From positions 992,001-1,056,000 of the forward strand of contig OZ241892.1 of the NCBI GenBank assembly GCA_965203485.1: a stretch of DNA of 64,000 nucleotides. The letters are read 5' to 3'. The notes beneath the pieces were generated by a model. The model had not been told where the DNA came from. It saw only the letters and a program-made list of their open reading frames with translations, and ran no database searches. Of the stretch, positions 1 to 64,000 are shown one piece after another (the first letter of the stretch is position 1; each line of letters opens with the position of its first letter). Origin of the DNA: Longimicrobiales bacterium. GTDB lineage: Bacteria; Gemmatimonadota; Gemmatimonadetes; Longimicrobiales; Gaopeijiaceae. Both the position numbers and the translations under genes were made by a program.

Positions 1-518
1 AGTCCGCCGCCGTCGTTCGCGCCCACGTGACCAACGGCGTCAAGCTGGCGCGGCGCCACCGGCTGCCCAAGCTCGTGGCGCGATTCGTCGCGGAGCACCA
101 CGGCGACATGCCGATAGGCTCGTTCCTGCAACGGGCGCGCGACAAGGCGGAGGCCGAGAGCGCCGATCCCCCCGATGCGGACGCGTTCCACTACCCCGGG
201 CCTCGTCCGCAGAGCCGGGAGACGGCGATCGTCTTGCTGGCCGACGCGGCCGAATCGGCGGTCCGCGCAATGGAGCGTCCCGACGAAGCGCGCATCGAAC
301 GCCTCGTCGACCGCATCTTCGCCGACCGGCTTGACCAAGGCCAGCTGGACGAATCCGGCCTCACTCTGCGCGACGTCTCCAACCTCAAGGAACGCTTCGT
401 CGCCGCGCTGGCCGGCGCCTACCACCGCCGGGTGGGCTACCCGGCCACCCGCCAGCTCACGGAAGCCTCGGACCCCGAGCCGGCCGACCCCCCGCCGTAC
501 AAGGATGCGCCGGCGTGA
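1..518 (+). CDS. HD/HDIG-domain phosphohydrolase (PgpH/7TM-HD type), C-terminal part, truncated by window start
   Basis: EHHG, FHYPGPRPQSRETAIVLLADAAESAVR, DQGQLDESGLT motifs; sits upstream of ybeY as is usual. Confidence 0.85.
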   Translation, partial: SAAVVRAHVTNGVKLARRHRLPKLVARFVAEHHGDMPIGSFLQRARDKAEAESADPPDADAFHYPGPRPQSRETAIVLLADAAESAVRAMERPDEARIERLVDRIFADRLDQGQLDESGLTLRDVSNLKERFVAALAGAYHRRVGYPATRQLTEASDPEPADPPPYKDAPA

Positions 519-961
519 TCGCCGTCCACGTCAACGTCGGCGACCGCCGGGACGTGCCCAGCGATCTCGTCGAGAGGGCGCTCCGCGAGACGCTTGCCCG
601 CGAGGGCGTCGGCCGCGCCGAGCTGTCGGTCACCTTTCTGAGCGATGGGGCCATGGCGCGAATGCATGCCGAGAGCCTTGGGCGCTCCGGCCCGGCCGAC
701 GTCCTCTCGTTCGCCTTGCACGAGCCCGGGGAGCAGCCGCTGGGCGACATCTACGTGGGCGCCGACCAAGCGGTTCGGCAGGCGGAGGAGGCGGGCGTCG
801 GCGCAAGCGAGGAGATGGCGCGCTTGGCCGTGCACGGCGCTCTGCATGTCCTCGGCTACGACCATCCCGATGGACCGGAGCGGACGGCGAGCGAGATGTT
901 CCGGGTGCAGGAGGAAGTGCTTGCCTGCGTGTCCGTGCCCGGCAGGCAGGGCGCCGCATGA
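515..961 (+). CDS. ybeY: rRNA maturation endoribonuclease YbeY
   Basis: DVLSF, LGDIY, HGALHVLGYDH zinc motif. Confidence 0.95.
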   Translation: MIAVHVNVGDRRDVPSDLVERALRETLAREGVGRAELSVTFLSDGAMARMHAESLGRSGPADVLSFALHEPGEQPLGDIYVGADQAVRQAEEAGVGASEEMARLAVHGALHVLGYDHPDGPERTASEMFRVQEEVLACVSVPGRQGAA

Positions 962-2322
962 CTCCCGATCTCGCCCCGGGACGCCGGGGACCTCCAGCGG
1001 CGGAGGAGCTGCTGGCGCTGGCCGAGACCGGCGACTTCGAACGCTTCGCGGAGCTGGCGGGCGCTCTTCACGCGTCCGACGTCGCCGACCTGGTGGCGTC
1101 GTTGCCCCGCGACGGACGGCTCCGCGTCCTGCAGGCGCTCCCCACGGAGGCGGCGTCGGAGACGCTGGCCGAGATGGAGGAAGACGAGGACCGCGCCGAG
1201 CTGCTGCTGGCCCTCGATTCGGCCAGGAGCGCGGAGCTGGTCCGGGAGCTGGCCGACGACGACGCCGCCGACCTGGTGGGCGAGCTCGAGCCCGAGGACC
1301 GCGCCCGCCTGCTCGCGGCGTTGCCGAGCCGGGAGGCGGACGAGATCCGCGACCTGCTGCGCTTCGGCGAGAACACCGCCGGCGGGCTGATGACCACGGC
1401 GCTGGTCTCCGTCGCCTCCGACTCGACGGCCAGCCACGCCGTCGGCGAACTCCGGCGCAGGGGCCGCAACGTGGACGACCTCTACACCGTCTTCGTCGTG
1501 GACGAAACCGGACGGCTCGAAGGCACGATTCCGCTGGACGCGCTGATCCTGGCCGATCCGGCCGATCCCGTGGCGTCGCTGGCCGAACCCTCGGGCGCGA
1601 CGGTCCGCCCCAGCACGGACCAGGAGGAAGTCGGGCGCTTCATGGCGCGCTACAACTTGGCCGACGTGCCGGTGGTCGACGCGTCCGGCGTGCTCCTGGG
1701 CCGCATCACCTTCGACGACGTCGCGGACGTGATGGAGGCGGAGACGACGGAAGACATCCTGAAGCTGGCCGGCCTGTCCGACGACGAAGAGCTCAAGGCC
1801 GGATGGCGGGACGCCGTCCGCACCCGGTTGCCTTGGCTGCTTCTCAACTTGGCGACGGCCGTCGTGGCGGCTTCGGTGATCCTCCGGTACAAGGACATCG
1901 TCGAGAGCGTCGCGTTCCTCGCGTTCCTGATGCCCGTCGTCGCCGCCCTGGGCGGCAACACCGGCACGCAGGCGCTGGCCGTCACCATCCGGCGCATCGC
2001 CGTGGGGGAAGGCTTGCGCCCGAAGCGGATCGGCGCAGTGGGCAAGGAACTCCTGGTCGGCCTCCTGAACGGCCTGGTCCTGGGACTCTGCTTCGCCCTG
2101 TTCGCCTACGCCGTGGACGGGAACCCGCGCATGGGCGTCGTCGTCCTGCTGGCGATGTGGTGCAACATCGTGGTGGCGGGCTTCGCCGGAGCGCTGATCC
2201 CCACCGTGCTGGACCGTCTGGGCGTGGACCCGGCCGTGGCGTCCTCCGTGTTCGTCCATACCCTGACCGACCTGGTGGGCTTCACGATGGTCCTCGGCCT
2301 CGCCGCGGCGCTCCTGGCATGA
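958..2322 (+). CDS. mgtE: magnesium transporter MgtE
   Basis: N-terminal helical repeats, CBS pair (TAGGLMT), RLPWL, GGNTGTQA, DPAVASS; ATG overlaps the ybeY stop. Confidence 0.95.
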   Translation: MTPDLAPGRRGPPAAEELLALAETGDFERFAELAGALHASDVADLVASLPRDGRLRVLQALPTEAASETLAEMEEDEDRAELLLALDSARSAELVRELADDDAADLVGELEPEDRARLLAALPSREADEIRDLLRFGENTAGGLMTTALVSVASDSTASHAVGELRRRGRNVDDLYTVFVVDETGRLEGTIPLDALILADPADPVASLAEPSGATVRPSTDQEEVGRFMARYNLADVPVVDASGVLLGRITFDDVADVMEAETTEDILKLAGLSDDEELKAGWRDAVRTRLPWLLLNLATAVVAASVILRYKDIVESVAFLAFLMPVVAALGGNTGTQALAVTIRRIAVGEGLRPKRIGAVGKELLVGLLNGLVLGLCFALFAYAVDGNPRMGVVVLLAMWCNIVVAGFAGALIPTVLDRLGVDPAVASSVFVHTLTDLVGFTMVLGLAAALLA

Positions 2323-2332
2323 CGCGCGCGTC

Positions 2333-3427
2333 GTGAATCGCGAAGACCGGATCGACAAGCTTGCGAGGGACTTCCAGGCGGGCAGGCGCCCCGCGCTGGC
2401 GCGCGCCATCTCCATGGTCGAGGCCAGCCGGCCCGACGTGGGCGACCTGCTGGACCGCCTGCTTCCCGCGCGCCGCCGTGCCCGGCGGTTCGGGCTGACC
2501 GGACCCCCCGGAGCCGGCAAGTCCAGCTTGGCCGCGGGCCTTGCGGCCCTGTTGCGGGAGCGCGGCGAGGACGTCGCCATCGTGGCCGTCGATCCGACTT
2601 CGCCGTTCTCGGGCGGCGCGCTGCTGGGAGACCGCATCCGGCTCAACGACCTCGGCGCCGACCCGGGCGTCTTCATCCGCTCGATGGCGACGCGGGGCTC
2701 GCTGGGCGGCTTGGCCGTGGCCACTCGCGACGTGCTCGACCTGCTGGACGCCTTCGGCTTCGCAAACATCCTCGTGGAGACGGTGGGAGTGGGCCAGACC
2801 GAGCTGGAGGTGGCCGGTGCCGTGGATTCGATCGCCGTCGTGCTGGTGCCCGAGTCGGGCGACAGTGTCCAGGCCATGAAAGCCGGCCTCATGGAGATCG
2901 CCGACTTGTTCGTGGTCAACAAGGCCGACCGGCCCGGCGCCGGCCGCTTGGCGCGCGACATAGAGCAGGCGATGCACCTGAAGGCGGGACGCGCCGCCGC
3001 CGCCGTGCCCGCCCATCACGGCGTGGACCTGTCCGCCCGCCCGCAACGTACCGGAGAGCGGGACGCAGTGGACGCCGAGCACGCGAGTTCGGCCGGCGCA
3101 AGCCGTCCCGAGGCTTGGGAGCCGCCCGTCCTGGAGACGTCCGCCGGACGCGGCGAGGGGATTGAGCCGTTGCTGGACGGCTTCCTCGCCCACCGGCGCC
3201 ATCTCGAGGCCGTGGGCGACCTGGAAGACCGGCGCCAAGCCCGCGCCCGCGCTCAGGTGCGCGCCCTCGTCGCGGCCCGGCTGGCCGAACGCGCCGACCG
3301 CTTCCAGGCGTCGTCGAAGGACCTGTCTCGCTGGGTTCCGGAGGTGGCGGCGGGCCGCGCGACGGTGCACGGAGTGGCCGCCGTGCTTGTCGATGCCGTG
3401 TTGAGCCGGGCGGAGCCGGAGTCCTGA
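2333..3427 (+). CDS. meaB: MeaB/ArgK GTPase, acyl-CoA mutase chaperone
   Basis: GPPGAGKS, DPTSPFSGGALLGDRIR, ETVGVGQ, VNKAD. Confidence 0.93.
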   Translation: MNREDRIDKLARDFQAGRRPALARAISMVEASRPDVGDLLDRLLPARRRARRFGLTGPPGAGKSSLAAGLAALLRERGEDVAIVAVDPTSPFSGGALLGDRIRLNDLGADPGVFIRSMATRGSLGGLAVATRDVLDLLDAFGFANILVETVGVGQTELEVAGAVDSIAVVLVPESGDSVQAMKAGLMEIADLFVVNKADRPGAGRLARDIEQAMHLKAGRAAAAVPAHHGVDLSARPQRTGERDAVDAEHASSAGASRPEAWEPPVLETSAGRGEGIEPLLDGFLAHRRHLEAVGDLEDRRQARARAQVRALVAARLAERADRFQASSKDLSRWVPEVAAGRATVHGVAAVLVDAVLSRAEPES

Positions 3428-3694
3428 CCCGCGCTCCGAGCCCCCACGACCGTGACCGCAACCCCACGGCCGGTCCGAGCGTGCTCCGCCTGCGGAATCC
3501 GCCGGGGTGTCCCAACAGAGCGGCCGACTGTCCACCACGCGGGACACCGCCACCGGCGCCAGCGAGAACGCGCGAAGACGAAATCGTTGATGGGAAGGCG
3601 CTTGCGCGTCGTCCGTCCGCTGGCACGGTTCTTGCGCTATCCTGGCTACGCTTGATCGAGTTCACTCACATGTCATGATGAGAAGGGGTGGACG

Positions 3695-4690
3695 GTGAAG
3701 ACGACTCGCATGGTTCTGAGCGCGCTTCTCCTGGCCACCGCCTGTCAAGACGCATCGCGGCCAACGACCCCGGAAATCGACGAGGCCCTGGAGGCGATCG
3801 GCCAGACCGGTTCGCCCCGTCGCGGCGGCTTGATGGTGACCGCGTTCTACTCGGACGCCGAGGCGGCCGTCCATATGCTTCGGCACACGGAGACCTTGCT
3901 TGCCGAGCACGCCTGGATCCAACGCCAAGCTGACTCTCGAGGCATCACGGTCGACTCGGTTCGTCGCAAGCTCAAGAGCTGGCTTGCCAACAACGAGAAG
4001 TACTTGGCGGAGCGAGCGACGGCAGTTGGCATGACTCCGACGGGTTACCGTCAAGCCGTGGAACGGAAGATGAAGCGCATGCAGCTGGCGGAGGGCTACG
4101 ACTTTCTCCTTCCGTCGGAGTCTCCGTCCGAGGAAGGAGCGCCCGCCCAGCGCGTAGTACCGGCTTGCGAGTGGGGACCCAGGTTCTTGAGCGCGCACTC
4201 GACAGCCCTCGTCGTCGTGCGAGGAGACCGGGTGACCAGTGCATTCACGGCTGATCACTACACGGACCGGCCTGCCGACCATGATATCGACTTGACTTGG
4301 AACCACGATCAAGGGCCAGGCCCACGCGGGGGGCGCGCGTCCCCGTCGCGGCGGCAACTCTCCATCTGCCGCAACTACGCGTCGGCGGGGCACGCAGTCA
4401 CGTGGGACAGATGCGACGTGAACAGTCCTGCGACGGCGACAGCGCGCGGCCTTCACGTCACGTCCGATCTCAGATACGGCGGAAATACGTTTACCACCCG
4501 AGCATCGTCGGACTCCGATCGTGCTTCCGTCAGTCGCCGGGGGTGCGGCGGTGGAGGGAGCGGGACCGAGGGTTCGCCACCCTACGTGCGCGATGTCCTC
4601 TGTGATTCCGGGTACCGCACAAGCACGGGCGACTGTTGCGACAGCATGGTAGTAATCGACGGCGCTCCATGGTGCGTGGTAGTTCGCTAG
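3695..4690 (+). CDS. hypothetical lipoprotein with Gly linker and Cys-rich C-terminus
   Basis: MKTTRMVLSALLLATAC lipobox-like signal; GGGGTGG upstream; less GC-biased than neighbours. Confidence 0.6.
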   Translation: MKTTRMVLSALLLATACQDASRPTTPEIDEALEAIGQTGSPRRGGLMVTAFYSDAEAAVHMLRHTETLLAEHAWIQRQADSRGITVDSVRRKLKSWLANNEKYLAERATAVGMTPTGYRQAVERKMKRMQLAEGYDFLLPSESPSEEGAPAQRVVPACEWGPRFLSAHSTALVVVRGDRVTSAFTADHYTDRPADHDIDLTWNHDQGPGPRGGRASPSRRQLSICRNYASAGHAVTWDRCDVNSPATATARGLHVTSDLRYGGNTFTTRASSDSDRASVSRRGCGGGGSGTEGSPPYVRDVLCDSGYRTSTGDCCDSMVVIDGAPWCVVVR

Positions 4691-4731
4691 ACCCGGGCCC
4701 AGACAGCGCTTCCAGGCGCGAGCCGCGCGCC

Positions 4732-5904
4732 ATGTCGCGCCGGGCCGCTTGGACTCTGGCCTTGCTGGTCGCGGCGGCATTTCCGGTTGCGGGGCAAGAG
4801 CATGTCGCGGGACGGCTCGTCGAGGCGTCCACCGGCGATCCGGTGGCCGACGCGATGGTCGCCTTGCTGGACGGCCGAGGACTTGAACGAGACCGCAGGC
4901 TCAGCAGTGCGTCGGGACGGTTCCGACTCTCGCCGGCCGGGCCGCCGCCGTTCACGCTCGTCGTCGAGCCGATCGGCTTTCGCCGCCACGAACTGTCCTT
5001 GGATCTTCCCGGACGCGGCTTGGTCGTGCGTTTGACCGCGGAGGCGATCGAACTGCCGCCAGTGCTGGTCGTGGGCGAGCGGGCTTGCTCGATTTCCTCC
5101 CAGCCGCCCAGCAAGTCTGTTGTCGCCGCCTGGGACTTGGTGCGGGCCACGCTGGCGAGGACTACGCTTGCCGGATCGTCGCAGGGCGTTGGCGCCGAGA
5201 AGACGTACGACGTGACGACCTACGAGGGCGAAATGGATCCGGCCCTGAATTTTCGGCGCTTCGAGGCCGACACGTTGCCCGAACTGGAAGGACCGCCGTT
5301 CGCCTTCGTGGATTCGGCGGCGCTGGCCGAGACCGGCTGGTCCGAAGAACTCGAGGGGCGCCGAGTTCGCTACGTCGCCCCGTCGCCCGGACTCCTGCTG
5401 ACCGCTTGGTTCCAGTCGAACCACTGCTTTGCGCTCGAGGCGGTCACGCCCGACACGCTCCAGCTCCGCTTTCGCTCGGCGTCCGAGTTGCCGGGCGGCG
5501 GGATCGAAGGGGCCTTCGTCGTGAGCCGACTGCCGGCCCGGGTCGCAAGAGTGGAGTTTCGTCATCTCGCGGCAGGACCGCCTGCGCCGGAGCAGGGCGG
5601 AGAAATCGTTTTGGCGCACGCCGCGGACGGGTCCTGGTACGTGCGGGAATGGTGGATGCGGACGCCGGTCTTCAAGTCTCGTCCCACCAGCGTCGCGGGG
5701 CCGCTTGGACGGGCGCTGGGCCGGTGGCGACACGAACTGGTCGGGTACGAGGTTCGCGGCGGCATCGCGACGCGCCGGCCGCCCGGCAAATTGCGTCGGC
5801 TCGTGACGGCCGAGACCGCAGGTTCCACTGTGGCGCCTGGACTTGACGGGAGCGCCTCGCCGCGCCTAGCCTCAGGTCCGAAGAAGGCGTACGGACGGCC
5901 CTAG
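4732..5904 (+). CDS. secreted protein with N-terminal carboxypeptidase-regulatory-like (prealbumin-fold) domain
   Basis: Signal peptide, then GRLVEASTGDPVADAMVALLD...SSASGRFRL...IGFR pattern. Confidence 0.7.
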   Translation: MSRRAAWTLALLVAAAFPVAGQEHVAGRLVEASTGDPVADAMVALLDGRGLERDRRLSSASGRFRLSPAGPPPFTLVVEPIGFRRHELSLDLPGRGLVVRLTAEAIELPPVLVVGERACSISSQPPSKSVVAAWDLVRATLARTTLAGSSQGVGAEKTYDVTTYEGEMDPALNFRRFEADTLPELEGPPFAFVDSAALAETGWSEELEGRRVRYVAPSPGLLLTAWFQSNHCFALEAVTPDTLQLRFRSASELPGGGIEGAFVVSRLPARVARVEFRHLAAGPPAPEQGGEIVLAHAADGSWYVREWWMRTPVFKSRPTSVAGPLGRALGRWRHELVGYEVRGGIATRRPPGKLRRLVTAETAGSTVAPGLDGSASPRLASGPKKAYGRP

Positions 5905-5953
5905 GCGGCCGTTCCAAAGATTGTCGGCGCCCGCAGGTTGCGGAGAACCGTCC

Positions 5954-7732
<1,779 letters not shown>

Positions 7733-8069
7733 GGCTCCGGCCCCCGGAGGGTCCGTGGCCGCCATTGCCGGTGTTTAGGCGCCCGCCGGGAGCCCGTGCT
7801 TCTGGGTCCGCTTGTTCCAATTACAGCTCCGAATCTTGAATAAGGCGGCTCCTTATTCCGTATAGACCAACAAAAACGGAATAAGAAACGAAGGCCGGGC
7901 CCGATCCGCGCCCGGCGTCCGTCGGCCGCCCCGATTGACACCCGGCCAGTCCCCGGCGAAACTTGAAGCCGGCATTTCCAGACGGCGCCCGCCGTCGGCT
8001 CCGCATCCAAGGCGCGGCCCCGGCGGCGGGATGGTCGCCGTCTCTTCCACCGGGGGTGTTTCCGACAAC

Positions 8070-9737
8070 ATGCTCAAGTCGTTTCGCGGGCGCGTGATCG
8101 TCATCCTGGCCGCCCTTGGCGTGGCCGGGTACTCGCTGTGGCAGCGGGGCCTCAAGCAGGGCCTCGACCTTCAGGGCGGCATGCACCTCGTCCTCGAGGT
8201 GGACGACCCCGACGGCGCCATGACGCCCGAGCGGCGCGAGGACGCGATCGACCGGGCCGAGCGCATCCTGCGGACCCGGATCGACCAGTTCGGCGTGGAG
8301 GAGCCGCTCATTCAGAAAGTCGGCAGCGACCGGCTGATCGTGGAACTGGCCGGGATCGACGACGAGTCGCGGGCCAAGGAGATCATCAACCAGCAGGCGT
8401 TCCTGGAATGGAAGCTGGTGTTGCCGACGACCGACGTGCACGACGCGCTGGAGCGCCTGGACCGCGCCGTCGTGGCCGCGATCGGCGAAGAGGGACTGCG
8501 CGAGATGGGGCGCGCCACGGAAGCGTCGGAGCCGGCTGGATCGATCGGCGACCTGCTGTTCGGAACGGCCGACTCCGCGAGCGCCGATTCGGCGGCGGCC
8601 GGCGAAGCCGAGACGCCGGAGGCCGGTCCCGCCCGGTCGGCCGACTCCGTGCAAGCCGAAGCCGCCGAGGACGCGGCCGCCCTCGACTTCCGGCCCTTCA
8701 CCGGACTGCTCAAGCAGGGAGGCGTGGGCAACTACCTGATCGACGCCGACGACGTCGAGACCGCCGCCGAGTTCATGGCGCTCGACGAGTTCCAGCGGGC
8801 GATGCCCCGCGACGTGTCGCTCCAGTGGGGATGGGACGACTCCCTCGGGATCGGCGGCCGCTTCTACCGCGAACTCTACGTCCTGGAGGAAGACGCCTTC
8901 CTGACGGGCGACCAGCTGGAGGACGCCACGGCGAGCCGCGACCCGCAGACCAACTTGGCCCAGGTGATCTTCGAGCTGAACCGCCGCGGCGGGCGCGACT
9001 TCCAGCGTCTCACCAGCGCCCACATCGGCGACCCGATCGCCATCGTGCTGGACGGCGAGGTGGTGAGCGCGCCGGTCGTCCGCGACCGCATCGGCGCCAA
9101 CGGCTCGATCGACCTGGGCACCGCCGACATGGCCGAAGCGGTGGACCTCGCGCTGGTCCTGCGGGCCGGTGCGCTACCGGCGCCGCTCCGCATCATGGAA
9201 GAGCGCACCGTGGGCCCCTCGCTGGGCCAGGACTCGATCGACAAGGGCCGCGTGGCCGGGATCGTCGGCGTGATCGCCGTGCTGGCGATCATGGTGCTGT
9301 ACTACCGCGTCGCGGGCTCGCTGGCGATCGTCGCGCTGGGCGCCTACCTGCTGCTCGTGATGGGCGGCCTCTCGGCGATGGACGCGACGCTGACGTTGCC
9401 GGGGATCGCCGGCCTCATCCTGTCGGTCGGGATGGCGGTGGACGCCAACGTCCTCATCTTCGAGCGAATACGCGAGGAGCTGGAGGCCGGCCGGGCGGTC
9501 AAGGCGGCGGTCGAGGACGGCTTCGGCAACGCCGTGTCGGCCATTGTGGACGCAAACATCACCACTCTCATCACCGGCATGATCCTCTTCCAGTTCGGCA
9601 CGCAGTCCGTGCGCGGCTTCGCCGTCACGCTTTGCATCGGCATCGTCGCCTCGTTCTTCTCGGCGCTGTACGTGACGCGCACGCTGTTTCTGCTCTACTT
9701 GACGAACAAGCGCGCCCAGCAGCGCGTGAGCATCTAG
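8070..9737 (+). CDS. secD: protein translocase subunit SecD
   Basis: GLDLQGG, LRAGALPAP, VGPSLG, GMAVDANVLIFERIREE. Confidence 0.96.
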   Translation: MLKSFRGRVIVILAALGVAGYSLWQRGLKQGLDLQGGMHLVLEVDDPDGAMTPERREDAIDRAERILRTRIDQFGVEEPLIQKVGSDRLIVELAGIDDESRAKEIINQQAFLEWKLVLPTTDVHDALERLDRAVVAAIGEEGLREMGRATEASEPAGSIGDLLFGTADSASADSAAAGEAETPEAGPARSADSVQAEAAEDAAALDFRPFTGLLKQGGVGNYLIDADDVETAAEFMALDEFQRAMPRDVSLQWGWDDSLGIGGRFYRELYVLEEDAFLTGDQLEDATASRDPQTNLAQVIFELNRRGGRDFQRLTSAHIGDPIAIVLDGEVVSAPVVRDRIGANGSIDLGTADMAEAVDLALVLRAGALPAPLRIMEERTVGPSLGQDSIDKGRVAGIVGVIAVLAIMVLYYRVAGSLAIVALGAYLLLVMGGLSAMDATLTLPGIAGLILSVGMAVDANVLIFERIREELEAGRAVKAAVEDGFGNAVSAIVDANITTLITGMILFQFGTQSVRGFAVTLCIGIVASFFSALYVTRTLFLLYLTNKRAQQRVSI

Positions 9738-9750
9738 GAGCGCGCCGTCG

Positions 9751-10728
9751 ATGTGGCTCTTTCACGACGCGAAGTACGAGTTCATCGGCAGGCGCAAGCC
9801 GGCGTTCGCCGCGTCGGCCGCGTTCCTCGTCCTCGGGATCGCCGCGATGGGCTGGAGCTGGTTCTCCACCGGCAAGCTGCTGAACTACGGCGTGGACTTC
9901 ACGGGCGGCACGCTGGTCCAGGTGCGCTTCGACGTGCCCGCGACCGACCAGGACTTGCGCCAGGCCCTGGGCGGCGCGGAAGCGCCTCCGATCACCCGCT
10001 TCGGCGCCGACAACGAGTTCGTGATCCGGGCGCCGGGACAGGAGGAGGCGAGCATCGACGAGACGGCGGCCCGGATTGCGGCCCAGATCGGCCAGACCTA
10101 CGGGGAGGGCGACTTCGAGATCGTGCGCCGCGAGCTGGTCGGCCCCAAGATCGGGGCCGAGCTCCAGCAGAAGGCCATGCTCGCCGTTCTGTTCTCGCTG
10201 GCGCTCACGCTGATCTACATCGCGATCCGCTTCGAAGTGCGCTTCGGCGTGGCGTCGGTCGCCGCCACGGCGCACGACATGCTCGCCGTTCTGGGCTTCC
10301 TGGCCGTCTTCCGCGTCGAGATATCGTTGCCGACGGTGGCGGCGATCCTCACCATCCTGGGCTACTCGCTGAACGACACCATCGTCGTGTTCGACCGCAT
10401 CCGCGAGAACCTCAACAAGAAGGGCGGGCGCCGGCAGGACCCGGAGCGCCTCGTGAACCGCTCCATCAACGAGACGCTGCCCCGCACCGTGCTGACGTCG
10501 GGGACCACTCTGGTCGTGCTGCTTTCGCTGCTGGTGCTGGGCGGCGTGGTCAACCGCGACTTCGCCACCGTGCTCATCCTGGGCGTGCTGATCGGCACCT
10601 ACTCGTCGATCTTCATCGCGTCGCCCGCGTTGCTGGAGATCCAGAAGCGGTACGGGACGGCCGAGGGCGGCGCCGGAAAGCGCGAGCGCACCAGGGAAGG
10701 CAAGGGCCGGGCGGCCGCGGCGGTGTGA
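9751..10728 (+). CDS. secF: protein translocase subunit SecF
   Basis: GVDFTGG, GYSLNDTIVVFDRIRE, GTYSSIFIA. Confidence 0.96.
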   Translation: MWLFHDAKYEFIGRRKPAFAASAAFLVLGIAAMGWSWFSTGKLLNYGVDFTGGTLVQVRFDVPATDQDLRQALGGAEAPPITRFGADNEFVIRAPGQEEASIDETAARIAAQIGQTYGEGDFEIVRRELVGPKIGAELQQKAMLAVLFSLALTLIYIAIRFEVRFGVASVAATAHDMLAVLGFLAVFRVEISLPTVAAILTILGYSLNDTIVVFDRIRENLNKKGGRRQDPERLVNRSINETLPRTVLTSGTTLVVLLSLLVLGGVVNRDFATVLILGVLIGTYSSIFIASPALLEIQKRYGTAEGGAGKRERTREGKGRAAAAV

Positions 10729-11540
10729 GGTTCGCCGACTCCCACTGCCACCTCACCGACGACGCCTTCGCGCCCGACTTGGCCGGCGTGCTGGACCGGG
10801 CGAGGGCCGCCGGCGTGGCGCGCGTCGTGGCCGTCGCGTCGGACGCGGCCGACTCCAGGGCCGCGTTGCGGGCGGCCGATGCGCGCGAGGGGGTGTGGTG
10901 CTCGGCGGGGGTCCATCCGCATGCGGTCTCGGGCGCCGGCGCGGGCGACCTGGCCGCCGTCAGCGACGTGGCCGGCCATGCGGCCTGCGTCGCGATCGGC
11001 GAGACCGGCTTGGACTATCGCCGCGACAACGCGCCTCGCGCGGAACAGCGGCGGAGCTTCGCGGCGCATGCCCGGCTGGCGGCCGAGCTCGGGTTGCCGC
11101 TCGTCGTGCACTCGAGGGGCGCGGAGGCCGACACGGCGGCGCTGATCGAGGAGACCAGCGGCGAGGTGCGGGGCGTGGTGCACTGCTTCACGGGACCGGC
11201 CGAACTCATGGACGTCGCGCTCGCGGCGAACTGGATGGTTTCCTTCACCGGCGTCGTGGGCTTCAAGGGCTTCGACGCCGCGCTGGTCCGCCGCGCGCCG
11301 CGGGACCGCTACATGATCGAAACCGACGCGCCCTTCCTTGCGCCGGCGCCCAAGCGCGGACGCCGAAACGAGCCCGCCTTCGTGTTGCATGTGGCCGAGA
11401 CGGTCGCGCGCCTCCGCGGCGAGCCGCTGGAGCGGGTGGCCCGCGACACCTGGGCCAACGCATCCCGCTTCTTCGGGCTGGAGGAGCAGGCCGGCGAACG
11501 GCGGCAAGCGCCCGGAGCCGCTGCGGCGGGAGCCCCGTGA
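10725..11540 (+). CDS. tatD: TatD family deoxyribonuclease
   Basis: DSHCHL, GVHPH, AIGETGLDY, HCF, ETDAPFLAP; GTG overlaps the secF stop. Confidence 0.92.
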   Translation: MRFADSHCHLTDDAFAPDLAGVLDRARAAGVARVVAVASDAADSRAALRAADAREGVWCSAGVHPHAVSGAGAGDLAAVSDVAGHAACVAIGETGLDYRRDNAPRAEQRRSFAAHARLAAELGLPLVVHSRGAEADTAALIEETSGEVRGVVHCFTGPAELMDVALAANWMVSFTGVVGFKGFDAALVRRAPRDRYMIETDAPFLAPAPKRGRRNEPAFVLHVAETVARLRGEPLERVARDTWANASRFFGLEEQAGERRQAPGAAAAGAP

Positions 11541-13570
11541 CGTCCCGCCGCGGCCCGCGGCCCCGCGTCCGCGTCCTGCCCGACCACGTGGCCAACCAGA
11601 TCGCCGCCGGCGAGGTCGTGGAACGCCCGGCCTCGGTCGTCAAGGAGCTCGTGGAGAACGCCGTAGACGCCCACGCGGACACCGTCCGGGTCACGCTCGA
11701 GGGCGGCGGCAAGACGCGCATCGCCGTGGCCGACGACGGCTGGGGCATGACCCGAGAGGACGTGCTGGCCAGCTTGGACCGCCACGCCACGAGCAAGATT
11801 CGCCACGCGGAGGACCTTCACGAGATCCGCACGCTGGGCTTCCGCGGCGAGGCTCTTCCCTCGATCGCGGCCGTGTCGCGGATGACGCTCGAGTCCGCGG
11901 TCGCCGAGGAGGATTCCGGGGTCCGCGTGCGCGTGCTCGGAGGCAAGATTCAAGGCGTGGAGGAGACGGCCCGGCGGCCCGGCGCCACCGTCGACGTGCG
12001 AAACCTCTTCTTCAACACGCCCGTGCGCGCCCGCTTCCTCAAGTCCGCCAGCGTCGAAGCGCGCGCCGCGTCCGACGTGCTGCACACGCTGGCGCTGGCC
12101 AACCTCGGCGTGCGCTTCGTCCTGGAGACGGGCGGCCGCAGGACGCTCGACTTGGCCGGGGGGCGCAGCGTCGTGGGGCGAGTCGGCGAGATTTGGAAGG
12201 ACGCCCGAGAGATGGGCCTGATCCCGCTCGGGGGCCGGCGCGGCGACCTGAGCGTCGAGGGAGCGATCCAACGGCCCGACTTGGCCCGCCGGGGCTTTCG
12301 CCGGCTCCAGCTCTTCGTGAACGGCCGGCCGTTCCGCGACGCGGGCTTGGTTGCGGCCGCGGACGCCGGCTACCGGACGACGATCCCCGAGGGAGCCAAG
12401 CCCTGGCTGTTCCTGTTCCTCGGCGTCGCCCCGGGCCTGGTGGACGTCAACGTGCATCCCGGCAAGGCCGAAGTGCGGTTTCGCAACCGCGCCGCCGTCG
12501 AGAGCTTCGTGGAGACCACCGTGAGGCGGACGTTGCAGGGCGCGGAGTCCGCGGCCGCCTTCGGTGCGCCGTCCTCCGCCGGTTCCGTCCGCGAGAGACC
12601 GGGCGGCCGCACCGGCGGCGCGGGCCGGTCCGGCGCGGCGCCGCCCGAAGCGCTTTCCGGCGACGCGGGCCGGCCTGGTCCGTCTCGTCTCGGCGGCCCG
12701 GCCGCCGGGCGCGCACCGTCCGGCCCTCCTCCGCCCGGCGGCCCCTCCCTGTCGGGCGATCCTCCGTTGCCGGCGTCCCCGTCCGGCGCGTCCCCCGCCG
12801 ACGCCCCCGGGGACGTTGCCGCGCCGTCCAGCGCGGTCTCGCCGAGCGCGTCCCCTCCGGCCGCCGGGCGCTTGCGCGCCGTTTCCGTCGCCCCGACGGG
12901 CGGCCAGATGATCCTCTTTCCGGGGACGGGGCAGGGCGGCGGGCCGCCCGGCGCCGAGCGCGTCCCCGGCGAGGACGCCCTCGTCGGCGAGGCTCCGAGG
13001 CCCCCGCTCGTCCAGATTCACAACAGCTTCATTCTCGCCGAGACGCGCGACGGCCTCATCTTCGTCGACCAGCACGCGGCGCACGAGCGCATCCTGTACG
13101 AGCGCATCGCGGCGGAGTTCGAGAGCGGCGACGGCGAAGGCCAGCGCCTGCTCTTTCCGTTCACGATCCGGCTCACGCGCCAGGAACTCGACGTGATGGA
13201 GTCGGTCTCGGATCTTCTCGCCGGACTGGGATTCGAGCTGGCGCCGTTCGGGCCGGACGCGCTTCTGGTGCAGTCAGTGCCCAACCCGCACCGCTACTTC
13301 GACGCCGAGAGCTGCATCCGCGAGATGATCCACGAACTGGCGCACGGCTCCGACCTGATGAAGGCGGCGCGGAACCAGAACGACCGAGTGGCCATGAGCT
13401 TCGCCTGCAAGGGCGCAATCAAGGCGGGCCAGAAGCTCGAGCCCGAGGAGATGCAGGACATCTTCGACCAGCTGTTCGCCACCAAGCTGCCGTACCACGA
13501 CGTGCACGGGCGCCCGACCGTCGTGCGCCTGGGCATCGGCGAGCTGGAGCGCAAGTTCGGCCGGACATGA
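11537..13570 (+). CDS. mutL: DNA mismatch repair protein MutL
   Basis: NQIAAGEVVERPASVVKELVEN, GFRGEAL, DQHAAHER, HGRP; long Pro/Ala/Gly linker. Confidence 0.96.
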   Translation: MTSRRGPRPRVRVLPDHVANQIAAGEVVERPASVVKELVENAVDAHADTVRVTLEGGGKTRIAVADDGWGMTREDVLASLDRHATSKIRHAEDLHEIRTLGFRGEALPSIAAVSRMTLESAVAEEDSGVRVRVLGGKIQGVEETARRPGATVDVRNLFFNTPVRARFLKSASVEARAASDVLHTLALANLGVRFVLETGGRRTLDLAGGRSVVGRVGEIWKDAREMGLIPLGGRRGDLSVEGAIQRPDLARRGFRRLQLFVNGRPFRDAGLVAAADAGYRTTIPEGAKPWLFLFLGVAPGLVDVNVHPGKAEVRFRNRAAVESFVETTVRRTLQGAESAAAFGAPSSAGSVRERPGGRTGGAGRSGAAPPEALSGDAGRPGPSRLGGPAAGRAPSGPPPPGGPSLSGDPPLPASPSGASPADAPGDVAAPSSAVSPSASPPAAGRLRAVSVAPTGGQMILFPGTGQGGGPPGAERVPGEDALVGEAPRPPLVQIHNSFILAETRDGLIFVDQHAAHERILYERIAAEFESGDGEGQRLLFPFTIRLTRQELDVMESVSDLLAGLGFELAPFGPDALLVQSVPNPHRYFDAESCIREMIHELAHGSDLMKAARNQNDRVAMSFACKGAIKAGQKLEPEEMQDIFDQLFATKLPYHDVHGRPTVVRLGIGELERKFGRT

Positions 13571-14589
13571 GCACGGGCGACGGCTCCGCCGACCCGGAGG
13601 CCGCCGACTTCCTGGCCATCGTCGGTCCGACGGCGGCGGGAAAGACGGCGCTGGCGCTCGCCGCGGCCAGCGAGATCGGCGGCGAGATCGTGTCGATGGA
13701 CTCGCGCCAAGTCTACCGCGGCATGGACGTGGGCACGGCCAAGCCGACGGCCCGCGAACGAGAGCGCGTGAGGCACCACGGTCTCGACATTCGCGATCCC
13801 GGCGAGCGCTACGGCGCCGGGCAGTTCGCCAGGGACGCGAGGCGCTGGATCGCGGACGCGCGCAGCAGGGGGCGAACGCCGATGCTCGTGGGCGGCGCCG
13901 GGCTGTTCCTTCGAGCCTTGACCCGCCCGGTCTTCAAGGAGCCCCGGGCCATGCGGCCGCGGCGCGACGGCGTGGAGGCCGCGCTCGAGCGAATGCCCCG
14001 GGCCGACTTGGCCCGCTGGACGCGGGCGCTGGATCGCGAACGCGGGGAGCTGGCCGTGGCCGGCGGGCGCCAGCGGATGACCAGGACGGTGTCGGTCGCG
14101 TTGCTGACTGGGCGGCCTCTTTCCTGGTGGCACCGCAACGGGCCGGCGGACGCGCCGCCGCTGCGGGGATGCGTCTGCCTGCTGGACGTGTCGCCGGAAC
14201 TGCTCCGCCGCCGCATCGACGAGCGGTTGCGGGCGATGGCCGAGGCAGGCTTCGCCGACGAGGTCGCCCGCCTCCTGGACGCGGGCTGGCGGCGGTCCGA
14301 CCCCGGCATGAACGCCGTGGGCTACCGCGAGATGGCCGACCACGTGCGGGGACGCGCGACGCTCGGCGAAGCCCTCGAGCGCGCCCGCCGGGCCACGTGG
14401 CGCTACGCCCGCCGCCAGCGCACGTGGTTTCGGCACCAGCTGGGCGAGGGCGCGCACGTCGTGGACGGAGCGCTCGACCTGCCCGCCCGGACGCGCGCCG
14501 TCGTAGCCGCGTGGCGCGCCCGCGCCCCGGCCGCCGAGCGCGCCCGCCCGCCTTCGCGCGTCGTCCGGGCATCCGAAGCGCAAGCGTGA
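13567..14589 (+). CDS. miaA: tRNA dimethylallyltransferase
   Basis: GPTAAGKT, DSRQVYRGMDVGTAKP, YARRQRTWFR. Confidence 0.95.
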   Translation: MSTGDGSADPEAADFLAIVGPTAAGKTALALAAASEIGGEIVSMDSRQVYRGMDVGTAKPTARERERVRHHGLDIRDPGERYGAGQFARDARRWIADARSRGRTPMLVGGAGLFLRALTRPVFKEPRAMRPRRDGVEAALERMPRADLARWTRALDRERGELAVAGGRQRMTRTVSVALLTGRPLSWWHRNGPADAPPLRGCVCLLDVSPELLRRRIDERLRAMAEAGFADEVARLLDAGWRRSDPGMNAVGYREMADHVRGRATLGEALERARRATWRYARRQRTWFRHQLGEGAHVVDGALDLPARTRAVVAAWRARAPAAERARPPSRVVRASEAQA

Positions 14590-15782
14590 AGATCGGCATC
14601 ACCTGCTACCCCACCTACGGGGGCTCGGGCGCCGTGGCCACGGAACTCGGCATCGGCCTCGCCGCCCACGGCCACGAAGTCCACTTCATTTCCTACGCCC
14701 AGCCCTTCCGCCTCGCCGGCTTCCACGAGCGCGTCTACTTCCACGAAGTCGAAGTGGACAGCTATCCGCTCTTCGAGCATCCCCCCTACACGCTCGCGCT
14801 CGCCGCCGCCATCCACGCCACCGCCGTGCGCGAGCGGCTCGACGTCGTGCACGTCCATTACGCCATCCCCCACGCCACGTCCGCGTGGATCGCGCGCGAA
14901 ATGCTGGAAGGCGACGACGGTCCCCCGCTCGTCACCACCCTGCACGGAACCGACGTCACGCTGGTCGGCCAGCACCCTTCGCTTCACGCCATCACCCGCT
15001 TCTCGATCCTCCGCTCGCAACGAATCACGGCGGTGTCGCACTACCTCAAGCGGGAGACGGTGCGCGACTTCGGCATCCCCGGCGAGCGCATCGAAGTCAT
15101 CCCCAACTTCGTCGACACGGACCGGTACCGCCGCGACCGCGGGCCCAGCCGCCGCGAGGTCTTCGCGCCCGGCAACGAGAAGATCGTGGCGCACGTCTCG
15201 AACTTTCGCCCGCTCAAGCGGGTGTCCGACGTGGTCGGCGCGTTCGCGGGCATCAGGAAGCGCATGCCGGCCCGGCTTGTGATGGTGGGCGACGGACCGG
15301 ACCGTCCGCGCGCCGAAGAGCGGGCTCGCGCGCTGGGCGTGCGCGACGACGTGGTTTTCTTGGGCAAGCACGTGGCCGTCGAGGAGATCCTGGCGTCCAC
15401 GGACCTGTTCCTGATGGCCAGCGAGAACGAGTCGTTCGGCCTGGCGGCGCTCGAAGCGATGTCGTGCGGGGCGCCGGTAGTCGCGTACCGGGCCGGCGGC
15501 GTGCCCGAGGTCGTGGCCGACGGCGAGACCGGGTTCCTGGTGCCGACGGGGGGCGTGGACGAAGCTGCCGAGGCCGGGGCGCGGGTGCTGGGCGACGCCG
15601 CGCTGTGGGAGCGGTTCAGCCGGGCCGGGCGGCGGGCGGCGGAGGAGAGCTTCGGAACGGACAGCGTGCTGCCCATGTACGAGGCCTGCTACGAGTCGGT
15701 TCGGAAAGCCCCGGGAGAACCGGGGGACGCCGGCGCTGGAACGGGCGGGCGCGAGTCCGCGTGCCGGGGGCGGGGGCCGTGA
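14586..15782 (+). CDS. bshA: N-acetyl-alpha-D-glucosaminyl L-malate synthase (GT4, bacillithiol pathway)
   Basis: KIGITCYPTYGGSGAVATELG, HVHYAIPHA, TTLHGTD, SNFRPLKR, ESFGLAALEAM. Confidence 0.9.
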   Translation: MKIGITCYPTYGGSGAVATELGIGLAAHGHEVHFISYAQPFRLAGFHERVYFHEVEVDSYPLFEHPPYTLALAAAIHATAVRERLDVVHVHYAIPHATSAWIAREMLEGDDGPPLVTTLHGTDVTLVGQHPSLHAITRFSILRSQRITAVSHYLKRETVRDFGIPGERIEVIPNFVDTDRYRRDRGPSRREVFAPGNEKIVAHVSNFRPLKRVSDVVGAFAGIRKRMPARLVMVGDGPDRPRAEERARALGVRDDVVFLGKHVAVEEILASTDLFLMASENESFGLAALEAMSCGAPVVAYRAGGVPEVVADGETGFLVPTGGVDEAAEAGARVLGDAALWERFSRAGRRAAEESFGTDSVLPMYEACYESVRKAPGEPGDAGAGTGGRESACRGRGP

Positions 15783-16576
15783 CTTGGTGGGAGGGGGCGC
15801 TGCTGGGGCTGGTCCAGGGGACGACGGAGTTCCTGCCGGTGTCGAGTTCGGGCCACTTGGTGATGGCCCAGGCGCTTCTGGGCGCCGACGCGCCCGGAGT
15901 CGGCGTCGAGGTCGCCTTGCACGCGGCGACGGCGGCGTCGGTGGCCGTCGCGTACCGGCGGCGCTTGGGGATGCTCTTGGCCGGCTGGGCGCGCGGGGAC
16001 GCGGCGAGCTTGCGCGCGGGCGGGTTGCTGGCGCTGGCGTCGGCGCCGGCCGCGGCGGCCGGCGTCGGCTTCGGGGACTTCTTCGAGCGGCTCTTCGAAG
16101 CGGAAGCGGTCACGGGGGCGGCATTGTTGGTCACGGGCTGCGTGCTGTGGGCGTCGCGGGGAGCGAAGGCGCGCGGCGGCGGAGGGCGGGGGCCGGGCTG
16201 GTGCGCGGCGGCGGCGATGGGCGTCGCCCAGGCCGTGGCGATCGTTCCCGGCATCTCCCGTTCGGGCGCGACCGTGGTCACGGGGATGCGGGCGGGCGTG
16301 GATCCTGCGGAGGCGGCGGCGTTCTCCTTCCTGATGTACATTCCGGTGGCGGGCGGCGCCGCGCTCCTGGAGTTGCCGGCCGTGATCGGGTCGCCGGAGG
16401 GCGCCGGCATCGGCGCGTGGCCGCTGGCGGCGGGCGCCGCGACGGCCTGCCTGTCCGGCATCGGGGCGATCCGCCTCTTCCGCGCCGTGCTGGCCCGGCG
16501 GACGCTTCACCGCTTCGCCCCGTACCTGTGGACCGCAGGAACCGCCTTTCTCGCCTACGCGCTGTTGTTCGAATGA
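15779..16576 (+). CDS. uppP: undecaprenyl-diphosphate phosphatase
   Basis: GLVQGTTEFLPVSSSGHL and PGISRSGAT motifs. Confidence 0.93.
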   Translation: MTWWEGALLGLVQGTTEFLPVSSSGHLVMAQALLGADAPGVGVEVALHAATAASVAVAYRRRLGMLLAGWARGDAASLRAGGLLALASAPAAAAGVGFGDFFERLFEAEAVTGAALLVTGCVLWASRGAKARGGGGRGPGWCAAAAMGVAQAVAIVPGISRSGATVVTGMRAGVDPAEAAAFSFLMYIPVAGGAALLELPAVIGSPEGAGIGAWPLAAGAATACLSGIGAIRLFRAVLARRTLHRFAPYLWTAGTAFLAYALLFE

Positions 16577-17568
16577 GTTCTTGCGCGCCCCGGCGCCGTC
16601 GTTCGTGCTCGGTGACCGTCGCTCGAGAGGACCTTGCGCGAGATGCGGACGCGCCCGCCCGCCCGGGCCGCGGGTCGGACGCGCGTCCGGACGCCTCCGG
16701 CCTCGGCGCGCCGCCCGCAGCCGAGTGGGGCGGCCTCGCAACGGCCGAGTGGGCAAGGCGCTTCGGCTACGCCACCGCCGAGTTCCATGCCCGCGTCCCG
16801 TCCACCAACGAACGCGCCCGCGCTCTGGCGCTTGCCGGACGGCCCCTGCCGGTTCTGGTCGTCGCTTCCCGCCAGTCCGCGGGCAGGGGCCGCAGAGGCC
16901 GCCGCTGGGCGTCCGACTCTCCGCTCGGCCTCTGGTTCACAGTGGCCGTGGCCGGCGGCCGCGGCCCAACGGAGCCCGTCCCGCTCCGCGCCGGACTTGC
17001 GGCCGCGCTGGCCGTCGAATCGCTCGCCCCAGGCCTCGCCGTCCGCCTGAAGTGGCCGAACGATCTCTTGGCCGGACCCGAGGGCCGCAAGTTCGGCGGC
17101 GTTCTTTGCGAGCGGGCGGGCGGCGCGACGATCGTCGGCATCGGCCTCGACCTCAACCACGGCCCGGGCGACCTTCCTGCGCACCTCGCGGGCCGCGCCA
17201 CCTCCGTGCGTGCCGAGACGGGCCGCCGGTTGGCGCGCGGCGACGTGCTTCGGACTGTCCTGGCCGCGCTCGCCGTCCGCCTCCGCCCCGAGCCGTCCAT
17301 TCCGCCGGGCGAACTGGCGGAACTCAACGCGCGCTCGTTCATGGCGGGGCGGCGCGCATCCGCGAGCGGCGTCGCCAGCACGCCTTCCGGCGAAGCCCGC
17401 GCCGTGGAAGCCCTGCCCGTCGTCTGCGGGCCGATTCTTGCCGACGGCGCGCTCCAGCTGCGGAGCCGAGACGGCGGCACGCTGCGCCTGGTGGCCGGAT
17501 CCGTGACGCCCGCGCCGTCGTCCGCGCGGCCCGGCCCGCCGCCCGGCCGCGCCTCCGCCGCTCCATGA
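16573..17568 (+). CDS. birA: biotin--[acetyl-CoA-carboxylase] ligase (start uncertain)
   Basis: STN, QSAGRGRRGRRW, KWPND, KFGGVLCE. Confidence 0.88.
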   Translation: MSSCAPRRRRSCSVTVAREDLARDADAPARPGRGSDARPDASGLGAPPAAEWGGLATAEWARRFGYATAEFHARVPSTNERARALALAGRPLPVLVVASRQSAGRGRRGRRWASDSPLGLWFTVAVAGGRGPTEPVPLRAGLAAALAVESLAPGLAVRLKWPNDLLAGPEGRKFGGVLCERAGGATIVGIGLDLNHGPGDLPAHLAGRATSVRAETGRRLARGDVLRTVLAALAVRLRPEPSIPPGELAELNARSFMAGRRASASGVASTPSGEARAVEALPVVCGPILADGALQLRSRDGGTLRLVAGSVTPAPSSARPGPPPGRASAAP

Positions 17569-18356
17569 GCCGCCAGCTGGTCGCCGACGTGGGCAACACC
17601 GAGACCGTCGTGGGGCTCCTCGAGCTCTCCAGCTGCGAGGTCGTGGACCACTGGCGGGTCGGCACGCACCCCACTCGAACCGCCGCGGAATTCCGCGTCC
17701 TGCTGTCCTCGCTCCTGGCCTCCAGTCCCCACGGCTCGGCCCCCGTCGCCCGCGCCGTCGTCGCGTCGGTCGTTCCGGCCGCCACGCCCGCGCTGCGCAG
17801 GGCCCTCGCGGAGTTCGTGGACGGGGGCGTCTTCGTCGTGACCGCCGCGTCCAGCCTCCCGATTCGGCTCGAGGTGGAGGAGCCCCTCACCGTCGGCGCC
17901 GACCGCATCGTCAACACGCTGGCCGCCAAGGCCCGCTTCGGACGCGACACGATCGCCGTGGACCTCGGCACGGCGACGACCTTCGACTGCATCACGGCCG
18001 ACGGCGTGTTTCGCGGCGGCGTCATCGCGCCGGGCCTGAGTGCCGGGCTCCATTGGCTGACCCGCAACACTGCCAAGCTGCCCACCGTCGAGCTGGCGCC
18101 TCCCGAGACCGTCATCGGCAAGCGCACCGAGACGTGCATCCAGAGCGGCGTCTTCTACTCCGCCGTGGACGCCGTGGACGGCATCGTCTCGCGCATCAAG
18201 GCGAGCTGGACGGACGCCGATCCCCTGGTCGTCGCCACTGGCGGCTTCGCCACCGTCGTGGCCCCCTTCGCGTCGTCCGTGGACCGCATCGAGCCCTTCC
18301 TCACGCTCGAGGGCTTGGCCATCGCCGGAACCCACCTGGACCCCGGCGCCCCGTAG
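17565..18356 (+). CDS. coaX: type III pantothenate kinase
   Basis: [33 protein letters not shown]. Confidence 0.93.
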
Positions 18357-18490
18357 GCCGCAGGGCCCGGCCCGCCTCGTCTCGCTGGTCCGCGCCGCGT
18401 CGAGCGCCGCATCGTCGCCGTTGCGCTTGGGCCGAGCGCCCGGCCCGCTCGAGCCGGCCCCGCGCGGTCCCGGGCGCGGCCCAAGAGCGC

Positions 18491-18519
18491 TTGACGTCCC
18501 GCCCGCCAGTCGCCACCTT
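18491..18519 (+). promoter_or_regulatory. sigma70-like promoter of groESL
   Basis: TTGACG-N17-CACCTT immediately upstream of the CIRCE-like element. Confidence 0.6.
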
Positions 18520-18524
18520 TCCTG

Positions 18525-18551
18525 TTGGCGCTCACTGCCGTCGAGCGCCAA
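18525..18551. promoter_or_regulatory. CIRCE-like operator (HrcA site)
   Basis: TTGGCGCTC-N9-GAGCGCCAA perfect inverted repeat, close to consensus TTAGCACTC-N9-GAGTGCTAA, upstream of groES. Confidence 0.85.
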
Positions 18552-18618
18552 CAAGACGAGATCGGGGCGGCGAAACCCGTTCCGAAACCCAAGTCACCTG
18601 TCCCAACGGGAGGAGTGC

Positions 18619-18921
18619 ATGTCGGCCGCAGACAAGATCCAGCCGCTGGCGGATCGCGTGGTGGTACGGGCCCTGGAAGAGGGCGAGCAGATGAGGGGTG
18701 GCCTCTACATCCCCGACACCGCGAAGGAGAAGCCCCAAGAGGGCGAGGTCGTCGCGGTGGGACCCGGCAAGCTGTCCGACGACGGCGCGCGGGTCCCGAT
18801 GGAAGTCGCCGCAGGGAACAAGGTTCTCTACGGCAAGTACAGCGGCACGGAGGTCACGGTGGACGGAGATCAATACCTGATCCTCCGCGAGTCGGACATC
18901 CTTGCCATCGTCAACGACTAA
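18619..18921 (+). CDS. groES: co-chaperonin GroES
   Basis: [44 protein letters not shown]. Confidence 0.98.
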
Positions 18922-20583
<1,662 letters not shown>

Positions 20584-20600
20584 CAGGGATTGCGGCCAAG

Positions 20601-20640
20601 CCTGGGCGTCCTCTCCGGCGAAGGGGAGGGCGCCTGGGCG
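20601..20640 (+). terminator. possible terminator or stabilising hairpin after groEL
   Basis: GGGCGTCCTCTCC...GGGGAGGGCGCCT stem; weak U-tract. Confidence 0.4.
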
Positions 20641-20819
20641 ATTTCCTGTCCGTCCCAAGCGGGGCCGGGAGCGCGAACGAGGCGTTTCCGGCCCCGCTCT
20701 TGTTCGGCTGGAGCCCTCCGGGGTCTCTCGGGCGCGAAGACGACCCGTTCGGCCATGTATGCGTCCCGCGCAACGCTTTACCTTTGGGGCAGGATCGGCC
20801 CGCCGGAAGAGAGAGCGCC

Positions 20820-21233
20820 ATGGAGTTCCAGGATTGGCTCGGGACCATCGCCACCGTCGCGATCGTGTGCGGCGCGGCGCTTGCGTTGGGGCGTTGGCTC
20901 CGCACGCAGACGGCGGACCAGTTCGATGCGTTCAAGGCGTCGGTGGATCAGCAGTTTGCCGTCGTGGACCAGCGCTTCGCCGACATCGACCGGCGCTTTG
21001 GCGACATCGACCGGCGCCTTCAGGAGAACCAGGAGGATCATGCGGCCATCCGGCGGGGCATCCGGGAGGCGGCCCAGCAGGTCGTTGGGCTCATGGACCG
21101 GCGTTTCGAGGACATGGGCAAGCGGATCGACGAGATGGGCAAGCGGATGGACGAAATGGGCAAGCGCATCGACGACCTGAGGTCTCGCGTTGATTCCGGC
21201 GGTCGTGCCGTCCTTCGGCGCGAGCATGCGTAG
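20820..21233 (+). CDS. membrane-anchored coiled-coil protein with heptad repeats (paralog of 42568-42978)
   Basis: N-terminal hydrophobic helix; (VDQRFAD)-like and (MGKRxDE) x3 heptads encoded by 21-bp repeats. Confidence 0.75.
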   Translation: MEFQDWLGTIATVAIVCGAALALGRWLRTQTADQFDAFKASVDQQFAVVDQRFADIDRRFGDIDRRLQENQEDHAAIRRGIREAAQQVVGLMDRRFEDMGKRIDEMGKRMDEMGKRIDDLRSRVDSGGRAVLRREHA

Positions 21234-22140
21234 GACGGGGGCCCCGCTGGCGAGAGCCCCGCATGGGCTCTTCTTCGCCGTTGCGACCTTGGTCGCGCCG
21301 GGCTTGGCCGCCGCGGTCCAGCAAGTCGGCCCCGCCAACGGCAGCCTCGTCGTCGCGGGCGGGGCGCTTCGCGATCCCGCCGTCTTCGCCCGCTTCGTCG
21401 AGCTCGCCGGCGGCCCGTCGGCGCCGATCGTGGTCATTCCGACGGCCGGCGGCGCCGCCGAGTACGACGAGTACTTCCGAGGCCGGCGCGCGTTCGAGGA
21501 AGCGGGCGCGCGGCACGTCGCCGTGCTCCACACGTACGACCCGGAGGTCGCCGACTCGGAGGCCTTCGTGGCTCCCTTGCGGGAGGCCCGGGGCGTGTGG
21601 TTCGCCGGAGGAAGGCAGTGGCGGCTGGCCGACGCCTACCTCGGCACCGAGACGCACGAAGCGCTCTGGGACGTGCTGGACCGGGGCGGCGTCGTCGGCG
21701 GCTCGTCGGCCGGGGCATCGATCCAGGGCTCGTACTTGGTGCGCGGCGACAGCCGCACCAACACGGTCATGATGGGCGACCACGAAGTCGGCCTGGGCTT
21801 CCTCAAGGACGTCGCGATCGACCAGCATCTCCTGCGCCGCAACCGCCACTTCGACCTGGTCGAGGTGATCCGGGCCAGGCCGGAACTGCTGGGCATCGGC
21901 CTGGACGAGAACACGGCCATCGTGGTGCAGGGCGACCGCTTCGAGGTCGTCGGCCAGAGCTACGCCGTCATCTACGACGCCCGGGCCACGCTGGACACCG
22001 GCGGCCTCTTCTACTTCCTGGCGCCCGGCGACCGCTACGACATGGCGGCCCGCGAGGCGTTCCGTCCCAGCCTGGACGAGGACCCGTTGGGCCGCGTCGT
22101 CCGCAAGCCTTGGCCGCCCGGCCCGCCCCTGGACCCGTGA
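21226..22140 (+). CDS. cyanophycinase-like peptidase S51, probably secreted
   Basis: GSLVVAGG, IPTAG, WFAGGRQWRL, GGSSAGAS, IDQHLLRRNR, GIGLDENTA; signal-like N-terminus. Confidence 0.85.
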   Translation: MRRTGAPLARAPHGLFFAVATLVAPGLAAAVQQVGPANGSLVVAGGALRDPAVFARFVELAGGPSAPIVVIPTAGGAAEYDEYFRGRRAFEEAGARHVAVLHTYDPEVADSEAFVAPLREARGVWFAGGRQWRLADAYLGTETHEALWDVLDRGGVVGGSSAGASIQGSYLVRGDSRTNTVMMGDHEVGLGFLKDVAIDQHLLRRNRHFDLVEVIRARPELLGIGLDENTAIVVQGDRFEVVGQSYAVIYDARATLDTGGLFYFLAPGDRYDMAAREAFRPSLDEDPLGRVVRKPWPPGPPLDP

Positions 22141-24098
22141 GCGGCGCTTCCCCGCCGGTCTCCGAGAGCCCGCCGCCGAACGCTTCCGGGATTCGAGTCG
22201 CGCTCCCCGACGGCCGCGATCTCCAACTGCCTCCGGGCGCCACCGCCGCCGACCTCGCCGCCCGCATCGGCCCCGGCCTTGCGCGCGCCGCTCTGGCCGC
22301 CGTCGTCGACGGCGAGACCGTCGATCTGTCCCGCCCCCTTCCGGACCGCGCCACGGTCCGCCTGCTCACGGACCGCGACCCCGAGGCGCTGCCCGTGCTT
22401 CGCCACTCCGCCGCCCACGTCCTCGCCACGGCCGTCCGCGAGGTCGTGCCCGGCGCCGGCATCGGCTTCGGCCCGGCGATCGACGACGGCTTCTACTACG
22501 ACTTCGACGTGCCCGAACCCTTCACCCCCGAGCAGGTCGAGGCCATCGAGCGGCGGATGGCCGGCGTGGCGCGCGCCGACCACCCCTTCGAACGCCGCGT
22601 CGTCTCCCGCGACGAAGCCCGCGACCTCTTCGCCGACGACCCCCTCAAGCTGGAGCGCCTCGAGGAGCTGGCCGACGACGAGACCATCACCGTGTACGAG
22701 AACGGCCCGTTCCTCGACCTTTGCCGCGGACCCCACGTCCCCAGCACGGGCCGCCTGAAGCACTACAAGCTTCTCGCGGCCGCCGGGGCCTACTGGCGCG
22801 GCGACGAGAACCGCCAGATGCTGCAGCGCATCTACGGCACGGCCTTCTTCCGCAAGTCCGACCTCGACGCCCACCTGCACCGCCTCGAAGAGGCCAAGAA
22901 GCGGGACCACCGCGTCCTCGGCAAGCAGCTCGACCTCTATTCCATCCAAGAAGAAGTCGGCTCCGGGCTCGTCCTCTGGCATCCGAACGGCGGGCGCGTC
23001 CGCCACGTGATCGAGGACTTCCTCAAGCGCACGCTCGTCGAGCACGGCTACGAGCTCGTCTTCACCCCGCACGTGGCCAGCGAGGAACTCTACCGCCTGT
23101 CGGGCCACCTCGACGTCTTCGCCGACGACATGTTCCCGCCCATGGCGGACGACGGCGACCGGTTCCGGCTCAAGCCGATGAACTGCCCGCACCACTTCAT
23201 GATCTACCGCTCGGCCACCCGTTCCTACCGCGACCTGCCGTTGCGCTACGCCGAGCTGGGCACTTGCTACCGCTACGAGCGCTCGGGCGCCCTGCACGGC
23301 ATGTTGCGCGTGCGCGCGTTCACGCAGGACGACGCCCACGTCTTCATCCGCGAGGACCAGATCGAAGAGGAGTACGGCCGCCTGCTCGACCTCGAGGACT
23401 ACCTGCTGGGCGTCTTCGGCTACGAGTACCGCACGGCCTTGTCCACGCGGCCCGAGAAGGCCATCGGCGACCCGGCCGTCTACGACGCGGCCTCCGAGCG
23501 ACTGGCCTCCGTCCTGCGCGACCGCGGCTTGGACTACGAGCTCGACGAGGGCGGCGGCGCCTTCTACGGCCCCAAGGTGGACGTCCTGGTCACCGACGCG
23601 CTGGGCCGGGAATGGCAGGGCGGCACGTTCCAGCTCGACTTCCTCATGCCGGAGCGCTTCGGCCTGGAGTACGTGGGCGCGGACAACCGGCCGCACAAGG
23701 CCGTGGTCGTCCACCGCACGCTCCTGGGGTCGATGGAGCGCTTCGTGGGCGGCCTCGTGGAGCACTACGCCGGCGCGTTTCCGCTGTGGCTGGCGCCCTG
23801 CCAAGTGCGGGTGCTCCCGGTGTCGGAGCCGTGGGCGGGCTCGGCGCGCGAACTGGCGGCGCGGCTGGCCGTGGAGGGCTTGCGGGCCGAGATGCACGAG
23901 CGCGAGACGCTGTCGTACCGCATTCGGGCGGCCGAAACGCAGAAGGTCCCCTACATGGCGATCGTGGGCGAGCGCGAAGCCGAGGCGGGCACGGTGGCCG
24001 TCCGCAAGCGGGGCGCCGGCCGCAAGCAGGAGACGATGACGAGGCAGGCCTTCGCGGAGCGGTTGCTGGAGGAAGTGGCTTCGCGGGCGCTGGGGTGA
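22137..24098 (+). CDS. thrS: threonine--tRNA ligase
   Basis: TGS domain, RHSAAHVLA, DLCRGPHV, RDHRVLG, KPMNCP, GAFYGPK, GSMERF. Confidence 0.98.
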   Translation: MSGASPPVSESPPPNASGIRVALPDGRDLQLPPGATAADLAARIGPGLARAALAAVVDGETVDLSRPLPDRATVRLLTDRDPEALPVLRHSAAHVLATAVREVVPGAGIGFGPAIDDGFYYDFDVPEPFTPEQVEAIERRMAGVARADHPFERRVVSRDEARDLFADDPLKLERLEELADDETITVYENGPFLDLCRGPHVPSTGRLKHYKLLAAAGAYWRGDENRQMLQRIYGTAFFRKSDLDAHLHRLEEAKKRDHRVLGKQLDLYSIQEEVGSGLVLWHPNGGRVRHVIEDFLKRTLVEHGYELVFTPHVASEELYRLSGHLDVFADDMFPPMADDGDRFRLKPMNCPHHFMIYRSATRSYRDLPLRYAELGTCYRYERSGALHGMLRVRAFTQDDAHVFIREDQIEEEYGRLLDLEDYLLGVFGYEYRTALSTRPEKAIGDPAVYDAASERLASVLRDRGLDYELDEGGGAFYGPKVDVLVTDALGREWQGGTFQLDFLMPERFGLEYVGADNRPHKAVVVHRTLLGSMERFVGGLVEHYAGAFPLWLAPCQVRVLPVSEPWAGSARELAARLAVEGLRAEMHERETLSYRIRAAETQKVPYMAIVGEREAEAGTVAVRKRGAGRKQETMTRQAFAERLLEEVASRALG

Positions 24099-24283
24099 GG
24101 GGAGGGTGTCGGCGTGGGATGGGGGGCATTCGGCTCTCCTGGCGTTTCCGTGCGCCGGGCGGGCTCTGTCGTGCCAGTCGGCACCGGTTCCCGCGACGAC
24201 GCCATGTCCGCAGACGCCTTGTCTCGCAACGCGACTTGACGGTTGGCGGCTCTCCTTGGAGCCCCCGGCCCTCGGATCCACCG

Positions 24284-24312
24284 TTGCCATTCCTGGCGAA
24301 CTTGCTTAACTT
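24284..24312 (+). promoter_or_regulatory. sigma70-like promoter of cassette A
   Basis: TTGCCA-N17-TAACTT; block 24240-24391 is homologous to 27722-27871. Confidence 0.6.
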
Positions 24313-24388
24313 GAGTGTGCGAGTCGTCCGCGTCTCGGCGAACGCAGAGGCACGAACATTGACCTTTCGCCAACTGGAGGGTTCCCGC

Positions 24389-24889
24389 ATGAAGGACGGA
24401 TGCCGAATTCCCCACTTCCTCGTCGCCGGACTGCTTTCGGCGGCCTTCCACATTGGCGTTGCCCCGGTGGCGGCTGGGGTCATCCAATCCCCCCCCCCCC
24501 CCCCCTTCGCTCTTCGTAGGCGCGGCGGCGGCGGACGGTGACGTAGAGTTGGCCGTCCGTCAGCGGCTTTCCGGCCACATGACGGCTGATGATCAACCGG
24601 GCACGACTTCGGTCCAACTCTTGGTGCCCGTCGGTCCCCTAGTCTCGCAGGTGCGCTCAACGGCAAGTTGTAGCTATTACGGGATGGTACGTGAGGCCGT
24701 GTTGTGCGTAATCGGGTGGGGTATACCGGCACTGAAGGATGGAGAATGGGACGAAAGACCTTGAGGGCGATCAGGGATGGCGTGAACGTTCTCGATGCGG
24801 TGTCGATGGTTCTTGGGAGCTTCTTTTGTATGGAGATATACGAGTCCTACGAGGCTTGGGAGCAATGCCGCCGAGGCGGCGAGTGCTAG
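24389..24889 (+). pseudogene. cassette A: secreted protein with the conserved signal-leader family and a bacteriocin-like Cys-containing C-terminus; frameshifted at the C17 tract and near 24738
   Basis: MKDGCRIPHFLVAGLLSAAFHIGVAPVAAGVIQSP aligns with the 40101 and 31754 leaders; continues SLFVGAAAADGDVE in another frame; ends ...[22 protein letters not shown]. Confidence 0.6.
24489..24505. repeat. poly-C tract (17 nt) inside the cassette A gene
   Basis: Seen directly; the paralog at ~40200 has TCCCCCTC. Confidence 0.9.
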
Positions 24890-24993
24890 CCGGAGGGCGA
24901 CGATTGAAGCTCCGAGAGAATGAAACGTGGGTGCGAGAGTATTTGCGATTCCCTTTTCGACGCGGTGTTCCAGTGCTTGGAAAAGCGGAAGAA

Positions 24994-26604
24994 ATGCTCA
25001 TGGTCGCCCTTGGCCGATGGCCGATCCGCACGTCAATCACATCCCTAGCTGTCATTTGTGGACCCATACTCCTAGTCGACTATAGCACCAGCGACGCCGT
25101 CTGGTTCCTCATGAAGCCCGTTATCCAGGCCACGGTGTTGTTCCTAACGTACCTCGGCGTCAAAAACCTTGTTTGTTTAGTAGCGCGGTTGGGGTACGCC
25201 GTAGCCCGCAGGGATATGGGGGAGGACAAGTTGGAGCAGGAAGGCGATGGCCGGTCGACGCCAGCCGGTCGAGGGGGAGATTGCCCGACGGTGGTGCTCG
25301 TGCTCGCTCTCTTGCCGTTGCCCGTGTTCGGTCAGCAGGTCGTGGAGTTGCCGGTGGCCGAGCGGTTGCTCCGAGGCGAATTCGAGGAAGTCTTGCGGAT
25401 CGGAGGTCGCGAAGCGGACGACTGGCGTTCCCTTGTTGACGTGACCAGCGTCGGCTTCGACGAGGACGGGAAGTTGTTCATCGGCGATTTCTCGTCGGCT
25501 GGACTTCGGATCGTCGTCCTGGATGCGGATGGGGATCTCGTGGCGGAATTCGGCCGAAGAGGAGACGGTCCGAGCGAGTTTCGCGGTGCGGCGATGCGTT
25601 TGATCGCACTCGGCGACGGACGCGTTGCGGTGCCCGACAACGGGCATGGCGGATACCATGTCTTCGACGCCGGCGGCGAGTGGAAAGAGATGGTCCGGTT
25701 TTCGTCCGACGCGGCCGGGGACGTCTCCATGCGAATGCCGGAAGTCGTCCGGAACAGGAACTGGGCGCCGGATCGCACGGGTGGCCTGCTGTCGCGTGTC
25801 GCGCATGTGGCTGGCATGACGATGGATTCCGTCGAGCTGTCCATGTTCATGTCCGAAACGGAGGGTCCGCGACAGGTCGAGCGCGTCCTTCTCGAAGGCG
25901 ACGAGGCGCGCCATGAAGTCGTCGTTTCCGGCTGGACGCCGCCGGGGGCGGAGCGCGCTCGGTTGATCGGCATGGGGGACCTCATGGAAGATGCCATCGA
26001 GCTCGGCGACCCCGGCGCGCCGGCGCTCCTGCCCAAGTTTCTGTTCGCGGCGTTGCCGAACGGCGGGATCGCGTACTCGGATTCCTCGGCCTACGCGATA
26101 CATGTCGCGAGCGCCGGCGGCGAGGTCGAGCGGACATTGCGTCGCGCCGTGATGCCTCGCCGGGTCACGGGCGAAGTGCGCGACGCATACCGGCAATGGC
26201 GGTTGCGACGCGTGGAGCAGGAGGAGGACGAAGAGCTTGCGGCTCTCCAGCGCGAACTCGTCAAGCAGGTGGACTTCTACGACGAAGTTCCGGTGCTTGA
26301 CGGCCTGCGGGCCACTTGGGCCGGCACGTTGTGGGTCTTGCGCACTCCGGAGAGCGGCTTTCCGTGGGAAGTGGACGAAGCAGTGGACGTGCTCCCGCTG
26401 GGACGGGACCTCCTCGAGCTTGGCCGCGAGCCCGCGGCCATCGACGTCGTCGCGCTGGACGGACGCTACGTCGGCACGTTCCCGGCTGGGGCGACGCCGA
26501 TGCCGGTTGCGTTCGGCCCCGGCGGACTGGCGGCGTTCGTGGAGCTCGACGAGCTGGACGTGCCGACCGTGGTCGTGCGCAGGTTGCCGACGGAAGTGCG
26601 GTAG
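24994..26604 (+). CDS. 6-bladed beta-propeller (NHL/TolB-like) secreted protein; the propeller gene may start at ~25291, with an upstream 2-TM segment in the same frame
   Basis: [48 protein letters not shown]; signal-like [16 protein letters not shown]. Confidence 0.75.
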
Positions 26605-26721
26605 CGAGCGTGTCGATGGACAGTCCCTTTGCGTGGGCTCGCCAGTCCGTGGACGCCGTGCGGCTCAGGGCTCCGGCTTTGTGGGCGGTTGGCGTTGCGA
26701 TCGTCTTGGGCGGCCTCGTTC

Positions 26722-27576
26722 GCGTTGCGCGTCTTGGTGCGCCGCAGCTGGGAAGCGAGCCGGCGGACGCACGGGCGGCCGCGCATCCACGCCGGTCTCG
26801 CGGCCTGGGGCGAGCGCGTCGGTCCGAAGCGCGTCGCCCGCCTCATGCGCGAGGAGGGCATCGAGGGCGCGAGCCGCAGGCGCCGCAAGGCGGCGCTGAC
26901 GGTGCGCGACGCCGACGCGCGCCTGGCTCCGGACTTGGTCGAGCGCGACTTCAGCGCCGAAGGCCCCGACCAGCTCTGGGTCGCCGACATCACGCACGTG
27001 CCGGCCGGGCCGGATGGCTCTACCTGGCCGTCGTCGTCGACGCCTGGAGCCGCCGCGTCGTCGGCTGGGCCATGGAGACGCACCTGCGCGGCGAACTCGT
27101 CGAGCGCGCGCTCGCCATGGCCGTCGAGAACCGCTGTCCAGAGACCGTGATCCATCATTCGGACCAGGGGTCGCAGTACACGTCCTCGGCGTTCGGCGAG
27201 CGGTGCAGGAAGGCCGGCGTGCGTCGCTCGACGGGCTCGGTGGGCGACGCCTACGACAACGCGATGTGCGAGAGCTTCTTCGCCACGTTGGAATGCGAGT
27301 TGCTCGACCGTTGCCAGTTCAACAAGTCCGGCCGAAGCCCGGCGCGCCGTCTTCGCCTTCATCGAAGGCTTCTACAACTCGCGGCGCCGACTCTCGGCGC
27401 TCGACTGCGAATCCCCGCCGGCTTCGAGCGCAAGCGTGCGGTCGCGTAGGTGCACCGACCCCCTCGACACGAGGCCGTTCGGCGCCCTTGCGCCTCCGTC
27501 CTTCCCAAAGTCATGTTTCACATCGCACTACCTGAACCCAAGATCCTTGCCCGTCCACCATACCGGGTCAACTCCA
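26722..27576 (+). mobile_element. IS3-family remnant (orfB part plus right IR), 5'-truncated and frameshifted
   Basis: LWVADIT, DAWSRRVVGW, HHSDQGSQY, DNAMCESFF; ends ...GTCCACCATACCGGGTCAACTCCA; near-identical inverted copy at 36760-37610. Confidence 0.9.
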
Positions 27577-27720
27577 GTGCAACTTTTTGTCCCACGGACC
27601 CAAGTAGCTACTGTTCGTTTGTTGGCCACGAAGCCTCCGGAACTTGCAGTCGCGAGGCCTGCTCAATGGCGCATTTATCTTCCCAACAACCATTACATGC
27701 GATCCAGCCTTGCGATAGAG
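27577..27720 (+). pseudogene. IS-truncated variant allele of the 6-Cys peptide core at 34252-34397
   Basis: ATFCPTDPSSYCSFVGHEASGTCSREACSM vs ATFCPTDPSSFCLFLGHGASGTCSREACSM. Confidence 0.85.
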
Positions 27721-27767
27721 CGGCGGGCTGGCGGCTCCCTTCTTGAGCCCGGCCGTCGGATCCGAAT

Positions 27768-27796
27768 TTGTCATTTCGCGACGACTTGCTTAAATT
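27768..27796 (+). promoter_or_regulatory. sigma70-like promoter of cassette C
   Basis: TTGTCA-N17-TAAATT; AGGAG RBS before ATG 27869. Confidence 0.6.
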
Positions 27797-27868
27797 GCTT
27801 GGCGAGTCGCGTCTTGGCGAGCGCGGAGGGCTCCCAACATCAATTCCTTGCCAACAGGAGATTCTCGC

Positions 27869-28123
27869 ATGAACGGCAAGAGAAGGAAAGCACGGCGTTG
27901 GAAGAGCATCTCATTCGTTCTGCCCATCGTTGGCATCGTGCTGGCGACGGGGACCTTCACGACTCCGAAGACGCTGGTCGGCCAGATTGACAACGAATGC
28001 GCCGCCGACGCGATCGCGCGGCACGCCGAGTGCATCGAGAAACGTAGGACGTGGTTGGGCGAGAGGATTTGCGACGCCACGCTGGCCGCGAGGTTGTTGC
28101 TTTGCTTGGTCGACACGCTCTAG
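27869..28123 (+). CDS. cassette C: 84-aa secreted peptide with twin CX10C motif
   Basis: Basic n-region plus hydrophobic h-region; mature C-x10-C-x12-C-x10-C. Confidence 0.75.
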   Translation: MNGKRRKARRWKSISFVLPIVGIVLATGTFTTPKTLVGQIDNECAADAIARHAECIEKRRTWLGERICDATLAARLLLCLVDTL

Positions 28124-28219
28124 TCGAGACTTAGAGTCTTGCAGCGGCGTCGCGACTGCAGGGACGACGCCCCCCGCACAGCACTTAGCACGGTAGCGGT
28201 GGCGGTCGCAACAACCGTC

Positions 28220-29260
28220 ATGGCGACGAGCCTCGTGTGGGGCGTGCTGGCTACCCGCTCGTTCCAAGGCGTCTCGGATTCTCGCGGTTCAGACGACACC
28301 GTAGGCTTTGGCGATGCCGGGGCGACGGTATCGCCTCCGCCCGGTGCGACGGCCTTCTCCGAAGTGTTGTCGGCAACCGACGCCGACCTTCGGGATTCTG
28401 TTTGGTTCGTCCTCGACAGGAGAGGACGCCGCGTGCACCGGTTCGGGGAGTCGGGTGCGCTTCTCGGGACTTTCGCGCGGGAGGGAAGGGGTCCGGGCGA
28501 GCTGTCGTTTCCCTCCGCGGTGGCTGTTCATCGCGACACGGTGGTGGTGGCCGACGGGCTCGCCATTCTGCTGTACGCGCCTAGCGGCGAGCACATCGAG
28601 GACCGCAGGTTCTCCTTCGACGGTTGCTGGGCGCCTCGCATCACGGACGTCAACTCGGGCCCGCTCGGTCTTCTCTTCCTAGTTCGTTGTACGAGCCGGG
28701 CGCGGGAAAGCGCGGTGTTTCTCGCGGCCGCGGACGGGCGTGCCCGGCGACTCGCCGTCCTTTCTGCGAAGGGGCGCGGAAACGTGTTGAGCTTCGCGTC
28801 CACACCCGTCGTCAGCGCCCATGGTGGCGGCTTCGTGTTTGGCGATGCGCGGTCGGACTGCTTGGACTTGTTCGACGGCGGCGGCGCGCCCAAGCGGCGC
28901 TTCTGCCACGACTGGATGCCGCGCCTGCCCTTGTCCAGGCAGGAAAGGGACGACGTGGAGGAGGAGCTTCGAGGCCTCGCGGGCGCGGCGGGACTTCGCT
29001 GGGACGTTCCGGCGAGCCTCCCTCCGTTCGACCGGGTGTTCGCGCTGGAAGGCGGAAGACTGGCCTACCGCGCCCTGGCCCGGGACTCGAGCGGAGAGGC
29101 GACGATGTTTCGATTGGTCGTCCAAGGCGAGACGGGCGACGCGCTGGCGCTTCCGGTGCCTCTCGCCTCGGCCGTGTTCGCTTCGGGCGAGTCCGCGCTG
29201 GCCGCGTGGGAGGCCGTGGACGCCATGCACGTCGCCGTGTATTCCTTGCGGGACTTCTGA
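28220..29260 (+). CDS. beta-propeller (NHL/6-bladed) protein, N-terminal anchor (start uncertain)
   Basis: WFVLDRRGRRVHRF, FAREGRGPGELSFPSAVAV, VVVADG. Confidence 0.75.
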   Translation: MATSLVWGVLATRSFQGVSDSRGSDDTVGFGDAGATVSPPPGATAFSEVLSATDADLRDSVWFVLDRRGRRVHRFGESGALLGTFAREGRGPGELSFPSAVAVHRDTVVVADGLAILLYAPSGEHIEDRRFSFDGCWAPRITDVNSGPLGLLFLVRCTSRARESAVFLAAADGRARRLAVLSAKGRGNVLSFASTPVVSAHGGGFVFGDARSDCLDLFDGGGAPKRRFCHDWMPRLPLSRQERDDVEEELRGLAGAAGLRWDVPASLPPFDRVFALEGGRLAYRALARDSSGEATMFRLVVQGETGDALALPVPLASAVFASGESALAAWEAVDAMHVAVYSLRDF

Positions 29261-29264
29261 CTCT

Positions 29265-30005
29265 GTGAACACTGCGCTCGAGCCGGCTCCGGTCCGAGTC
29301 GAGGCGTTGGCGGCGTCGTACCGGAGAGTTCTGCGCCGCCAAGCGGTGCTTCACGACGTGGAGATGGCGGTGGAGCCGGGCGAAGTTGCGGCGCTGGTGG
29401 GGCCGAACGGGGCGGGGAAGACGACGCTTTTGAGGATCCTGCTGGGCTTCAAGCAGCCCGACCGCGGGCAGTGCGCCGTCGCCGGCCTGTCCCCGAAGGA
29501 GTATCGGCGCCGCCGGGGCGTGGGATACCTCCCGGAGTCGCTGGTCTTTCCGCGTGTGTGGACATGCCGCGACTTTCTAGGGCGAAGCGCGGACCTGTCC
29601 GCCGAGCCGTCGCAGCGGCGGGCGGTCTTCGCGCGCTCGGTGGCGAGGAGCGGTCTCGACGCCGCGGCGCTCGGCAAGCCCGCCCGGCTGTGCTCGAAGG
29701 GCATGCGCAGGCGGCTCGGGCTCGCGCACGCTCTTGCCGCCGAACCGGCGCTCGTCGTGCTCGACGAGCCGTTCTCGGGGCTGGACCCGCGGGCGCGCGC
29801 GGCGTTGCGAGAGGAAGTGCAGGCGGCCCGGGAGCGCGGCGCCGCCGTGCTGTTCGCGAGTCACGAGACGGCCGAAGTGCAACGGCTGGCCGACCGCGTC
29901 TTCATTCTGGCGGATGGACGGACGCGGCCCGGACCCGCGCGTTCCGGCGACCCCGCGGCCGACTTGGCCGCCCTGGAGGCCGAACTTCTGCGCGGCGACC
30001 GGTGA
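29265..30005 (+). CDS. ABC transporter ATP-binding protein
   Basis: GPNGAGKTT, CSKGMRRR signature, LDEPFSGLD, SH. Confidence 0.92.
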   Translation: MNTALEPAPVRVEALAASYRRVLRRQAVLHDVEMAVEPGEVAALVGPNGAGKTTLLRILLGFKQPDRGQCAVAGLSPKEYRRRRGVGYLPESLVFPRVWTCRDFLGRSADLSAEPSQRRAVFARSVARSGLDAAALGKPARLCSKGMRRRLGLAHALAAEPALVVLDEPFSGLDPRARAALREEVQAARERGAAVLFASHETAEVQRLADRVFILADGRTRPGPARSGDPAADLAALEAELLRGDR

Positions 30006-30733
30006 CCGACCGGCTCTTGCCGGCGCCGAAGCGACTCGCGTTGGTTGCTCGCGAGAACGCCCGTGGCTTCGCAGCGCTCGTCGCGTTCGCCGGAGCCTTG
30101 TACGGGTTGTATGCGATGATCGAAGACGCGACGGAGTCGTGGATGGACGTTGCGCCCCGCCTGCTGGCCGTCCTTGCGCCCTTGGTGGTCGTGGGCAGCT
30201 TCCGCCAGAGGATGGCCGGCGCATCCGCTCTCTGGCTCCAGAGGCCGGTGGACCCGTTGCGCTTCCACTTCGCCCGCTTCCTCGAGGTCGCGTCGGTCGC
30301 GGTGGTCTCCGCGGCGCTGTTTCGCTGCACGGCCGTGGCCATCGGTCTGGCGGGCGGCTGGGAGCCCGAAGCGCATCCGTTGCAGCCTCTGCCGACGGAC
30401 GTCTTGAGAGCGGTTGCGATCGCCGCCGTCGGCTTCGGCCTGTCCTGTTGGTGGGGCGAGCGCGGCAGGCTGGCCGCCTGCGCCTACTTTGCGCTTTCCA
30501 TGGCCGCGGCCGTGCAGATGCTCTTGGCCGGCGCGGGTGAAGAGCCATGGACCCAGGTCGTTCGCGCGGTGTCCTTGCCCTCTACGGCGAGCCTTGAAGA
30601 GGCGCTTTGGTTCCTCGTCGGCAGCCCCGGCGGCGACGGGCGCGCCGCGGCGTGGTTCCTCGCCTACGTGGCGGCATGGCTGGGCGTGGGTGCGGTCGGC
30701 ATCCGCGCCCTCGCCGAGCAACGGGCCAAGTAG
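30002..30733 (+). CDS. putative ABC-2 type permease
   Basis: About 6 hydrophobic helices; translationally coupled to the ATPase. Confidence 0.7.
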
Positions 30734-30781
30734 GCCACCGAGCCGTCGGTCTCGTATCAGGTCCCGCCATTTCCGCGCGGC

Positions 30782-31222
30782 CTTCGGCCTGGAGTACGTG
30801 GGCGCGGACAACCGCCCGCACAAGGCCGTGGTCGTCCACCGCACGCTCCTGGGGTCGATGGAGCGCTTCGTGGGCGGGCCTGGTGGAGCACTACGCCGGC
30901 GCGTTTCCGCTGTGGCTGGCGCCCTGTCAGGCGCGGGTGCTCCCGGTGTCGGAGCCGTGGGCGGGCTCGGCGCGCGAACTGGCGGCGCAGCTGGCCGCGG
31001 ACGGCCTGCGGACCGAGGTGCATGAACGCGAGACGCTGTCGTACCGCATCCGGGCCGCCGAGACGCAGAAGGTCCCCTACATGGCGATCGTGGGCGAGCG
31101 CGAAGCGGGGGCGGGCACGGTGGCCGTCCGCAAGCGGGGCGCCGGGCGCAAGCAGGAAACGATGACGAGGCGGGCCTTCGCGGAGCGGTTGCTGGAGGAA
31201 GCGGCTTCGGGGGCGCTGGGGT
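30782..31222 (+). repeat. diverged duplicate of the thrS 3' end (23657-24096), with a frameshift near 30876
   Basis: [29 protein letters not shown]...AFAERLLEE repeated with scattered substitutions. Confidence 0.95.
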
Positions 31223-31244
31223 CGCGCAAGCCGAGCGGCATGCC

Positions 31245-31463
31245 ATGACGGTTGCCGCCTTCGACACGCATCGAGCCGTGCGCCGCCTCGAAGCGGCCGG
31301 AATGGAGACTCGGCAAGCCGAAGCCATCGTGTCGGAAATGCGCGAAGCGGCTGGGGCCGACCGCAGCGAACTGGTCACGCGCGGCGAACTCTACCGTGCC
31401 CTATGGATTTCGGGCGCCGGCATCGTCGCCATCCTGACCGCGCTTCGGTTTCTGCCGATCTGA
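31245..31463 (+). CDS. DUF1640/CCDC90-like small protein
   Basis: FDTHRAVRRLEAAGMETRQAEAIV...LVTRGEL plus C-terminal TM helix. Confidence 0.75.
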   Translation: MTVAAFDTHRAVRRLEAAGMETRQAEAIVSEMREAAGADRSELVTRGELYRALWISGAGIVAILTALRFLPI

Positions 31464-31753
31464 TCGGTCGCGCCGTGGCGCCGGCCACGATCTGGCGGAT
31501 GGTCCCGGACGGCGCGGGTCGTGCCGAGCCCCCTCGTCGGTGGCGGTCGCAATGGTTCCAATCCCTCGAACTCTTTGCCCGCAGGGGCGGCGGTGGAGTC
31601 GCGTTCGCATACCTGCAGAATGTCGTCCGAGAGCGGACTTGACGGGCATGGCCGACTGGTTACGTTGACAGAAGCAGGTTCTTTTGCCTCGCCGCGCCCT
31701 GGCGAGCGCGGAAGGCTCGTCCCTATCGTCCGTCATCGAGAGGAACTCGCGCC

Positions 31754-32270
31754 ATGAACGACAGATGCCGACTCTCCCAGCTTGTGTTCGCCGGACTGCT
31801 TTCGGCGGCTTGCCATGCTGGCTTTGCCCCGGTCGCCGGAGCCAGTCAGCTCCCCCTGTTCCCGTGTTCGCTTGGCTTGACGTGGCCGAGGGAGACGTAG
31901 AGGTAGCTGAAGCGTCGGCAATATCCCGGCATCTTGCTGTTGACGCCGACGGCATCGCAACGGACGTCAAGGACGAGTGCGGGCTCCATCTCACGGTGTC
32001 CGTCTTGGCCGACACCTCGCTTCCGCAAGAGCGTGGAGCGCCCTCCATCCGTTCCGATGCGGGCTACTGCCCGAATGGGCCAGCGAGGGCAGGATCACGC
32101 CCAGCAGCGGCGCTCCAGGCGAGATTGACGGAATTGAAGTCACGGTGTGCAAACTCAGGGGCGAACGGGTGGTTTACTTCGAGACTGACGCCATGGGCAG
32201 GGCGACCTTTATCTTTCGATGCGACTACGGTCCCAACTGCAAGCCACGCCCCCACCTGGTGAACATGTAA
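31754..32270 (+). pseudogene. cassette D: secreted Cys-containing protein, paralog of 40101-40577, two frameshifts
   Basis: MNDRCRLSQLVFAGLLSAACHAGFAPVA leader; GAPSIRSDAGYCP/EWASEGRITPSSGAPGEIDG...CDYGP; the second shift is CCC vs CCCC; promoter TTGACG-N16-TACGTT at 31639-31666. Confidence 0.8.
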
Positions 32271-33427
32271 TGCACGACCGTTCGAAACAAGGCGTGGTGA
32301 TGCGCATTGGACGCGGCGTTGTTGTTGCATTGGCGGCTAGTGCGCCGGAGACGGCAGCACAACAGATTCTGGAAGTGGACATGGACGCCGGCCGAGAGCT
32401 CGTCGGCGGGATCGAGTACCTGTTCGACTCCAGAACCGCGGCGGTGGACTACGACCGGCGGCTGGTGTTGGTCTCGGAGGCTGCTGATCCACTGGCCGTG
32501 ACGGCCTGGTCCTTGGACGATGGTTCGGTGCGGGACGTCTTCGGGGGTGGCCGGCCGGGCGACGGCCCGGGCGAACTCGCAGGGGTGCAAGCGACGGCCG
32601 TGGGGCCGGACGGCGTCTTCGTGGCGGGATTCGGCAGGGTGCTTCATTGGAGTTGGTCGGGCGCCCTTCTCCATCAATGGAGGCCGACGGCGCCGGGAGC
32701 GCATGCCGTGTGCGCGTTGAACAGCCGTCCGGCGGTCCCGTTGCATCCGAGGGGTCTGGTATTTCGTGGCGACGACGGCGAGAGCGTTGCGTTGGGCGGG
32801 GAAGCCAGCGCTCGGTTGGACTGGGACCGGAAGCGGCCTGACGATCTCCTCTCCAGCTATTCCGCCTACAGTTCAACCTTGATGACATGTGCGGACTCTG
32901 CCGCATACGTGCTGCACAGCGCTGGCCACACGCTCACGGAATACAAGACGAGAGCGGAGCCGCGCTTGATCGCAATGCCCGCGGAGTTGGCGGAAGCGGC
33001 ACGCAAGAAGATGGAGTCTTCCACGCAGAACGCCTTTTCTTCTGGATACTCCCAACTGTTCTTGGCCGACGACGGTCGGCTCGTCGTCATGACGAAGGCG
33101 TACGGGTTGGCGGGAGCTGTGGTGGACCGGGCGACGGGTTGCTACGCGCTGTTGAAGAACAAGCCCGATCCGCCCGTCTGGAGCTACGTCGGGATGTTTG
33201 CCGACAGCCTCGTGACGCTGGAGGGCAGCCGGCAACCGACGACGATGGTTGTGGACGGGAAGGAACGCCGCGTGTTTGTGGGGGACGAGACGCACATCTT
33301 CGTGCGCCCGGTTCGGCCCGCCTCGGGCGTGCCCTGCGACCCCGGCGGCCTGGCGGCGTTCGTGGAGTTCGGCGATCTGGACGTGCCGGCCGTGGTCGCG
33401 CGCAGGTTGCCGGCCGAAGTGCGGTAG
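32270..33427 (+). CDS. beta-propeller protein, paralog of 40579-41625, with a chimeric C-terminal tail from the 24994-26604 gene type
   Basis: QQILEVDMDAGRE, PGDGPGEL; tail [27 protein letters not shown]. Confidence 0.8.
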   Translation: MHDRSKQGVVMRIGRGVVVALAASAPETAAQQILEVDMDAGRELVGGIEYLFDSRTAAVDYDRRLVLVSEAADPLAVTAWSLDDGSVRDVFGGGRPGDGPGELAGVQATAVGPDGVFVAGFGRVLHWSWSGALLHQWRPTAPGAHAVCALNSRPAVPLHPRGLVFRGDDGESVALGGEASARLDWDRKRPDDLLSSYSAYSSTLMTCADSAAYVLHSAGHTLTEYKTRAEPRLIAMPAELAEAARKKMESSTQNAFSSGYSQLFLADDGRLVVMTKAYGLAGAVVDRATGCYALLKNKPDPPVWSYVGMFADSLVTLEGSRQPTTMVVDGKERRVFVGDETHIFVRPVRPASGVPCDPGGLAAFVEFGDLDVPAVVARRLPAEVR

Positions 33428-33871
33428 CGAGCGTGTCGACGGGCGCTCCCCTTGCGTGGGCTCGCCGGTCCGTGGACGCCGTGCGGATCAGGGCCCCGGC
33501 TTTGCGGGCGGTCGGCGTTGCGATCCTCTTGGGCGGCCTTTCGTGGCGACCTTGGCCGTGGCTGGCTCGGCGCTTTGGGGCTGGACGATGCTCTGGTCCT
33601 ACGTGGAGCAGGCCGCGGCCCGTCGGGGTCGCGCGGCCGGCGTCCCCGGTCCCCTCGTCTCTCGCCCGCGAGACGGAGTTCCCGGCCGGGTCGCGCGGCC
33701 CCGCCGGGGGCTCCGCTCGACGGGGCTTTCGGCGGCCCTTCCGGAGCCGCCGCCGCCCGAACGGCGGCCACCGGCGGCGCCGCGGAAGTCGAATCTCGCA
33801 AAAACGCTTGTTCAGCAACGTGAATTGGCGTTTTTCGCCCCCGTGGCGAGGCGTTCTCCGTGCCCCGCAAT

Positions 33872-33984
33872 TTGCCAATTGCGGATCGATTGCTCAACTT
33901 GCTTGGTCCGTGACGGAGAGGTGCGGATCGAGAGTGAAGCGCCGGGGGCGGCCCGCAAGGGACCCGTCGGCAGTCGCGGGAAAG
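33872..33984 (+). repeat. promoter plus 5' domain of the large candidate ncRNA (third, partial copy), fused to the cassette B 5' UTR
   Basis: Matches 38659-38771; TTGCCA-N17-CAACTT. Confidence 0.8.
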
Positions 33985-34025
33985 AAGACTCGTCCTTTCG
34001 TCTCTCATCGACAGGAACTCACGCC

Positions 34026-34394
34026 ATGAACGACAGACAGCGCCGACCCTCCCAACATGCGTTCGCCAGACTGTCTTCGGCGGCCTTCCACGCTGGCTTT
34101 CGCGGAATGCTCGCCGCCGCCAAGACGCGTCACTTAAGCCGGGTGATGGCCTGGACGAAACGAGTCGTCTTGGGTTGGGCCTTGATCATCATTCTTGGTG
34201 GTACCGGCGTCCTGATTGCAACCGAGAGATTACCTGGCGACCAAAAGGTATGTGCAACTTTTTGTCCCACGGACCCAAGTAGCTTCTGTTTGTTTCTTGG
34301 CCACGGCGCCTCCGGAACTTGCAGTCGCGAGGCCTGCTCAATGGCACCATTTATCTTCCCAACAACCATTACATGCGATCTAGCCTTGCGATAG
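34026..34394 (+). CDS. cassette B: secreted 6-Cys peptide precursor (alternative start 34146)
   Basis: Degenerate family leader MNDRQRRPSQHAFARLSSAAFHAGF, second signal MAWTKRVVLGWALIIILGGTGVLIA, core CATFCPTDPSSFCLFLGHGASGTCSREACSMAPFIFPTTITCDLALR. Confidence 0.7.
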   Translation: MNDRQRRPSQHAFARLSSAAFHAGFRGMLAAAKTRHLSRVMAWTKRVVLGWALIIILGGTGVLIATERLPGDQKVCATFCPTDPSSFCLFLGHGASGTCSREACSMAPFIFPTTITCDLALR

Positions 34395-34437
34395 AGCTGC
34401 GCCCGGATTCTCGAATCGGCAACGGTCCAACAGCTTT

Positions 34438-34700
34438 GGCTCTTCGCCTGATGTGGTGGGGAAGGACAGGGGACGGGGACGGAACGGGGATGGCACGGGG
34501 CACGGCGGGTCAGTGCCGGGCGAGGCACAGACAGAGGTCGAGGCCGCCGAGGTGGAAGAGAATGGCCGCGGCGAAGCGGTCCTGGTTGGGAACCCACGAC
34601 TCCGGGCCTGATCGCTTGGATGCGGCTGTTGGCGCCCTCGGCCGGGCCGTTGGTGGCGTTCAGCACGACGGCGTTGACGATGCCCGCAGGTGTGTCCGGA
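34438..34700 (-). mobile_element. ISL3-family remnant: transposase C-terminus plus right end
   Basis: Minus strand gives GIVNAVVLNATNGPAEGANSRIQAI...NQDRFAAAILFHLGGLDL; terminal GGCTCTT as at 39720 and 43247. Confidence 0.75.
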
Positions 34701-34816
34701 CCATCGCCGCCGCCTCCTCGACCGGCCCGAGTCCGAAGGCCGACGCCCATTGCAACCCCGTTACTCCTCGCTGGTCGAGACACTGTTCTTTTCATTGCGT
34801 TTTATGAGGTCTGAGA

Positions 34817-36727
34817 TTGTCAGTCACTCGTCTTGAGAATGTCGCTAAATATGCCACTTATGGCTTAATTGCAGTGACATCGCTGCTGGTGCTGGTGCTT
34901 CTCGGGCGTCGACAAGATGTGGTCGTCACTGAATTCGAAGACATGCCTGCGCCAGTTTATATACCTTTTTGGCGAGATATTGCCGATCTTGGTATAGCAA
35001 TGAACGATGACGGTTCTGCAGATGTAACGGTCATCATTTTTTTCGACCCTCAATGTCCGATCTGTCGGTCATTACATCGCCAGACGATTAAGCCTTTGTT
35101 ATCGGAGACGATGTGGGACGATGTGGAATTTGTCTACGTTGGATATCCGCTTGAGTATTATGAACATTCGAATATTGCAGTGCGCTATTCTATATGTGTA
35201 GCATCCCTTGGCGATTTTCCATCGTGGATGGACAATCTCTATGAGAAGCAAGATTATATCGGAAACAGAAATTGGAGATTATTTGCAAAAGATGTGGGAA
35301 TCAAAAATACAGATAAATTGGAGGAATGTATAAAAGAAGAATCTACAACACGGCAAATTCAAGATATGCTAACCTTTGGTGAAAAAATTGACATACATGG
35401 TGTCCCTGCCATAATTATAGATGGTTGGAAATATCAATACACACCATCGGATAGCTCGCTTCGTGAGATTCTTCATGTTGCATTGGGCAACACTGAACGA
35501 AAATCAGAACCGCATCCAACGTCAAGCGATTCTCTCTTTTCGATACCTTTGATACATTCGAAGATGGAACTGCAAATTGGCAACGAACATGACGTCTTAT
35601 GGACATTGCAGACTGTTGAGGATATAGTAATCGGCGATGACGGACGTGTGTTGGTTTCGCAACCGGGGATTCCAGAAATTCGGGTCTTTGGGCATGATGG
35701 CGAGATCATGGCGACCATCGGCCGCATGGGCGATGGACCTGGAGAGTTTGCGAGCATCGACGCCATGACATGGCAAAATGGAAAAATTATTGTAAATGAC
35801 AATCAACTACTGCGCACTAGCGTTTTTGAACAAGACGGCACTTTTCTGGAATCCAAGCAATGGCTCGTCGACCTGACGCCAACTCATCATGGACGGTTTT
35901 CATTTTTCCCCAATTCGCCGCGTGTCGTTTTCCCAGACGGAACCGGCATCGTCAGGCCGAACATCCTAGCTTTGCCGGACAGACCGGCACACGGGATAAA
36001 CCGCGTGGAGGATCGTGTGCCCTTCTTGAAGATTGACGCAGATGGACGCGTTGTCGACACGCTTGCGTGGGAAGAGACCACGGCGACTGTGTTGACAATG
36101 GAACGACGACAGGCAATGCACTCGATCGTGTCTCCTTTTGGCGAGAACAAGCGGACCACGGTGACGAGCAAGGGAGGCATCGTGGAGGCAAGCGTGAGCC
36201 ACGGGCATGATGGAAGACGTGCGATGAACGCCATTCGAATATGGGCACTTGATCCGACGGGCGATACAGCATGGATTCGAGAATACGAATATCGACCTAT
36301 ACCGGCAACACGGGAGCTAGCGAAGTCGCTGGTCCAAGATGCCGTAGTTTTTTCAGGAGATCCTCAGCATCAACCCTCGGCTGAGATCTTTTATGACGAG
36401 CTTGTAAGGAGAGGAGCGATCAGAGACGATCTGCCGGCATTTTCAGATCTCCATGTCGGCCAGGACGACATCATATGGTTGCGGAGAGATGTGAATTTGA
36501 CGTCGGCTGAATACGCCATCTTGGACATGCTCGGAAACGTCAGAGGAACGGTGCAACTTCCCAGGCGACATCGCGTGACGGCGAGCCGCGACGACGTCGT
36601 GTACGCCGTTGCGGAAGGCGCATTGGGCGTTCCCGTGCTGTTCCGGTACAGCATTGAGATGCCTGAAGCCTTCAAGAGCGCGTGGCAGTCAGAACGTGCT
36701 GGAAGATCGACAAGAGAGCGGAATTGA
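34817..36727 (+). CDS. DsbA/thioredoxin-fold domain fused to a 6-bladed beta-propeller, N-terminal membrane anchor; AT-rich 5' half
   Basis: FFDPQCPIC, IHGVPAIIIDG; then LQIG, IGRMGDGPGEF, LGVPVLFRY. Confidence 0.8.
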   Translation: MSVTRLENVAKYATYGLIAVTSLLVLVLLGRRQDVVVTEFEDMPAPVYIPFWRDIADLGIAMNDDGSADVTVIIFFDPQCPICRSLHRQTIKPLLSETMWDDVEFVYVGYPLEYYEHSNIAVRYSICVASLGDFPSWMDNLYEKQDYIGNRNWRLFAKDVGIKNTDKLEECIKEESTTRQIQDMLTFGEKIDIHGVPAIIIDGWKYQYTPSDSSLREILHVALGNTERKSEPHPTSSDSLFSIPLIHSKMELQIGNEHDVLWTLQTVEDIVIGDDGRVLVSQPGIPEIRVFGHDGEIMATIGRMGDGPGEFASIDAMTWQNGKIIVNDNQLLRTSVFEQDGTFLESKQWLVDLTPTHHGRFSFFPNSPRVVFPDGTGIVRPNILALPDRPAHGINRVEDRVPFLKIDADGRVVDTLAWEETTATVLTMERRQAMHSIVSPFGENKRTTVTSKGGIVEASVSHGHDGRRAMNAIRIWALDPTGDTAWIREYEYRPIPATRELAKSLVQDAVVFSGDPQHQPSAEIFYDELVRRGAIRDDLPAFSDLHVGQDDIIWLRRDVNLTSAEYAILDMLGNVRGTVQLPRRHRVTASRDDVVYAVAEGALGVPVLFRYSIEMPEAFKSAWQSERAGRSTRERN

Positions 36728-36759
36728 TCCGATGAGCACGAGCCAAGGAACTGAAACGG

Positions 36760-38030
36760 TGGAGTTGACCCGGTATGGTGGACGGGCAAGGATCTTGGGT
36801 TCAGGTAGTGCGATGTGAAACATGACTTTGGGAAGGACGGAGGCGCAAGGGCGCCGAACGGCCTCGTGTCGAGGGGGTCGGTGCACCTACGCGACCGCAC
36901 GCTTGCGCTCGAAGCCGGCGGGGATTCGCAGTCGAGCGCCGAGAGTCGGCGCCGCGAGTTGTAGAAGCCTTCGATGAAGGCGAAGACGGCGCGCCGGGCT
37001 TCGGCCGGACTTGTTGAACTGGCAACGGTCGAGCAACTCGCATTCCAACGTGGCGAAGAAGCTCTCGCACATCGCGTTGTCGTAGGCGTCGCCCACCGAG
37101 CCCGTCGAGCGACGCACGCCGGGCTTCCTGCACCGCTCGCCGAACGCCGAGGACGTGTACTGCGACCCCTGATCCGAATGATGGATCACGGTCTCTGGAC
37201 AGCGGTTCTCGACGGCCATGGCGAGCGCGCGCTCGACGAGTTCGCCGCGCAGGTGCGTCTCCATGGCCCAGCCGACGACGCGGCGGCTCCAGGCGTCGAC
37301 GACGACGGCCAGGTAGAGCCATCCGGCCCCGGCCGACACGTGCGTGATGTCGGCGACCCAGAGCTGGTCGGGGCCTTCGGCGCTGAAGTCGCGCTCGACC
37401 AAGTCCGGAGCCGGGCGCGCGTCGGCGTCGCGCACCGTCAGCGCCACCTTGCGGCGCCTGCGGCTCGCGCCCTCGATGCCCTCCTCGCGCATGAGGCGGG
37501 CGACGCGCTTCGAACCGACGCGCTCGCCCCAGGCCGCGAGATCGGCGTGGATGCGCGGCCGACTCGCTTCCCAGCTACGGCGCACCGAGACGCGCAACGC
37601 GTCGTCGCGCAACGCGCTCGCACATCGCGCGCACGGGAAACACGGCCCGGTGCGCTTTCACGAACTCGAACCCTCTCCGGGAATCGAGCCGCTCTCCCGA
37701 GCGAACCAGGCCGCGGCTTTTTTTAGGATGTCGCGCTCGAGGCGCAACTGCTTGTTCTCCCGCTTCAGGCGGCGCAACTCGTCCCGCTCGCGCGTCGTCG
37801 TCCCGTCGTCGCGACGGCCCTCGTCGAGATCGGCCTGCTCGACCCAGTTGCGGATCGTCGGCGCCGACGGCTCGAACTCACGCGCCAGCGCCTCCGGCGA
37901 CCGGCCCGAACGCGCCAGATCCACCATTCGCCGCCGGTACTCCAGCGGGTACTGCTTGCGTTTCTTCGGCATCGTGGACTCCTCCTCGTCCCGAAAGATT
38001 GAACGTGTCCACCATGCCGGGGCAACTCCA
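36760..38030 (-). mobile_element. IS3-family element with both IRs; orfA 37972-37658 intact, orfB degraded
   Basis: TG...CA ends (TGGAGTTGCCCCGGCATGGTGGAC / TGGAGTTGACCCGGTATGGTGGAC); orfA MPKKRKQYPLEYRR...ERDILKKAAAWFA; A7G slippery site 37717-37724; no clear target duplication. Confidence 0.92.
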
Positions 38031-38771
38031 GGTTGTGGACGGGAAGGAACGCCGCGTGTTTGTGGGGGACGAGACGCACATCTTCGTGCGCCCGGTTCGG
38101 CCCGCCTCGGGCGTGCCCTGCGACCCCGGCGGCCTGGCGGCGTTCGTGGAGTTCGGCGATCTGGACGTGCCGGCCGTGGTCGCGCGCAGGTTGCCGGCCG
38201 AAGTGCGGTAGCGAGCGTGTCGACGGGCGCTCCCCTTGCGTGGGCTCGCCGGTCCGTGGACGCCGCGCGGATCAGGGCCCCGGCTTTGCGGGCGGTCGGC
38301 GTTGCGATCCTCTTGGGCGGCCTTTCGTGGCGACCTTGGCCGTGGCTGGCTCGGCGCTTTGGGGCTGGACGATGCTCTGGTCCTACGTGGAGCAGGCCGC
38401 GGCCCGTCGGGGTCGCGCGGCCGGCGTCTCCGGTCCCCTCGTCTCTCGCCCGCGAGACGGAGTTCCCGGCCGGGTCGCGCGGCCCAGCCGGGGGCTCCGC
38501 TCGACGGGGCTTCGGCGGCCCTTCCGGAGCCGCCGCCGCCCGAACGGCGGCCACCGGCGGCGCCGCGGAAGTCACGCGAATCTCGCAAAAACGCTTGTTC
38601 AGCAACGTGAATTGGCGTTTTTCGCCCCCGTGGCGAGGCGTTCTCCGTGCGCCGCAATTTGCCAATTGCGGATCGATTGCTCAACTTGCTTGGTCCGTGA
38701 CGGAGAGGTGCGGATCGAGAGTGAAGCGCCGGGGGCGGCCCGCAAGGGACCCGTCGGCAGTCGCGGGAAAG
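38031..38771 (+). repeat. near-identical direct repeat of 33247-33984
   Basis: Propeller 3' end, downstream spacer and ncRNA 5' domain repeated with few differences. Confidence 0.95.
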
Positions 38772-39164
38772 CCGGAAGCCGGACAGGCTTCGCGCACAAG
38801 GGGAGGGGAGTCCCGTCAGGGACGACCGGCCCTGGACGGCGAGTCTTCCGGAAGTCGGCAGCGCCGGGGAGGCCGGGCGTCGCGTTGCGAGACGCAGGCG
38901 GTGCGGTTCCACGGCGAGCGCGGCATCCCGGTTTCGGCGGGAGCCGCGACGGTTGCAAGGTCGCTGGACGCAACCGGAGTCCCCGGGAACGGGGGACGGC
39001 CCGAGCCGCGGAGAGCGCCGGAGACGGCGAAGGAAGCGGGGAGGGAGAAGAGCACGGAGGACCGTGCCGCTGCACACGGCGGCGCCGAAACGGAGCCCTC
39101 CCGCTCGCCAGCGAGATTGAGCCCCCGGCCGGGTGGTGTGCCTCCCGCCGGGGGCTCTTTTTTT
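38693..39164 (+). ncRNA. candidate large structured ncRNA, copy B (diverged homolog of 44955-45421)
   Basis: Promoter TTGCCA-N17-CAACTT (38659-38687); same helices as copy A; terminator at 39119-39164. Confidence 0.65.
39119..39164 (+). terminator. intrinsic terminator
   Basis: GAGCCCCCGGC...GCCGGGGGCTC followed by T7. Confidence 0.85.
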
Positions 39165-39395
39165 GCGTGCGTTGCCCGTCTGGTCGCCGCGCGTTGTCCG
39201 TCCGCCGGCGGGTTACATTAAACGGCTTGGCTCGAGCCGGTCCTTGGAACCGAACGCGGGGCGGTTCCGTAGTGGAGCGTCCGAAAGCGGCGGGCCGCAC
39301 GTCCCCTTCAACCCGGTCTTCCCCGTGCGGGTTCCCAAACGACCGGCAACACTCGGAGCGCCGCCCTCCTCCTGGGACGGCGGCGAGCGCAACCC

Positions 39396-39647
39396 ATGAC
39401 CGAACCAAAGGAATCCGCCGAGGCCGAGGCCGGCCCGGACTCCCAGACCAGACGACGATTCGACCCGAACGACATCTCTCCGGAGTTCGTTCACGACAAC
39501 TACGGCCTTGAAGAGGCGCTTTGGTTCCTCGCCGGTAGCCCCGGCGGCGACGGGCGCGCCGCGGCGTGGTTTCTCGCCTACGTTGCGGCGTGGCTGGGCG
39601 TGGGTGCGGCCGGCATCCGCGCCGTAGCCGAGCGCCGGGCCACGTAG
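39396..39647 (+). pseudogene. chimeric ORF: diverged rpsA N-terminus fused to a copy of the ABC permease C-terminus
   Basis: RFDPNDISPEFVHDNYG (cf. rpsA RFDPDDISPEFVHDTYG) plus [25 protein letters not shown] (cf. 30591-30733). Confidence 0.85.
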
Positions 39648-39675
39648 GTGCTCCTGCCGTCGCCCGAAAGCGGAT

Positions 39676-39704
39676 TTGACACGCAATGACCGATTGATTA
39701 CCTT
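39676..39704 (+). promoter_or_regulatory. sigma70-like promoter of cassette D', separated from its gene by an ISL3 fragment
   Basis: TTGACA-N17-TACCTT, homologous to the 31639 promoter. Confidence 0.6.
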
Positions 39705-39719
39705 GCCGTAAGATATACA

Positions 39720-40066
39720 GGCTCTTCCCCTGTTTCGGTGGGCGTCGTAGGATGGACAGGAGTGGCGGCGTGACTCTGGGAGCGAGGAGAGCGGATGGAG
39801 ATGCGGGAGTGGGTGGAGCGGCTGATGGGTCTGGGGCCGGAGTGGCGGATCGAGCGGGTGGACGAGGATTCGGAGCGGCAGGACGCGCGGGTGGCGCTGG
39901 CGCGCGAGGCGGGTTCGGCGTTGCGGTGTCCGGAGTGCGGGCGGGCGTGTCCGGGTTGCGGCGGGAGTGGCGGGGGCTGGACGCATGGGGATACAAGACG
40001 TTCGTGGTGTACGACGTGCCTCGGGTGGAATGTCCCGAGCACGGGGTGGTGACGACGCGGGTGCCG
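39720..40066 (+). mobile_element. ISL3-family left end plus truncated transposase 5' part
   Basis: GGCTCTT terminus; LRCPECGRAC zinc finger; WRGLDAWGYKTFVVYDVPRVECPEHGV. Confidence 0.85.
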
Positions 40067-40100
40067 TCTCTCATCTCTCCTCGACAGGGAACTCCCGCCC

Positions 40101-40577
40101 ATGAGTGACAGATACCGACTCTCTCAGTTTCTGTTTGCCGGATTGCTTTCGGCGGCTTTCCAGGCTGGCGTTGCCCCGGCGGCAACTGGAGCCCTTCAAT
40201 CCCCCTCTTCGTTCTTCGTAGGCGCGACGGAAGCGTATGGTGACGTAGGACAAGTCGGTGGTGCGGACGATTGGATGGCGGCCACAAAGGACTTCGTCGC
40301 CGGCGAGCAGCGCGCCCGCACCGAAGACGTTGCGCCCCCGCAAGAGTGTGGAGCGCCGTCCATCCGTTCCGATGCCGCCTACTGCCCCGAATGGGCCAGT
40401 AAGAGCAGGATCACGCCCAGTAGCGGCGCTCCAGGCGAGATTGACGGAGTCGAAATCACGGCGTGCAGGCTCAGAGGCCAGAAAGTGGTTTACATCGAAC
40501 ACCTCTGGTTCGATACCTTTGCTGTCTGGGAATGCGACTACGGCCCATGTGGAACCCGCTCTCACATTTCGCACTGA
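40101..40577 (+). CDS. cassette D': intact 158-aa secreted Cys-containing protein
   Basis: MSDRYRLSQFLFAGLLSAAFQAGVAPAATGA signal; 5 Cys in the C-terminal half; stop two bases before the propeller ATG. Confidence 0.8.
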   Translation: MSDRYRLSQFLFAGLLSAAFQAGVAPAATGALQSPSSFFVGATEAYGDVGQVGGADDWMAATKDFVAGEQRARTEDVAPPQECGAPSIRSDAAYCPEWASKSRITPSSGAPGEIDGVEITACRLRGQKVVYIEHLWFDTFAVWECDYGPCGTRSHISH

Positions 40578-40578
40578 C

Positions 40579-41625
40579 ATGCGCATTTGGAGTGGCGTTG
40601 CTGTTGCGTTGGCCACTGGCGTGCCGGATGGATCGACGCAACAGATTCTGGAAGTGGACATGGATGCCGGCCGGGAGCTCGTCGGCGGGATCGAGTACCT
40701 GTTCGACTCCAGGACTGCGGTAGTGGACTATGGTCGGCGGCTGGTGATGGTCTCGGAGGCTGCCGATCCATTGGCCGTGACGGCCTACTCGCTGGACGAC
40801 GGTTCGGTGCAAGGCATCTTCGGAGGCGGCCAGCTGGGCGACGGGCCCGGCGAACTCACGCACTTGGAGGCAGTGGCCGTTGGATCAGACGGCGTCTTCG
40901 TGGCCGGAAGAGGCAGGGTGCTCCACTGGAGTTGGTCGGGCGTCCTTCTCCATCGATGGAGGCCGACCGCACCGGGAACGAACGCTCTATGCGCATTGAA
41001 CGGCCGTCCCGCCGTTCCGTTGCAGGACAAGGGGGTGGTGTTCCGTGGCGACGACGGCGAGAGCGTTGCGTTGGGCGGAGAAGCCCGATCCGAATTGGAC
41101 TGGTCCGCGGCCTCTAGGCGCGATGACCTTCTCGATATCTTTACCGCCTACGGTCAAGCCAAGGTGGCATGTGCTGATTCGGCGGCATATGTGCTGGCCG
41201 GCATGAACCATGTGCTCACGGAGTACAAGACGGGAGCGGAGCCGCGCTTGGTCGCGATGCCCGCAGAGTTGGTGGAAGCGGCACGCAAGAGAATGGAAGA
41301 ATCCAGCCAGAACGCCTTTTATCCTGGGTACGAGACCCTGTTCCTGGCCGACGACGGTCGGCTTGTCGTCACGACGTTGGCGTACGGGCTGGCGGGAGCG
41401 GTCGTGGACCGGAAGACGGGCTGTTACGCACTGTTGAAGAACAAGCCCAATCCGCCCGCATGGAGCTACGTCGGGATGTTCGCCGACAGCCTCGTGACGC
41501 TGGAGGGCAGCCGACAACCGACGACGATGGTTTTGGACGGAAAGGAACGTCGCGTGTTTGTATCGGACGAGACGCACATCTTCGTGCGCCCGGTTCGGCC
41601 CGCATCGGGCCAGCCCTGTACGTAG
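40579..41625 (+). CDS. beta-propeller protein partner of cassette D'
   Basis: QQILEVDMDAGRE, LGDGPGEL; close paralog of 32270-33427. Confidence 0.8.
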   Translation: MRIWSGVAVALATGVPDGSTQQILEVDMDAGRELVGGIEYLFDSRTAVVDYGRRLVMVSEAADPLAVTAYSLDDGSVQGIFGGGQLGDGPGELTHLEAVAVGSDGVFVAGRGRVLHWSWSGVLLHRWRPTAPGTNALCALNGRPAVPLQDKGVVFRGDDGESVALGGEARSELDWSAASRRDDLLDIFTAYGQAKVACADSAAYVLAGMNHVLTEYKTGAEPRLVAMPAELVEAARKRMEESSQNAFYPGYETLFLADDGRLVVTTLAYGLAGAVVDRKTGCYALLKNKPNPPAWSYVGMFADSLVTLEGSRQPTTMVLDGKERRVFVSDETHIFVRPVRPASGQPCT

Positions 41626-41639
41626 CGGGACGCTCTTCA

Positions 41640-42375
41640 ACGCGGCGCACCGTTGCGTTGTGAGACTGTCTGGAGGGAGCAAGGTTGCGAAACGTTATGG
41701 AACTCGACGAGTTGCACATGCCAACCGTTCCGTCTGGGAAAGCGACTACGACCCATGTGGAACTCGCCCTCACATTTCGCACTGACATGCGCATTTGGAG
41801 TGGCGTTGCTGTTGCGTTGGCCACTGGCGTGCCGGAGGGAGCGACGCAACAGATTCTGGCAGTGGACATGGATGCCGGGCGAGAGGTCGGCCGCACCGGG
41901 AACGAAGGCTCTTTGCGCATTGAACGGCCGTCTCGCCGTCCCGTTGCAGGAGAATGGGGTGGTGTTCCGTGGCGACGCCGGCGAGAGCGTTGCATTGAGC
42001 GGAGAAGCCCGATCCGAATTGGACTGGTCCGTGGCCTCTAGGCGCTGTGACCTTCTCGATATCTCTATCGTCTACGGTCAAGCCAAGGTGGCATGTGCTG
42101 ATTCGACGGCATATGTGTTGGCCGGCACGGACCACGTGCTCACGGAGTACAAGACGGGAGCGGAGCCGCGCTTGGTCGCGATGCCCGCAGAGTTGGTGGA
42201 AGCCGCGCGCAAGAGAATGGAACAACCCAGCGGGAATGCCTTTTATCCTGGGTACGAGGCCCTTCCTGGCCGACGACGGTCGGCTCGTCATCTTGTACGT
42301 TGGCGTACGGATTGGCCGGAGCGGTCATGGACCGGACCATGGGCTGTTACGCGCTGGACAAGCCCAATTCCGCGC
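41640..42375 (+). pseudogene. degraded tandem copy (D''): variant peptide C-terminus plus internally deleted, frameshifted propeller
   Basis: VWESDYDPCGTRPHISH* then MRIWSGVAVALATG...; about 280 bp missing relative to the 40579 gene. Confidence 0.85.
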
Positions 42376-42567
42376 CCGTATGGAGCCACGGCGCGCGCGT
42401 CCCATTCGGCCATGTACGCGTCCCGGTGGGCGTTGCATCGTTTTGGTAGACAGCGACCGACGCGGTTCCTCTCTGCGATCGGGAGCGACCCGAGCCCGTC
42501 CGTGCGGGGACGCCGGGTGACGATTACGCTGGGCGGAAGGTAGCCCGCTGACACCGGAGGAGTGCCG

Positions 42568-42978
42568 ATGAACTTCGAGAATTGGCTTGGGACGCTGACC
42601 ACCGTCGCGATCATGTGCGGCGCGATGCTTGCCTTGGGGCGGTGGCTCCGGACGCAGACGGCGGATCAGATCGCCGTCCTCAAGGTGTCGATGGACCAGC
42701 AGTTTGCCGTGGTGGACCAGCGCTTCGCTGCCGTGGACCAGCGCTTCATTGCCGTGGACCAGCGCTTCGCCTCCATCAAGGAATCCATGGACCGGATGTC
42801 GCGGGAGAACAAGGAGGAGCACGCGGACATCCGGCGGAGCATCCAAGAGGCCACTCGGCAAGTGCTGGGGGTCATGGACCGGCGTTTCGAGGACACTGGC
42901 AAGCGGATGGACGAAATGAGCAAGCGCATCGACGACCTGCGCTCCCACGTCGATGCCGCCGGAGGGAGGGCGGCTTGA
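42568..42978 (+). CDS. membrane-anchored coiled-coil protein, paralog of 20820-21233
   Basis: MNFENWLGTLTTVAIMCGAMLALGRWLRTQTADQ; GTGGACCAGCGCTTC 21-bp tandem repeats; GGAGG RBS. Confidence 0.75.
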   Translation: MNFENWLGTLTTVAIMCGAMLALGRWLRTQTADQIAVLKVSMDQQFAVVDQRFAAVDQRFIAVDQRFASIKESMDRMSRENKEEHADIRRSIQEATRQVLGVMDRRFEDTGKRMDEMSKRIDDLRSHVDAAGGRAA

Positions 42979-42989
42979 GCGCGTCGCCC

Positions 42990-43247
42990 ACGCCGGGCAA
43001 CTCCCCCGGCCGGACGCCGGGACCGCACTGACAACTCCGGGCGCGCCTGCACTCCGGCCCCGCAACCCGAACGCGCCTCGGTGCCAGCGCCACCCGCGCT
43101 TCCTGGCGCTCCGAATCCTCGTCCACCCGCGTGATCCGTCACTCCGGCCGTAGCCCCATCATCCGCTCCACCCACTCCCGCATCTCCAAGAGTCACGCCG
43201 TCCCCCCAGTCCGTTCTACGGCGCCCACCGAAACAGGGGTAAGAGCC
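42990..43247 (-). mobile_element. ISL3-family left-end remnant, inverted relative to 39720
   Basis: Minus strand GGCTCTTACCCCTGTTTCGGTGGGCG...VDEDSERQEARVALA matches the 39720 copy. Confidence 0.8.
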
Positions 43248-43259
43248 GAAGGGCAGGTC

Positions 43260-43610
43260 CTACGGCGCCACGCCGAACAGCACCAGCGGGACCGCCGGCG
43301 TGCTCCTCCCCTGCCGGATCAGGTTGTAGAGCTCCCCTTCGTAGTACCCCGGTCCGGAGGACATCTCCGCCTGGAGTTCCTTCATCGGCAGAATCTCGAC
43401 GCCCACGTCGATCTTGTCGCCGACGAAAAACGCCATGTGCTTGACGAAGATGTCGAACGCCACAAATGCATATTTGCCGAACTGCACTTCGACAGCCACT
43501 CGTTGCTTGACGTAGTCGGTCTGATTGTACGAATAGATCGGTAGTTCGAAGCGATGGACCATCATCCATTCCAGGCCGTTCAGATGGGAGTATCGCTCAA
43601 CAATGCGCAC
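43260..43610 (-). pseudogene. BglII/BstYI-family type II restriction endonuclease, apparently internally deleted
   Basis: YSHLNGLEW...SYNQTDYVKQRVAVEVQFGKY...DVGVEILPMK; only 116 aa. Confidence 0.75.
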
Positions 43611-43612
43611 GG

Positions 43613-44490
43613 CTAATGGCCCCCTCCGGCCAAGGAGGGATCGTATATCGGTTTGTGCATGGGGCGGGTGCGCAACACGCCGGCGTCCAGGTTACGAACG
43701 CGCTGACGGGCGATCTCGACGTACTCGGCGACCACGTCGCAGCCGAAGGCGGCGCGTCCGTGCTTCCGAGCAGCCACCAACGACGACCCAACGCCCATGT
43801 AGGGGTCAAGGACGGCGTTGCCCTGCTCGGTCATGGACAAGACCAGCCGCTCCACGAGTTCGACGGGAAACTGACACGGATGCATCGTCTTCTCGACGTG
43901 GTTGGCCTTTACGTTCGGGATGTCCGAGACGTCCGAGGGATTCTTTCCCAACGGGTTTCCCGACCGCTTGCCCCTGTTCGGCCCCTTGAAGTACTTCTTG
44001 CCCGGATACTTAGAGGGGATCCGAACGGGATCAACGTCGAAGTAGTAATCGTCCGACGTCGTCAACCACAATATCGTCTCGTATCGCCCGGAAAACCGCT
44101 TTGTGCAGTGCAGTCCATGGCCGAAATGCCAGACAATGCGATTGCGCAGTCGCAACCCATGGGACTTGAACACGTCGTACAGCACAATGTCCAACGGAAC
44201 ACCTCGCGGCCGCGCACGTGGTTGCCCACCTGCCAGCAAAGCGATCCCCGCGAATCAAGAACTCGGACGCATTCGGCGATTGTCGCCGCCTGTTCTTCCA
44301 AGTACCGTTCGAGGCTTGTGCGCGTCTCGTATGATTTTCCGATGTTGTAGGGAGGAGAAGTGACGACTAGATGCATCGAGTCGCTGGGCAACGTTGCGAG
44401 AAAGTCCAAGTTGTCGGCGCATTCGATTCTCACGGCTAGGTCGGGGTTGGGGCCGTTCGCGATGTCGGCGCCGAGCAAGTATTGGGTCAA
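43613..44490 (-). pseudogene. site-specific DNA methyltransferase (N4-C/N6-A, beta class), frameshift near 44196
   Basis: VTSPPYNIGK, HPCQFP, VLDPYMGVGS; split over two frames. Confidence 0.85.
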
Positions 44491-44920
44491 TCGTGTCTCT
44501 CCGGTTGGAGCGTCTCGAAAACATCGGAAGGAATGCGCGAACGGTACCAAACGGCCAGGGGCGGGTCAAGGCGGCCGGTCGAATGGAGCGGCGAGTCGCC
44601 AAGACGGGCCGGTCTGCGTGCCGGGCGTGCGCGCGGGGGAGGGCAACGCCGGTCCACCACGAGGCGAGCCGCGAAGGGCGCCGTGGGCGGCGATCGTCAA
44701 CGAGCGCGAGGCCAGGCGGGCGCCGTCGTCGGCCAAACGGGAAACCGAGCCCGTGACGCGAGGAGGGCGTGGCAGGCGTTGCGTGGCGGCTGCCGGGACG
44801 CGGCGGGCTCGCGGCCGCCGGCCCGTCGCCTGCCGAATCGCGGGGATGGGGCGAGGCGTCCCTTCATCCAGCGAGCGAGTTCGCGCGGTGGCCCTCGCGC
44901 GGCTGCCCGTCGCCCTGGAT

Positions 44921-44949
44921 TTGCCATCTGCGAATCGATTCGTTATAGT
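44921..44949 (+). promoter_or_regulatory. strong sigma70-like promoter
   Basis: TTGCCA-N17-TATAGT. Confidence 0.75.
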
Positions 44950-44954
44950 TCCTA

Positions 44955-45421
44955 GCCCGGCGACCGAGGGCGCGGATCGAGAGTGACGCGCCGGGGGCGG
45001 CCCGCGAGGGAAGCCTCGGCAGTCGCCGGACCACGGGAGCCGGAGGGCTTCAGGGAAGGGGGAGGGCGGTCCGAGAGGAACGACCGGCCCCGGAAGGGAG
45101 TCCTTCGGAACTCGGACGCGCCGAGGAGGCCGCGAGCAGCGTTGCGAGACGCGGGGAGCGGGTTCCACGGCGAGCGCGGCGCCCCGATTCGGCGGGAGCC
45201 GCGACGGTTGCAAGGTCGCTGGACGCAACCGGAGTCCCCGGGAACGGGGGCGGCCCGGACCGCGGAGAACGCCGGAGACGGCGGAGGAGGCGGGACGGGA
45301 GAAGAGCACGGAGGACCGTGCCGTCGCACACGGCGGCGCCGAAACGGAACCCTCCCGCTCGCCAGCGAGACGGAGCCCCCGGCCGGGCGGTGTGCCTCCC
45401 GCCGGGGGCTCTTCTTTTTTT
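44955..45421 (+). ncRNA. candidate large structured ncRNA, copy A, unknown class
   Basis: Bounded by a promoter and an intrinsic terminator; more than 10 hairpins with GNRA/UUCG loops; structure retained in diverged copy B; no credible ORF. Confidence 0.7.
45373..45421 (+). terminator. intrinsic terminator
   Basis: GAGCCCCCGGC...GCCGGGGGCTC followed by TTCTTTTTTT. Confidence 0.85.
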
Positions 45422-45530
45422 GCGCCTTGTTCGCGCCGTCGGGTTACATTTGACGGCTTGCTCGTTGCCGGTCCCTTGGAACCGAAGGCGGGTCGGTTCC
45501 GTAAGTGTCCGAAGGCGCTTGGCCGCACAT

Positions 45531-45549
45531 CCCCCCCCCCCCCCCCCCC
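45531..45549. repeat. poly-C tract (19 nt) in the rpsA leader
   Basis: Seen directly; the homolog at ~39302 has only CCCCTT. Confidence 0.9.
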
Positions 45550-45638
45550 TCAACCCGGTCTCCCCCGCGCGGGAATCCAACGGACCGGCGAGAAACACCC
45601 GGAGCGCCGCCCTCCCCGGAAGGCGGCGAGCGCAACCC

Positions 45639-47828
45639 ATGACCGAGACAAGGGGTCCCGCTGGGGCCGGCGCGCGCCGGTCCCGGCCCGCACCGCGATT
45701 CGACCCGGACGACATCTCTCCGGAGTTCGTCCACGACACCTACGGCGAGGAAGTCCTCGACATCTCGAGCGACGCCTTCGAGGCGATGCTCGCCGAGCAC
45801 CAGACCGCGCGGGGCGACATCCGCGAAGGGGAGATCGTCAATGCCCGGGTTCTCCGGGTGACCGACGCGACGGTGATCCTCGAGTTCGGCTTCAAGAGCG
45901 AGGGCGCGGTCTCCATCGACGAGTTCAAGGACTCGGACGGCGTGGAGCCGGGCCAGGAAGTCGAAGTTCTGCTGGAGAGCCTGGAAGACGACGACGGCGT
46001 GGTCGTCCTTTCCAAGAAGAAGGCCGACTTCCTGCGCGTCTGGGAGCTGATCCGCGACGCCTACGAGAACGACCGGCCGGTCAGCGGTCTCCTCACCCGC
46101 AAGATCAAGGGCGGCGTGACGGTGGACATCATGGGGGTGGACGCCTTCCTTCCCGGTTCGCAGATCGCCCTTCGGCGGGTGCCCAACATCGAGGACCGCA
46201 TCGGGGAGACCTACGACTTCAAGATCATCAAGCTCAACAAGCGCCGCCGCAACATCGTCGTCTCGCGCCGGGTCATCCTGGAGCAGGAGCGCAAGGCGAA
46301 GCGCTCGACGCTGGTCAAGGAGCTGCTGAAGGGCCAGGTCCGGGAAGGGGTCGTCAAGAACATCACCGACTTCGGCGCCTTCGTGGATCTGGGCGGCCTG
46401 GACGGCCTGCTTCACATCACCGACATGTCGTGGGGCCGCGTGGGCCACCCGTCCGAAGTGGTGGACATCGGTGCGACCCTGGACGTCAAGGTGCTGGACG
46501 TCGACTGGAACCGCGAGCGCATCTCGTTGGGGCTCAAGCAGCTCCTCCCGTATCCGTGGAACGACATCGCCGACCGCTACCCGGTGGGCGCGCGCGTGCG
46601 GGGCAAGGTCGTCTCGATCACGAACTACGGCGCGTTCGTGGAGTTGCAGAGGGGCGTCGAAGGGCTCGTGCACATTTCCGAGATGTCGTGGACGAGGAAC
46701 GTGCGCCATCCCTCCAAGCTGGTGTCGGTGGGCGACGAGATCGAAGCGGTGGTCCTGCGCGTGGACCAGAAGGAAGAGAAGATCTCGCTGGGCATGAAGC
46801 AGACGGAAGAGGACCCGTGGCTCGCCTTGCCGCAGAAGCGCCCGCCGGGCACGCGCCTGTCGGGGACGGTCCGCAACCTCACGACGTACGGCGCGTTCGT
46901 CGAGATCGAGCCGGGGATCGACGGCTTGGTCCACGTGTCCGACATGAGCTGGACGAAGCACGTGGAGCACCCGTCGGAAGTGGTCCGCAAGGGTAGCCAG
47001 ATCGAAGTGATGGTCCTCGAGGTGGACTCGGACAAGAAGCGGGTGTCGCTCGGCGTCAAGCAGCTCGCCGACGATCCGTGGCCCGATCTGGTGGTGCGGT
47101 TCTCGGCCGGGGTGCAGCTGGACGCGACCGTGGTTCGAGTGCGCGACAAGGGCGTGCTCGTCAACTTGGGCGACGACGTGGAGGGCTTCGTGCCGGCCGC
47201 TCGCGCGGGCGTCGACTCGGGCGTGCTCGGCGAGCACTTCCGGGCGGGCGAAACCGTGGCCGTGCGGGTCGTGACGGCCGACGCCGGAGAACGCCGGATC
47301 GACCTTGAAGTCCTCGAGGCCCCGGAGCGGCGCAAGGCCGGTCCCGCTGGGGACGCCGCGGGAGACGACGAGGCGGCGGAGGAGGCCGGGACCGGGAAGA
47401 CGGCGTCCGAGCGCAAGGACGGGGAACCGGAAGAAGCCGTTGCGGGCGGAGAAGGCCGTGAGGGCGACGCGACCGCTCCCGTTCCCGAGGATTCGGAGCC
47501 GGAAGGAGCGGCCGCGGACGGAAAGGGCCGTGAAGACGGCAAGACCGAGTCGGCTCCTGAGGATTCGGAGCCGGAGTCCGAGACCGACGTTGCGCCCGCG
47601 CCCCTGGCCGACGAGCCGGAGTCCGAGGCCGAAGCTGCGGCGGTCCCGGAGGTCGGCGAGCCCGGGAGGCCCGAGACGGACGCCGCGGCCGATCCCCATC
47701 CGCCTGCTCCCGAGGATGCCGAGCCCGGCGGTGGGACCGCCGAAGCCGCCGAGAACTCCCCCGAGGCCGACGACGGCTCCGGTCGGCAGGGAGAGGCCGA
47801 CGCCCCCGCCGGCGAGCGCGGCGGCTAG
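45639..47828 (+). CDS. rpsA: 30S ribosomal protein S1 with long acidic C-terminal extension
   Basis: Repeated S1 domains (AFLPGSQI, ITDFGAFVDLGGLDGLLH, GLVHISEMSW). Confidence 0.97.
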   Translation: MTETRGPAGAGARRSRPAPRFDPDDISPEFVHDTYGEEVLDISSDAFEAMLAEHQTARGDIREGEIVNARVLRVTDATVILEFGFKSEGAVSIDEFKDSDGVEPGQEVEVLLESLEDDDGVVVLSKKKADFLRVWELIRDAYENDRPVSGLLTRKIKGGVTVDIMGVDAFLPGSQIALRRVPNIEDRIGETYDFKIIKLNKRRRNIVVSRRVILEQERKAKRSTLVKELLKGQVREGVVKNITDFGAFVDLGGLDGLLHITDMSWGRVGHPSEVVDIGATLDVKVLDVDWNRERISLGLKQLLPYPWNDIADRYPVGARVRGKVVSITNYGAFVELQRGVEGLVHISEMSWTRNVRHPSKLVSVGDEIEAVVLRVDQKEEKISLGMKQTEEDPWLALPQKRPPGTRLSGTVRNLTTYGAFVEIEPGIDGLVHVSDMSWTKHVEHPSEVVRKGSQIEVMVLEVDSDKKRVSLGVKQLADDPWPDLVVRFSAGVQLDATVVRVRDKGVLVNLGDDVEGFVPAARAGVDSGVLGEHFRAGETVAVRVVTADAGERRIDLEVLEAPERRKAGPAGDAAGDDEAAEEAGTGKTASERKDGEPEEAVAGGEGREGDATAPVPEDSEPEGAAADGKGREDGKTESAPEDSEPESETDVAPAPLADEPESEAEAAAVPEVGEPGRPETDAAADPHPPAPEDAEPGGGTAEAAENSPEADDGSGRQGEADAPAGERGG

Positions 47829-47838
47829 AGGGGCCGCG

Positions 47839-49788
47839 ATGGGCGGACCGCGCCGCCGGCGCCCGTGGCCGGTCATCGGCGCCGCCGCCGCGACCGACGC
47901 GACCGGCTTCGCCCTCCCGCGCGCGTCGGCCGGGCGTCGGGTTGCGACGGTTCCGCGCCCGTTCAAAGGGGTTCTTGCGGCGGCGCTGTGGGCGGCCTGC
48001 ATCCCGGCGGGCCCAGAGGACGCCTCGGCCCCTTTTCCGATCCCCAGCAGCTATCCGCCGATCGAGTCCGGCGGCTATTCGCCTGCCGACCACGCGAGCG
48101 CGGACCGCCTCCTCGTCGCGGCCCGAGAGGCTCTCGTGGCGCGGCAGTACGCGGCGGCGCTCGCGGCCGCCGTGCAGGTCGAGGACCGTCACGCCACCGT
48201 TCCCGGATCCTCGGAGGCCCTCTGGATCGTCGCCTTCGCGGCCCGCGGCGAGAGCCGCCACGCCGAAGCCGCGGAGACGGCCGGCGCCTTGGCCGACCTG
48301 CTGGGCGAAGACCACCCCGCGTTCCCCGAGGTGCAGGACTTCCGCGCCGGGGCCCTGTTCGACGCGGGCGCCTTCCTGGCGGCGGCCGAGGCGACGCTCC
48401 AGTTGCCCGAACGGGCGTACACCGAGGCCTCGGCCGCCCGCTTGGAGGCGGCGGTGGGCCGTCTGGGCCGCGACGATCTGAGACGCCTGGCCGCCGCCGC
48501 CCCGGACGGCGTCCCCGGCGAGCGCTTCGCCCCGGTGCTGGCCGAGCTGGCGCTCGCGACCGCCTACGCCTACGACGCGGAGGCGGCGCGCGCGTACGCG
48601 GAGCAGGCGCGCCGGGCGGGAGCGTCGGGCAGGGCGGCCCGCATCGCGGCGGCCGTGCTGGACGGCGACGTGTCGGCGCTCGGGGTGGCCGCGCCGCTGA
48701 TCGGTGTTGTGTTGCCGATCACCGGCTCGCCCGCGAACCGGGCGTACGCGGAATCGTTCCTGGAGGGCGTCGAGTTGGCGTCCGCGGCGGCGCGCCGCTC
48801 GGGCGTGCGCGTGGACGTTGCGGTCGAGGACAACCGCGGCACTGCGCGGGGCAGCGCGCGCAGCGTGCGGACGCTGGCGACGAAGGACGCCGTGGCGATC
48901 CTGGGCCCGCTCCGCGACGAGAACGTCTCCGAGGCCGCTCGCGCCAAGCCGGGCCGGGTTCCGCTGTTCTCGCCGACGGCCCAGCGCGTTTCCGCCGCGG
49001 ACGGCGTCTACAGCCTGGGCGCGGCGAGCCCGCTGGCCGCCCGGACGCTCGCTCGCTCGCTGGCCGGGCTCGGACACGCGACGGCGGTCGTGCTGCACGG
49101 GTCCGGCCACGGCGAGGTGCTGGAGGCGCGAGCGTTCGCGGACGCCTTCGCGGAGGCCGGAGGCGTAGTGGAGCGGCACGTCGAGTACCCGAGCGGCGCG
49201 ACGACGTTCCTCGAGCCGCTGGCCGAAGTGGAGCCGCTGGCGCCGGAGCTGCTGGTGGTGCTTTCGTCCCCAACGGACCTGGAGCTGCTCGCGCCGCAGA
49301 TGTCGTTCATGGGGCTGGACACGCTCGGCATCCAAGTCGCGGGCACGTCGGCGTGGACCTCTCCCGAGGTGACGAGTTCGGTGGCCCAACGCCACACGGA
49401 CCGCGTGATCGCCGTGAGTTCCACGCCGCCGGCCGAGCCCGGTGGTTCGAGCGAGCCCGCCGCCGCCTTCCGCGCCGCCTACGAGGATCGCTTCCGCAAG
49501 ACGCTCCAAAGCGGCGTGCCCGCCGTCGCCTTCGACCTGTTCCGGATGGCGCTCGCGGCGCACGGCGAAGGCCGGACGAGACCCGGCGGGGCGGCTGTCG
49601 GCGTCGAGAGCATGAGGCGCTTCCGGGGCGTGACCGGCACGTTCTCGGTCGTGGACGGAAGGCTCGAGCGCGAAGCGTTTCCCGTCCGCATCTTCCAGGG
49701 CGAGTTCCTTGCGGTCGACGCGGAGCTCCCCGAGGACGAGCGGCGCAGAACCCCTCCGCCCCGAACCCGGGTGCGCGGCGAGGCGTGA
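47839..49788 (+). CDS. LpoA-like / periplasmic binding protein type I with N-terminal helical region (start uncertain)
   Basis: [30 protein letters not shown]. Confidence 0.7.
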
Positions 49789-49822
49789 TCCGCGCGCGGC
49801 CCGAGTCCCGCCGCCGCGTCCG

Positions 49823-51373
49823 TTGACCGGCGCGGGCGCTTTCGAACGGCTGGAAGCCCTCGGGCGCAAGGCGGCTCTGGGCGGCGGCGAGGACCGCAAC
49901 CAAGCGCAGCGCGCCCGGGGCAAGCTGCTGGCGCGCGAGCGGCTGGACCTTCTCCTCGACGAGGGCTCCTTCGTGGAGATGGACCGCTTCGTGACGCACC
50001 GGTCGCGCGACTTCGGACTGGACGCGCGCAAGTTCTTGGGCGACGGCGTGGTCACCGGGTACGGGACGATCCGCGGCCGCCCGGCGTACGTGTTTTCGCA
50101 GGACTTCACGGTGCTGGGCGGGTCGCTGGGCGAAGCGCACGCCCAGAAGATCGTCAAGGTGCAGGAGATGGCGCTCAAGAACGGCGCGCCGCTGATCGGG
50201 CTCAACGACTCGGGCGGAGCTCGCATTCAGGAAGGCGTGGTGTCGCTGGGCGGCTACGCCGACATCTTCCTGCGCAACACGCTGGCGTCGGGCGTGGTCC
50301 CGCAGGTCAGCGTCGTCCTCGGACCCTGCGCCGGCGGCGCCGTGTATTCCCCGGCGATCACCGACTGGGTCTACATGGTGCGCGGCACCAGCTACATGTT
50401 CGTGACCGGCCCCGACGTGGTGAAGGCCGTCACGCACGAGAGCGTGGACATGGAGAGCCTTGGGGGGGCCGACGTTCACGCGGAGCGGTCGGGAGTCGCG
50501 CACTTCGTCCACGACACGGAGGCGGAATGCCTGGCCGCGGTCCGGGGCCTGTTCCGGTTCATTCCGCAGAACAACGCCGAGACGCCTCCGCCGGGCCCCG
50601 GCGCCGACCCGCGCGACCGCCGCGAGGACGCCCTGGCGACCATGGCGCCCGACAACCCCAACCTCCCGTACGACATGCTGGACGTGGTCCGCGCGGTCGT
50701 CGACGACGGCGACTTCTACGAGGTGCACGCTCGCTTCGCGCCCAACCTGGTGACCGGATTCGCGCACCTGGGCGGCCGTTCGGTGGGGGTGGTCGCGAAC
50801 CAGCCGGCGGTGCTGGCGGGCGCGCTCGACATCGACTCGTCCGTCAAGGGCGCCCGCTTCGTCCGCTTCTGCGACGCCTTCAACATTCCCTTGGTCGTGT
50901 TCGAGGACGTGCCCGGCTTCCTGCCCGGCGTGGACCAGGAGCACGGCGGCATCATCCGGCACGGCGCCAAGCTCCTCTACGCCTTCAGCGAGGCCACCGT
51001 GCCCAAGGTCACCGTCATCACCCGCAAGGCGTACGGAGGCGCCTACGACGTGATGAACTCGAAGCACGTCCGCGGCGACGTGAACCTCGCATGGCCGGGC
51101 GCGGAGATCGCGGTGATGGGGCCGAAGGGGGCGGTCGAGGTCCTGTTTCGCAGGGAAATCGCCGGCGCCGACGATCCCGGGGCCGTGGCCGAGGCGAAGA
51201 TGGCCGAGTACCGCGAGGCGTTCGCGCACCCCTACGTGGCCGCGTCCCGAGGATACGTGGACGACGTGATCGACCCTCGCGACACGCGGCCCAGGCTCGC
51301 GAGCGCGCTCGACATGCTCGCCGACAAGCGGGACGCGAATCCCCCCAAGAAGCACGGCAACGTCCCCCTCTGA
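49823..51373 (+). CDS. pccB: acyl-CoA (propionyl-CoA) carboxylase carboxyltransferase subunit
   Basis: [43 protein letters not shown]. Confidence 0.92.
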
Positions 51374-51568
51374 GTGCGCCGCGAAGGCGGTGCGGGCAAC
51401 CCTCGCGCGTTCTCGGCGCGTCCCATTTCCGAAAGGTCTTTCGGCGGCGGATCTTCCGCCGGAGCGGAGTTCCCGGCGGGGCGAACGGCCGAGACCAGGT
51501 TGCGCCCCGGGCGCCGGCAGCGCTGCTGGGCGAACGACGATTCGGACAACGGGGAAGGGACTGGAAGA

Positions 51569-52522
51569 ATGATCAAGACACCGATGGCACGGCTGGCGCT
51601 GGGGGCGGTCGGACTGGCGATGACGGGTTCGGCTTCGGCGGGCGCGGTCCAGCGCCACCCGCGCCTGCCCGAGATGGACATGCACGTGAAGGCGCCGGCG
51701 ATCCTGGACGCCGTGGGGCACGCGCATTTCGAATTCGGCATCTACGTGGACTGGGGCTGGGACGTCGATGCGCGCATCGACGACGGTGTGCGCATCGCGA
51801 TGGTCGTTGGTGGAGGGCCGGCCGAGGACGCGGGACTGCGCGCAGGCGACGTCGTCGTTTCGGTGGCGGGCCGCGACTTGGCGGAACCGCTGGACGACGA
51901 GACGGAGAGCGAGTTCGAGTCCAATGGGTCGCTGGCCGCGCAGAGGTTCGTGGCCGTATTGGGCGACTTGGAAATCGAAGAGGGAAGCGAATTCGAGTTC
52001 GAGGTGATCCGCGACGGCGAAACGCGAACGTTTCAGGTCGCGCCGCGGAGGCGGACGGCCCTCCTTCGCAGAGACCTTCGCGAGCCCATCGAGCGGTTGC
52101 GGGTTCGTCTGGAGCAGATGCACCACGACGAAGGACGATTTCGCGAGGGCCTCGACCGCCTCAGGGAGGGCTTCGAGCGGATGCGCCTGGACACGGTGGT
52201 GTTGCCGTCCCCGAGCCGGGAGCTCGTCGTGCGATGGGGGGGCAGGTGGAGGACGTGGGACTCCGGCCTCGACTTGGTGGACCTCAACCCGGATCTCGGC
52301 GCCTACTTCGGCGCGTCCACCGGCGTGCTGGTCGCCGAAGCCGACGCCGACTCCTGGACCGGACTGCGCGGAGGAGACGTCGTGACGCACGTGGACGGGC
52401 GGGCGGTGGAAGGCGTCGCCAAGCTGCGCCGGATCCTGCGCTCCTACGACGAGGGCGAGCAGGTCCGCTTCCGCATTCGCCGCGACGGCGAGGAGACCAC
52501 GGTCTCGGCCAACATGAAGTAG
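51569..52522 (+). CDS. secreted tandem PDZ-domain protein
   Basis: Signal peptide; GPAEDAGLRAGDVVVSV and GLRGGDVVTHVDG. Confidence 0.8.
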   Translation: MIKTPMARLALGAVGLAMTGSASAGAVQRHPRLPEMDMHVKAPAILDAVGHAHFEFGIYVDWGWDVDARIDDGVRIAMVVGGGPAEDAGLRAGDVVVSVAGRDLAEPLDDETESEFESNGSLAAQRFVAVLGDLEIEEGSEFEFEVIRDGETRTFQVAPRRRTALLRRDLREPIERLRVRLEQMHHDEGRFREGLDRLREGFERMRLDTVVLPSPSRELVVRWGGRWRTWDSGLDLVDLNPDLGAYFGASTGVLVAEADADSWTGLRGGDVVTHVDGRAVEGVAKLRRILRSYDEGEQVRFRIRRDGEETTVSANMK

Positions 52523-52663
52523 CTTTGCGGAGGGAGGGGCCGTCGTCGCGCTGGGCGGGCCGGACGCTCCCTGCGCGCGGCGGCGGCTTTTCCTGATCCG
52601 GGAGGAGCGGTCGCCGCCTGCACGCTCCGCCAGTCCATCGCCGGCTCCCCGGAGGCGCCGCGC

Positions 52664-54151
52664 TTGATCCAGTCCGTGCTGGTCGCGAACCGGGGCGAGA
52701 TCGCCGTCCGCGTGATCCGAACCGCCCGCGAGCTGGGCATCAAGTCCGTGGCCGTCTTCTCGGAGGCCGACCGCGCGGCTCCGCACGTGGCGCTCGCCGA
52801 CGAGGCGCATGCCATCGGCCCGGCCCCGGCCTCGCAGAGCTATCTCGACGTGCGCCGGGTGATCGCGGCGGCTCGGCGCGCGAAGGTGGACGCGGTCCAT
52901 CCCGGCTACGGCTTCCTGGCCGAGCGGGGCGACTTCGCGGAGGCCGTGGCTCGCGCGGGGATGGCGTTCGTGGGCCCGCGGCCCGACACGATCCGCGCCA
53001 TGGGCGACAAGACGGCTGCCCGCGAGCGCATGAAGGCGGCCGGCGTGCCGGTCGTGCCGGGCACGGCCGAACCGGCCGCCTCGGGTTCGGCGGCGCTGCG
53101 CGCCGCGCGGGCGGTGGGGTTTCCCGTCGTCCTCAAGGCGGCGGCCGGAGGCGGAGGAAGAGGGATGCGGGTCGTGAGCGGCCCCGGCGGCGTGCAGGAC
53201 GCCTTCGCGGCGGCCTCGCGCGAAGCCGAGGCGGCCTTCGGTGACGGACGCGTCTACGTGGAGGCGTTCCTGGAGCGCCCCCGCCACGTCGAGATCCAGG
53301 TGTTCGGCGACGCCCGCGGCTCCGTGGTGCACCTCTTCGAGCGCGAGTGCTCGATCCAGCGCCGCCACCAGAAGCTGGTCGAGGAGGCGCCGTCGCCCGC
53401 GCTCGGCCTCGAGGACCGCGAGCGCATGGGACGCGCCGCCGTCCGCGCCGCTCGGGCCGTGGACTACGTCGGCGCGGGCACGGTCGAGTTCCTCTGGCAC
53501 GAGGGCGCCTTCTACTTTCTCGAAATGAACACGCGCCTCCAGGTCGAGCACCCGGTCACGGAGATGGTGACGGGGATCGACTTGGTCGAGTGGCAGTTTC
53601 GCGTCGCGTCCGGCGAGCCCCTTCCGCTTCGCCAGCAGGAGATTCCGTTGCGCGGGCACGCGATCGAGTGCCGCGTCACGAGCGAATCGCCGTTCGACGG
53701 CCTTCTGCCCGCGGCCGGCGTGGTGGAGGACTTGCAGGCGCCGGGCGGCCCCGGCGTGCGCTGGGACGGCGGCGTCGCGCGCGGCGCCGAAGTCGGCCTC
53801 CACTACGACTCCCTCCTCGGCAAGCTCGTGGTGCATGCCCGCGACCGGACCGGGGCGGCGAGACGCATGAAGCGCGCCCTGCAGGAACTCGAGATCGCGG
53901 GCGTCGCGACGACCGCGCCCTTGCTGGCGCGGATCATGGACGAGCCGGACTTCCTGGCGGGCGCGCTGTCCACCGCGTACCTCGAAGACCATCCCGGCCT
54001 GTTCGATCCGGCCCTGCCGGCCGAGGACGAAGCGGAACTGGCGGCCGCCGCGGCCTTGCTGGAGCACGCAGCGCGGGCCGGAAGCGCGCCCGCCCCCGTT
54101 CGCCGCGAAGACCGGCGGCTCTCGGAGTGGCAAAGAGGGCTTGCGCGATGA
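52664..54151 (+). CDS. accC: biotin carboxylase subunit
   Basis: LVANRGEIAVR, HPGYGFLAE, GGGGRGMR, RECSIQRRHQK, EMNTRLQVEHPVTE. Confidence 0.93.
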   Translation: MIQSVLVANRGEIAVRVIRTARELGIKSVAVFSEADRAAPHVALADEAHAIGPAPASQSYLDVRRVIAAARRAKVDAVHPGYGFLAERGDFAEAVARAGMAFVGPRPDTIRAMGDKTAARERMKAAGVPVVPGTAEPAASGSAALRAARAVGFPVVLKAAAGGGGRGMRVVSGPGGVQDAFAAASREAEAAFGDGRVYVEAFLERPRHVEIQVFGDARGSVVHLFERECSIQRRHQKLVEEAPSPALGLEDRERMGRAAVRAARAVDYVGAGTVEFLWHEGAFYFLEMNTRLQVEHPVTEMVTGIDLVEWQFRVASGEPLPLRQQEIPLRGHAIECRVTSESPFDGLLPAAGVVEDLQAPGGPGVRWDGGVARGAEVGLHYDSLLGKLVVHARDRTGAARRMKRALQELEIAGVATTAPLLARIMDEPDFLAGALSTAYLEDHPGLFDPALPAEDEAELAAAAALLEHAARAGSAPAPVRREDRRLSEWQRGLAR

Positions 54152-54776
54152 CCGGACGCCGTCGGCCCCGCAGGCGCGAGCCGCCGGTCCTCGTCTTGCC
54201 GCAACCTCGGCCGGGCGCGTGACCGCGCGGCCCGCGGTTTCCGCGCGCTACCGGGTCGAGCTCCCCGGCGGCGTCCACGTCGTGGAGGTGGACGAGGGGC
54301 GCGTCCGGGTGGACGGGCGCGAGTTCGCGTGCGACCTCGCGGCGGTCGGCGGAGAGGCGGCCGGAGAGAGCGGGAGGGGCGGCGCGCGGTTCTCGCTCCT
54401 GGTCGACGGGCGGTCGCGCAGGATGACCGCCGCGCGCCGGGCGGACGGCCGCTGGGAACTGCTCTGGTCCGGGCGCGCGGTCGTGGCGGAGGTCTTGGGC
54501 GAGCGCGCCGCCAGGATGCGCGATCTCTCGGCCGCGACCCGGTCGGGCCCGCGCGCGGAGGCGGTCCGCGCGCCGATGCCGGGCCTCGTGGTACAGGTCG
54601 CGGTGAGCGTCGGCGACGAGGTGGCGGCGGGGGACCGGGTGGTCGTCGTGGAGGCCATGAAGATGGAGAACGAGTTGCGCGCCGCGGCCGCCGGGACGGT
54701 GGCGAAGGTGCTGGTCGAGGATGGCGCGGCCGTCGACAAGGGCGACGTCCTGGTCCAGTTCGAGGCGATGCCGTGA
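54141..54776 (+). CDS. biotin carboxyl carrier subunit (start uncertain, possibly 54219)
   Basis: APMPG...EAMKMENE biotinyl motif. Confidence 0.88.
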
Positions 54777-56344
54777 GCCGGTCCGGCGGTCCCTCGTCCG
54801 CCGCGGGCCCTCGCCCTCGCGTCGCCCGCGATTGGCCGGAGGGCTTCTCCGTGGCCGAGGACCTGGGAGAACCCGGCGAGTTTCCCTTCACGCGCGGCGT
54901 CTACCCGTCCATGTACCGCGGCCGCGTCTGGACCATGCGGCAGTACGCCGGCTTCGGCACGGCGGACGAGACCAACCGGCGCTACCGCTTCCTGTTGGAG
55001 CGCGGCACGACCGGCTTGTCGGTGGCTTTCGACCTGCCCACCCAAATGGGACTCGACTCCGACGCGCCGCTCGCCGCCGGCGAAGTAGGCCGGGTCGGCG
55101 TCGCGATCGACTCCATCGCCGACATGCGCGCGCTCTTTCGGGACATCGCGCTGGACGCCGTCTCGTGCTCGATGACGATCAACGCCACCGCGCCCGTCCT
55201 GCTGGCCCTGTACGTCGCGCTGGCCGACGAACAGGGCGTCCCGCGCGAACGCCTCGCGGGCACCGTCCAGAACGACATCCTCAAGGAGTACGTGGCGCGC
55301 GGAACCTTCATCTATCCGGTCGGGCCCTCGCTGCGCCTGGCCGGCGACGTCATGGCGTTCTGCGCCCGCGAGCTGCCGCGCTGGAATCCCATATCCGTTT
55401 CCGGCTACCACATCCGCGAAGCGGGCTCGACCGCGGCCCAGGAGATCGGCTTCACCCTCGCCAACGGCCTCGAGTACGTCGGCCGGGCCCTGTCCCGCGG
55501 ACTGCGCGTCGAGGACTTCGCTCCCCGCGTCTCCTTCTTCTTCGCCGCGCACAACGACCTGTTCGAGGAAGTCGCCAAGTTCCGAGCCGCGCGGCGCATC
55601 TGGGCACGTCTCATGCGCGAGCGCTTTCAGGCGCCGGACCCCTGCTGCCGACTCCGCTTCCACGCTCAGACGGGCGGCTCCACGCTGACGGCCCAGCAAC
55701 CCATGAACAACGTCGTGCGCGTAGCCGTCCAGGCCCTCGCCGCCGCGCTCGGGGGCACGCAATCCCTTCATGCCAACGGCTACGACGAGGCCCTCGGGCT
55801 TCCGACCGCCGCCTCGGCCGCGCTGGCGTTGCGCACGCAGCAGATCCTCGCCGAAGAGTCCGGCGTGACCGCTTCGGCCGACCCGCTCGGCGGCAGCTTC
55901 CTCGTCGAGACCCTCACGCACCGTCTCGAAGCCGAAGCGCTCGGCATCATCGAGCGCGTGGCCGGGCTCGGGGGCGCCGCCGCCGCCATCGACCACATGC
56001 GCGACGAGATTCACCGAGCCGCCTACGAGTTCCAGCTCGCGGTAGAGTCCGGCGCGCGCGCGGTCGTCGGCGTGAACCGGCACGTGAGCGAGGACGCGCC
56101 CGACCCGCCGCACCGGCCCGACTATCGAACCATGGAGGCGCGCCAGAAGGCCGCGCTGGCCGCGCACCGGAGCCGCCGCGACGACGCCGCGGCCGCCATG
56201 CGCCTCGATCGGATTCGTCGCACCGCCTCGCGCGACGAGAACCTGCTCCCCGCCATGATCGCAGCAGTCAAGGCCGGAGCCACGCTGGGCGAGATCAGCG
56301 ACGAACTGCGAGCAGTCTGGGGAACGCGCGACGCTCCCGCCTGA
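54773..56344 (+). CDS. methylmalonyl-CoA mutase large (substrate-binding) subunit
   Basis: [19 protein letters not shown]; no B12-binding domain. Confidence 0.9.
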
Positions 56345-56485
56345 CCCGGCGGCCGACAAAGCGACCCGCTGGGACGCCGTGGCTGGTCCGCGCGGGGAGC
56401 CCCGCGACCTGCGGGACTCCGTGTTATTTTGCGGATTGTCCGAGGTTCGCGTTCGGCCAAGACAGGGGGTCGCCCAAGCGTCGCG

Positions 56486-56989
56486 ATGCCGACCTACGAG
56501 TACCGGTGCTCCGAGTGCGGGCACACTTTCGACGTCTTTCAGAGGATGAGCGACGATCCGCGGGCCGAGTGCGGCGAATGCGGCAGTGCGGCCGAGCGGC
56601 TGATTTCCGGCGGGGGCGGCCTTCTCTTCAAGGGCGAGGGCTTCTACATCACCGACTACCGGTCCGAGAGCTACAAGAAGGCGGAACGCGAGGGGGCCGG
56701 CGAAGCGCCGTCGGCTCGAGGCGAGGCCGAAGCCGGCGGCGGCGCGCAGGCGGGCGGCGACGGAGGCTCGGGCCGAACCGAAGACGGCAAGCCGCGGACG
56801 GCCAAGCCGGACGCCGGGACGGCGCCGGACCCGGCCTCGACCGGATCGGGCGGGCGGGCGCGCGAGTCTCGCGGCCGCTCGCCTGCGCGGACCGGGCATT
56901 CCGGGCGGGCTCGGGAACGGCGCGGCGGCGGGTCCGGCGGCTCGGCCGAGAAGCCGCGGGATGCGAAGCGGGGTAGAGCGGGCAAATGA
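56486..56989 (+). CDS. FmdB-family zinc ribbon protein
   Basis: MPTYEYRCSECGH...CGECG...FKGEGFYITDY. Confidence 0.9.
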   Translation: MPTYEYRCSECGHTFDVFQRMSDDPRAECGECGSAAERLISGGGGLLFKGEGFYITDYRSESYKKAEREGAGEAPSARGEAEAGGGAQAGGDGGSGRTEDGKPRTAKPDAGTAPDPASTGSGGRARESRGRSPARTGHSGRARERRGGGSGGSAEKPRDAKRGRAGK

Positions 56990-58821
56990 GCGCGGGTCCG
57001 GCCGGGCGCATCGCGGCGGCGCTGGCCGGCGCGGCGGCGGAGCTGGGCGCTCCCGGCGTGCAGGTGCGCATGGAGCGCCCCCGCGACGACGGCCACGGAG
57101 ACTGGGCTTCGAACGTCGCCATGGTCCTGGCGTCGAAGTTGCGGCGTCCACCCCGGCGCCTGGCCGAGGACCTGCTGGCGCGGGCCGGGAAGATCGACGG
57201 CGTGGCCCGCGCGGAGGTGGCCGGACCCGGCTTCGTCAACTTCTTCCTCGACGCCGCGGCGGCGAGCGGCGGGCTGCGCCGGATCATCGAGCTGGACGAC
57301 CGCTACGGGTGCAGCGACGACGGAGGCGGGCACCCGGTCATGGTCGAGTTCGTCTCGGCCAACCCGACCGGCCCCTTGCATCTCGGCCACGGCCGCCAGG
57401 CCGCGCTGGGCGACGCCATCGCCAGGCTCTTCGAGTGGTCGGGCTGGAAGGCGCACCGCGAGTTCTACTTCAACGACGCCGGCCGCCAGATCGAACGCTT
57501 GGCCGAGAGCGTCCGCGCCCGCTACCAGCAGCTCCTGGGCCGGGACGAGCCGGTTCCCGCGGACGGCTACCACGGCGAATACGTGGCCGAGATCGCCCGC
57601 GCCTTCCGCCAGAAGAAAGGGGACCGGGTCCTCGACGACGGGCACGGGGCCGCGCTGGCCGCGATGCGCGCCTTCGCCGTGGCGCGCCTGCGGCGAGAGC
57701 ACGAGACGGGACTGGCCGCCTTCGGCGTGCGCTTCGACGAGTACTATCCCGAGACGAGCCTCTACTCGGCCGGACTCGTGGCCGAGACCATGCAGGCGCT
57801 CGAACGGACCGGCCTCACGTACCGGAAGGACGGAGCCTGCTGGCTCCGCACGACCCGCTTCGGCGACCAGAAGGACCGCGTCATGGTGAAGAGCGACGGA
57901 TCGCCCACCTACTTCCTTCCCGACGTGGCCTACCACATGACGAAGTGGGAGCGGGGCTTTCGCCGCGTGGTGAACGTCCAGGGCGCCGACCACCACAGCA
58001 CCGTGAGCCGCGTGCGCGCCGGCCTGCAGGCGTTGGGCCGTCCCGCCGGATATCCCGAGTACGTGCTGCACCAGATGGTCACGGTCGAGCGCGACGGCGA
58101 GGAGATCCGGTTCTCGAAGCGCGCGGGTTCGTACACCACGCTGGCCGAGCTCGTCGCGGAGGTCGGCGTCTCCGTGGCGCGCTACTTCTTCCTCATGCGG
58201 CGTCCCGAGGCCCACCTGGTCTTCGACCTGGACCTCGCGCTGGACCAGTCCGACAAGAACCCCGTGTACAAGGTTCAGTACGCGCACGCAAGGCTGTGCC
58301 GGTTGCTTGACCTGGGCGAGAACGACGGCCGCGACGTTTCCGGCGCGCGGGCCGACGCGGCGTTGCTGGCGGAACCCGCGGAACGCGACTTGGCGGGCCA
58401 GCTGAACGAGTTTCCGTCCGTCGTGCGCCGCGCCGCCGAGAGCCGCGCTCCCCAAGTCGTGTGCGCCTACTTGGAACGGACCGCCGGCCTCGTCAACTCC
58501 TGGTACCAAGCCGGGCACCCGTCGCGGGACCCCGGCAAGGCGGCGCTGGTCGACGACCCGACGCTCAGCGATGCCCGCCTGATGCTCGCCCGCGCCGCCC
58601 GCATCGTGCTCCGCAACGGACTGGACGTTCTGGGCGTGGAGGCGCCGAAGCGAATGCACCGGGTCGAGCCCGCCGCGACCGTGCTCCGCAACGGACCGGA
58701 CGTTCCGGGCGTGGAGGCCCCGGAGCGAACGCACACGGGAGAGCTCGTCGCGGAAGGATCCCGGCCGGCCCCGGCCGGCGCCGGCATGGCGGGACCCGGC
58801 GCGGCCGCGCCTTCCGGCTGA
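56986..58821 (+). CDS. argS: arginine--tRNA ligase
   Basis: EFVSANPTGPLHLGHGR, FSKRAG, VQYAHAR, GVEAPKRM. Confidence 0.96.
   Translation: MSAGPAGRIAAALAGAAAELGAPGVQVRMERPRDDGHGDWASNVAMVLASKLRRPPRRLAEDLLARAGKIDGVARAEVAGPGFVNFFLDAAAASGGLRRIIELDDRYGCSDDGGGHPVMVEFVSANPTGPLHLGHGRQAALGDAIARLFEWSGWKAHREFYFNDAGRQIERLAESVRARYQQLLGRDEPVPADGYHGEYVAEIARAFRQKKGDRVLDDGHGAALAAMRAFAVARLRREHETGLAAFGVRFDEYYPETSLYSAGLVAETMQALERTGLTYRKDGACWLRTTRFGDQKDRVMVKSDGSPTYFLPDVAYHMTKWERGFRRVVNVQGADHHSTVSRVRAGLQALGRPAGYPEYVLHQMVTVERDGEEIRFSKRAGSYTTLAELVAEVGVSVARYFFLMRRPEAHLVFDLDLALDQSDKNPVYKVQYAHARLCRLLDLGENDGRDVSGARADAALLAEPAERDLAGQLNEFPSVVRRAAESRAPQVVCAYLERTAGLVNSWYQAGHPSRDPGKAALVDDPTLSDARLMLARAARIVLRNGLDVLGVEAPKRMHRVEPAATVLRNGPDVPGVEAPERTHTGELVAEGSRPAPAGAGMAGPGAAAPSG
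58606..58734 (+). repeat. imperfect 54-bp direct repeat (75-bp period) of the argS 3' end
   Basis: VLRNGLDVLGVEAPKRMH / VLRNGPDVPGVEAPERTH. Confidence 0.85.
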
Positions 58822-58824
58822 GCC

Positions 58825-59802
58825 GTGTCCGTGCTCGTGGTGGGGAGCGTGGCGCTCGACACGGTGGAGACGCCCGCGGACCGGGCCGACCGCGTCGTCG
58901 GCGGATCGGCGGTGTTCTTCGCGTCGTCGGCGTCCTTGCTCGCGGACGTGCGGGTGGTGGGCGTCGTGGGCGAAGACTACCCGCTTGACCGGCTGGCGTT
59001 CCTCGCCGGCCGAGGCGTCTGCCTGCGGGGCGTAGCGCAGGCGCCGGGCGAGAGCTTCTTCTGGGCGGGCCGCTACAGCGCCGGCTTCGCTGCGCGCGAG
59101 AGCCTCGAGACGCGGCTCGGCGTCTTCGCCTCCTTCAGCCCCGACATGCCGGCCGCCTACCAGGACTCGGACGTTGTCTTCCTCGGCAACATCGATCCGG
59201 CGCTCCAGTTGCGCGTGCTCGACCAGATCGACGCGCCGGCGCTGGTCGCCGCCGACACGATGGACTTCTGGATCGAGGGTGCGCGGGACGCGCTCCTCGA
59301 AGTCGTGAGCCGCCTCGACGTGCTGTTCTGCAACGACGAGGAGGTGCGCGCTCTGGCGGGCGAGCCGAATCTCGCCGCTGCGGCCCGCTGGGTGCGGGCG
59401 CGCGGGCCGGACGCCGTCGTGGTCAAGAAGGGCGAGCACGGAGCCGTCGTCTTCTCGGAAGACTGGACGTTCTTCGTCGCCGGCTATCCTCTCGATGCGG
59501 TCGTGGATCCGACGGGCGCGGGCGACGCGTTCGCGGGCGGCTTCCTCGGCCGTCTCGCCGCCGCCGGCATTGGCGACAGAGAGGAATGGAAGCGCGCGGC
59601 CGCCACCGGCTCGGCCATGGGCGCGTTCGCCGCCGAAGCCTTTTCGGTGGACCGGTTTCGCGACCTGCGCCGGGTGGACGTGGATGCGCGGGTGCGTGAA
59701 CTGGCGAGGATGACGGAGTTCGAGCCCTCGCCCGCGCCGGTTCGACGCTGGCGGCGGGGCTGTCCGGACAGGGTTGTTTCTTCTTCGCCGACACCGGCAT
59801 GA
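58825..59802 (+). CDS. PfkB-family sugar/nucleoside kinase
   Basis: VGSVALD, GGSA, KKGEHG, DPTGAGDAFAGG. Confidence 0.92.
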   Translation: MSVLVVGSVALDTVETPADRADRVVGGSAVFFASSASLLADVRVVGVVGEDYPLDRLAFLAGRGVCLRGVAQAPGESFFWAGRYSAGFAARESLETRLGVFASFSPDMPAAYQDSDVVFLGNIDPALQLRVLDQIDAPALVAADTMDFWIEGARDALLEVVSRLDVLFCNDEEVRALAGEPNLAAAARWVRARGPDAVVVKKGEHGAVVFSEDWTFFVAGYPLDAVVDPTGAGDAFAGGFLGRLAAAGIGDREEWKRAAATGSAMGAFAAEAFSVDRFRDLRRVDVDARVRELARMTEFEPSPAPVRRWRRGCPDRVVSSSPTPA

Positions 59803-60863
59803 CGCTCGGCGCGCCGCCGGGCCCGGGCCGAGAGGCGCCGGCCTACAAGGCCGCGGGCGTGGACCTCGACGCGGCGGTGCGCGCCAAGCGCTCGTTCTCC
59901 GCGTTGCTGGACTCGACGCGCGACGCCCGCACACTGAGTGGCTTGGGCGCTTTCGGCGGCTGCTACGCTGTGCCCGGCGGCATGGCCGAGCCCGTCTTGG
60001 TGGCCAGCGCGGACGGAGTGGGAACCAAGCTCAAGGTGGCCTTCGCCGCGGGGCGGCACGATTCGGTGGGGCGCGACTTGGTGAACCACTGCGTCAACGA
60101 CGTCCTCGTGCAGGGGGCGCGTCCGCTCTTCTTCCTGGACTACCTGGCCGTCGGCGCGATGGACGAGCGCGTGCCTCGGGCAGTCGTCGAAGGGCTGGCG
60201 CGGGGATGCCGCGAGAACGCCTGCGTGCTGCTCGGCGGAGAGACGGCCGAGATGCCCGGCTTCTACGCCCCCGGCGAGTACGACTTGGCGGGCTTCGTCG
60301 TGGGCGCCGTGGACAGGCGGCAGCTCCTCGACGGCGCGGCCCTGCGCCCGGGCCACCGTCTCGTGGGCTTGGCGTCCGACGGCCTCCACACGAACGGCTA
60401 CACGCTGGCCCGGTCGATCGTGTTCGAGCGCATGGGGCTGGAGGCGGGCGACCCGTTTCCGGGCGAAGGCGGCGCTTCGGTGGCGGACGTGCTGCTGCGC
60501 GTGCACCGGTCCTATCTCGGCGTGGCCGCTCCCTTGCTCGACGCGGGCGCGCTGTCGGCCATGGTCCACGTTACCGGAGGCGGCATCGAAGGGAACCTGC
60601 CGCGGGTGTTGCCGGAGGGTCTCGGCGCCCGCGTGGACTGCGCCTCGTGGCGGGTTCCGGGCGTGTTCGAGACGCTGGCCGACGGCGGACGGGTGCGCGC
60701 GCGCGAGATGTACCGCGTCTTCAACATGGGCGTCGGCATGGTACTGGCCGCGCCGCCGGAGCGGGTGGGCGACGTGCTGGCCGCCGCCCCGGCCGGCGAG
60801 GCTTGGGAGATCGGAGACGTGGTGGAGGGCGAGGGCGTGGAAATGGCGGCCGTGCGGCAATGA
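59799..60863 (+). CDS. purM: phosphoribosylformylglycinamidine cyclo-ligase
   Basis: YKAAGVD, DGVGTK, GGETAEMP, HVTGGG, FNMGVG. Confidence 0.96.
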   Translation: MTLGAPPGPGREAPAYKAAGVDLDAAVRAKRSFSALLDSTRDARTLSGLGAFGGCYAVPGGMAEPVLVASADGVGTKLKVAFAAGRHDSVGRDLVNHCVNDVLVQGARPLFFLDYLAVGAMDERVPRAVVEGLARGCRENACVLLGGETAEMPGFYAPGEYDLAGFVVGAVDRRQLLDGAALRPGHRLVGLASDGLHTNGYTLARSIVFERMGLEAGDPFPGEGGASVADVLLRVHRSYLGVAAPLLDAGALSAMVHVTGGGIEGNLPRVLPEGLGARVDCASWRVPGVFETLADGGRVRAREMYRVFNMGVGMVLAAPPERVGDVLAAAPAGEAWEIGDVVEGEGVEMAAVRQ

Positions 60864-61882
60864 CGGCCGGCGCGGCGCGAGGATCGAGGCGCCGTCGCAA
60901 CGGATCGGCGTTGCGCGCTACGGCGGCCGTCGTCGCGGCGGTCGCGTGCTTCGGCGGGGCGCCGCCGAAGCACGCGACCGCCCAGGGGATGGTCGAACTG
61001 GCGCAAGCGTGCGCCGCGGAGACGCCCGCCGGCGAGGAGGCGTGCCGGGAACTCGCGCTGGCGGCCGCGGCCCTGCAACGCGGCGTCGGGCTGGCGTCGG
61101 CGCTGGGCAGCGACGTGCCCGGTTCGTCCAGCACGATGGGTCGCCGCATCGGGCGAATGCCCAGGATGGGTCTCTCGGTCGCCGCCCTGGGCGTTCGCGT
61201 TGCCGCGCCGCGGCTCACGGGGGGATCCCGCGAATCCCTGCAGGAGGAAGCCACGGGATGGATTACGGGCATGAGGCTCTCCGCCGCCGTCGGCGTGCTC
61301 GAAGGCTTTCAGCTCGGCACGGCGGTCGGCGGCGTGCTCTCGCTGGACGTGCTCGGCGGCTACTCGCTGCTGCGGTTGCCGGCGTCGGCCGGCCTCGACG
61401 GCTGGTCGTCCGGGGGCGGGGCGGGCCTGCGCGTGGGCCTGACGCGCGAGTCGTTCACGCTGCCCGGCGTATCGGTGTCGGCGATGCGGCGCTGGCGGGG
61501 CGACTTCGGGCCGGGGGCGGCGGCCGCGGGCCCGGCGTCGGTCGAGACCGGCGGCTCGACGGTCACGTCGGTGCGCGCCACGGCGGGCAAGAACTGGTTC
61601 GTCGTGGGCCTCCTCGGAGGCGTCGGCTGGGACCGCTACAGCGGACGCGCCCGGCTGTCCGTGCCTGGAGACGCCGAGATGCGCTCGGCCGCCGAGGGCC
61701 GGCTGCGCTCCAGCCGCCGCCTCTACTTCGCCGGAGCGTGGCTCAGCTACCTCGTCACCCGTCTCGCCGTGGAGGCGGGCGTCGCCGAGGGCCTGGCCGA
61801 TCCGTTCACCGGACGCGGCGGAGCGTTCGACCCCGGCGCGCGCACGTGGTTCGCGTCCGCCGCGCTTCGGGTCACGCTTTGA
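60860..61882 (+). CDS. hypothetical secreted/outer-membrane beta-barrel-like protein
   Basis: Signal peptide, alternating beta-strand pattern; coupled to purM. Confidence 0.6.
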   Translation: MTAGAARGSRRRRNGSALRATAAVVAAVACFGGAPPKHATAQGMVELAQACAAETPAGEEACRELALAAAALQRGVGLASALGSDVPGSSSTMGRRIGRMPRMGLSVAALGVRVAAPRLTGGSRESLQEEATGWITGMRLSAAVGVLEGFQLGTAVGGVLSLDVLGGYSLLRLPASAGLDGWSSGGGAGLRVGLTRESFTLPGVSVSAMRRWRGDFGPGAAAAGPASVETGGSTVTSVRATAGKNWFVVGLLGGVGWDRYSGRARLSVPGDAEMRSAAEGRLRSSRRLYFAGAWLSYLVTRLAVEAGVAEGLADPFTGRGGAFDPGARTWFASAALRVTL

Positions 61883-63243
61883 CGCCCGTTCTCGGCACGG
61901 CTTGCGGCGCTGCGCCCGCGCGTCCGCTCCGGAGCCCAGGTTGCGTCCCCGGCACGCCGCTCGCGGGCTCGCCGCGCCGCGCCGCCGCCCGGAACCGGCC
62001 AGCCCGCTCCGCGCATCGCGAGACGCTTGTCGCCGGGGCGTCCCTGGGCGGCGCGGACCGCCGCCACCTTCTCCGCGCCGTCGAACTCGGCCGCGCCGGC
62101 TGGGGCCGGGTCCACCCGAACCCCATGGTGGGCGCCGTCGTCGTCCGCGCCGGAACGATCTTGGCGGAGGCGTGGCACGACGAGTTCGGGGCGGCCCACG
62201 CCGAGGTCCTGGCGCTCGCGGCCGCCAGCGATGCGCGAGGCTCCACCGTCTACGCCAGCCTGGAGCCGTGCGCCCATGCGGGCAAGACTCCGCCGTGCAC
62301 GGACGCGCTGCTGGCGGCGGGCGTCGCGCGCGTCGTCTACTGGGCCCCGGAACCGGGCCGCCGCGCAGGCGGCGGCGCGGCGCGGCTCCGGGCCTCGGGC
62401 GTGCGGGCGGACGGACCCTTCGGCGCTCCCCCGGACTGGGCCGCCGAGAACCCGTTCTTCTTCCACCGGCGGGCGCGGCCGTACGTGGCGCTCAAGCTGG
62501 CGATCAGCGCGGACGCGCGCATCGCGCCGCCCGGCGGCAGGCGCGCCTGGATCACGGGCCCGGCGGCGCGACGCGAAGGACACCGCATCCGCGCGGGCTT
62601 CGACGCCATCCTTGTCGGAGCGGGCACGTGGAGGGCCGACGATCCCCGCCTGACGGTTCGCGGCCCGGTTGCGCCCCGAATCCCGCCGGCCAGGATCCTG
62701 CTGGACCACGACGGCGAAGTTCCGCTGGCCGCCCGCGCCCTCGAGCGCTCCGGCGGGCCCGCGCTCGTGGCCGTCGCCCCCGAACATGCCACCGCGGCGC
62801 GCGCCCGCCTGGGCCGCCGCGCCGAGATCGTCCCCGTTCCGCCCTCGCCGCCCGCCGGGTCCCGCCTCGCCGTTCCGCGCTCCCCTGCCGGAACGAACCG
62901 CCGCCGTCTGGACGTCGCCGCCCTCTTCGCCAGCCTGCGCGACCGCGGCGTTTCCCGCGTCCTCTGCGAGGGCGGCGGACGCCTGGCCGCGTCCCTGCTC
63001 GCCGCCGACCACGTGGACCGCGCCTACGTCTTCCTTGCGCCCAGGGTCGTGGGCGCCGCCGGCGTCCCTGCCTTCCCCGAACAACCGTCTCCGGACCCGG
63101 CGGACGGCCTGCGCGCATACGTCGAGTCCATGGCGGCCCGCCCGGACGCGGACCCTGGTCCACCGCCGGCGGGATGGCGGGTCTCCAAGGAGCCGGTGCG
63201 CCTCGGACCCGACGCGCTCGTGGTGCTCGACAAGAGCGCTTGA
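61879..63243 (+). CDS. ribD: riboflavin biosynthesis deaminase/reductase RibD (start uncertain)
   Basis: PNPMVGAV, HAE, LEPCAH..KTPPC, DAILVGAGT, EGGG. Confidence 0.93.
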   Translation: MTPVLGTACGAAPARPLRSPGCVPGTPLAGSPRRAAARNRPARSAHRETLVAGASLGGADRRHLLRAVELGRAGWGRVHPNPMVGAVVVRAGTILAEAWHDEFGAAHAEVLALAAASDARGSTVYASLEPCAHAGKTPPCTDALLAAGVARVVYWAPEPGRRAGGGAARLRASGVRADGPFGAPPDWAAENPFFFHRRARPYVALKLAISADARIAPPGGRRAWITGPAARREGHRIRAGFDAILVGAGTWRADDPRLTVRGPVAPRIPPARILLDHDGEVPLAARALERSGGPALVAVAPEHATAARARLGRRAEIVPVPPSPPAGSRLAVPRSPAGTNRRRLDVAALFASLRDRGVSRVLCEGGGRLAASLLAADHVDRAYVFLAPRVVGAAGVPAFPEQPSPDPADGLRAYVESMAARPDADPGPPPAGWRVSKEPVRLGPDALVVLDKSA

Positions 63244-63249
63244 TTCCGC

Positions 63250-63873
63250 TTGTTCACCGGCATCGTCGAGGAAGCGGGCCGCGTCGAGGCCGTGCGGACG
63301 GGGGTCGGCGGCGGGCGGCTGCAAGTGGCCGCGTCCTTCGCCGCCCGCCTCGCGCCGGGCCAGTCGGTCGCGGTGGACGGCGCTTGCCTGACCGTGCGCG
63401 CCCGCGACGACGAGACGTTTTCGGCCGACTTGTCGGCCGCGACCTTGGAGCGCACGATCGCCGCGCGCTACGTCCGCGGCGCCCTGGTCAACCTGGAGCG
63501 CGCGGCGACGATCGGCGACCGGCTCGACGGACACCTCGTGCAGGGGCACGTGGACGCGCAAGCCCGCTTGGAGACCGCCAGACAGCAAGGAAACACCCGT
63601 TTCCTGGAATTTCGGTTGCCGCCGGACGCGCTTGCCGATATGGTTCCCCGCGGCTCCGTCGCGCTGAACGGCGTGAGTCTGACGGTGAACCGGCTTGGGG
63701 AATCCGACCTGTGCGAGGTCGCCGTGGTGCCTCGCACGTGGGAGCACACCAACCTCTCGGCCCTGCGACCCGGCGACGCCGTCAACTTGGAGACCGACTT
63801 GATCGGCAAGTACGTGCGCCGGGCGATCGAGGCTCGTTGCCCATCCAGCGAACCCGGCGGCCATGGCGTTTGA
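63250..63873 (+). CDS. ribE: riboflavin synthase (alpha chain)
   Basis: [29 protein letters not shown]. Confidence 0.95.
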
Positions 63874-64000
63874 CTCGATCCCCGCGGCGCTGGCCGACGT
63901 CGCCGCTGGCAAGCTCGTGATCGTCGCGGACGACGAAGACCGGGAGAACGAGGGCGACTTGGTCTGCGCGGCGGAGAAGATCACGCCCGAACTCGTGAAC
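63863..64000 (+). CDS. ribB: 3,4-dihydroxy-2-butanone-4-phosphate synthase (RibB/RibBA), truncated by window end
   Basis: [12 protein letters not shown]...[12 protein letters not shown]. Confidence 0.92.

Follow-up and report, generated by a model that had tools for sequence, protein, structure and literature searches.

Small proteins of the NVEALA family (PF14055) in Bacteroidota neighbour six-bladed beta-propellers of the DUF5128 family (PF17170); the arrangement is uncharacterised. The locus described here, within 64,000 nucleotides of a Gemmatimonadota genome (the window; genome G000), resembles these neighbourhoods in placing a small exported Cys protein ahead of a six-bladed propeller, with a thioredoxin-fold partner nearby. 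The propeller of cassette D', when modelled, also shares the DUF5128 fold, and the B propeller scores 22.5 bits against the PF17170 cut-off of 22.9. Several features set the locus apart. None of its small proteins matches PF14055, and those of cassettes C, B and D', like relatives of the A type (P0062, P0063), have no Pfam match. The A, C, D and D' propellers have no PF17170 match at E 0.1 and no other Pfam match. A pattern scan found no lipobox in the first 60 residues of the five window propellers, and the window contains no peptidase-ABC.

Lantibiotic producers protect themselves with LanI and LanFEG, an extracytoplasmic binding protein and an ABC-2 transporter encoded beside the peptide gene. 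Cassette C likewise pairs an extracytoplasmic protein with an ABC-2 transporter next to a small gene, but it has one permease and no modification enzymes, and LanI proteins are not propellers. The order of thioredoxin-like and NHL propeller domains in cassette B recalls NHLRC2 and SOQ1, which are eukaryotic and have no small partner gene; B differs in its DsbA-type domain and membrane anchor. Effector–immunity arrays of the Vibrio T6SS/Rhs kind keep orphan immunity genes (PMC5361080). Both systems occupy a variable locus, join a constant 5' anchor to a variable 3' part, acquire modules horizontally and keep downstream partners. Here, however, there is no T6SS or CDI carrier, the cargo, a putative toxin of 50–90 aa, is disulfide-rich and led by a Sec signal, and the partner is a 350-aa propeller. 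Bacteroidetocins have a GG leader and a peptidase-ABC but no immunity protein, and their description (PMC6671954) does not mention a propeller. As here, a small Cys peptide gene of a Gram-negative genome lies with genes for a membrane protein, an ABC transporter and a thiol oxidoreductase. Unlike bacteroidetocins and class II bacteriocins, the window cassettes have hydrophobic signal peptides and a stand-alone ATPase with an ABC-2-like permease, and neither a double-glycine leader nor a peptidase-domain ABC exporter. Our literature search found no description of the module and no papers for NVEALA, for DUF5128, for Gemmatimonadota with sponge and beta-propeller, or for bacteroidetocin with thiol-disulfide oxidoreductase. 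The module was also absent from other literature listings, judged by titles and abstract starts, and the word 'propeller' from the main text of the Gemmatimonadota genomics papers examined.

The cassettes lie in a strain-variable island between thrS and rpsA (Table 1). This interval spans 21.5 kb in the window, 6.5 kb in the congener G001 and 0.8 kb in the congener G002. Sequence matches indicate that the island is assembled from foreign pieces, including a second thrS end and a segment (38657–39506) that is 94% identical to G001 versus 79% to the genome's own rpsA region. The source bacterium is sponge-associated.

Table 1. Features of the thrS–rpsA island, in window coordinates
Feature	Position	Strand	Remarks
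Strain-variable island	24098–45600	.	between thrS and rpsA; basis: congener comparison
Sigma-70-like promoter	24284–24312	+	common to cassette C (27768–27796) and two further loci; putative function
A small gene	24389–24889	+	shared leader, 17-C run, helical domain with five Cys; two breaks
A-clade propeller with fused two-helix membrane segment	24904–26604	+	start near TTG 24904
Partial element, presumably IS3-type	26721–27576	+	family taken from translation; cuts membrane gene and B-type small gene; 97% to seven genome copies
3' fragment of B-type small gene	27577–27725	+	94% to 34252–34401
C small gene, intact	27869–28123	+	signal peptide and twin C-x10-C domain; 84 aa, 4 Cys
C-type propeller	28139–29260	+	N-terminal membrane anchor
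ABC ATPase and ABC-2-like permease	29265–30733	+	ATPase 29265–30005 (DrrA-like, below cut-off), permease 30002–30733
Second, foreign copy of thrS 3' end	30782–31222	+	94.6% to own thrS, 94.5% to G001
D small gene	31754–32270	+	beta domain with five Cys behind the shared leader; reading frame split in three
D-type propeller, open	32270–33427	+	last 28 codons derive from A-clade propeller 3' end
Copy of rpsA upstream region	33540–33984	+	promoter at 33872; sequence match
B small gene	34026–34394	+	degenerate leader fused to own signal peptide (from about 34143); six-Cys domain
Repeated mobile-element end	34435–34757	.	between B small gene and partner; 83–86% matches, several genome places
Membrane-anchored DsbA-like domain (CPIC) fused to propeller	34817–36727	+	49% GC
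Near-complete IS3-type element	36760–38030	-	92% to seven genome copies
Repeat of D propeller 3' end and foreign rpsA 5' region	38031–39506	+	99% to 33247–33984
D' small gene, intact	40101–40577	+	158 aa; leader and linker ahead of a five-stranded beta domain with five Cys
D' propeller	40579–41625	+	signal peptide, six-bladed NHL-type fold
D'' remnant	41640–42395	+	last codons of D-type small gene; deleted, frameshifted propeller

An earlier reading made from the sequence only had described a recurring layout of small Cys protein and propeller, and most of it stands. The five small-gene starts fall where that reading put them, five propeller ORFs follow and all carry a G-x-G-P-x-E-[FL] motif, the ABC transporter adjoins C, the B propeller bears a DsbA-like domain (Thioredoxin_4, E 4e-18), and the D'' fragment is a remnant. 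The absence of RiPP-modifying enzymes and of a protease-ABC was borne out as well: every match obtained for ORFs of the island was to a DsbA-like, ABC, propeller or restriction-modification protein, and the C-cassette ATPase (246 aa) is stand-alone, scoring 109 bits where TIGR03740 requires 310. The A propeller ORF starts near TTG 24904 and not at 24994, and opens with the two-helix membrane segment, for which the loci compared gave no other match. D' is the one window small gene with leader and Cys domain in a single frame; A and D are broken and the B leader is a degenerate fusion; both genes are open in only three of the six window cassettes (C, B and D').

Leader homology in the A, D, B and D' small genes was upheld, although the claim that the leader precedes three unrelated regions was not. 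The B leader has lost its hydrophobic core and runs, without a change of frame, into another signal peptide; working leaders therefore precede only two unrelated domains, those of the A and D types. Six leader copies occur in G000 and one in G001, and D-type domains elsewhere carry different signal peptides. Searched across related genomes, the leader was confined to G000 and G001. A JGI metagenome scan with the leader pattern gave no match, and a GTDB pattern scan gave eight loci, none informative beyond G001. We considered a widespread RiPP-like signature and rejected it on this distribution. The leader is a signal peptide of local distribution and probably an anchor for recombination, and neither a RiPP leader nor a hallmark of the system. 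Two traits of polymorphic toxin–immunity systems are present. One trafficking leader precedes A-type and D-type domains, locally to two genomes and including a mosaic G001 small gene whose leader resembles that of A, its linker that of D' and its Cys domain that of D. The cognate gene lies directly downstream, and orphan copies are retained.

The window cassettes form a single cluster within a module found throughout the genome, and the layout extends beyond the array. We counted 64 propeller ORFs in G000, 84 in G001 and at least 150 in G120. A small exported Cys ORF lies within 400 nt ahead of 15 of the 64 G000 propellers, compared with 2 of 640 gene-like control starts and 0.35% of random places. 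Each small-protein family follows one propeller clade in a quick tree of 59 of the 64 rows (five short ones omitted), and the pairing is maintained across genera. The C small family, found in 31 of 151 family genomes, is followed directly by a propeller at 26 of 30 small-first loci; two of the other four lie in a propeller cluster, one at a contig end and one without a propeller within 1.5 kb. This pair is mostly single-copy and kept across about 22 genera. The B small gene has no convincing relative among 150 family genomes; of two weak candidates, we rejected one as a C-type protein and the other as noise. Together, the tracking of families by clades, the cross-genus pairing and the mosaic G001 gene support cognate pairing and swappable cargo, as first suggested.

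Propellers without a small partner are the majority, at 49 of 64 in G000, 52 of 58 in five relatives and 29 of 31 across the phylum, so the orphan may be a default state with a job of its own. All five clade-mates of the A propeller have no small gene, and tandem orphan D propellers stand at 3.053–3.058 Mb in G000. At C-propeller loci outside G000 the small gene is missing from 12 of 27, nine of which keep the ABC ATPase, and seven of the 23 genomes in which a C propeller occurs lack any match to the C small gene. Orphan propellers often retain the ABC-2 transporter. Among pairs with one damaged gene, nine have a broken small gene and an open propeller; in one, G186, the small gene is intact and the propeller carries a frameshift. 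At even odds this gives a one-sided p of 0.011, for a tally made by eye over related pairs, drawn partly from propeller-first searches and including indels that may be long-read assembly errors. The small gene is thus often broken and its partner kept, which points to toxin and antidote and lends that reading some support.

We therefore favour, at slightly under an even chance, a reading of the cassettes as putative pairs of a polymorphic antibacterial protein and a propeller immunity protein. The variable site, the foreign flanks, the mosaic gene, diverged alleles and dN/dS below 1 (0.33–0.57 in small domains, 0.29–0.46 in propellers) are consistent with it, as are the likeness to the Vibrio arrays and the lack of any membrane or signalling domain in D-type propellers. 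A cationic amphipathic helix in the A-type domain (moment about 1.0), with a small membrane segment encoded behind it, fits as well. Counting against it are the largely partnerless propellers, the G186 case and the many broken D propellers. The single copy and wide conservation of the C type would suit housekeeping or signalling as well. Net charges from +2 to -11 make most Cys domains neutral or acidic, whereas bacteriocins are typically cationic. We identified no dedicated outer-membrane route, with one secretin per genome. In the search for a toxin domain, the small proteins gave no Pfam or NCBIfam match and no clear fold match.

In the mechanism we propose, the small protein would be exported by Sec, folded through disulfide bonds, perhaps with the DsbA domains fused to some propellers, and would leave the cell or act in the periplasm of neighbours. 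Its cognate propeller, soluble in D and membrane-anchored in C and B, would bind and neutralise it, and the ABC-2 transporter of C cassettes could protect the producer further. Recombination, with shared promoter and leader DNA and thrS/rpsA sequence as anchors, may bring in new cassettes; older small genes would then be displaced or broken, and their propellers left as orphans. More tentatively, and with rather less confidence than in the antidote reading itself, these cassettes may represent interbacterial weapons of a new, polymorphic class. Disulfide-bonded mini-proteins of many unrelated folds would leave through Sec, and each would have its own six-bladed propeller to neutralise it, in some cases with an ABC-2 pump as backup; symbiont strains would trade the cassettes at hotspots anchored by housekeeping genes. 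If so, the expansion of DUF5128-like propellers in Gemmatimonadota, which have no known function, would be an antidote library, a question that a cognate mini-protein per clade opens to tests with short synthetic genes. It could also yield a mechanism for strain competition within dense sponge microbiomes and new disulfide scaffolds, among them the D-type beta domain, which has no clear match to a solved fold.

The D' propeller, the only one modelled (pLDDT 89, pTM 0.89), forms six four-strand blades and matches NHL folds at Z 17–21 (Brat NHL: Z 20.6, rmsd 3.3, 253 aligned). The D' small domain had no Foldseek match at E 0.001 and a best Z of 3.5, which proves neither novelty nor difference, and an Atlas fold search gave nothing usable. 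Predicted complexes of this domain with the D' propeller scored 0.27 and 0.01 against a mark of 0.32 and are evidence neither way. A JGI metagenome scan with the D propeller gave no match.

Two other roles for the pair are less likely. The small proteins could be signals of kin or state and the propellers periplasmic receptors feeding ECF sigma factors or other regulators, with orphans eavesdropping. The match of small families to propeller clades, the acidic, non-membrane-active Cys domains, the ECF sigma and HTH genes adjoining other G000 clusters (a point against toxin and antidote) and the D' fold matches, which include the PknD sensor and further propellers that bind ligands or partners, would fit such signalling. 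It sits poorly with an island that holds no regulator gene and with D-type propellers that have no membrane or signalling domain, and it leaves the ABC-2 pair unexplained. Of similarly low probability is a producer-side aid to folding or delivery, in which the propeller holds the small protein while DsbA sets its disulfides and the finished protein has another role. Fusions of DsbA-like domain and propeller in B and three other G000 loci, one further DsbA fusion next to a propeller gene, the Trx and NHL architecture of NHLRC2 (6gc1, Z 15.8 against the D' model) and a layout suited to tight co-transcription (1 nt from stop to start in D') agree with it; yet a pure chaperone should decay without its client, and open orphan propellers are common, often with the ABC pair.

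It is far less probable that the sponge host is the target of both proteins, the propeller being a eukaryote-like NHL protein and the mini-protein defensin-like. NHL proteins are enriched in sponge symbionts, propellers have expanded to 40–150 or more copies in these genomes, the public datasets containing window DNA are sponge and marine metagenomes (none of those listed being an RNA dataset), and the best fold matches of the D' propeller are animal NHL domains. These matches reach only 10–17% identity, however, 54 of the 121 genomes surveyed in the phylum contain PF17170, with several G000 paralogs above its cut-off, and the C pair spans about 22 genera. Least probable of all is an array that merely accumulates mobile DNA and decays, with leader swaps by chance and without selection. 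The IS pieces, duplicated housekeeping fragments, broken cassettes and abundant C/G runs fit this reading, which can account for the scrambling and not for the module, given the dN/dS values, unbroken public A relatives and conserved pairing.

The A small gene is broken at its C run (24489–24505) and near 24736; contigs X1 and X2 agree without gaps, which speaks against assembly error, but they may be source data. Unbroken A-type relatives exist in public data (P0062, P0063), and runs X7 and X9, two runs of one study, carry diverged A alleles. We had considered the replacement of 24722–24888 in X7 and X9 as an unrelated tip and rejected this, reading it as allelic because its length fits the diverged allele P0063. 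The leader's C run varies in length, with 17 in A, 23 in the copy at 3.39 Mb, 14 in G001 and 10 fewer in run X7. Phase variation was not upheld, as A and the 3.39-Mb copy each carry a second break. The leader's run is not special, since 41 C/G runs of at least 15 are spread over the whole genome against 0.6 expected; mismatch-repair loss, judged by mutS, which is present, was set aside as their cause.

We recovered 64 propeller ORFs in the genome under study (G000) with a profile built from the propeller motif G-x-G-P-x-E-[FL]. Using fixed criteria chosen after G000 loci had been viewed (ATG, 40-200 aa, a hydrophobic N-terminal stretch, at least four Cys, end within 400 nt of a propeller), a small ORF was found near 15 of them versus 2 of 640 gene-like starts (Fisher p 6e-15). 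Independent sets yielded a small ORF at 6/58 propeller loci in five relatives (opposite strand, 2/58; 60 fetched, 2 dropped) and at 2/31 across the phylum (35 matches, 4 at locus ends dropped). The link is real, yet a minority of propellers show it. A quick tree that covers 59 of the 64 propellers placed each of six small-protein families on one propeller clade (support 97-100), a match for which co-duplication alone could suffice; the A propeller's clade-mates are without a small gene. Small-domain dN/dS of 0.33-0.57 indicates that the small genes are real.

Among 151 family genomes, three carry D-type domains (12 matches), nearly always with a D-type propeller directly downstream; the whole sequence library searched gave 18, three of which were discounted as long repeat proteins. 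C-type twin C-x10-C proteins occur in 31 of the 151 genomes (about 22 genera), with a signal peptide at 30/30 C loci, a propeller immediately 3' at 26/30 and the small gene in one frame at 25/26.

The five propeller ORFs of the window are open, and each carries the motif named in the sequence-only reading. The predicted D' propeller has six blades (pLDDT 89, pTM 0.89) and matches the Brat NHL domain (Z 20.6, rmsd 3.3, 253 aligned) and PknD and PAL (17.3) at 10-17% identity, hence a likeness of fold only. All five propellers lack a lipobox, unlike the lipoproteins to which they were likened; D-type propellers have a plain signal peptide, and C and B a membrane anchor.

The window's small genes are open in cassettes C, B and D'. 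That of A has two breaks (a 17-C run and near 24736), D is spread over three frames and D'' is a remnant. Public A-type proteins P0062 and P0063 are whole, and a contig from another sequencing run (X7) is unlike the window at both A break sites. Nine cases pair a broken or remnant small gene with an open propeller (Table), window A being additional; the reverse occurs only in G186, through a one-base shift. At even odds the one-sided p is 0.011 (0.035 without two cases), in a tally that sets aside four pairs with both genes broken and carries related pairs, by-eye calls, propeller-first bias and possible long-read indels. At 27 C-propeller loci outside G000, the small gene was upstream in 14, downstream in 1 and absent in 12, of which 9 keep the ABC ATPase and 2 have a broken propeller. 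C propellers occur in 23 genomes, and 7 of these lack a C small match. Since Sec substrates do not depend on an ABC exporter, retention of the ABC-2 pair (ATPase and permease) fits self-protection.

We tentatively read small protein and propeller as toxin and immunity. The small protein would be exported and disulfide-folded, to judge by its signal peptide, its conserved Cys and the DsbA fusions; cognate pairing, loss asymmetry, orphan arrays and the lack of a signalling domain suggest that the propeller would neutralise it. Against toxin and immunity, the cargo is acidic, most propellers have no partner, the C type is conserved and single-copy, and regulators adjoin other clusters. Signalling by the pair, or a role of the propeller as a folding aid for the small protein, is less probable. 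Under toxin and immunity, mosaic flanks point to cassettes entering via anchored recombination, as has been suggested for Vibrio arrays (PMC5361080).

A DNA profile found six leader copies in G000, four of them in the window; a seventh, at 3.058 Mb, is deleted. Pattern searches found one in the congener G001 and none in the congener G002, in G120, G127 and G143, or in JGI metagenomes; nor did searching 60 family genomes at the DNA level yield a match. Of the three unrelated mature regions said to follow the leader, two stand as unrelated five-Cys domains (A, D), and the B copy is degenerate and joined to a second signal peptide. The A-type domain contains a cationic amphipathic helix; the D-type is predicted to be five-stranded beta (pLDDT about 90, residues 21-84). 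A G001 mosaic gene combines an A-like leader (88/105 bases), a D'-like linker (103/117) and a D-like domain plus propeller. D-type domains elsewhere have different signal peptides, one similar to a neighbouring propeller's. Together with its narrow spread, this makes the leader a local recombining signal peptide. Both domain types keep five Cys (A5 alignment; P0062/P0063), an odd number that suggests one intermolecular disulfide. In P0065 (4 member sequences), the A-type Cys domain follows another signal peptide and a CarboxypepD_reg-like domain, which may be a natural swap or a chimera.

G000 is a single 3.56-Mb contig (69% GC) in which the window spans C1:992001-1056000, and window DNA is present in runs from several studies, including sponge and marine metagenomes. 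The interval from the thrS end (24098) to rpsA (~45600) spans 21.5 kb in G000, 6.5 kb in G001 and 0.8 kb in G002; two further family genomes have unrelated genes downstream of thrS. Identities of the thrS and rpsA duplicates to the own copies and to G001 indicate that island pieces derive from other lineages. Segment 27726-32463 recurs at G000 2.814-2.819 Mb (90-97% identity), and array parts are joined differently in contigs from other runs. In G001 this site is occupied by a C propeller that has no small gene, by the ABC pair and a D cassette, and by a membrane gene. Membrane proteins without Pfam matches fill the congeners' gap and are possible orphan immunity genes.

Table. Broken or remnant small genes beside open propellers, and features of the thrS-rpsA island
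Feature	Position	Detail
Broken small gene	window D	
Broken/remnant small gene	G000 3.057 Mb	
Broken small gene	G000 2.8146 Mb	nonsense
Broken small gene	G001 2.310 Mb	C run
Broken/remnant small gene	G001 L094, G001 L079, G002 L075, G120 L202, G197 L186	
Second thrS 3' end	30782-31222	94.6% to own gene, 94.5% to G001
Second rpsA 5' region	38657-39506	94% to G001, 79% to own copy
IS-like pieces	26721-27576, 36760-38030, 34435-34757, 39719-40067, 43041-43247	
BglII-like endonuclease (PF09195) and N6/N4 methyltransferase	43260-44550 (-)	inside island; methyltransferase split across two frames near 44240
Paralogous coiled-coil genes	20813-21233, 42568-42978	flank island; N-terminal membrane segment
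CCDC90-like gene	31245-31463	72 aa; after thrS duplicate
Gap membrane protein, G002	L015:3224-3619	
Gap membrane protein, G001	L014:3827-4351	two truncated copies in window (26617, 33437)

The module lacks the defining features of NVEALA cassettes, of RiPPs and of bacteroidetocins (PMC6671954). Judged from sequence, it aligns with polymorphic toxin systems on genomic grounds; a likeness in function is putative. No description of it was found in the literature searched, mostly outside subscription journals, or by term look-ups in genomics papers; what this analysis adds is the asymmetry of loss, the hotspot for swaps, and families C and D.

A CC-x8/9-CC-x2-CC small-protein family (G000 143138, 463647, 2423595) does not directly precede a propeller. 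Genome-wide, G000, which has mutS, contains 41 homopolymeric stretches of C or G, each 15-30 bases long, versus 0.6 expected, including window 24489-24505 and 45531-45549, one upstream of rpsA; eight cluster in a repeat at 2.3278-2.3326 Mb.

What the first reader, a model, noticed from the sequence alone, without database searches (positions are those of the whole stretch)
44921..45421. Unrecognised ~465-nt highly structured RNA with its own promoter and terminator upstream of rpsA
Seen: TTGCCA-N17-TATAGT promoter, then about 465 nt with no credible ORF, ending in a strong intrinsic terminator. The interval is almost entirely helices: CCGGCGAC/GTCGCCGG (44957-64/45022-29), CCC-GCGA-GGG, GGAGCC/GGCTTC, TCC-GAGA-GGA, C-TTCG-G, GCGTT-GCGA-GACGC, CGCGGC/GCCGCG, CGGTTGC/GCAACCG, CCCCG-GGAA-CGGGG, CGCCG-GAGA-CGGCG, GCACGG/CCGTGC, and closing helices GGTTCC/GGAACC and CGGCG/CGCCG. 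The diverged copy at 38693-39164 mostly changes sequence while keeping pairing: GCGA to GCAA loop, GGAGCC to GAAGCC, CCGGCGAC/GTCGCCGG to CCGTGAC/GTCGCGG, TCC/GGA to GTCCC/GGGAC, GGAACC to GGAGCC. I could not match it to RNase P, tmRNA, SRP, 6S or T-box signatures. Inference: a lineage-specific large ncRNA in the size class of OLE/ROOL/GOLLD-type RNAs, or a very large attenuator controlling read-through into rpsA.
Basis: partly seen in the sequence, partly recalled or inferred. Interest (0 to 1): 0.9.

Follow-up and report, generated by a model that had tools for sequence, protein, structure and literature searches.

The report
Long form of new knotted RNA
This is a real stand-alone gene for a roughly 465-base non-coding RNA, the longest form seen of an uncatalogued, tightly knotted RNA family common in Gemmatimonadota bacteria; it is not a switch for the neighbouring rpsA gene, and its job is untested.

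Summary
Real. The interval is a free-standing ncRNA gene (promoter 44921-44949, terminator ending at 45421). It has no Rfam match; RNase P, tmRNA and a weak SRP hit lie elsewhere in the genome. Its 3' 260 nt are the core of a family found in 93 of 151 near-complete genomes of the order, in other Gemmatimonadota families, and at 10 Steroidobacteraceae/Gammaproteobacteria loci. Most members are ~280-305 nt; this 463-nt form has an expanded 5' part. Helices covary. Three long-range pairings are present here (45188-93/45338-43, 45216-22/45362-68, 45326-31/45390-95); a fourth occurs only in short forms. One loop is a switching palindrome in 67 of 120 short forms (shuffles 33.5), the published signature of an RNA-RNA dimer contact; here it is GGAA. 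Neighbouring genes differ between lineages, so an rpsA attenuator is rejected. The 38693 copy is probably a recent import (98% to a congener that is otherwise 74-86% alike), cut inside rpsA. Best reading: a stable trans-acting, probably self-assembling scaffold RNA like raiA/OLE/ROOL (about 55%). Expression is not shown. Four earlier AI notes in this scan appear to describe the short form.

The parts
44921..44949 (+). Sigma-70-type promoter of the RNA (TTGCCA-17-TATAGT)
   Evidence: Promoter-like sites sit at lineage-fixed distances in homologs. Function is inferred.
44955..45421 (+). ncRNA gene, long (~463-467 nt) form; ends inferred
   Evidence: A sequence profile built only from 74 metagenome members (at most 65% identical to it) finds it at E=7.7e-17.
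44957..45114 (+). Lineage-specific 5' expansion: a three-way junction (44957-45029) and a long irregular hairpin (45034-45114), with GCGA and GAGA loops
   Evidence: three sequences only, 80-81% identity between forms
45119..45172 (+). Hairpin with GCGA loop; positional counterpart of the second hairpin of short forms (inferred)
45175..45203 (+). Helix PA; loop strand TTCGGC 45188-45193 pairs with 45338-45343 (PK-b)
45205..45231 (+). Helix PB with the near-invariant 13-nt loop; TCGCTGG 45216-45222 pairs with 45362-45368 (PK-c)
45234..45251 (+). Helix PC; loop GGAA (45241-45244) here, palindromic in most short forms
45254..45299 (+). Helix PD, with an inserted GAGA hairpin (45270-45283) where short forms carry the PK-a loop
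45304..45360 (+). Helix PE junction holding hairpin PF (45320-45337; loop strand GCACAC 45326-45331, PK-d) and the PK-b strand GCCGAA 45338-45343
45362..45368 (+). CCAGCGA, 3' strand of PK-c
45372..45421 (+). Terminal (terminator) hairpin and T-run; loop strand GTGTGC 45390-45395 pairs with the PF loop (PK-d)
45420..45450 (+). Candidate separate rpsA promoter (TACATT at 45445-45450; the -35 spacing is imperfect)
   Evidence: a similar site lies upstream of rpsA in 23 of 29 loci. One search did not list it. Inferred.
45639..47828 (+). rpsA (ribosomal protein S1), neighbour only
   Evidence: Pfam S1, 6 stretches
38659..39164 (+). Second complete copy with its promoter; the -10 box reads CAACTT where the congener G001 has TAACTT; probable horizontal import
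39215..39506 (+). Imported rpsA leader and first ~37 codons of rpsA, interrupted at 39506
33870..33984 (+). Truncated third copy (promoter plus first ~75 nt), part of a 98.8% duplicate of 38031-38771
38445..38497 (+). Relic of the 3' end of an older tandem copy (duplicated at 33661-33713; also present in G001)

Best explanation
A stand-alone gene makes a stable, trans-acting non-coding RNA. Shown by comparison: a chain of hairpins with no 5'-3' closing stem is tied into a compact core by three long-range pairings (four in short forms). One of them pairs the terminator loop with an internal loop. The near-invariant GGUCGCUGG/CCAGCG duplex and its unpaired neighbours are conserved in sequence as well as in pairing. 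Inferred: the terminator loop is docked into the fold and shields the 3' end; the invariant core is a binding surface for a widely conserved cellular partner; and the RNA self-associates. Short forms would do so through a palindromic kissing loop, as OLE does. The long form in this window has lost that palindrome and PK-a and has gained a purine-rich 5' extension with five GNRA loops, which I read as replacement packing contacts. It most likely works as an abundant structural or scaffold RNA that tunes physiology, like raiA/ModT, OLE or ROOL. It is dispensable and can move between genomes.
For: Distribution: core motif in 73 of 301 order genomes, reversed control 0; model hits in 93 of 151 genomes >=95% complete, 1-5 copies; 106 of 121 named-genome and 74 of 80 metagenome pattern loci confirmed full length. 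Structure: 93.5% of cells pair and 48 of 51 pairs change on both sides; slid controls give 34-47%. 19 helix pairs beat all 40 tree-simulated nulls. Own-partner versus permuted duplex scores: PK-b 14.8 vs 12.2, PK-d 13.6 vs 10.6, PK-a 16.8 vs 13.6, PK-c 19.0 vs 18.5, helix PE 16.2 vs 11.6, each above all 5000 permutations; six non-partner pairings were not. Palindrome in the PC loop: 67 of 120 short forms vs 33.5 +/- 4.7 shuffled (max 48 of 2000), 9 types, 18 parsimony switches; no other loop exceeded its shuffles. PMC12286853 (passages) uses this signature for the OLE dimer bridge. Own promoter at fixed distance; varied neighbours; no shared ORF.
Against: No transcript evidence was obtained, so expression, ends, abundance and partner are all unshown. 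Alignment A5 was fitted to the nested structure, which favours the helix counts; in the structure-free alignment only 2 pairs reached E<=0.05. No single pseudoknot pair is significant in the tree-aware test (best E=1.35), and the permutation tests ignore relatedness. PK-d is clear in only 64 of 78 rows, after 22 rows with long inserts were dropped. The palindrome is missing in 53 of 120 short forms and in 7 of 7 long forms, including this one; about 6 of the 67 lie in an extended stem. The copy in G002 is broken, and 58 of 151 genomes gave no hit.
Confidence: 0.55

Rival explanations
1. It is the RNA-polymerase-binding RNA of these bacteria, a functional stand-in for 6S or Ms1.
For: No Rfam 6S hit in 5 of 5 Gemmatimonadota genomes tested. 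The size is Ms1-like and the gene is free-standing, sometimes with paralogs.
Against: There is no long hairpin with a central bubble, the feature described for 6S and Ms1 (PMC9130861, passages). The Ms1 model finds nothing in this genome, though it also missed four actinobacterial genomes, so that test is weak. A Steroidobacteraceae genome holds both a canonical 6S and this RNA.
Confidence: 0.13
2. The invariant PK-c core is a catalytic or ligand-binding site (ribozyme or trans-acting sensor).
For: The PB loop and its partner strand are 94-100% invariant, including unpaired G residues, in an alignment of 56% mean identity.
Against: No match to any ribozyme or riboswitch model. No consistent neighbour points to a substrate or ligand.
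Confidence: 0.12
3. It is a semi-selfish or defence-linked mobile RNA module kept by transfer and duplication rather than by a housekeeping role.
For: It relocates between lineages, forms tandem copies, leaves relics, decays in G002, was probably imported here beside a restriction-modification pair and an IS, and crossed into Gammaproteobacteria.
Against: It is usually single-copy between housekeeping genes, with synteny kept within lineages. 0 of 40 viral pattern loci were confirmed, with no plasmid or phage match and no recurring transposase, reverse transcriptase or toxin neighbour.
Confidence: 0.1
4. It is a cis-acting attenuator or riboswitch that controls read-through into rpsA.
For: It lies directly upstream of rpsA, on the same strand, with a terminator between them, in this genus.
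Against: Intact before rpsA in 2 of 30 loci; followed by a convergent gene in the two largest context groups, about 20 and 16 loci. A separate promoter-like site precedes rpsA in 23 of 29 loci. PK-d uses the terminator loop and leaves its stem intact.
Confidence: 0.04
5. It is a GC-rich intergenic spacer or degenerate repeat with no RNA function.
For: 75% G+C folds easily, and no expression data were obtained.
Against: Compensatory changes across more than 100 diverged sequences. The core is 94% identical to the congener's copy while flanking genes are 74-86%.
Confidence: 0.03

Closest known systems
raiA motif RNA / ModT (Rfam RF03072; PMC12968392 and PMC11706538, passages read)
   Same: Stand-alone structured RNA with a housekeeping-type promoter, a pseudoknotted conserved core, optional peripheral stems and uninformative synteny.
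   Different: raiA has a conserved 5'-3' closing P1 and two pseudoknots, in Bacillota and Actinomycetota. This RNA has no closing stem, three or four long-range pairings, one with the terminator loop, and no raiA hit.
OLE RNA (PMC12286853, passages read)
   Same: Large ornate RNA. Its L9.3 loop switches between palindromes GGCC, GAUC and AGCU and forms a symmetric dimer bridge; the PC loop here switches among the same palindromes in short forms.
   Different: No Rfam OLE hit. It is shorter, and no dedicated partner gene lies beside it (the OapA link is recalled). The palindrome is absent from this window's form.
ROOL and GOLLD nanocage RNAs (PMC12286853, passages read)
   Same: Covarying long-range loop pairings, which in those RNAs partly proved intermolecular; GNRA/A-minor contacts; variable 5' regions.
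   Different: No Rfam hit. It is smaller and chromosomal, not found in viral contigs, phages or plasmids here. Whether any of its pairings are intermolecular is untested.
6S and Ms1 RNAs (RF00013, RF02566; PMC9130861, passages read)
   Same: Free-standing RNA of Ms1-like size in genomes without a detected 6S.
   Different: No central-bubble hairpin, no model hit, and it coexists with 6S in one gammaproteobacterial genome.
smtA motif / Soda Lake RNA (PMC11109978, section 14 read)
   Same: Large (>350 nt) covarying orphan RNA of a narrow lineage.
   Different: Reported only in Thioalkalivibrio upstream of smtA. Sequence could not be compared because the supplement was unreadable.

Membership tests
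Any Rfam 15 family | Score at or above a family's gathering threshold | tested here: not met
   0 hits in the window; only noise at E<=10 for the locus and for six homolog loci, four of them short forms
RNase P / tmRNA / SRP | Is the genome's copy of that RNA | tested here: not met
   RNase P (256.5 bits) and tmRNA (156.5 bits) lie elsewhere; SRP has a below-cutoff hit elsewhere
raiA motif RNA | Closing P1 formed by the 5' and 3' ends | tested here: not met
   The 3' end is a local terminator hairpin that covaries internally
raiA motif RNA | Compact pseudoknotted core with optional peripheral stems | tested here: met
   Met in kind only; the topology differs
raiA motif RNA | rRNA-like abundance and stability; KhpA/KhpB binding | not testable with these tools
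   No RNA run was listed
OLE / ROOL / GOLLD | Match to the family models | tested here: not met
OLE / ROOL / GOLLD | Covarying palindromic loop marking a symmetric intermolecular bridge | tested here: inconclusive
   Met in 67 of 120 short forms; absent in 7 of 7 long forms, including this window
OLE / ROOL / GOLLD | Protein-free homo-oligomer | not testable with these tools
   Needs mass photometry or cryo-EM
ROOL / GOLLD | Frequent phage, prophage or tRNA association (recalled) | tested here: not met
   0 of 40 viral loci confirmed, no phage or plasmid match, no tRNA in the window
6S / Ms1 | Long hairpin with a central bubble | tested here: not met
   The family fold is a multi-hairpin chain
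6S / Ms1 | Binds RNA polymerase | not testable with these tools
   Needs RIP or gradient sedimentation
Cis-regulatory leader / riboswitch | Consistent position upstream of the same or related genes, same strand | tested here: not met

The most novel reading that the evidence does not exclude
A new class of protein-independent, self-assembling RNA particle. Its terminator is built into the tertiary fold, its assembly contacts have been swapped in evolution (palindromic kissing loop in ~290-nt forms, GNRA-rich extension in 360-465-nt forms), and its invariant core performs a biochemical activity not yet known for RNA, portable enough to work after transfer from Gemmatimonadota to Gammaproteobacteria.
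Probability: 0.15. Interest if true: 0.92.

Novelty: new variant of a known kind. Interest (0 to 1): 0.74.

Why it matters
Large ornate bacterial RNAs are few, and several have recently proved to be RNA-only dimers or cages of unknown purpose. This is a further, non-homologous family, carried by most genomes of a widespread bacterial order. It comes as a natural length series (about 285, 320, 365 and 465 nt) around one core. That series, the palindrome/GNRA switch at one loop and the transfer to another phylum make direct tests of assembly state and core function possible in vitro without culturing the host. I file it as a new family within a known broad kind, not as a member of any described family.

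Tried and rejected
No RNA holder was listed. The four runs laid were contigs of unknown kind from one study, possibly the source. They cover both copies without differences but say nothing on expression. The metagenome records listed were all over 1 kb, so none could show a discrete transcript. A first anchored pseudoknot test mis-placed the partner strand in many rows: PK-c and PK-d did not beat permutations there, while PK-a and PK-b did. It was redone on alignment columns. One search was a rougher palindrome count (73 of 125 vs mean 44); one search is the one used. (a short pattern in six genomes) was uninformative. BLAST with one Steroidobacteraceae copy over 251 genomes of its order found only itself. 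A pattern over 301 genomes of its family gave exact matches only in three already known carriers, and 30 near-match loci were not confirmed. Fifteen named-genome pattern hits outside the two groups (Actinomycetota, Burkholderiales, Chloroflexota, Rokubacteria and others) were not confirmed. A second, broader model could not be calibrated, so all model searches use one built from order-level sequences and scored only 14-54 candidates per genome; misses are not absences. A recalled resemblance to Ms1 was not supported. My first idea, that 44955 was the incoming copy, was reversed. Paper searches returned no description of this RNA. Supplements of PMC11109978 and PMC5737381 could not be read and could hold it; one small supplement of PMC8632094 had no hit.

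Full report
Observation. The promoter, the helix strings and the terminator are at the stated places. The 467 nt fold better than all 100 dinucleotide shuffles (z = -4.46), as does the second copy (z = -3.37). Rfam 15 gives no match for the window, the locus or six homolog loci. RNase P and tmRNA are elsewhere in the genome, SRP has a weak hit elsewhere, and 6S and Ms1 are not found.

Finding the family. BLAST over 61 genomes gave one full homolog (G001) and short hits on one 27-nt stem-loop. That stem-loop, with up to 3 mismatches, occurs in 73 of 301 genomes of the order and the reversed control in none. A covariance model of the 237-nt core (from 50 sequences) hits 93 of 151 order genomes at least 95% complete, with 1-5 copies: own family 61 of 97, the other two 29 of 33 and 2 of 20. 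It also hits 25 of 151 phylum genomes at E<=0.001, four of them marginal. These tallies include genomes marked unpublished (G056, G217, G270); no alignment uses them. The model confirmed 106: 95 titled Gemmatimonadota, 10 Steroidobacteraceae/Gammaproteobacteria and 1 unnamed bacterium. It confirmed 74 of the 80 listed metagenome loci and 0 of 40 viral loci. The model contains the window's sequence, so I ran a leave-out check: a profile from the 74 metagenome members alone (at most 65% identical) finds only the two window copies in the genome, at E about 1e-17. The host is inferred to be a Longimicrobiales-type Gemmatimonadota from the titles of records with similar long forms.

A free-standing gene. 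Promoter-like TTG...TA..T sites cluster at fixed distances upstream of the core: among 123 instances, 71 hits at 40-59 nt, 10 at 70-89, 26 at 120-139 and 3 at 200-219. These give transcripts of about 280-305, 312-322, 358-372 and 463-472 nt. In one search, 29 of 145 scored at least 12 against 1 of 124 shuffled; two of the 145 were non-members. The window's genus has the longest form seen. Neighbours change by lineage (names from my reading of the translations): rplU-rpmA upstream with a convergent chorismate-mutase-like gene (about 20 loci), lipB upstream with a convergent rnhA (13 and 16 loci), a LysM gene and a threonine-synthase-like gene in Steroidobacteraceae (6 and 10), and rpsA only in this genus. 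Of 30 rpsA loci, 2 carry the intact RNA and G002 a broken one; most have cmk upstream. No ORF is shared: core lengths fall in all three frames, and 65 of 145 have no closed ATG ORF.

Structure. On 100 model-aligned members (56% mean identity), 19 pairs beat all 40 tree-simulated nulls. All are standard pairs inside helices PA, PB, PC, PD, PF or the terminal hairpin. 48 of 51 named pairs change on both sides. That alignment was fitted to the nested helices; in the structure-free alignment only 2 pairs reached E<=0.05. The long-range pairings were not part of the model. PK-b (45188-93 with 45338-43) forms at least 5 bp in 91 of 100, with swaps such as CTTGGA/TCCAAG and GATCAG/CTGATC. PK-c (45216-22 with 45362-68) forms at least 6 bp in 98 of 100, with G-C in 94 and A-U in 5 at one position. 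PK-d (45326-31 with the terminator loop 45390-95) forms at least 5 bp in 64 of 78 rows, after 22 long-insert rows were dropped, and includes a flip GTGTGT/ACACGC. PK-a (a 5' loop with the PD loop) forms at least 5 bp in 84 of 89 short forms and is absent here. Each beats 5000 partner permutations and six non-partner controls do not. These tests ignore relatedness, and no single pseudoknot pair is significant in the tree-aware test. The 5' 200 nt rest on three sequences only.

A possible dimer contact. In 120 non-redundant short forms the PC loop holds a palindromic 4-mer in 67 (shuffles 33.5 +/- 4.7, max 48 of 2000). It switches among GATC, AGCT, AATT, GGCC, ACGT, GTAC and others, 18 times by parsimony; about 6 cases lie in an extended stem. 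None of the five other loops exceeded its shuffles. PMC12286853 (passages) takes the same switching as evidence for the symmetric kissing loop of the OLE dimer. All 7 long forms lack it. The window has GGAA there and four more GNRA loops (45004, 45073, 45144, 45275). That they replace the lost contacts is inference.

History of the locus. The congener G001 has one copy directly before an intact rpsA. The window's 38693 copy is 98.1% identical to it and the rpsA fragment behind it 96.4%. The 44955 copy is 87.5% (core 94.2%), intact rpsA 89-93% over its conserved part, and most flanking genes 74-86%. Some DNA further upstream (about 18.5-33.5 kb) is also 86-95% alike. So the 44955 copy is most simply native, and the 38693 copy came in with a G001-like segment, broken at 39506; part of it was duplicated to 33247-33984 (98.8%), next to an IS element. 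The direction is inferred, not tested on a tree. The Steroidobacteraceae copies share one context and are rare in their family (3 exact motifs in 301 genomes), which points to one transfer out of Gemmatimonadota. This is inferred from patchiness; no rooted test was made.

Mechanism and rivals. Shown: a conserved gene unit and fold. Inferred: a stable trans-acting RNA with a protected 3' end, an invariant binding core and probable self-association, working like raiA/ModT, OLE or ROOL (0.55). Rivals: 6S/Ms1 stand-in 0.13, ribozyme or sensor 0.12, mobile or defence module 0.10, rpsA attenuator 0.04, no function 0.03. ModT's abundance and trans action are from PMC11706538 (passages), and raiA's architecture from PMC12968392 (passages). 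For PMC12990946 I saw the outline only, and for 10.64898/2026.07.01.735769 passages; neither is relied on.

Novelty. Six paper searches and the main text of PMC11109978 gave no description. Two large supplements could not be read, and subscription journals are not covered. Four earlier AI notes of this scan describe what is probably the short form; they are not independent support. One says the family is confined to Gemmatimonadota, which contradict. One reports high depth in RNA libraries, which I could not check. Added here: the long form, the palindrome signature, the cross-phylum copies and the origin of the second copy.

Noticed in passing
window 45451-45638: The rpsA leader has its own conserved elements (a GCCGGTCC...GGACCGGC helix and a CAACCCGG motif seen before rpsA in many relatives); possibly an uncatalogued S1 autoregulatory leader.
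   Followed up: no
window 43260-44550 (-): A BglII-family restriction endonuclease gene beside a DNA methylase gene that appears split across two frames (Pfam N6_N4_Mtase halves at 44062-44550 and 43613-44239).
   Followed up: partly
window 36760-38030: IS element (integrase core and HTH_Tnp_1; IS3-type by my reading) with at least eight ~92% copies elsewhere in the genome.
   Followed up: partly
window 32219-33427 and 40258-41625: Multicopy ~400-450-aa proteins with no Pfam hit and several paralogous copies in the genome.
   Followed up: no
window 39505-39648 and 39720-40067: Short repeats that recur elsewhere in the genome and start exactly where the imported rpsA fragment breaks.
   Followed up: no
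homolog promoters, e.g. L010, L101, L141, L182: Lineage-specific conserved motifs just upstream of the -35 box (CCGAAAGAC-like, CAGGGAWTTCCC-like) may be regulator sites.
   Followed up: no
L125, L087/L227, L106, L107, L131: Tandem or nearby paralogous copies 0.6-2 kb apart; those scanned each have their own promoter-like site.
   Followed up: partly
G000:C1:2694800-2696932: A cluster of 17 tRNA genes on one strand.
   Followed up: no
five Gemmatimonadota genomes (G000, G060, G078, G375, G475): No Rfam 6S RNA hit in any; the phylum's 6S equivalent may be undescribed.
   Followed up: partly

What the first reader, a model, noticed from the sequence alone, without database searches (positions are those of the whole stretch)
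45216..45395. Two conserved long-range loop pairings in the candidate RNA, one involving the terminator loop
Seen: the loop of CGGTTGC/GCAACCG contains TCGCTGG (45216-22), complementary to CCAGCGA (45362-68). The CACA-loop hairpin (GCACAC, 45326-31) is complementary to GTGTGC (45390-95) at the apex of the terminator hairpin. All four segments are invariant in copy B (38961-67/39108-14; 39072-77/39136-41). Inference: pseudoknot or kissing-loop tertiary structure, oligomerisation contacts, or a switch coupling the RNA fold to termination ahead of rpsA.
Basis: partly seen in the sequence, partly recalled or inferred. Interest (0 to 1): 0.75.

Follow-up and report, generated by a model that had tools for sequence, protein, structure and literature searches.

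The report
New pseudoknotted RNA family in Gemmatimonadota
The two loop pairings are real and belong to an apparently undescribed, intricately folded non-coding RNA gene that has its own promoter and occurs in many Gemmatimonadota bacteria; it is not a switch for the neighbouring ribosomal gene.

Summary
The four segments are at the stated coordinates. Within one genome such matches are no more than chance, but homologues support them. The element is a standalone ncRNA of about 290-470 nt with its own sigma70-type promoter (83 of 93 copies, against 4 of 360 control windows) and a terminal hairpin. It was found in 62 of 151 genomes of the order and in other Gemmatimonadota families, often as paralogues, and matches no Rfam family. 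PK1 shows compensatory changes at four pairs; in 73 hold-out sequences one pair is G-C (65) or A-U (8), never mismatched. PK2 (CACA loop with terminator loop) covaries through many loop sequences, is lost on both sides in one clade, and seems replaced by a GNRA tetraloop in another. The rpsA-switch reading fails: only this genus puts the RNA before rpsA, most downstream genes are convergent, and no competing fold appears. Best reading: a compact, trans-acting raiA/ROOL-type RNA whose terminator hairpin docks back as a structural strut. Intramolecular versus oligomeric pairing, expression and function are untested.

The parts
44921..44949 (+). sigma70-type promoter of RNA copy A (TTGCCA-17-TATAGT)
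   Evidence: promoter-like site at the expected distance in 83 of 93 homologues vs 4 of 360 control windows
44956..45418 (+). ncRNA copy A, about 463 nt (genus-specific expanded 5' domain and one extra hairpin; most relatives 290-375 nt). Ends inferred from promoter and U tract
   Evidence: fold z -4.2; CM hits 45202-45415; lengths
45188..45193 (+).
   Evidence: 72 of 83 distinct combinations have >=5 WC bp vs 51.4+-2.7 shuffled, with compensatory variants; coordinates
45205..45231 (+). hairpin Pa; its loop carries the PK1 5' strand 45216/17-45222
   Evidence: stem 97.7% paired, all 7 pairs with double changes
45304..45360 (+). Pd/Pe arm: helix Pd (45304-14 with 45351-60), hairpin Pe 45320-45337
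45326..45331 (+). PK2 5' strand (CACA loop of Pe)
45338..45343 (+). PK3 3' strand (energy models fold it as a small hairpin; covariation favours the long-range pairing)
45362..45368 (+). PK1 3' strand (6 conserved pairs, 45362-67)
45373..45421 (+). terminal hairpin 45373-45411 (-31 kcal/mol) with PK2 3' strand 45390-95 at its apex, followed by a U tract
   Evidence: hairpin length 36+-1.5 nt in type I copies
45445..45450 (+). conserved -10-like hexamer, candidate separate promoter for rpsA (no clean -35 at canonical spacing)
   Evidence: read from sequence in copies A, B, G001, G002; not found by the consensus scan
45639..47828 (+). rpsA (ribosomal protein S1), neighbour, not part of the RNA
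   Evidence: Pfam S1 x6
38659..39165 (+). RNA copy B with promoter-like site; all four PK strands intact; 98% identical to the copy in G001; followed by rpsA leader and a rpsA 5' fragment (39396-about 39505)
33870..33984 (+). third copy, promoter and first about 70 nt only
38445..38497 (+). decayed remnant resembling the RNA's 3' hairpin (also at 33661-33713 and in G001)
   Evidence: weak CM hits

Best explanation
A standalone, chromosomal, trans-acting structured ncRNA of Gemmatimonadota, in the same broad class as raiA, OLE, ROOL and GOLLD but a different family. Shown by comparative analysis: own promoter-like site, conserved nested helices, four long-range pairings (PK0, PK3, PK1, PK2; PK0 is absent in this clade), no fixed neighbour gene. 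Inferred: it is transcribed from a strong sigma70 promoter; PK3 and PK1 staple the 5' hairpins to the 3' multibranch domain; the last hairpin first ends transcription and then docks through its loop onto the Pe loop, lying alongside the Pd/Pe arm as an intramolecular strut that compacts the RNA and protects the 3' end. Most likely role: a stable, abundant, non-essential RNA scaffold that binds protein, raiA-like. Odds: real structured ncRNA gene with true PK1 and PK2 about 0.9; pairings mainly intramolecular about 0.65; protein-binding scaffold role about 0.5.
For: Family in 50 of 314 genomes by BLAST, 62 of 151 in the order by CM, 22 of 151 in the phylum; mean pairwise identity 58%. Whole structure 89.8% paired, 63 of 68 pairs with double changes, 0 of 500 shuffles as high, slid controls 37-49%. 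PK1: G-C 67 / A-U 24, plus single double changes at three other pairs; hold-out 65 G-C, 8 A-U, 0 mismatches of 73. PK2: loop pairs such as CACA/UGUG, CACG/CGUG, a strand-swapped pair, CAAA/UUUG, UCACG/CGUGA; both loops turn into ordinary tetraloops in the 28-member type II clade (0 of 28 with >=5 bp). PK3 and PK0 covary. For cis pairing: the terminal hairpin has a fixed length (base to apex 18.4+-0.9 nt) and starts about 13 nt from the base of an arm of similar length; 14 of the 21 hold-out type I copies without PK2 cap the terminal hairpin with a GNRA loop, and the ones inspected have a lengthened Pe helix, which looks like one docking module replacing another. Neighbours vary; no transposase or reverse transcriptase among 124 flanking proteins scanned.
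Against: No expression data. Covariation cannot separate cis from trans, and covarying contacts in ROOL (B4) and GOLLD (B7) proved intermolecular by cryo-EM (10.1101/2024.12.08.627333, passages). Many Pe loops are palindromic (CACGUG), which would also allow self-kissing. The main PK1 change is one event on the tree, so independent PK1 events number about four to six. Arm and hairpin lengths do not correlate (r 0.0) and hairpin length is as fixed in type II, which lacks PK2; the model used to collect hits also favours constant lengths. U tracts are canonical in 15 of 18 close copies but only 19 of 76 distant ones, so termination there is not assured. The GNRA-receptor reading is by eye and no receptor was identified. 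No protein partner was found.
Confidence: 0.6

Rival explanations
1. Same RNA gene, but one or more of the four pairings form between molecules, building an RNA-only ring or cage as ROOL and GOLLD do. Paralogues with different loop codes would assemble separately.
For: Three or four covarying loop contacts in a 190-300 nt core; palindromic Pe loops in many copies; precedent in ROOL B4 and GOLLD B7; tandem or multiple copies per genome.
Against: Geometry allows PK2 in cis; apparent swap to a GNRA loop; raiA, of similar size with two pseudoknots, is a monomer; not found in viral contigs, phages or plasmids, unlike ROOL and GOLLD.
Confidence: 0.25
2. It is the lineage's RNA-polymerase-binding regulator, a functional stand-in for 6S or Ms1 RNA.
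For: No 6S match in this genome and 0 of 40 genomes of the order above the cut-off; standalone gene with strong promoter, sometimes in several copies.
Against: The 6S model rings in only 5 of 14 control genomes, so absence is weak; the fold is multibranched and pseudoknotted, not a long duplex with a central bubble (6S features recalled); patchy distribution.
Confidence: 0.07
3. A ribozyme or the RNA part of a mobile or defence system acting with a protein encoded elsewhere.
For: Nearly invariant nucleotides in and around PK1; copies, fragments and remnants in the variable region between thrS and rpsA; relocation between loci.
Against: A recurring housekeeping locus (lipoyl ligase upstream in 9 of 62, convergent RNase H in 11 of 62) points to vertical descent; no mobile or defence gene among scanned neighbours; one to five copies per genome.
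Confidence: 0.05
4. A cis switch in which the terminator-loop pairing controls read-through into rpsA.
For: Terminator lies about 220 nt before rpsA in G000 and G001, and its loop takes part in PK2.
Against: Context unique to this genus; 55 of 80 downstream ORFs convergent; stem pairing probability about 1, no antiterminator; a loop kiss leaves the stem intact; G002 keeps the rpsA leader without the terminator.
Confidence: 0.02
5. Chance complementarity in GC-rich DNA, repeated by a recent duplication.
For: Single-sequence counts equal shuffles; copies A and B are near-identical in the 3' half.
Against: Compensatory changes across 94 plus 73 distinct homologues; the CM holds no pseudoknot pairs, so the alignment was not fitted to them.
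Confidence: 0.01

Closest known systems
raiA motif RNA (RF03072)
   Same: Standalone, chromosomal, about 200-nt core with covarying pseudoknots, optional peripheral stems by subtype, varied gene contexts, trans-acting (PMC12968392 abstract and introduction; PMC10861870 passages).
   Different: No CM match; different phylum; three or four long-range pairings rather than two; often multi-copy where raiA is single-copy; a terminator-like hairpin is built into the fold, which is described as not typical of raiA.
ROOL (RF03087) and GOLLD (RF02032) nanocage RNAs
   Same: Many hairpins joined by covarying kissing loops; variable 5' region.
   Different: Half the size or less; no CM match; not found in viral, phage or plasmid collections; no tRNA or prophage association seen; oligomer state unknown.
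OLE RNA
   Same: Large ornate bacterial RNA of unknown biochemical function.
   Different: No Rfam match; no conserved adjacent partner gene found.
6S / Ms1 RNAs
   Same: Standalone sigma70-driven RNA; 6S not detected in these genomes.
   Different: Fold unrelated; polymerase binding untested.

Membership tests
raiA motif | Match to RF03072 | tested here: not met
   No hit on copy A at E<=10, on 28 homologous loci at E<=1, or in 5 carrier genomes
raiA motif | Closing P1 stem with two pseudoknots | tested here: not met
   No covarying 5'-3' closing helix among top-scoring pairs; three or four long-range pairings
raiA motif | Abundant, trans-acting transcript | not testable with these tools
   No RNA holder listed
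ROOL | Match to RF03087, about 580 nt | tested here: not met
   one search was empty but its control rang nowhere; length 290-470 nt
GOLLD | Match to RF02032 | tested here: not met
ROOL/GOLLD | Frequent in prophages and beside tRNAs | tested here: not met
   No true hit in viral contigs, phages or plasmids; protein neighbours are housekeeping genes; tRNAs beside homologues were not scanned
ROOL/GOLLD | Homo-oligomer through kissing loops | not testable with these tools
   Needs mass photometry or cryo-EM
tmRNA / SRP / RNase P | Is the genome's copy of the housekeeping RNA | tested here: not met
   tmRNA lies elsewhere, 156 bits; SRP-like match elsewhere, below cut-off; RNase P-like motif elsewhere (pattern recalled)
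6S RNA | Match to RF00013 | tested here: not met
Transcriptional riboswitch or ribosomal-protein leader | Consistently 5' of a gene class, same strand | tested here: not met
   55 of 80 downstream ORFs convergent, many families
Transcriptional riboswitch or ribosomal-protein leader | Alternative fold competing with the terminator | tested here: not met
   Terminal stem probability about 1 in the nested ensemble
Large ornate bacterial ncRNA (class) | Multistem junctions and pseudoknots supported by covariation, with highly conserved nucleotides | tested here: met
Large ornate bacterial ncRNA (class) | Present in several phyla | tested here: inconclusive

The most novel reading that the evidence does not exclude
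A new class of self-assembling bacterial RNA: a 290-nt unit with up to four independently coded kissing contacts that builds an RNA-only cage or filament, with paralogues in one cell carrying orthogonal loop codes, and with the transcription terminator itself serving as an assembly arm so that only properly terminated transcripts join.
Probability: 0.2. Interest if true: 0.92.

Novelty: new variant of a known kind. Interest (0 to 1): 0.78.

Why it matters
Large, highly folded bacterial RNAs of unknown function are few (raiA, OLE, ROOL, GOLLD) and several gave structural surprises. This family appears absent from Rfam, is dense in long-range pairings for its size, and comes with natural subtypes that keep, lose or swap individual contacts. 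That makes it a ready set for cryo-EM and for asking what such RNAs do. It lies in an abundant, little-studied phylum. A terminator hairpin reused as a tertiary docking arm is unusual and directly testable.

Tried and rejected
Rfam: no match at gathering score in the window; only chance hits at relaxed E-values on copy A and 28 homologous loci. tmRNA idea (ARAGORN found none) dropped: tmRNA lies elsewhere. BLAST of 41 sampled relatives found a full copy only in G001; short hits there were not counted. Viral contigs: 0, 0 and 4 pattern hits, the 4 failing the CM. Phage and plasmid BLAST with one homologue: none. Expression: no RNA holder listed, which is no evidence either way. Contigs of two DNA runs cover both copies in pieces; they may be the source data. 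Peptide coding: length of the PK1 span is spread over all three frames (43/24/28) and only 21 of 95 copies have an RBS-led internal ORF. The small CCG-AAA-CGG hairpin of the energy model was rejected in favour of PK3. Length correlation between the two PK2 arms: none. No receptor for the GNRA loops identified. Earlier scan findings: none. Literature: ten searches and word look-ups in main texts found no description of this RNA. Supplements of PMC5737381 and PMC11109978 were unreadable, and preprint supplements are closed; the family could sit unnamed among the 1.5 million clusters of 10.64898/2026.10.21.760802.

Full report
Observation. The test had to come from homologues.

Anatomy. Copy A runs from a sigma70-type promoter (44921-49) to a -31 kcal/mol hairpin with a U tract (45373-45421), about 463 nt, fold z -4.2. 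rpsA starts at 45639. Copy B (38659-39165) is followed by the rpsA leader and a 5' fragment of rpsA; a third copy is cut after about 70 nt. These lie in a repeat-rich region between thrS and rpsA. No Rfam family matches. tmRNA and an SRP-like match lie elsewhere.

Family. BLAST found the 3' half in 50 of 314 genomes of the family (44 of 53 in one genus, 4 of 20 in another). A nested-only covariance model from 55 copies hit 62 of 151 genomes of the order, often with 2-5 copies (three of the 62 are unpublished genomes, left out of all alignments). A second model hit 22 of 151 across the phylum; only 17 candidates per genome were scored, so this is a lower bound, but the distribution is patchy. 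All 15 labelled with other taxa failed, and 2 of 4 unlabelled passed. The phylum name for the window's organism is inferred from these labels. A promoter-like site lies at the expected distance in 83 of 93 copies against 4 of 360 control windows (window sizes were set). Most homologues are 290-375 nt.

PK1. In 94 distinct sequences (95 matches from 86 sources) the six core pairs are 97.7% paired. One pair is G-C in 67 and A-U in 24, and three other pairs each show one double change. The A-U form is a single clade (99/99), so it counts once. Hold-out: 100 of 117 metagenome loci were searched, 85 matched and 73 remained after dropping duplicates, known and cut rows; the free purine/pyrimidine pair was G-C in 65, A-U in 8, mismatched in none (the pattern fixed the neighbouring letters).

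PK2. Folding each hairpin separately, the Pe loop and terminal loop share at least 5 Watson-Crick pairs in 53 of 67 type I copies; 32 of 46 distinct combinations do, against 11.4+-2.5 shuffled. Variants include CACG/CGUG, a strand-swapped pair, CAAA/UUUG and UCACG/CGUGA. In the 28 type II copies none reaches 5 pairs, and both loops mostly become ordinary tetraloops. In the hold-out 28 of 65 reach 5 pairs and 44 reach 4; 13 of 41 distinct combinations against 5.7+-1.9, 1 of 3000 shuffles. Of the 21 below 4 pairs, 14 carry a GNRA loop on the terminal hairpin, and those inspected have a longer Pe helix. I read this as a kissing loop replaced by tetraloop docking, a swap recalled from large ribozymes, not tested here. 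Shuffles ignore relatedness, so they are not probabilities.

Two more pairings. PK3 joins the loop at 45188-93 with 45338-43: 72 of 83 distinct combinations have at least 5 pairs against 51.4+-2.7, with several compensatory variants. PK0 joins the first 5' loop to the Pc loop in short-type homologues, 53 of 73 against 24.7+-3.2; in this window's clade those loops are mostly GNRA-type and PK0 is absent.

Not a rpsA switch. Downstream ORFs are convergent in 55 of 80 loci (heuristic ORF calls, one known miscall at G001). Of 62 of 77 downstream and 62 of 84 upstream proteins scanned, recurring neighbours are RNase H (11), lipoyl ligase (9), L27 (4) and chorismate mutase (4); none is S1, a transposase or a reverse transcriptase. 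In the rpsA loci of relatives that I could see, rpsA follows a cmk-like gene (label by eye) with its own promoter-like site and no RNA. Sister genome G002 keeps the rpsA leader and only a fragment of hairpin Pa. The terminal stem has no competitor in the nested ensemble.

Mechanism. Shown: a promoter-led, non-coding, covarying fold with three or four long-range pairings and no fixed neighbour. Inferred: the last hairpin ends transcription (U tract canonical in 15 of 18 close copies, 19 of 76 distant ones), then docks on Pe beside the Pd/Pe arm and locks a compact, stable RNA that acts in trans, probably as a protein-binding scaffold like raiA. The main rival is pairing between molecules: in ROOL and GOLLD, contacts first found by covariation turned out to be intermolecular bridges, while raiA is a monomer (10.1101/2024.12.08.627333, passages). 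A 6S stand-in role is possible but weakly supported (the one sub-threshold hit is in unpublished G025).

Literature seen. PMC12968392: first 10,000 characters. PMC10861870, PMC5737381, PMC11109978, PMC8632094, PMC6704655, 10.1101/2024.12.08.627333, 10.64898/2026.10.21.760802, 10.64898/2026.09.22.753630, 10.64898/2026.09.15.751765: word look-ups and passages only. 10.64898/2026.07.01.735769: abstract and outline. Ten searches found no description of the RNA. Supplements that I could not read may list it unnamed.

Verdict. The larger result is an apparently undescribed ornate ncRNA family of Gemmatimonadota. Interest 0.78.

Noticed in passing
window 24100-44900: Variable region between thrS (21597-24095) and rpsA with repeated beta-propeller-like genes, IS3-like and ISL3 fragments, a BglII-type nuclease and methylase pair (43260-44239), a duplicate thrS 3' end near 30782-31222 and the rpsA 5' fragment after copy B. 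It looks like repeated recombination or insertion at both flanking housekeeping genes.
   Followed up: partly
window 38445-38497 and 33661-33713; L002 2174-2230: Decayed copy of the RNA's 3' hairpin upstream of the intact copy in G000 and G001, suggesting an older tandem copy.
   Followed up: partly
L108 3220-3260 (G002): Only hairpin Pa and part of the next hairpin survive before the rpsA promoter region; one PK1 base is changed. Several small genomes of a carrier genus also gave no hit, so the RNA seems dispensable in reduced genomes.
   Followed up: partly
L125, L131, L136, L153, L154, L197 and others: Recurring lipoyl ligase - RNA - convergent RNase H arrangement in two families, possibly the ancestral locus.
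   Followed up: partly
3' tails of short-type homologues: A CAUCC-like motif often follows the terminal hairpin in place of a U tract; a GGACGC loop in the second 5' hairpin is conserved with no partner found.
   Followed up: no
window 45430-45638: The rpsA leader carries hairpins conserved in copies A, B, G001 and G002; a possible S1 autoregulatory leader with no Rfam match.
   Followed up: no
order-wide: No 6S RNA above the Rfam cut-off in 40 genomes of the order.
   Followed up: partly
G000:C1 2694800-2696932: Array of 17 tRNA genes on one strand.
   Followed up: no
window 45526-45550: Run of about 24 C in the rpsA leader of copy A; one read contig has one C fewer.
   Followed up: no
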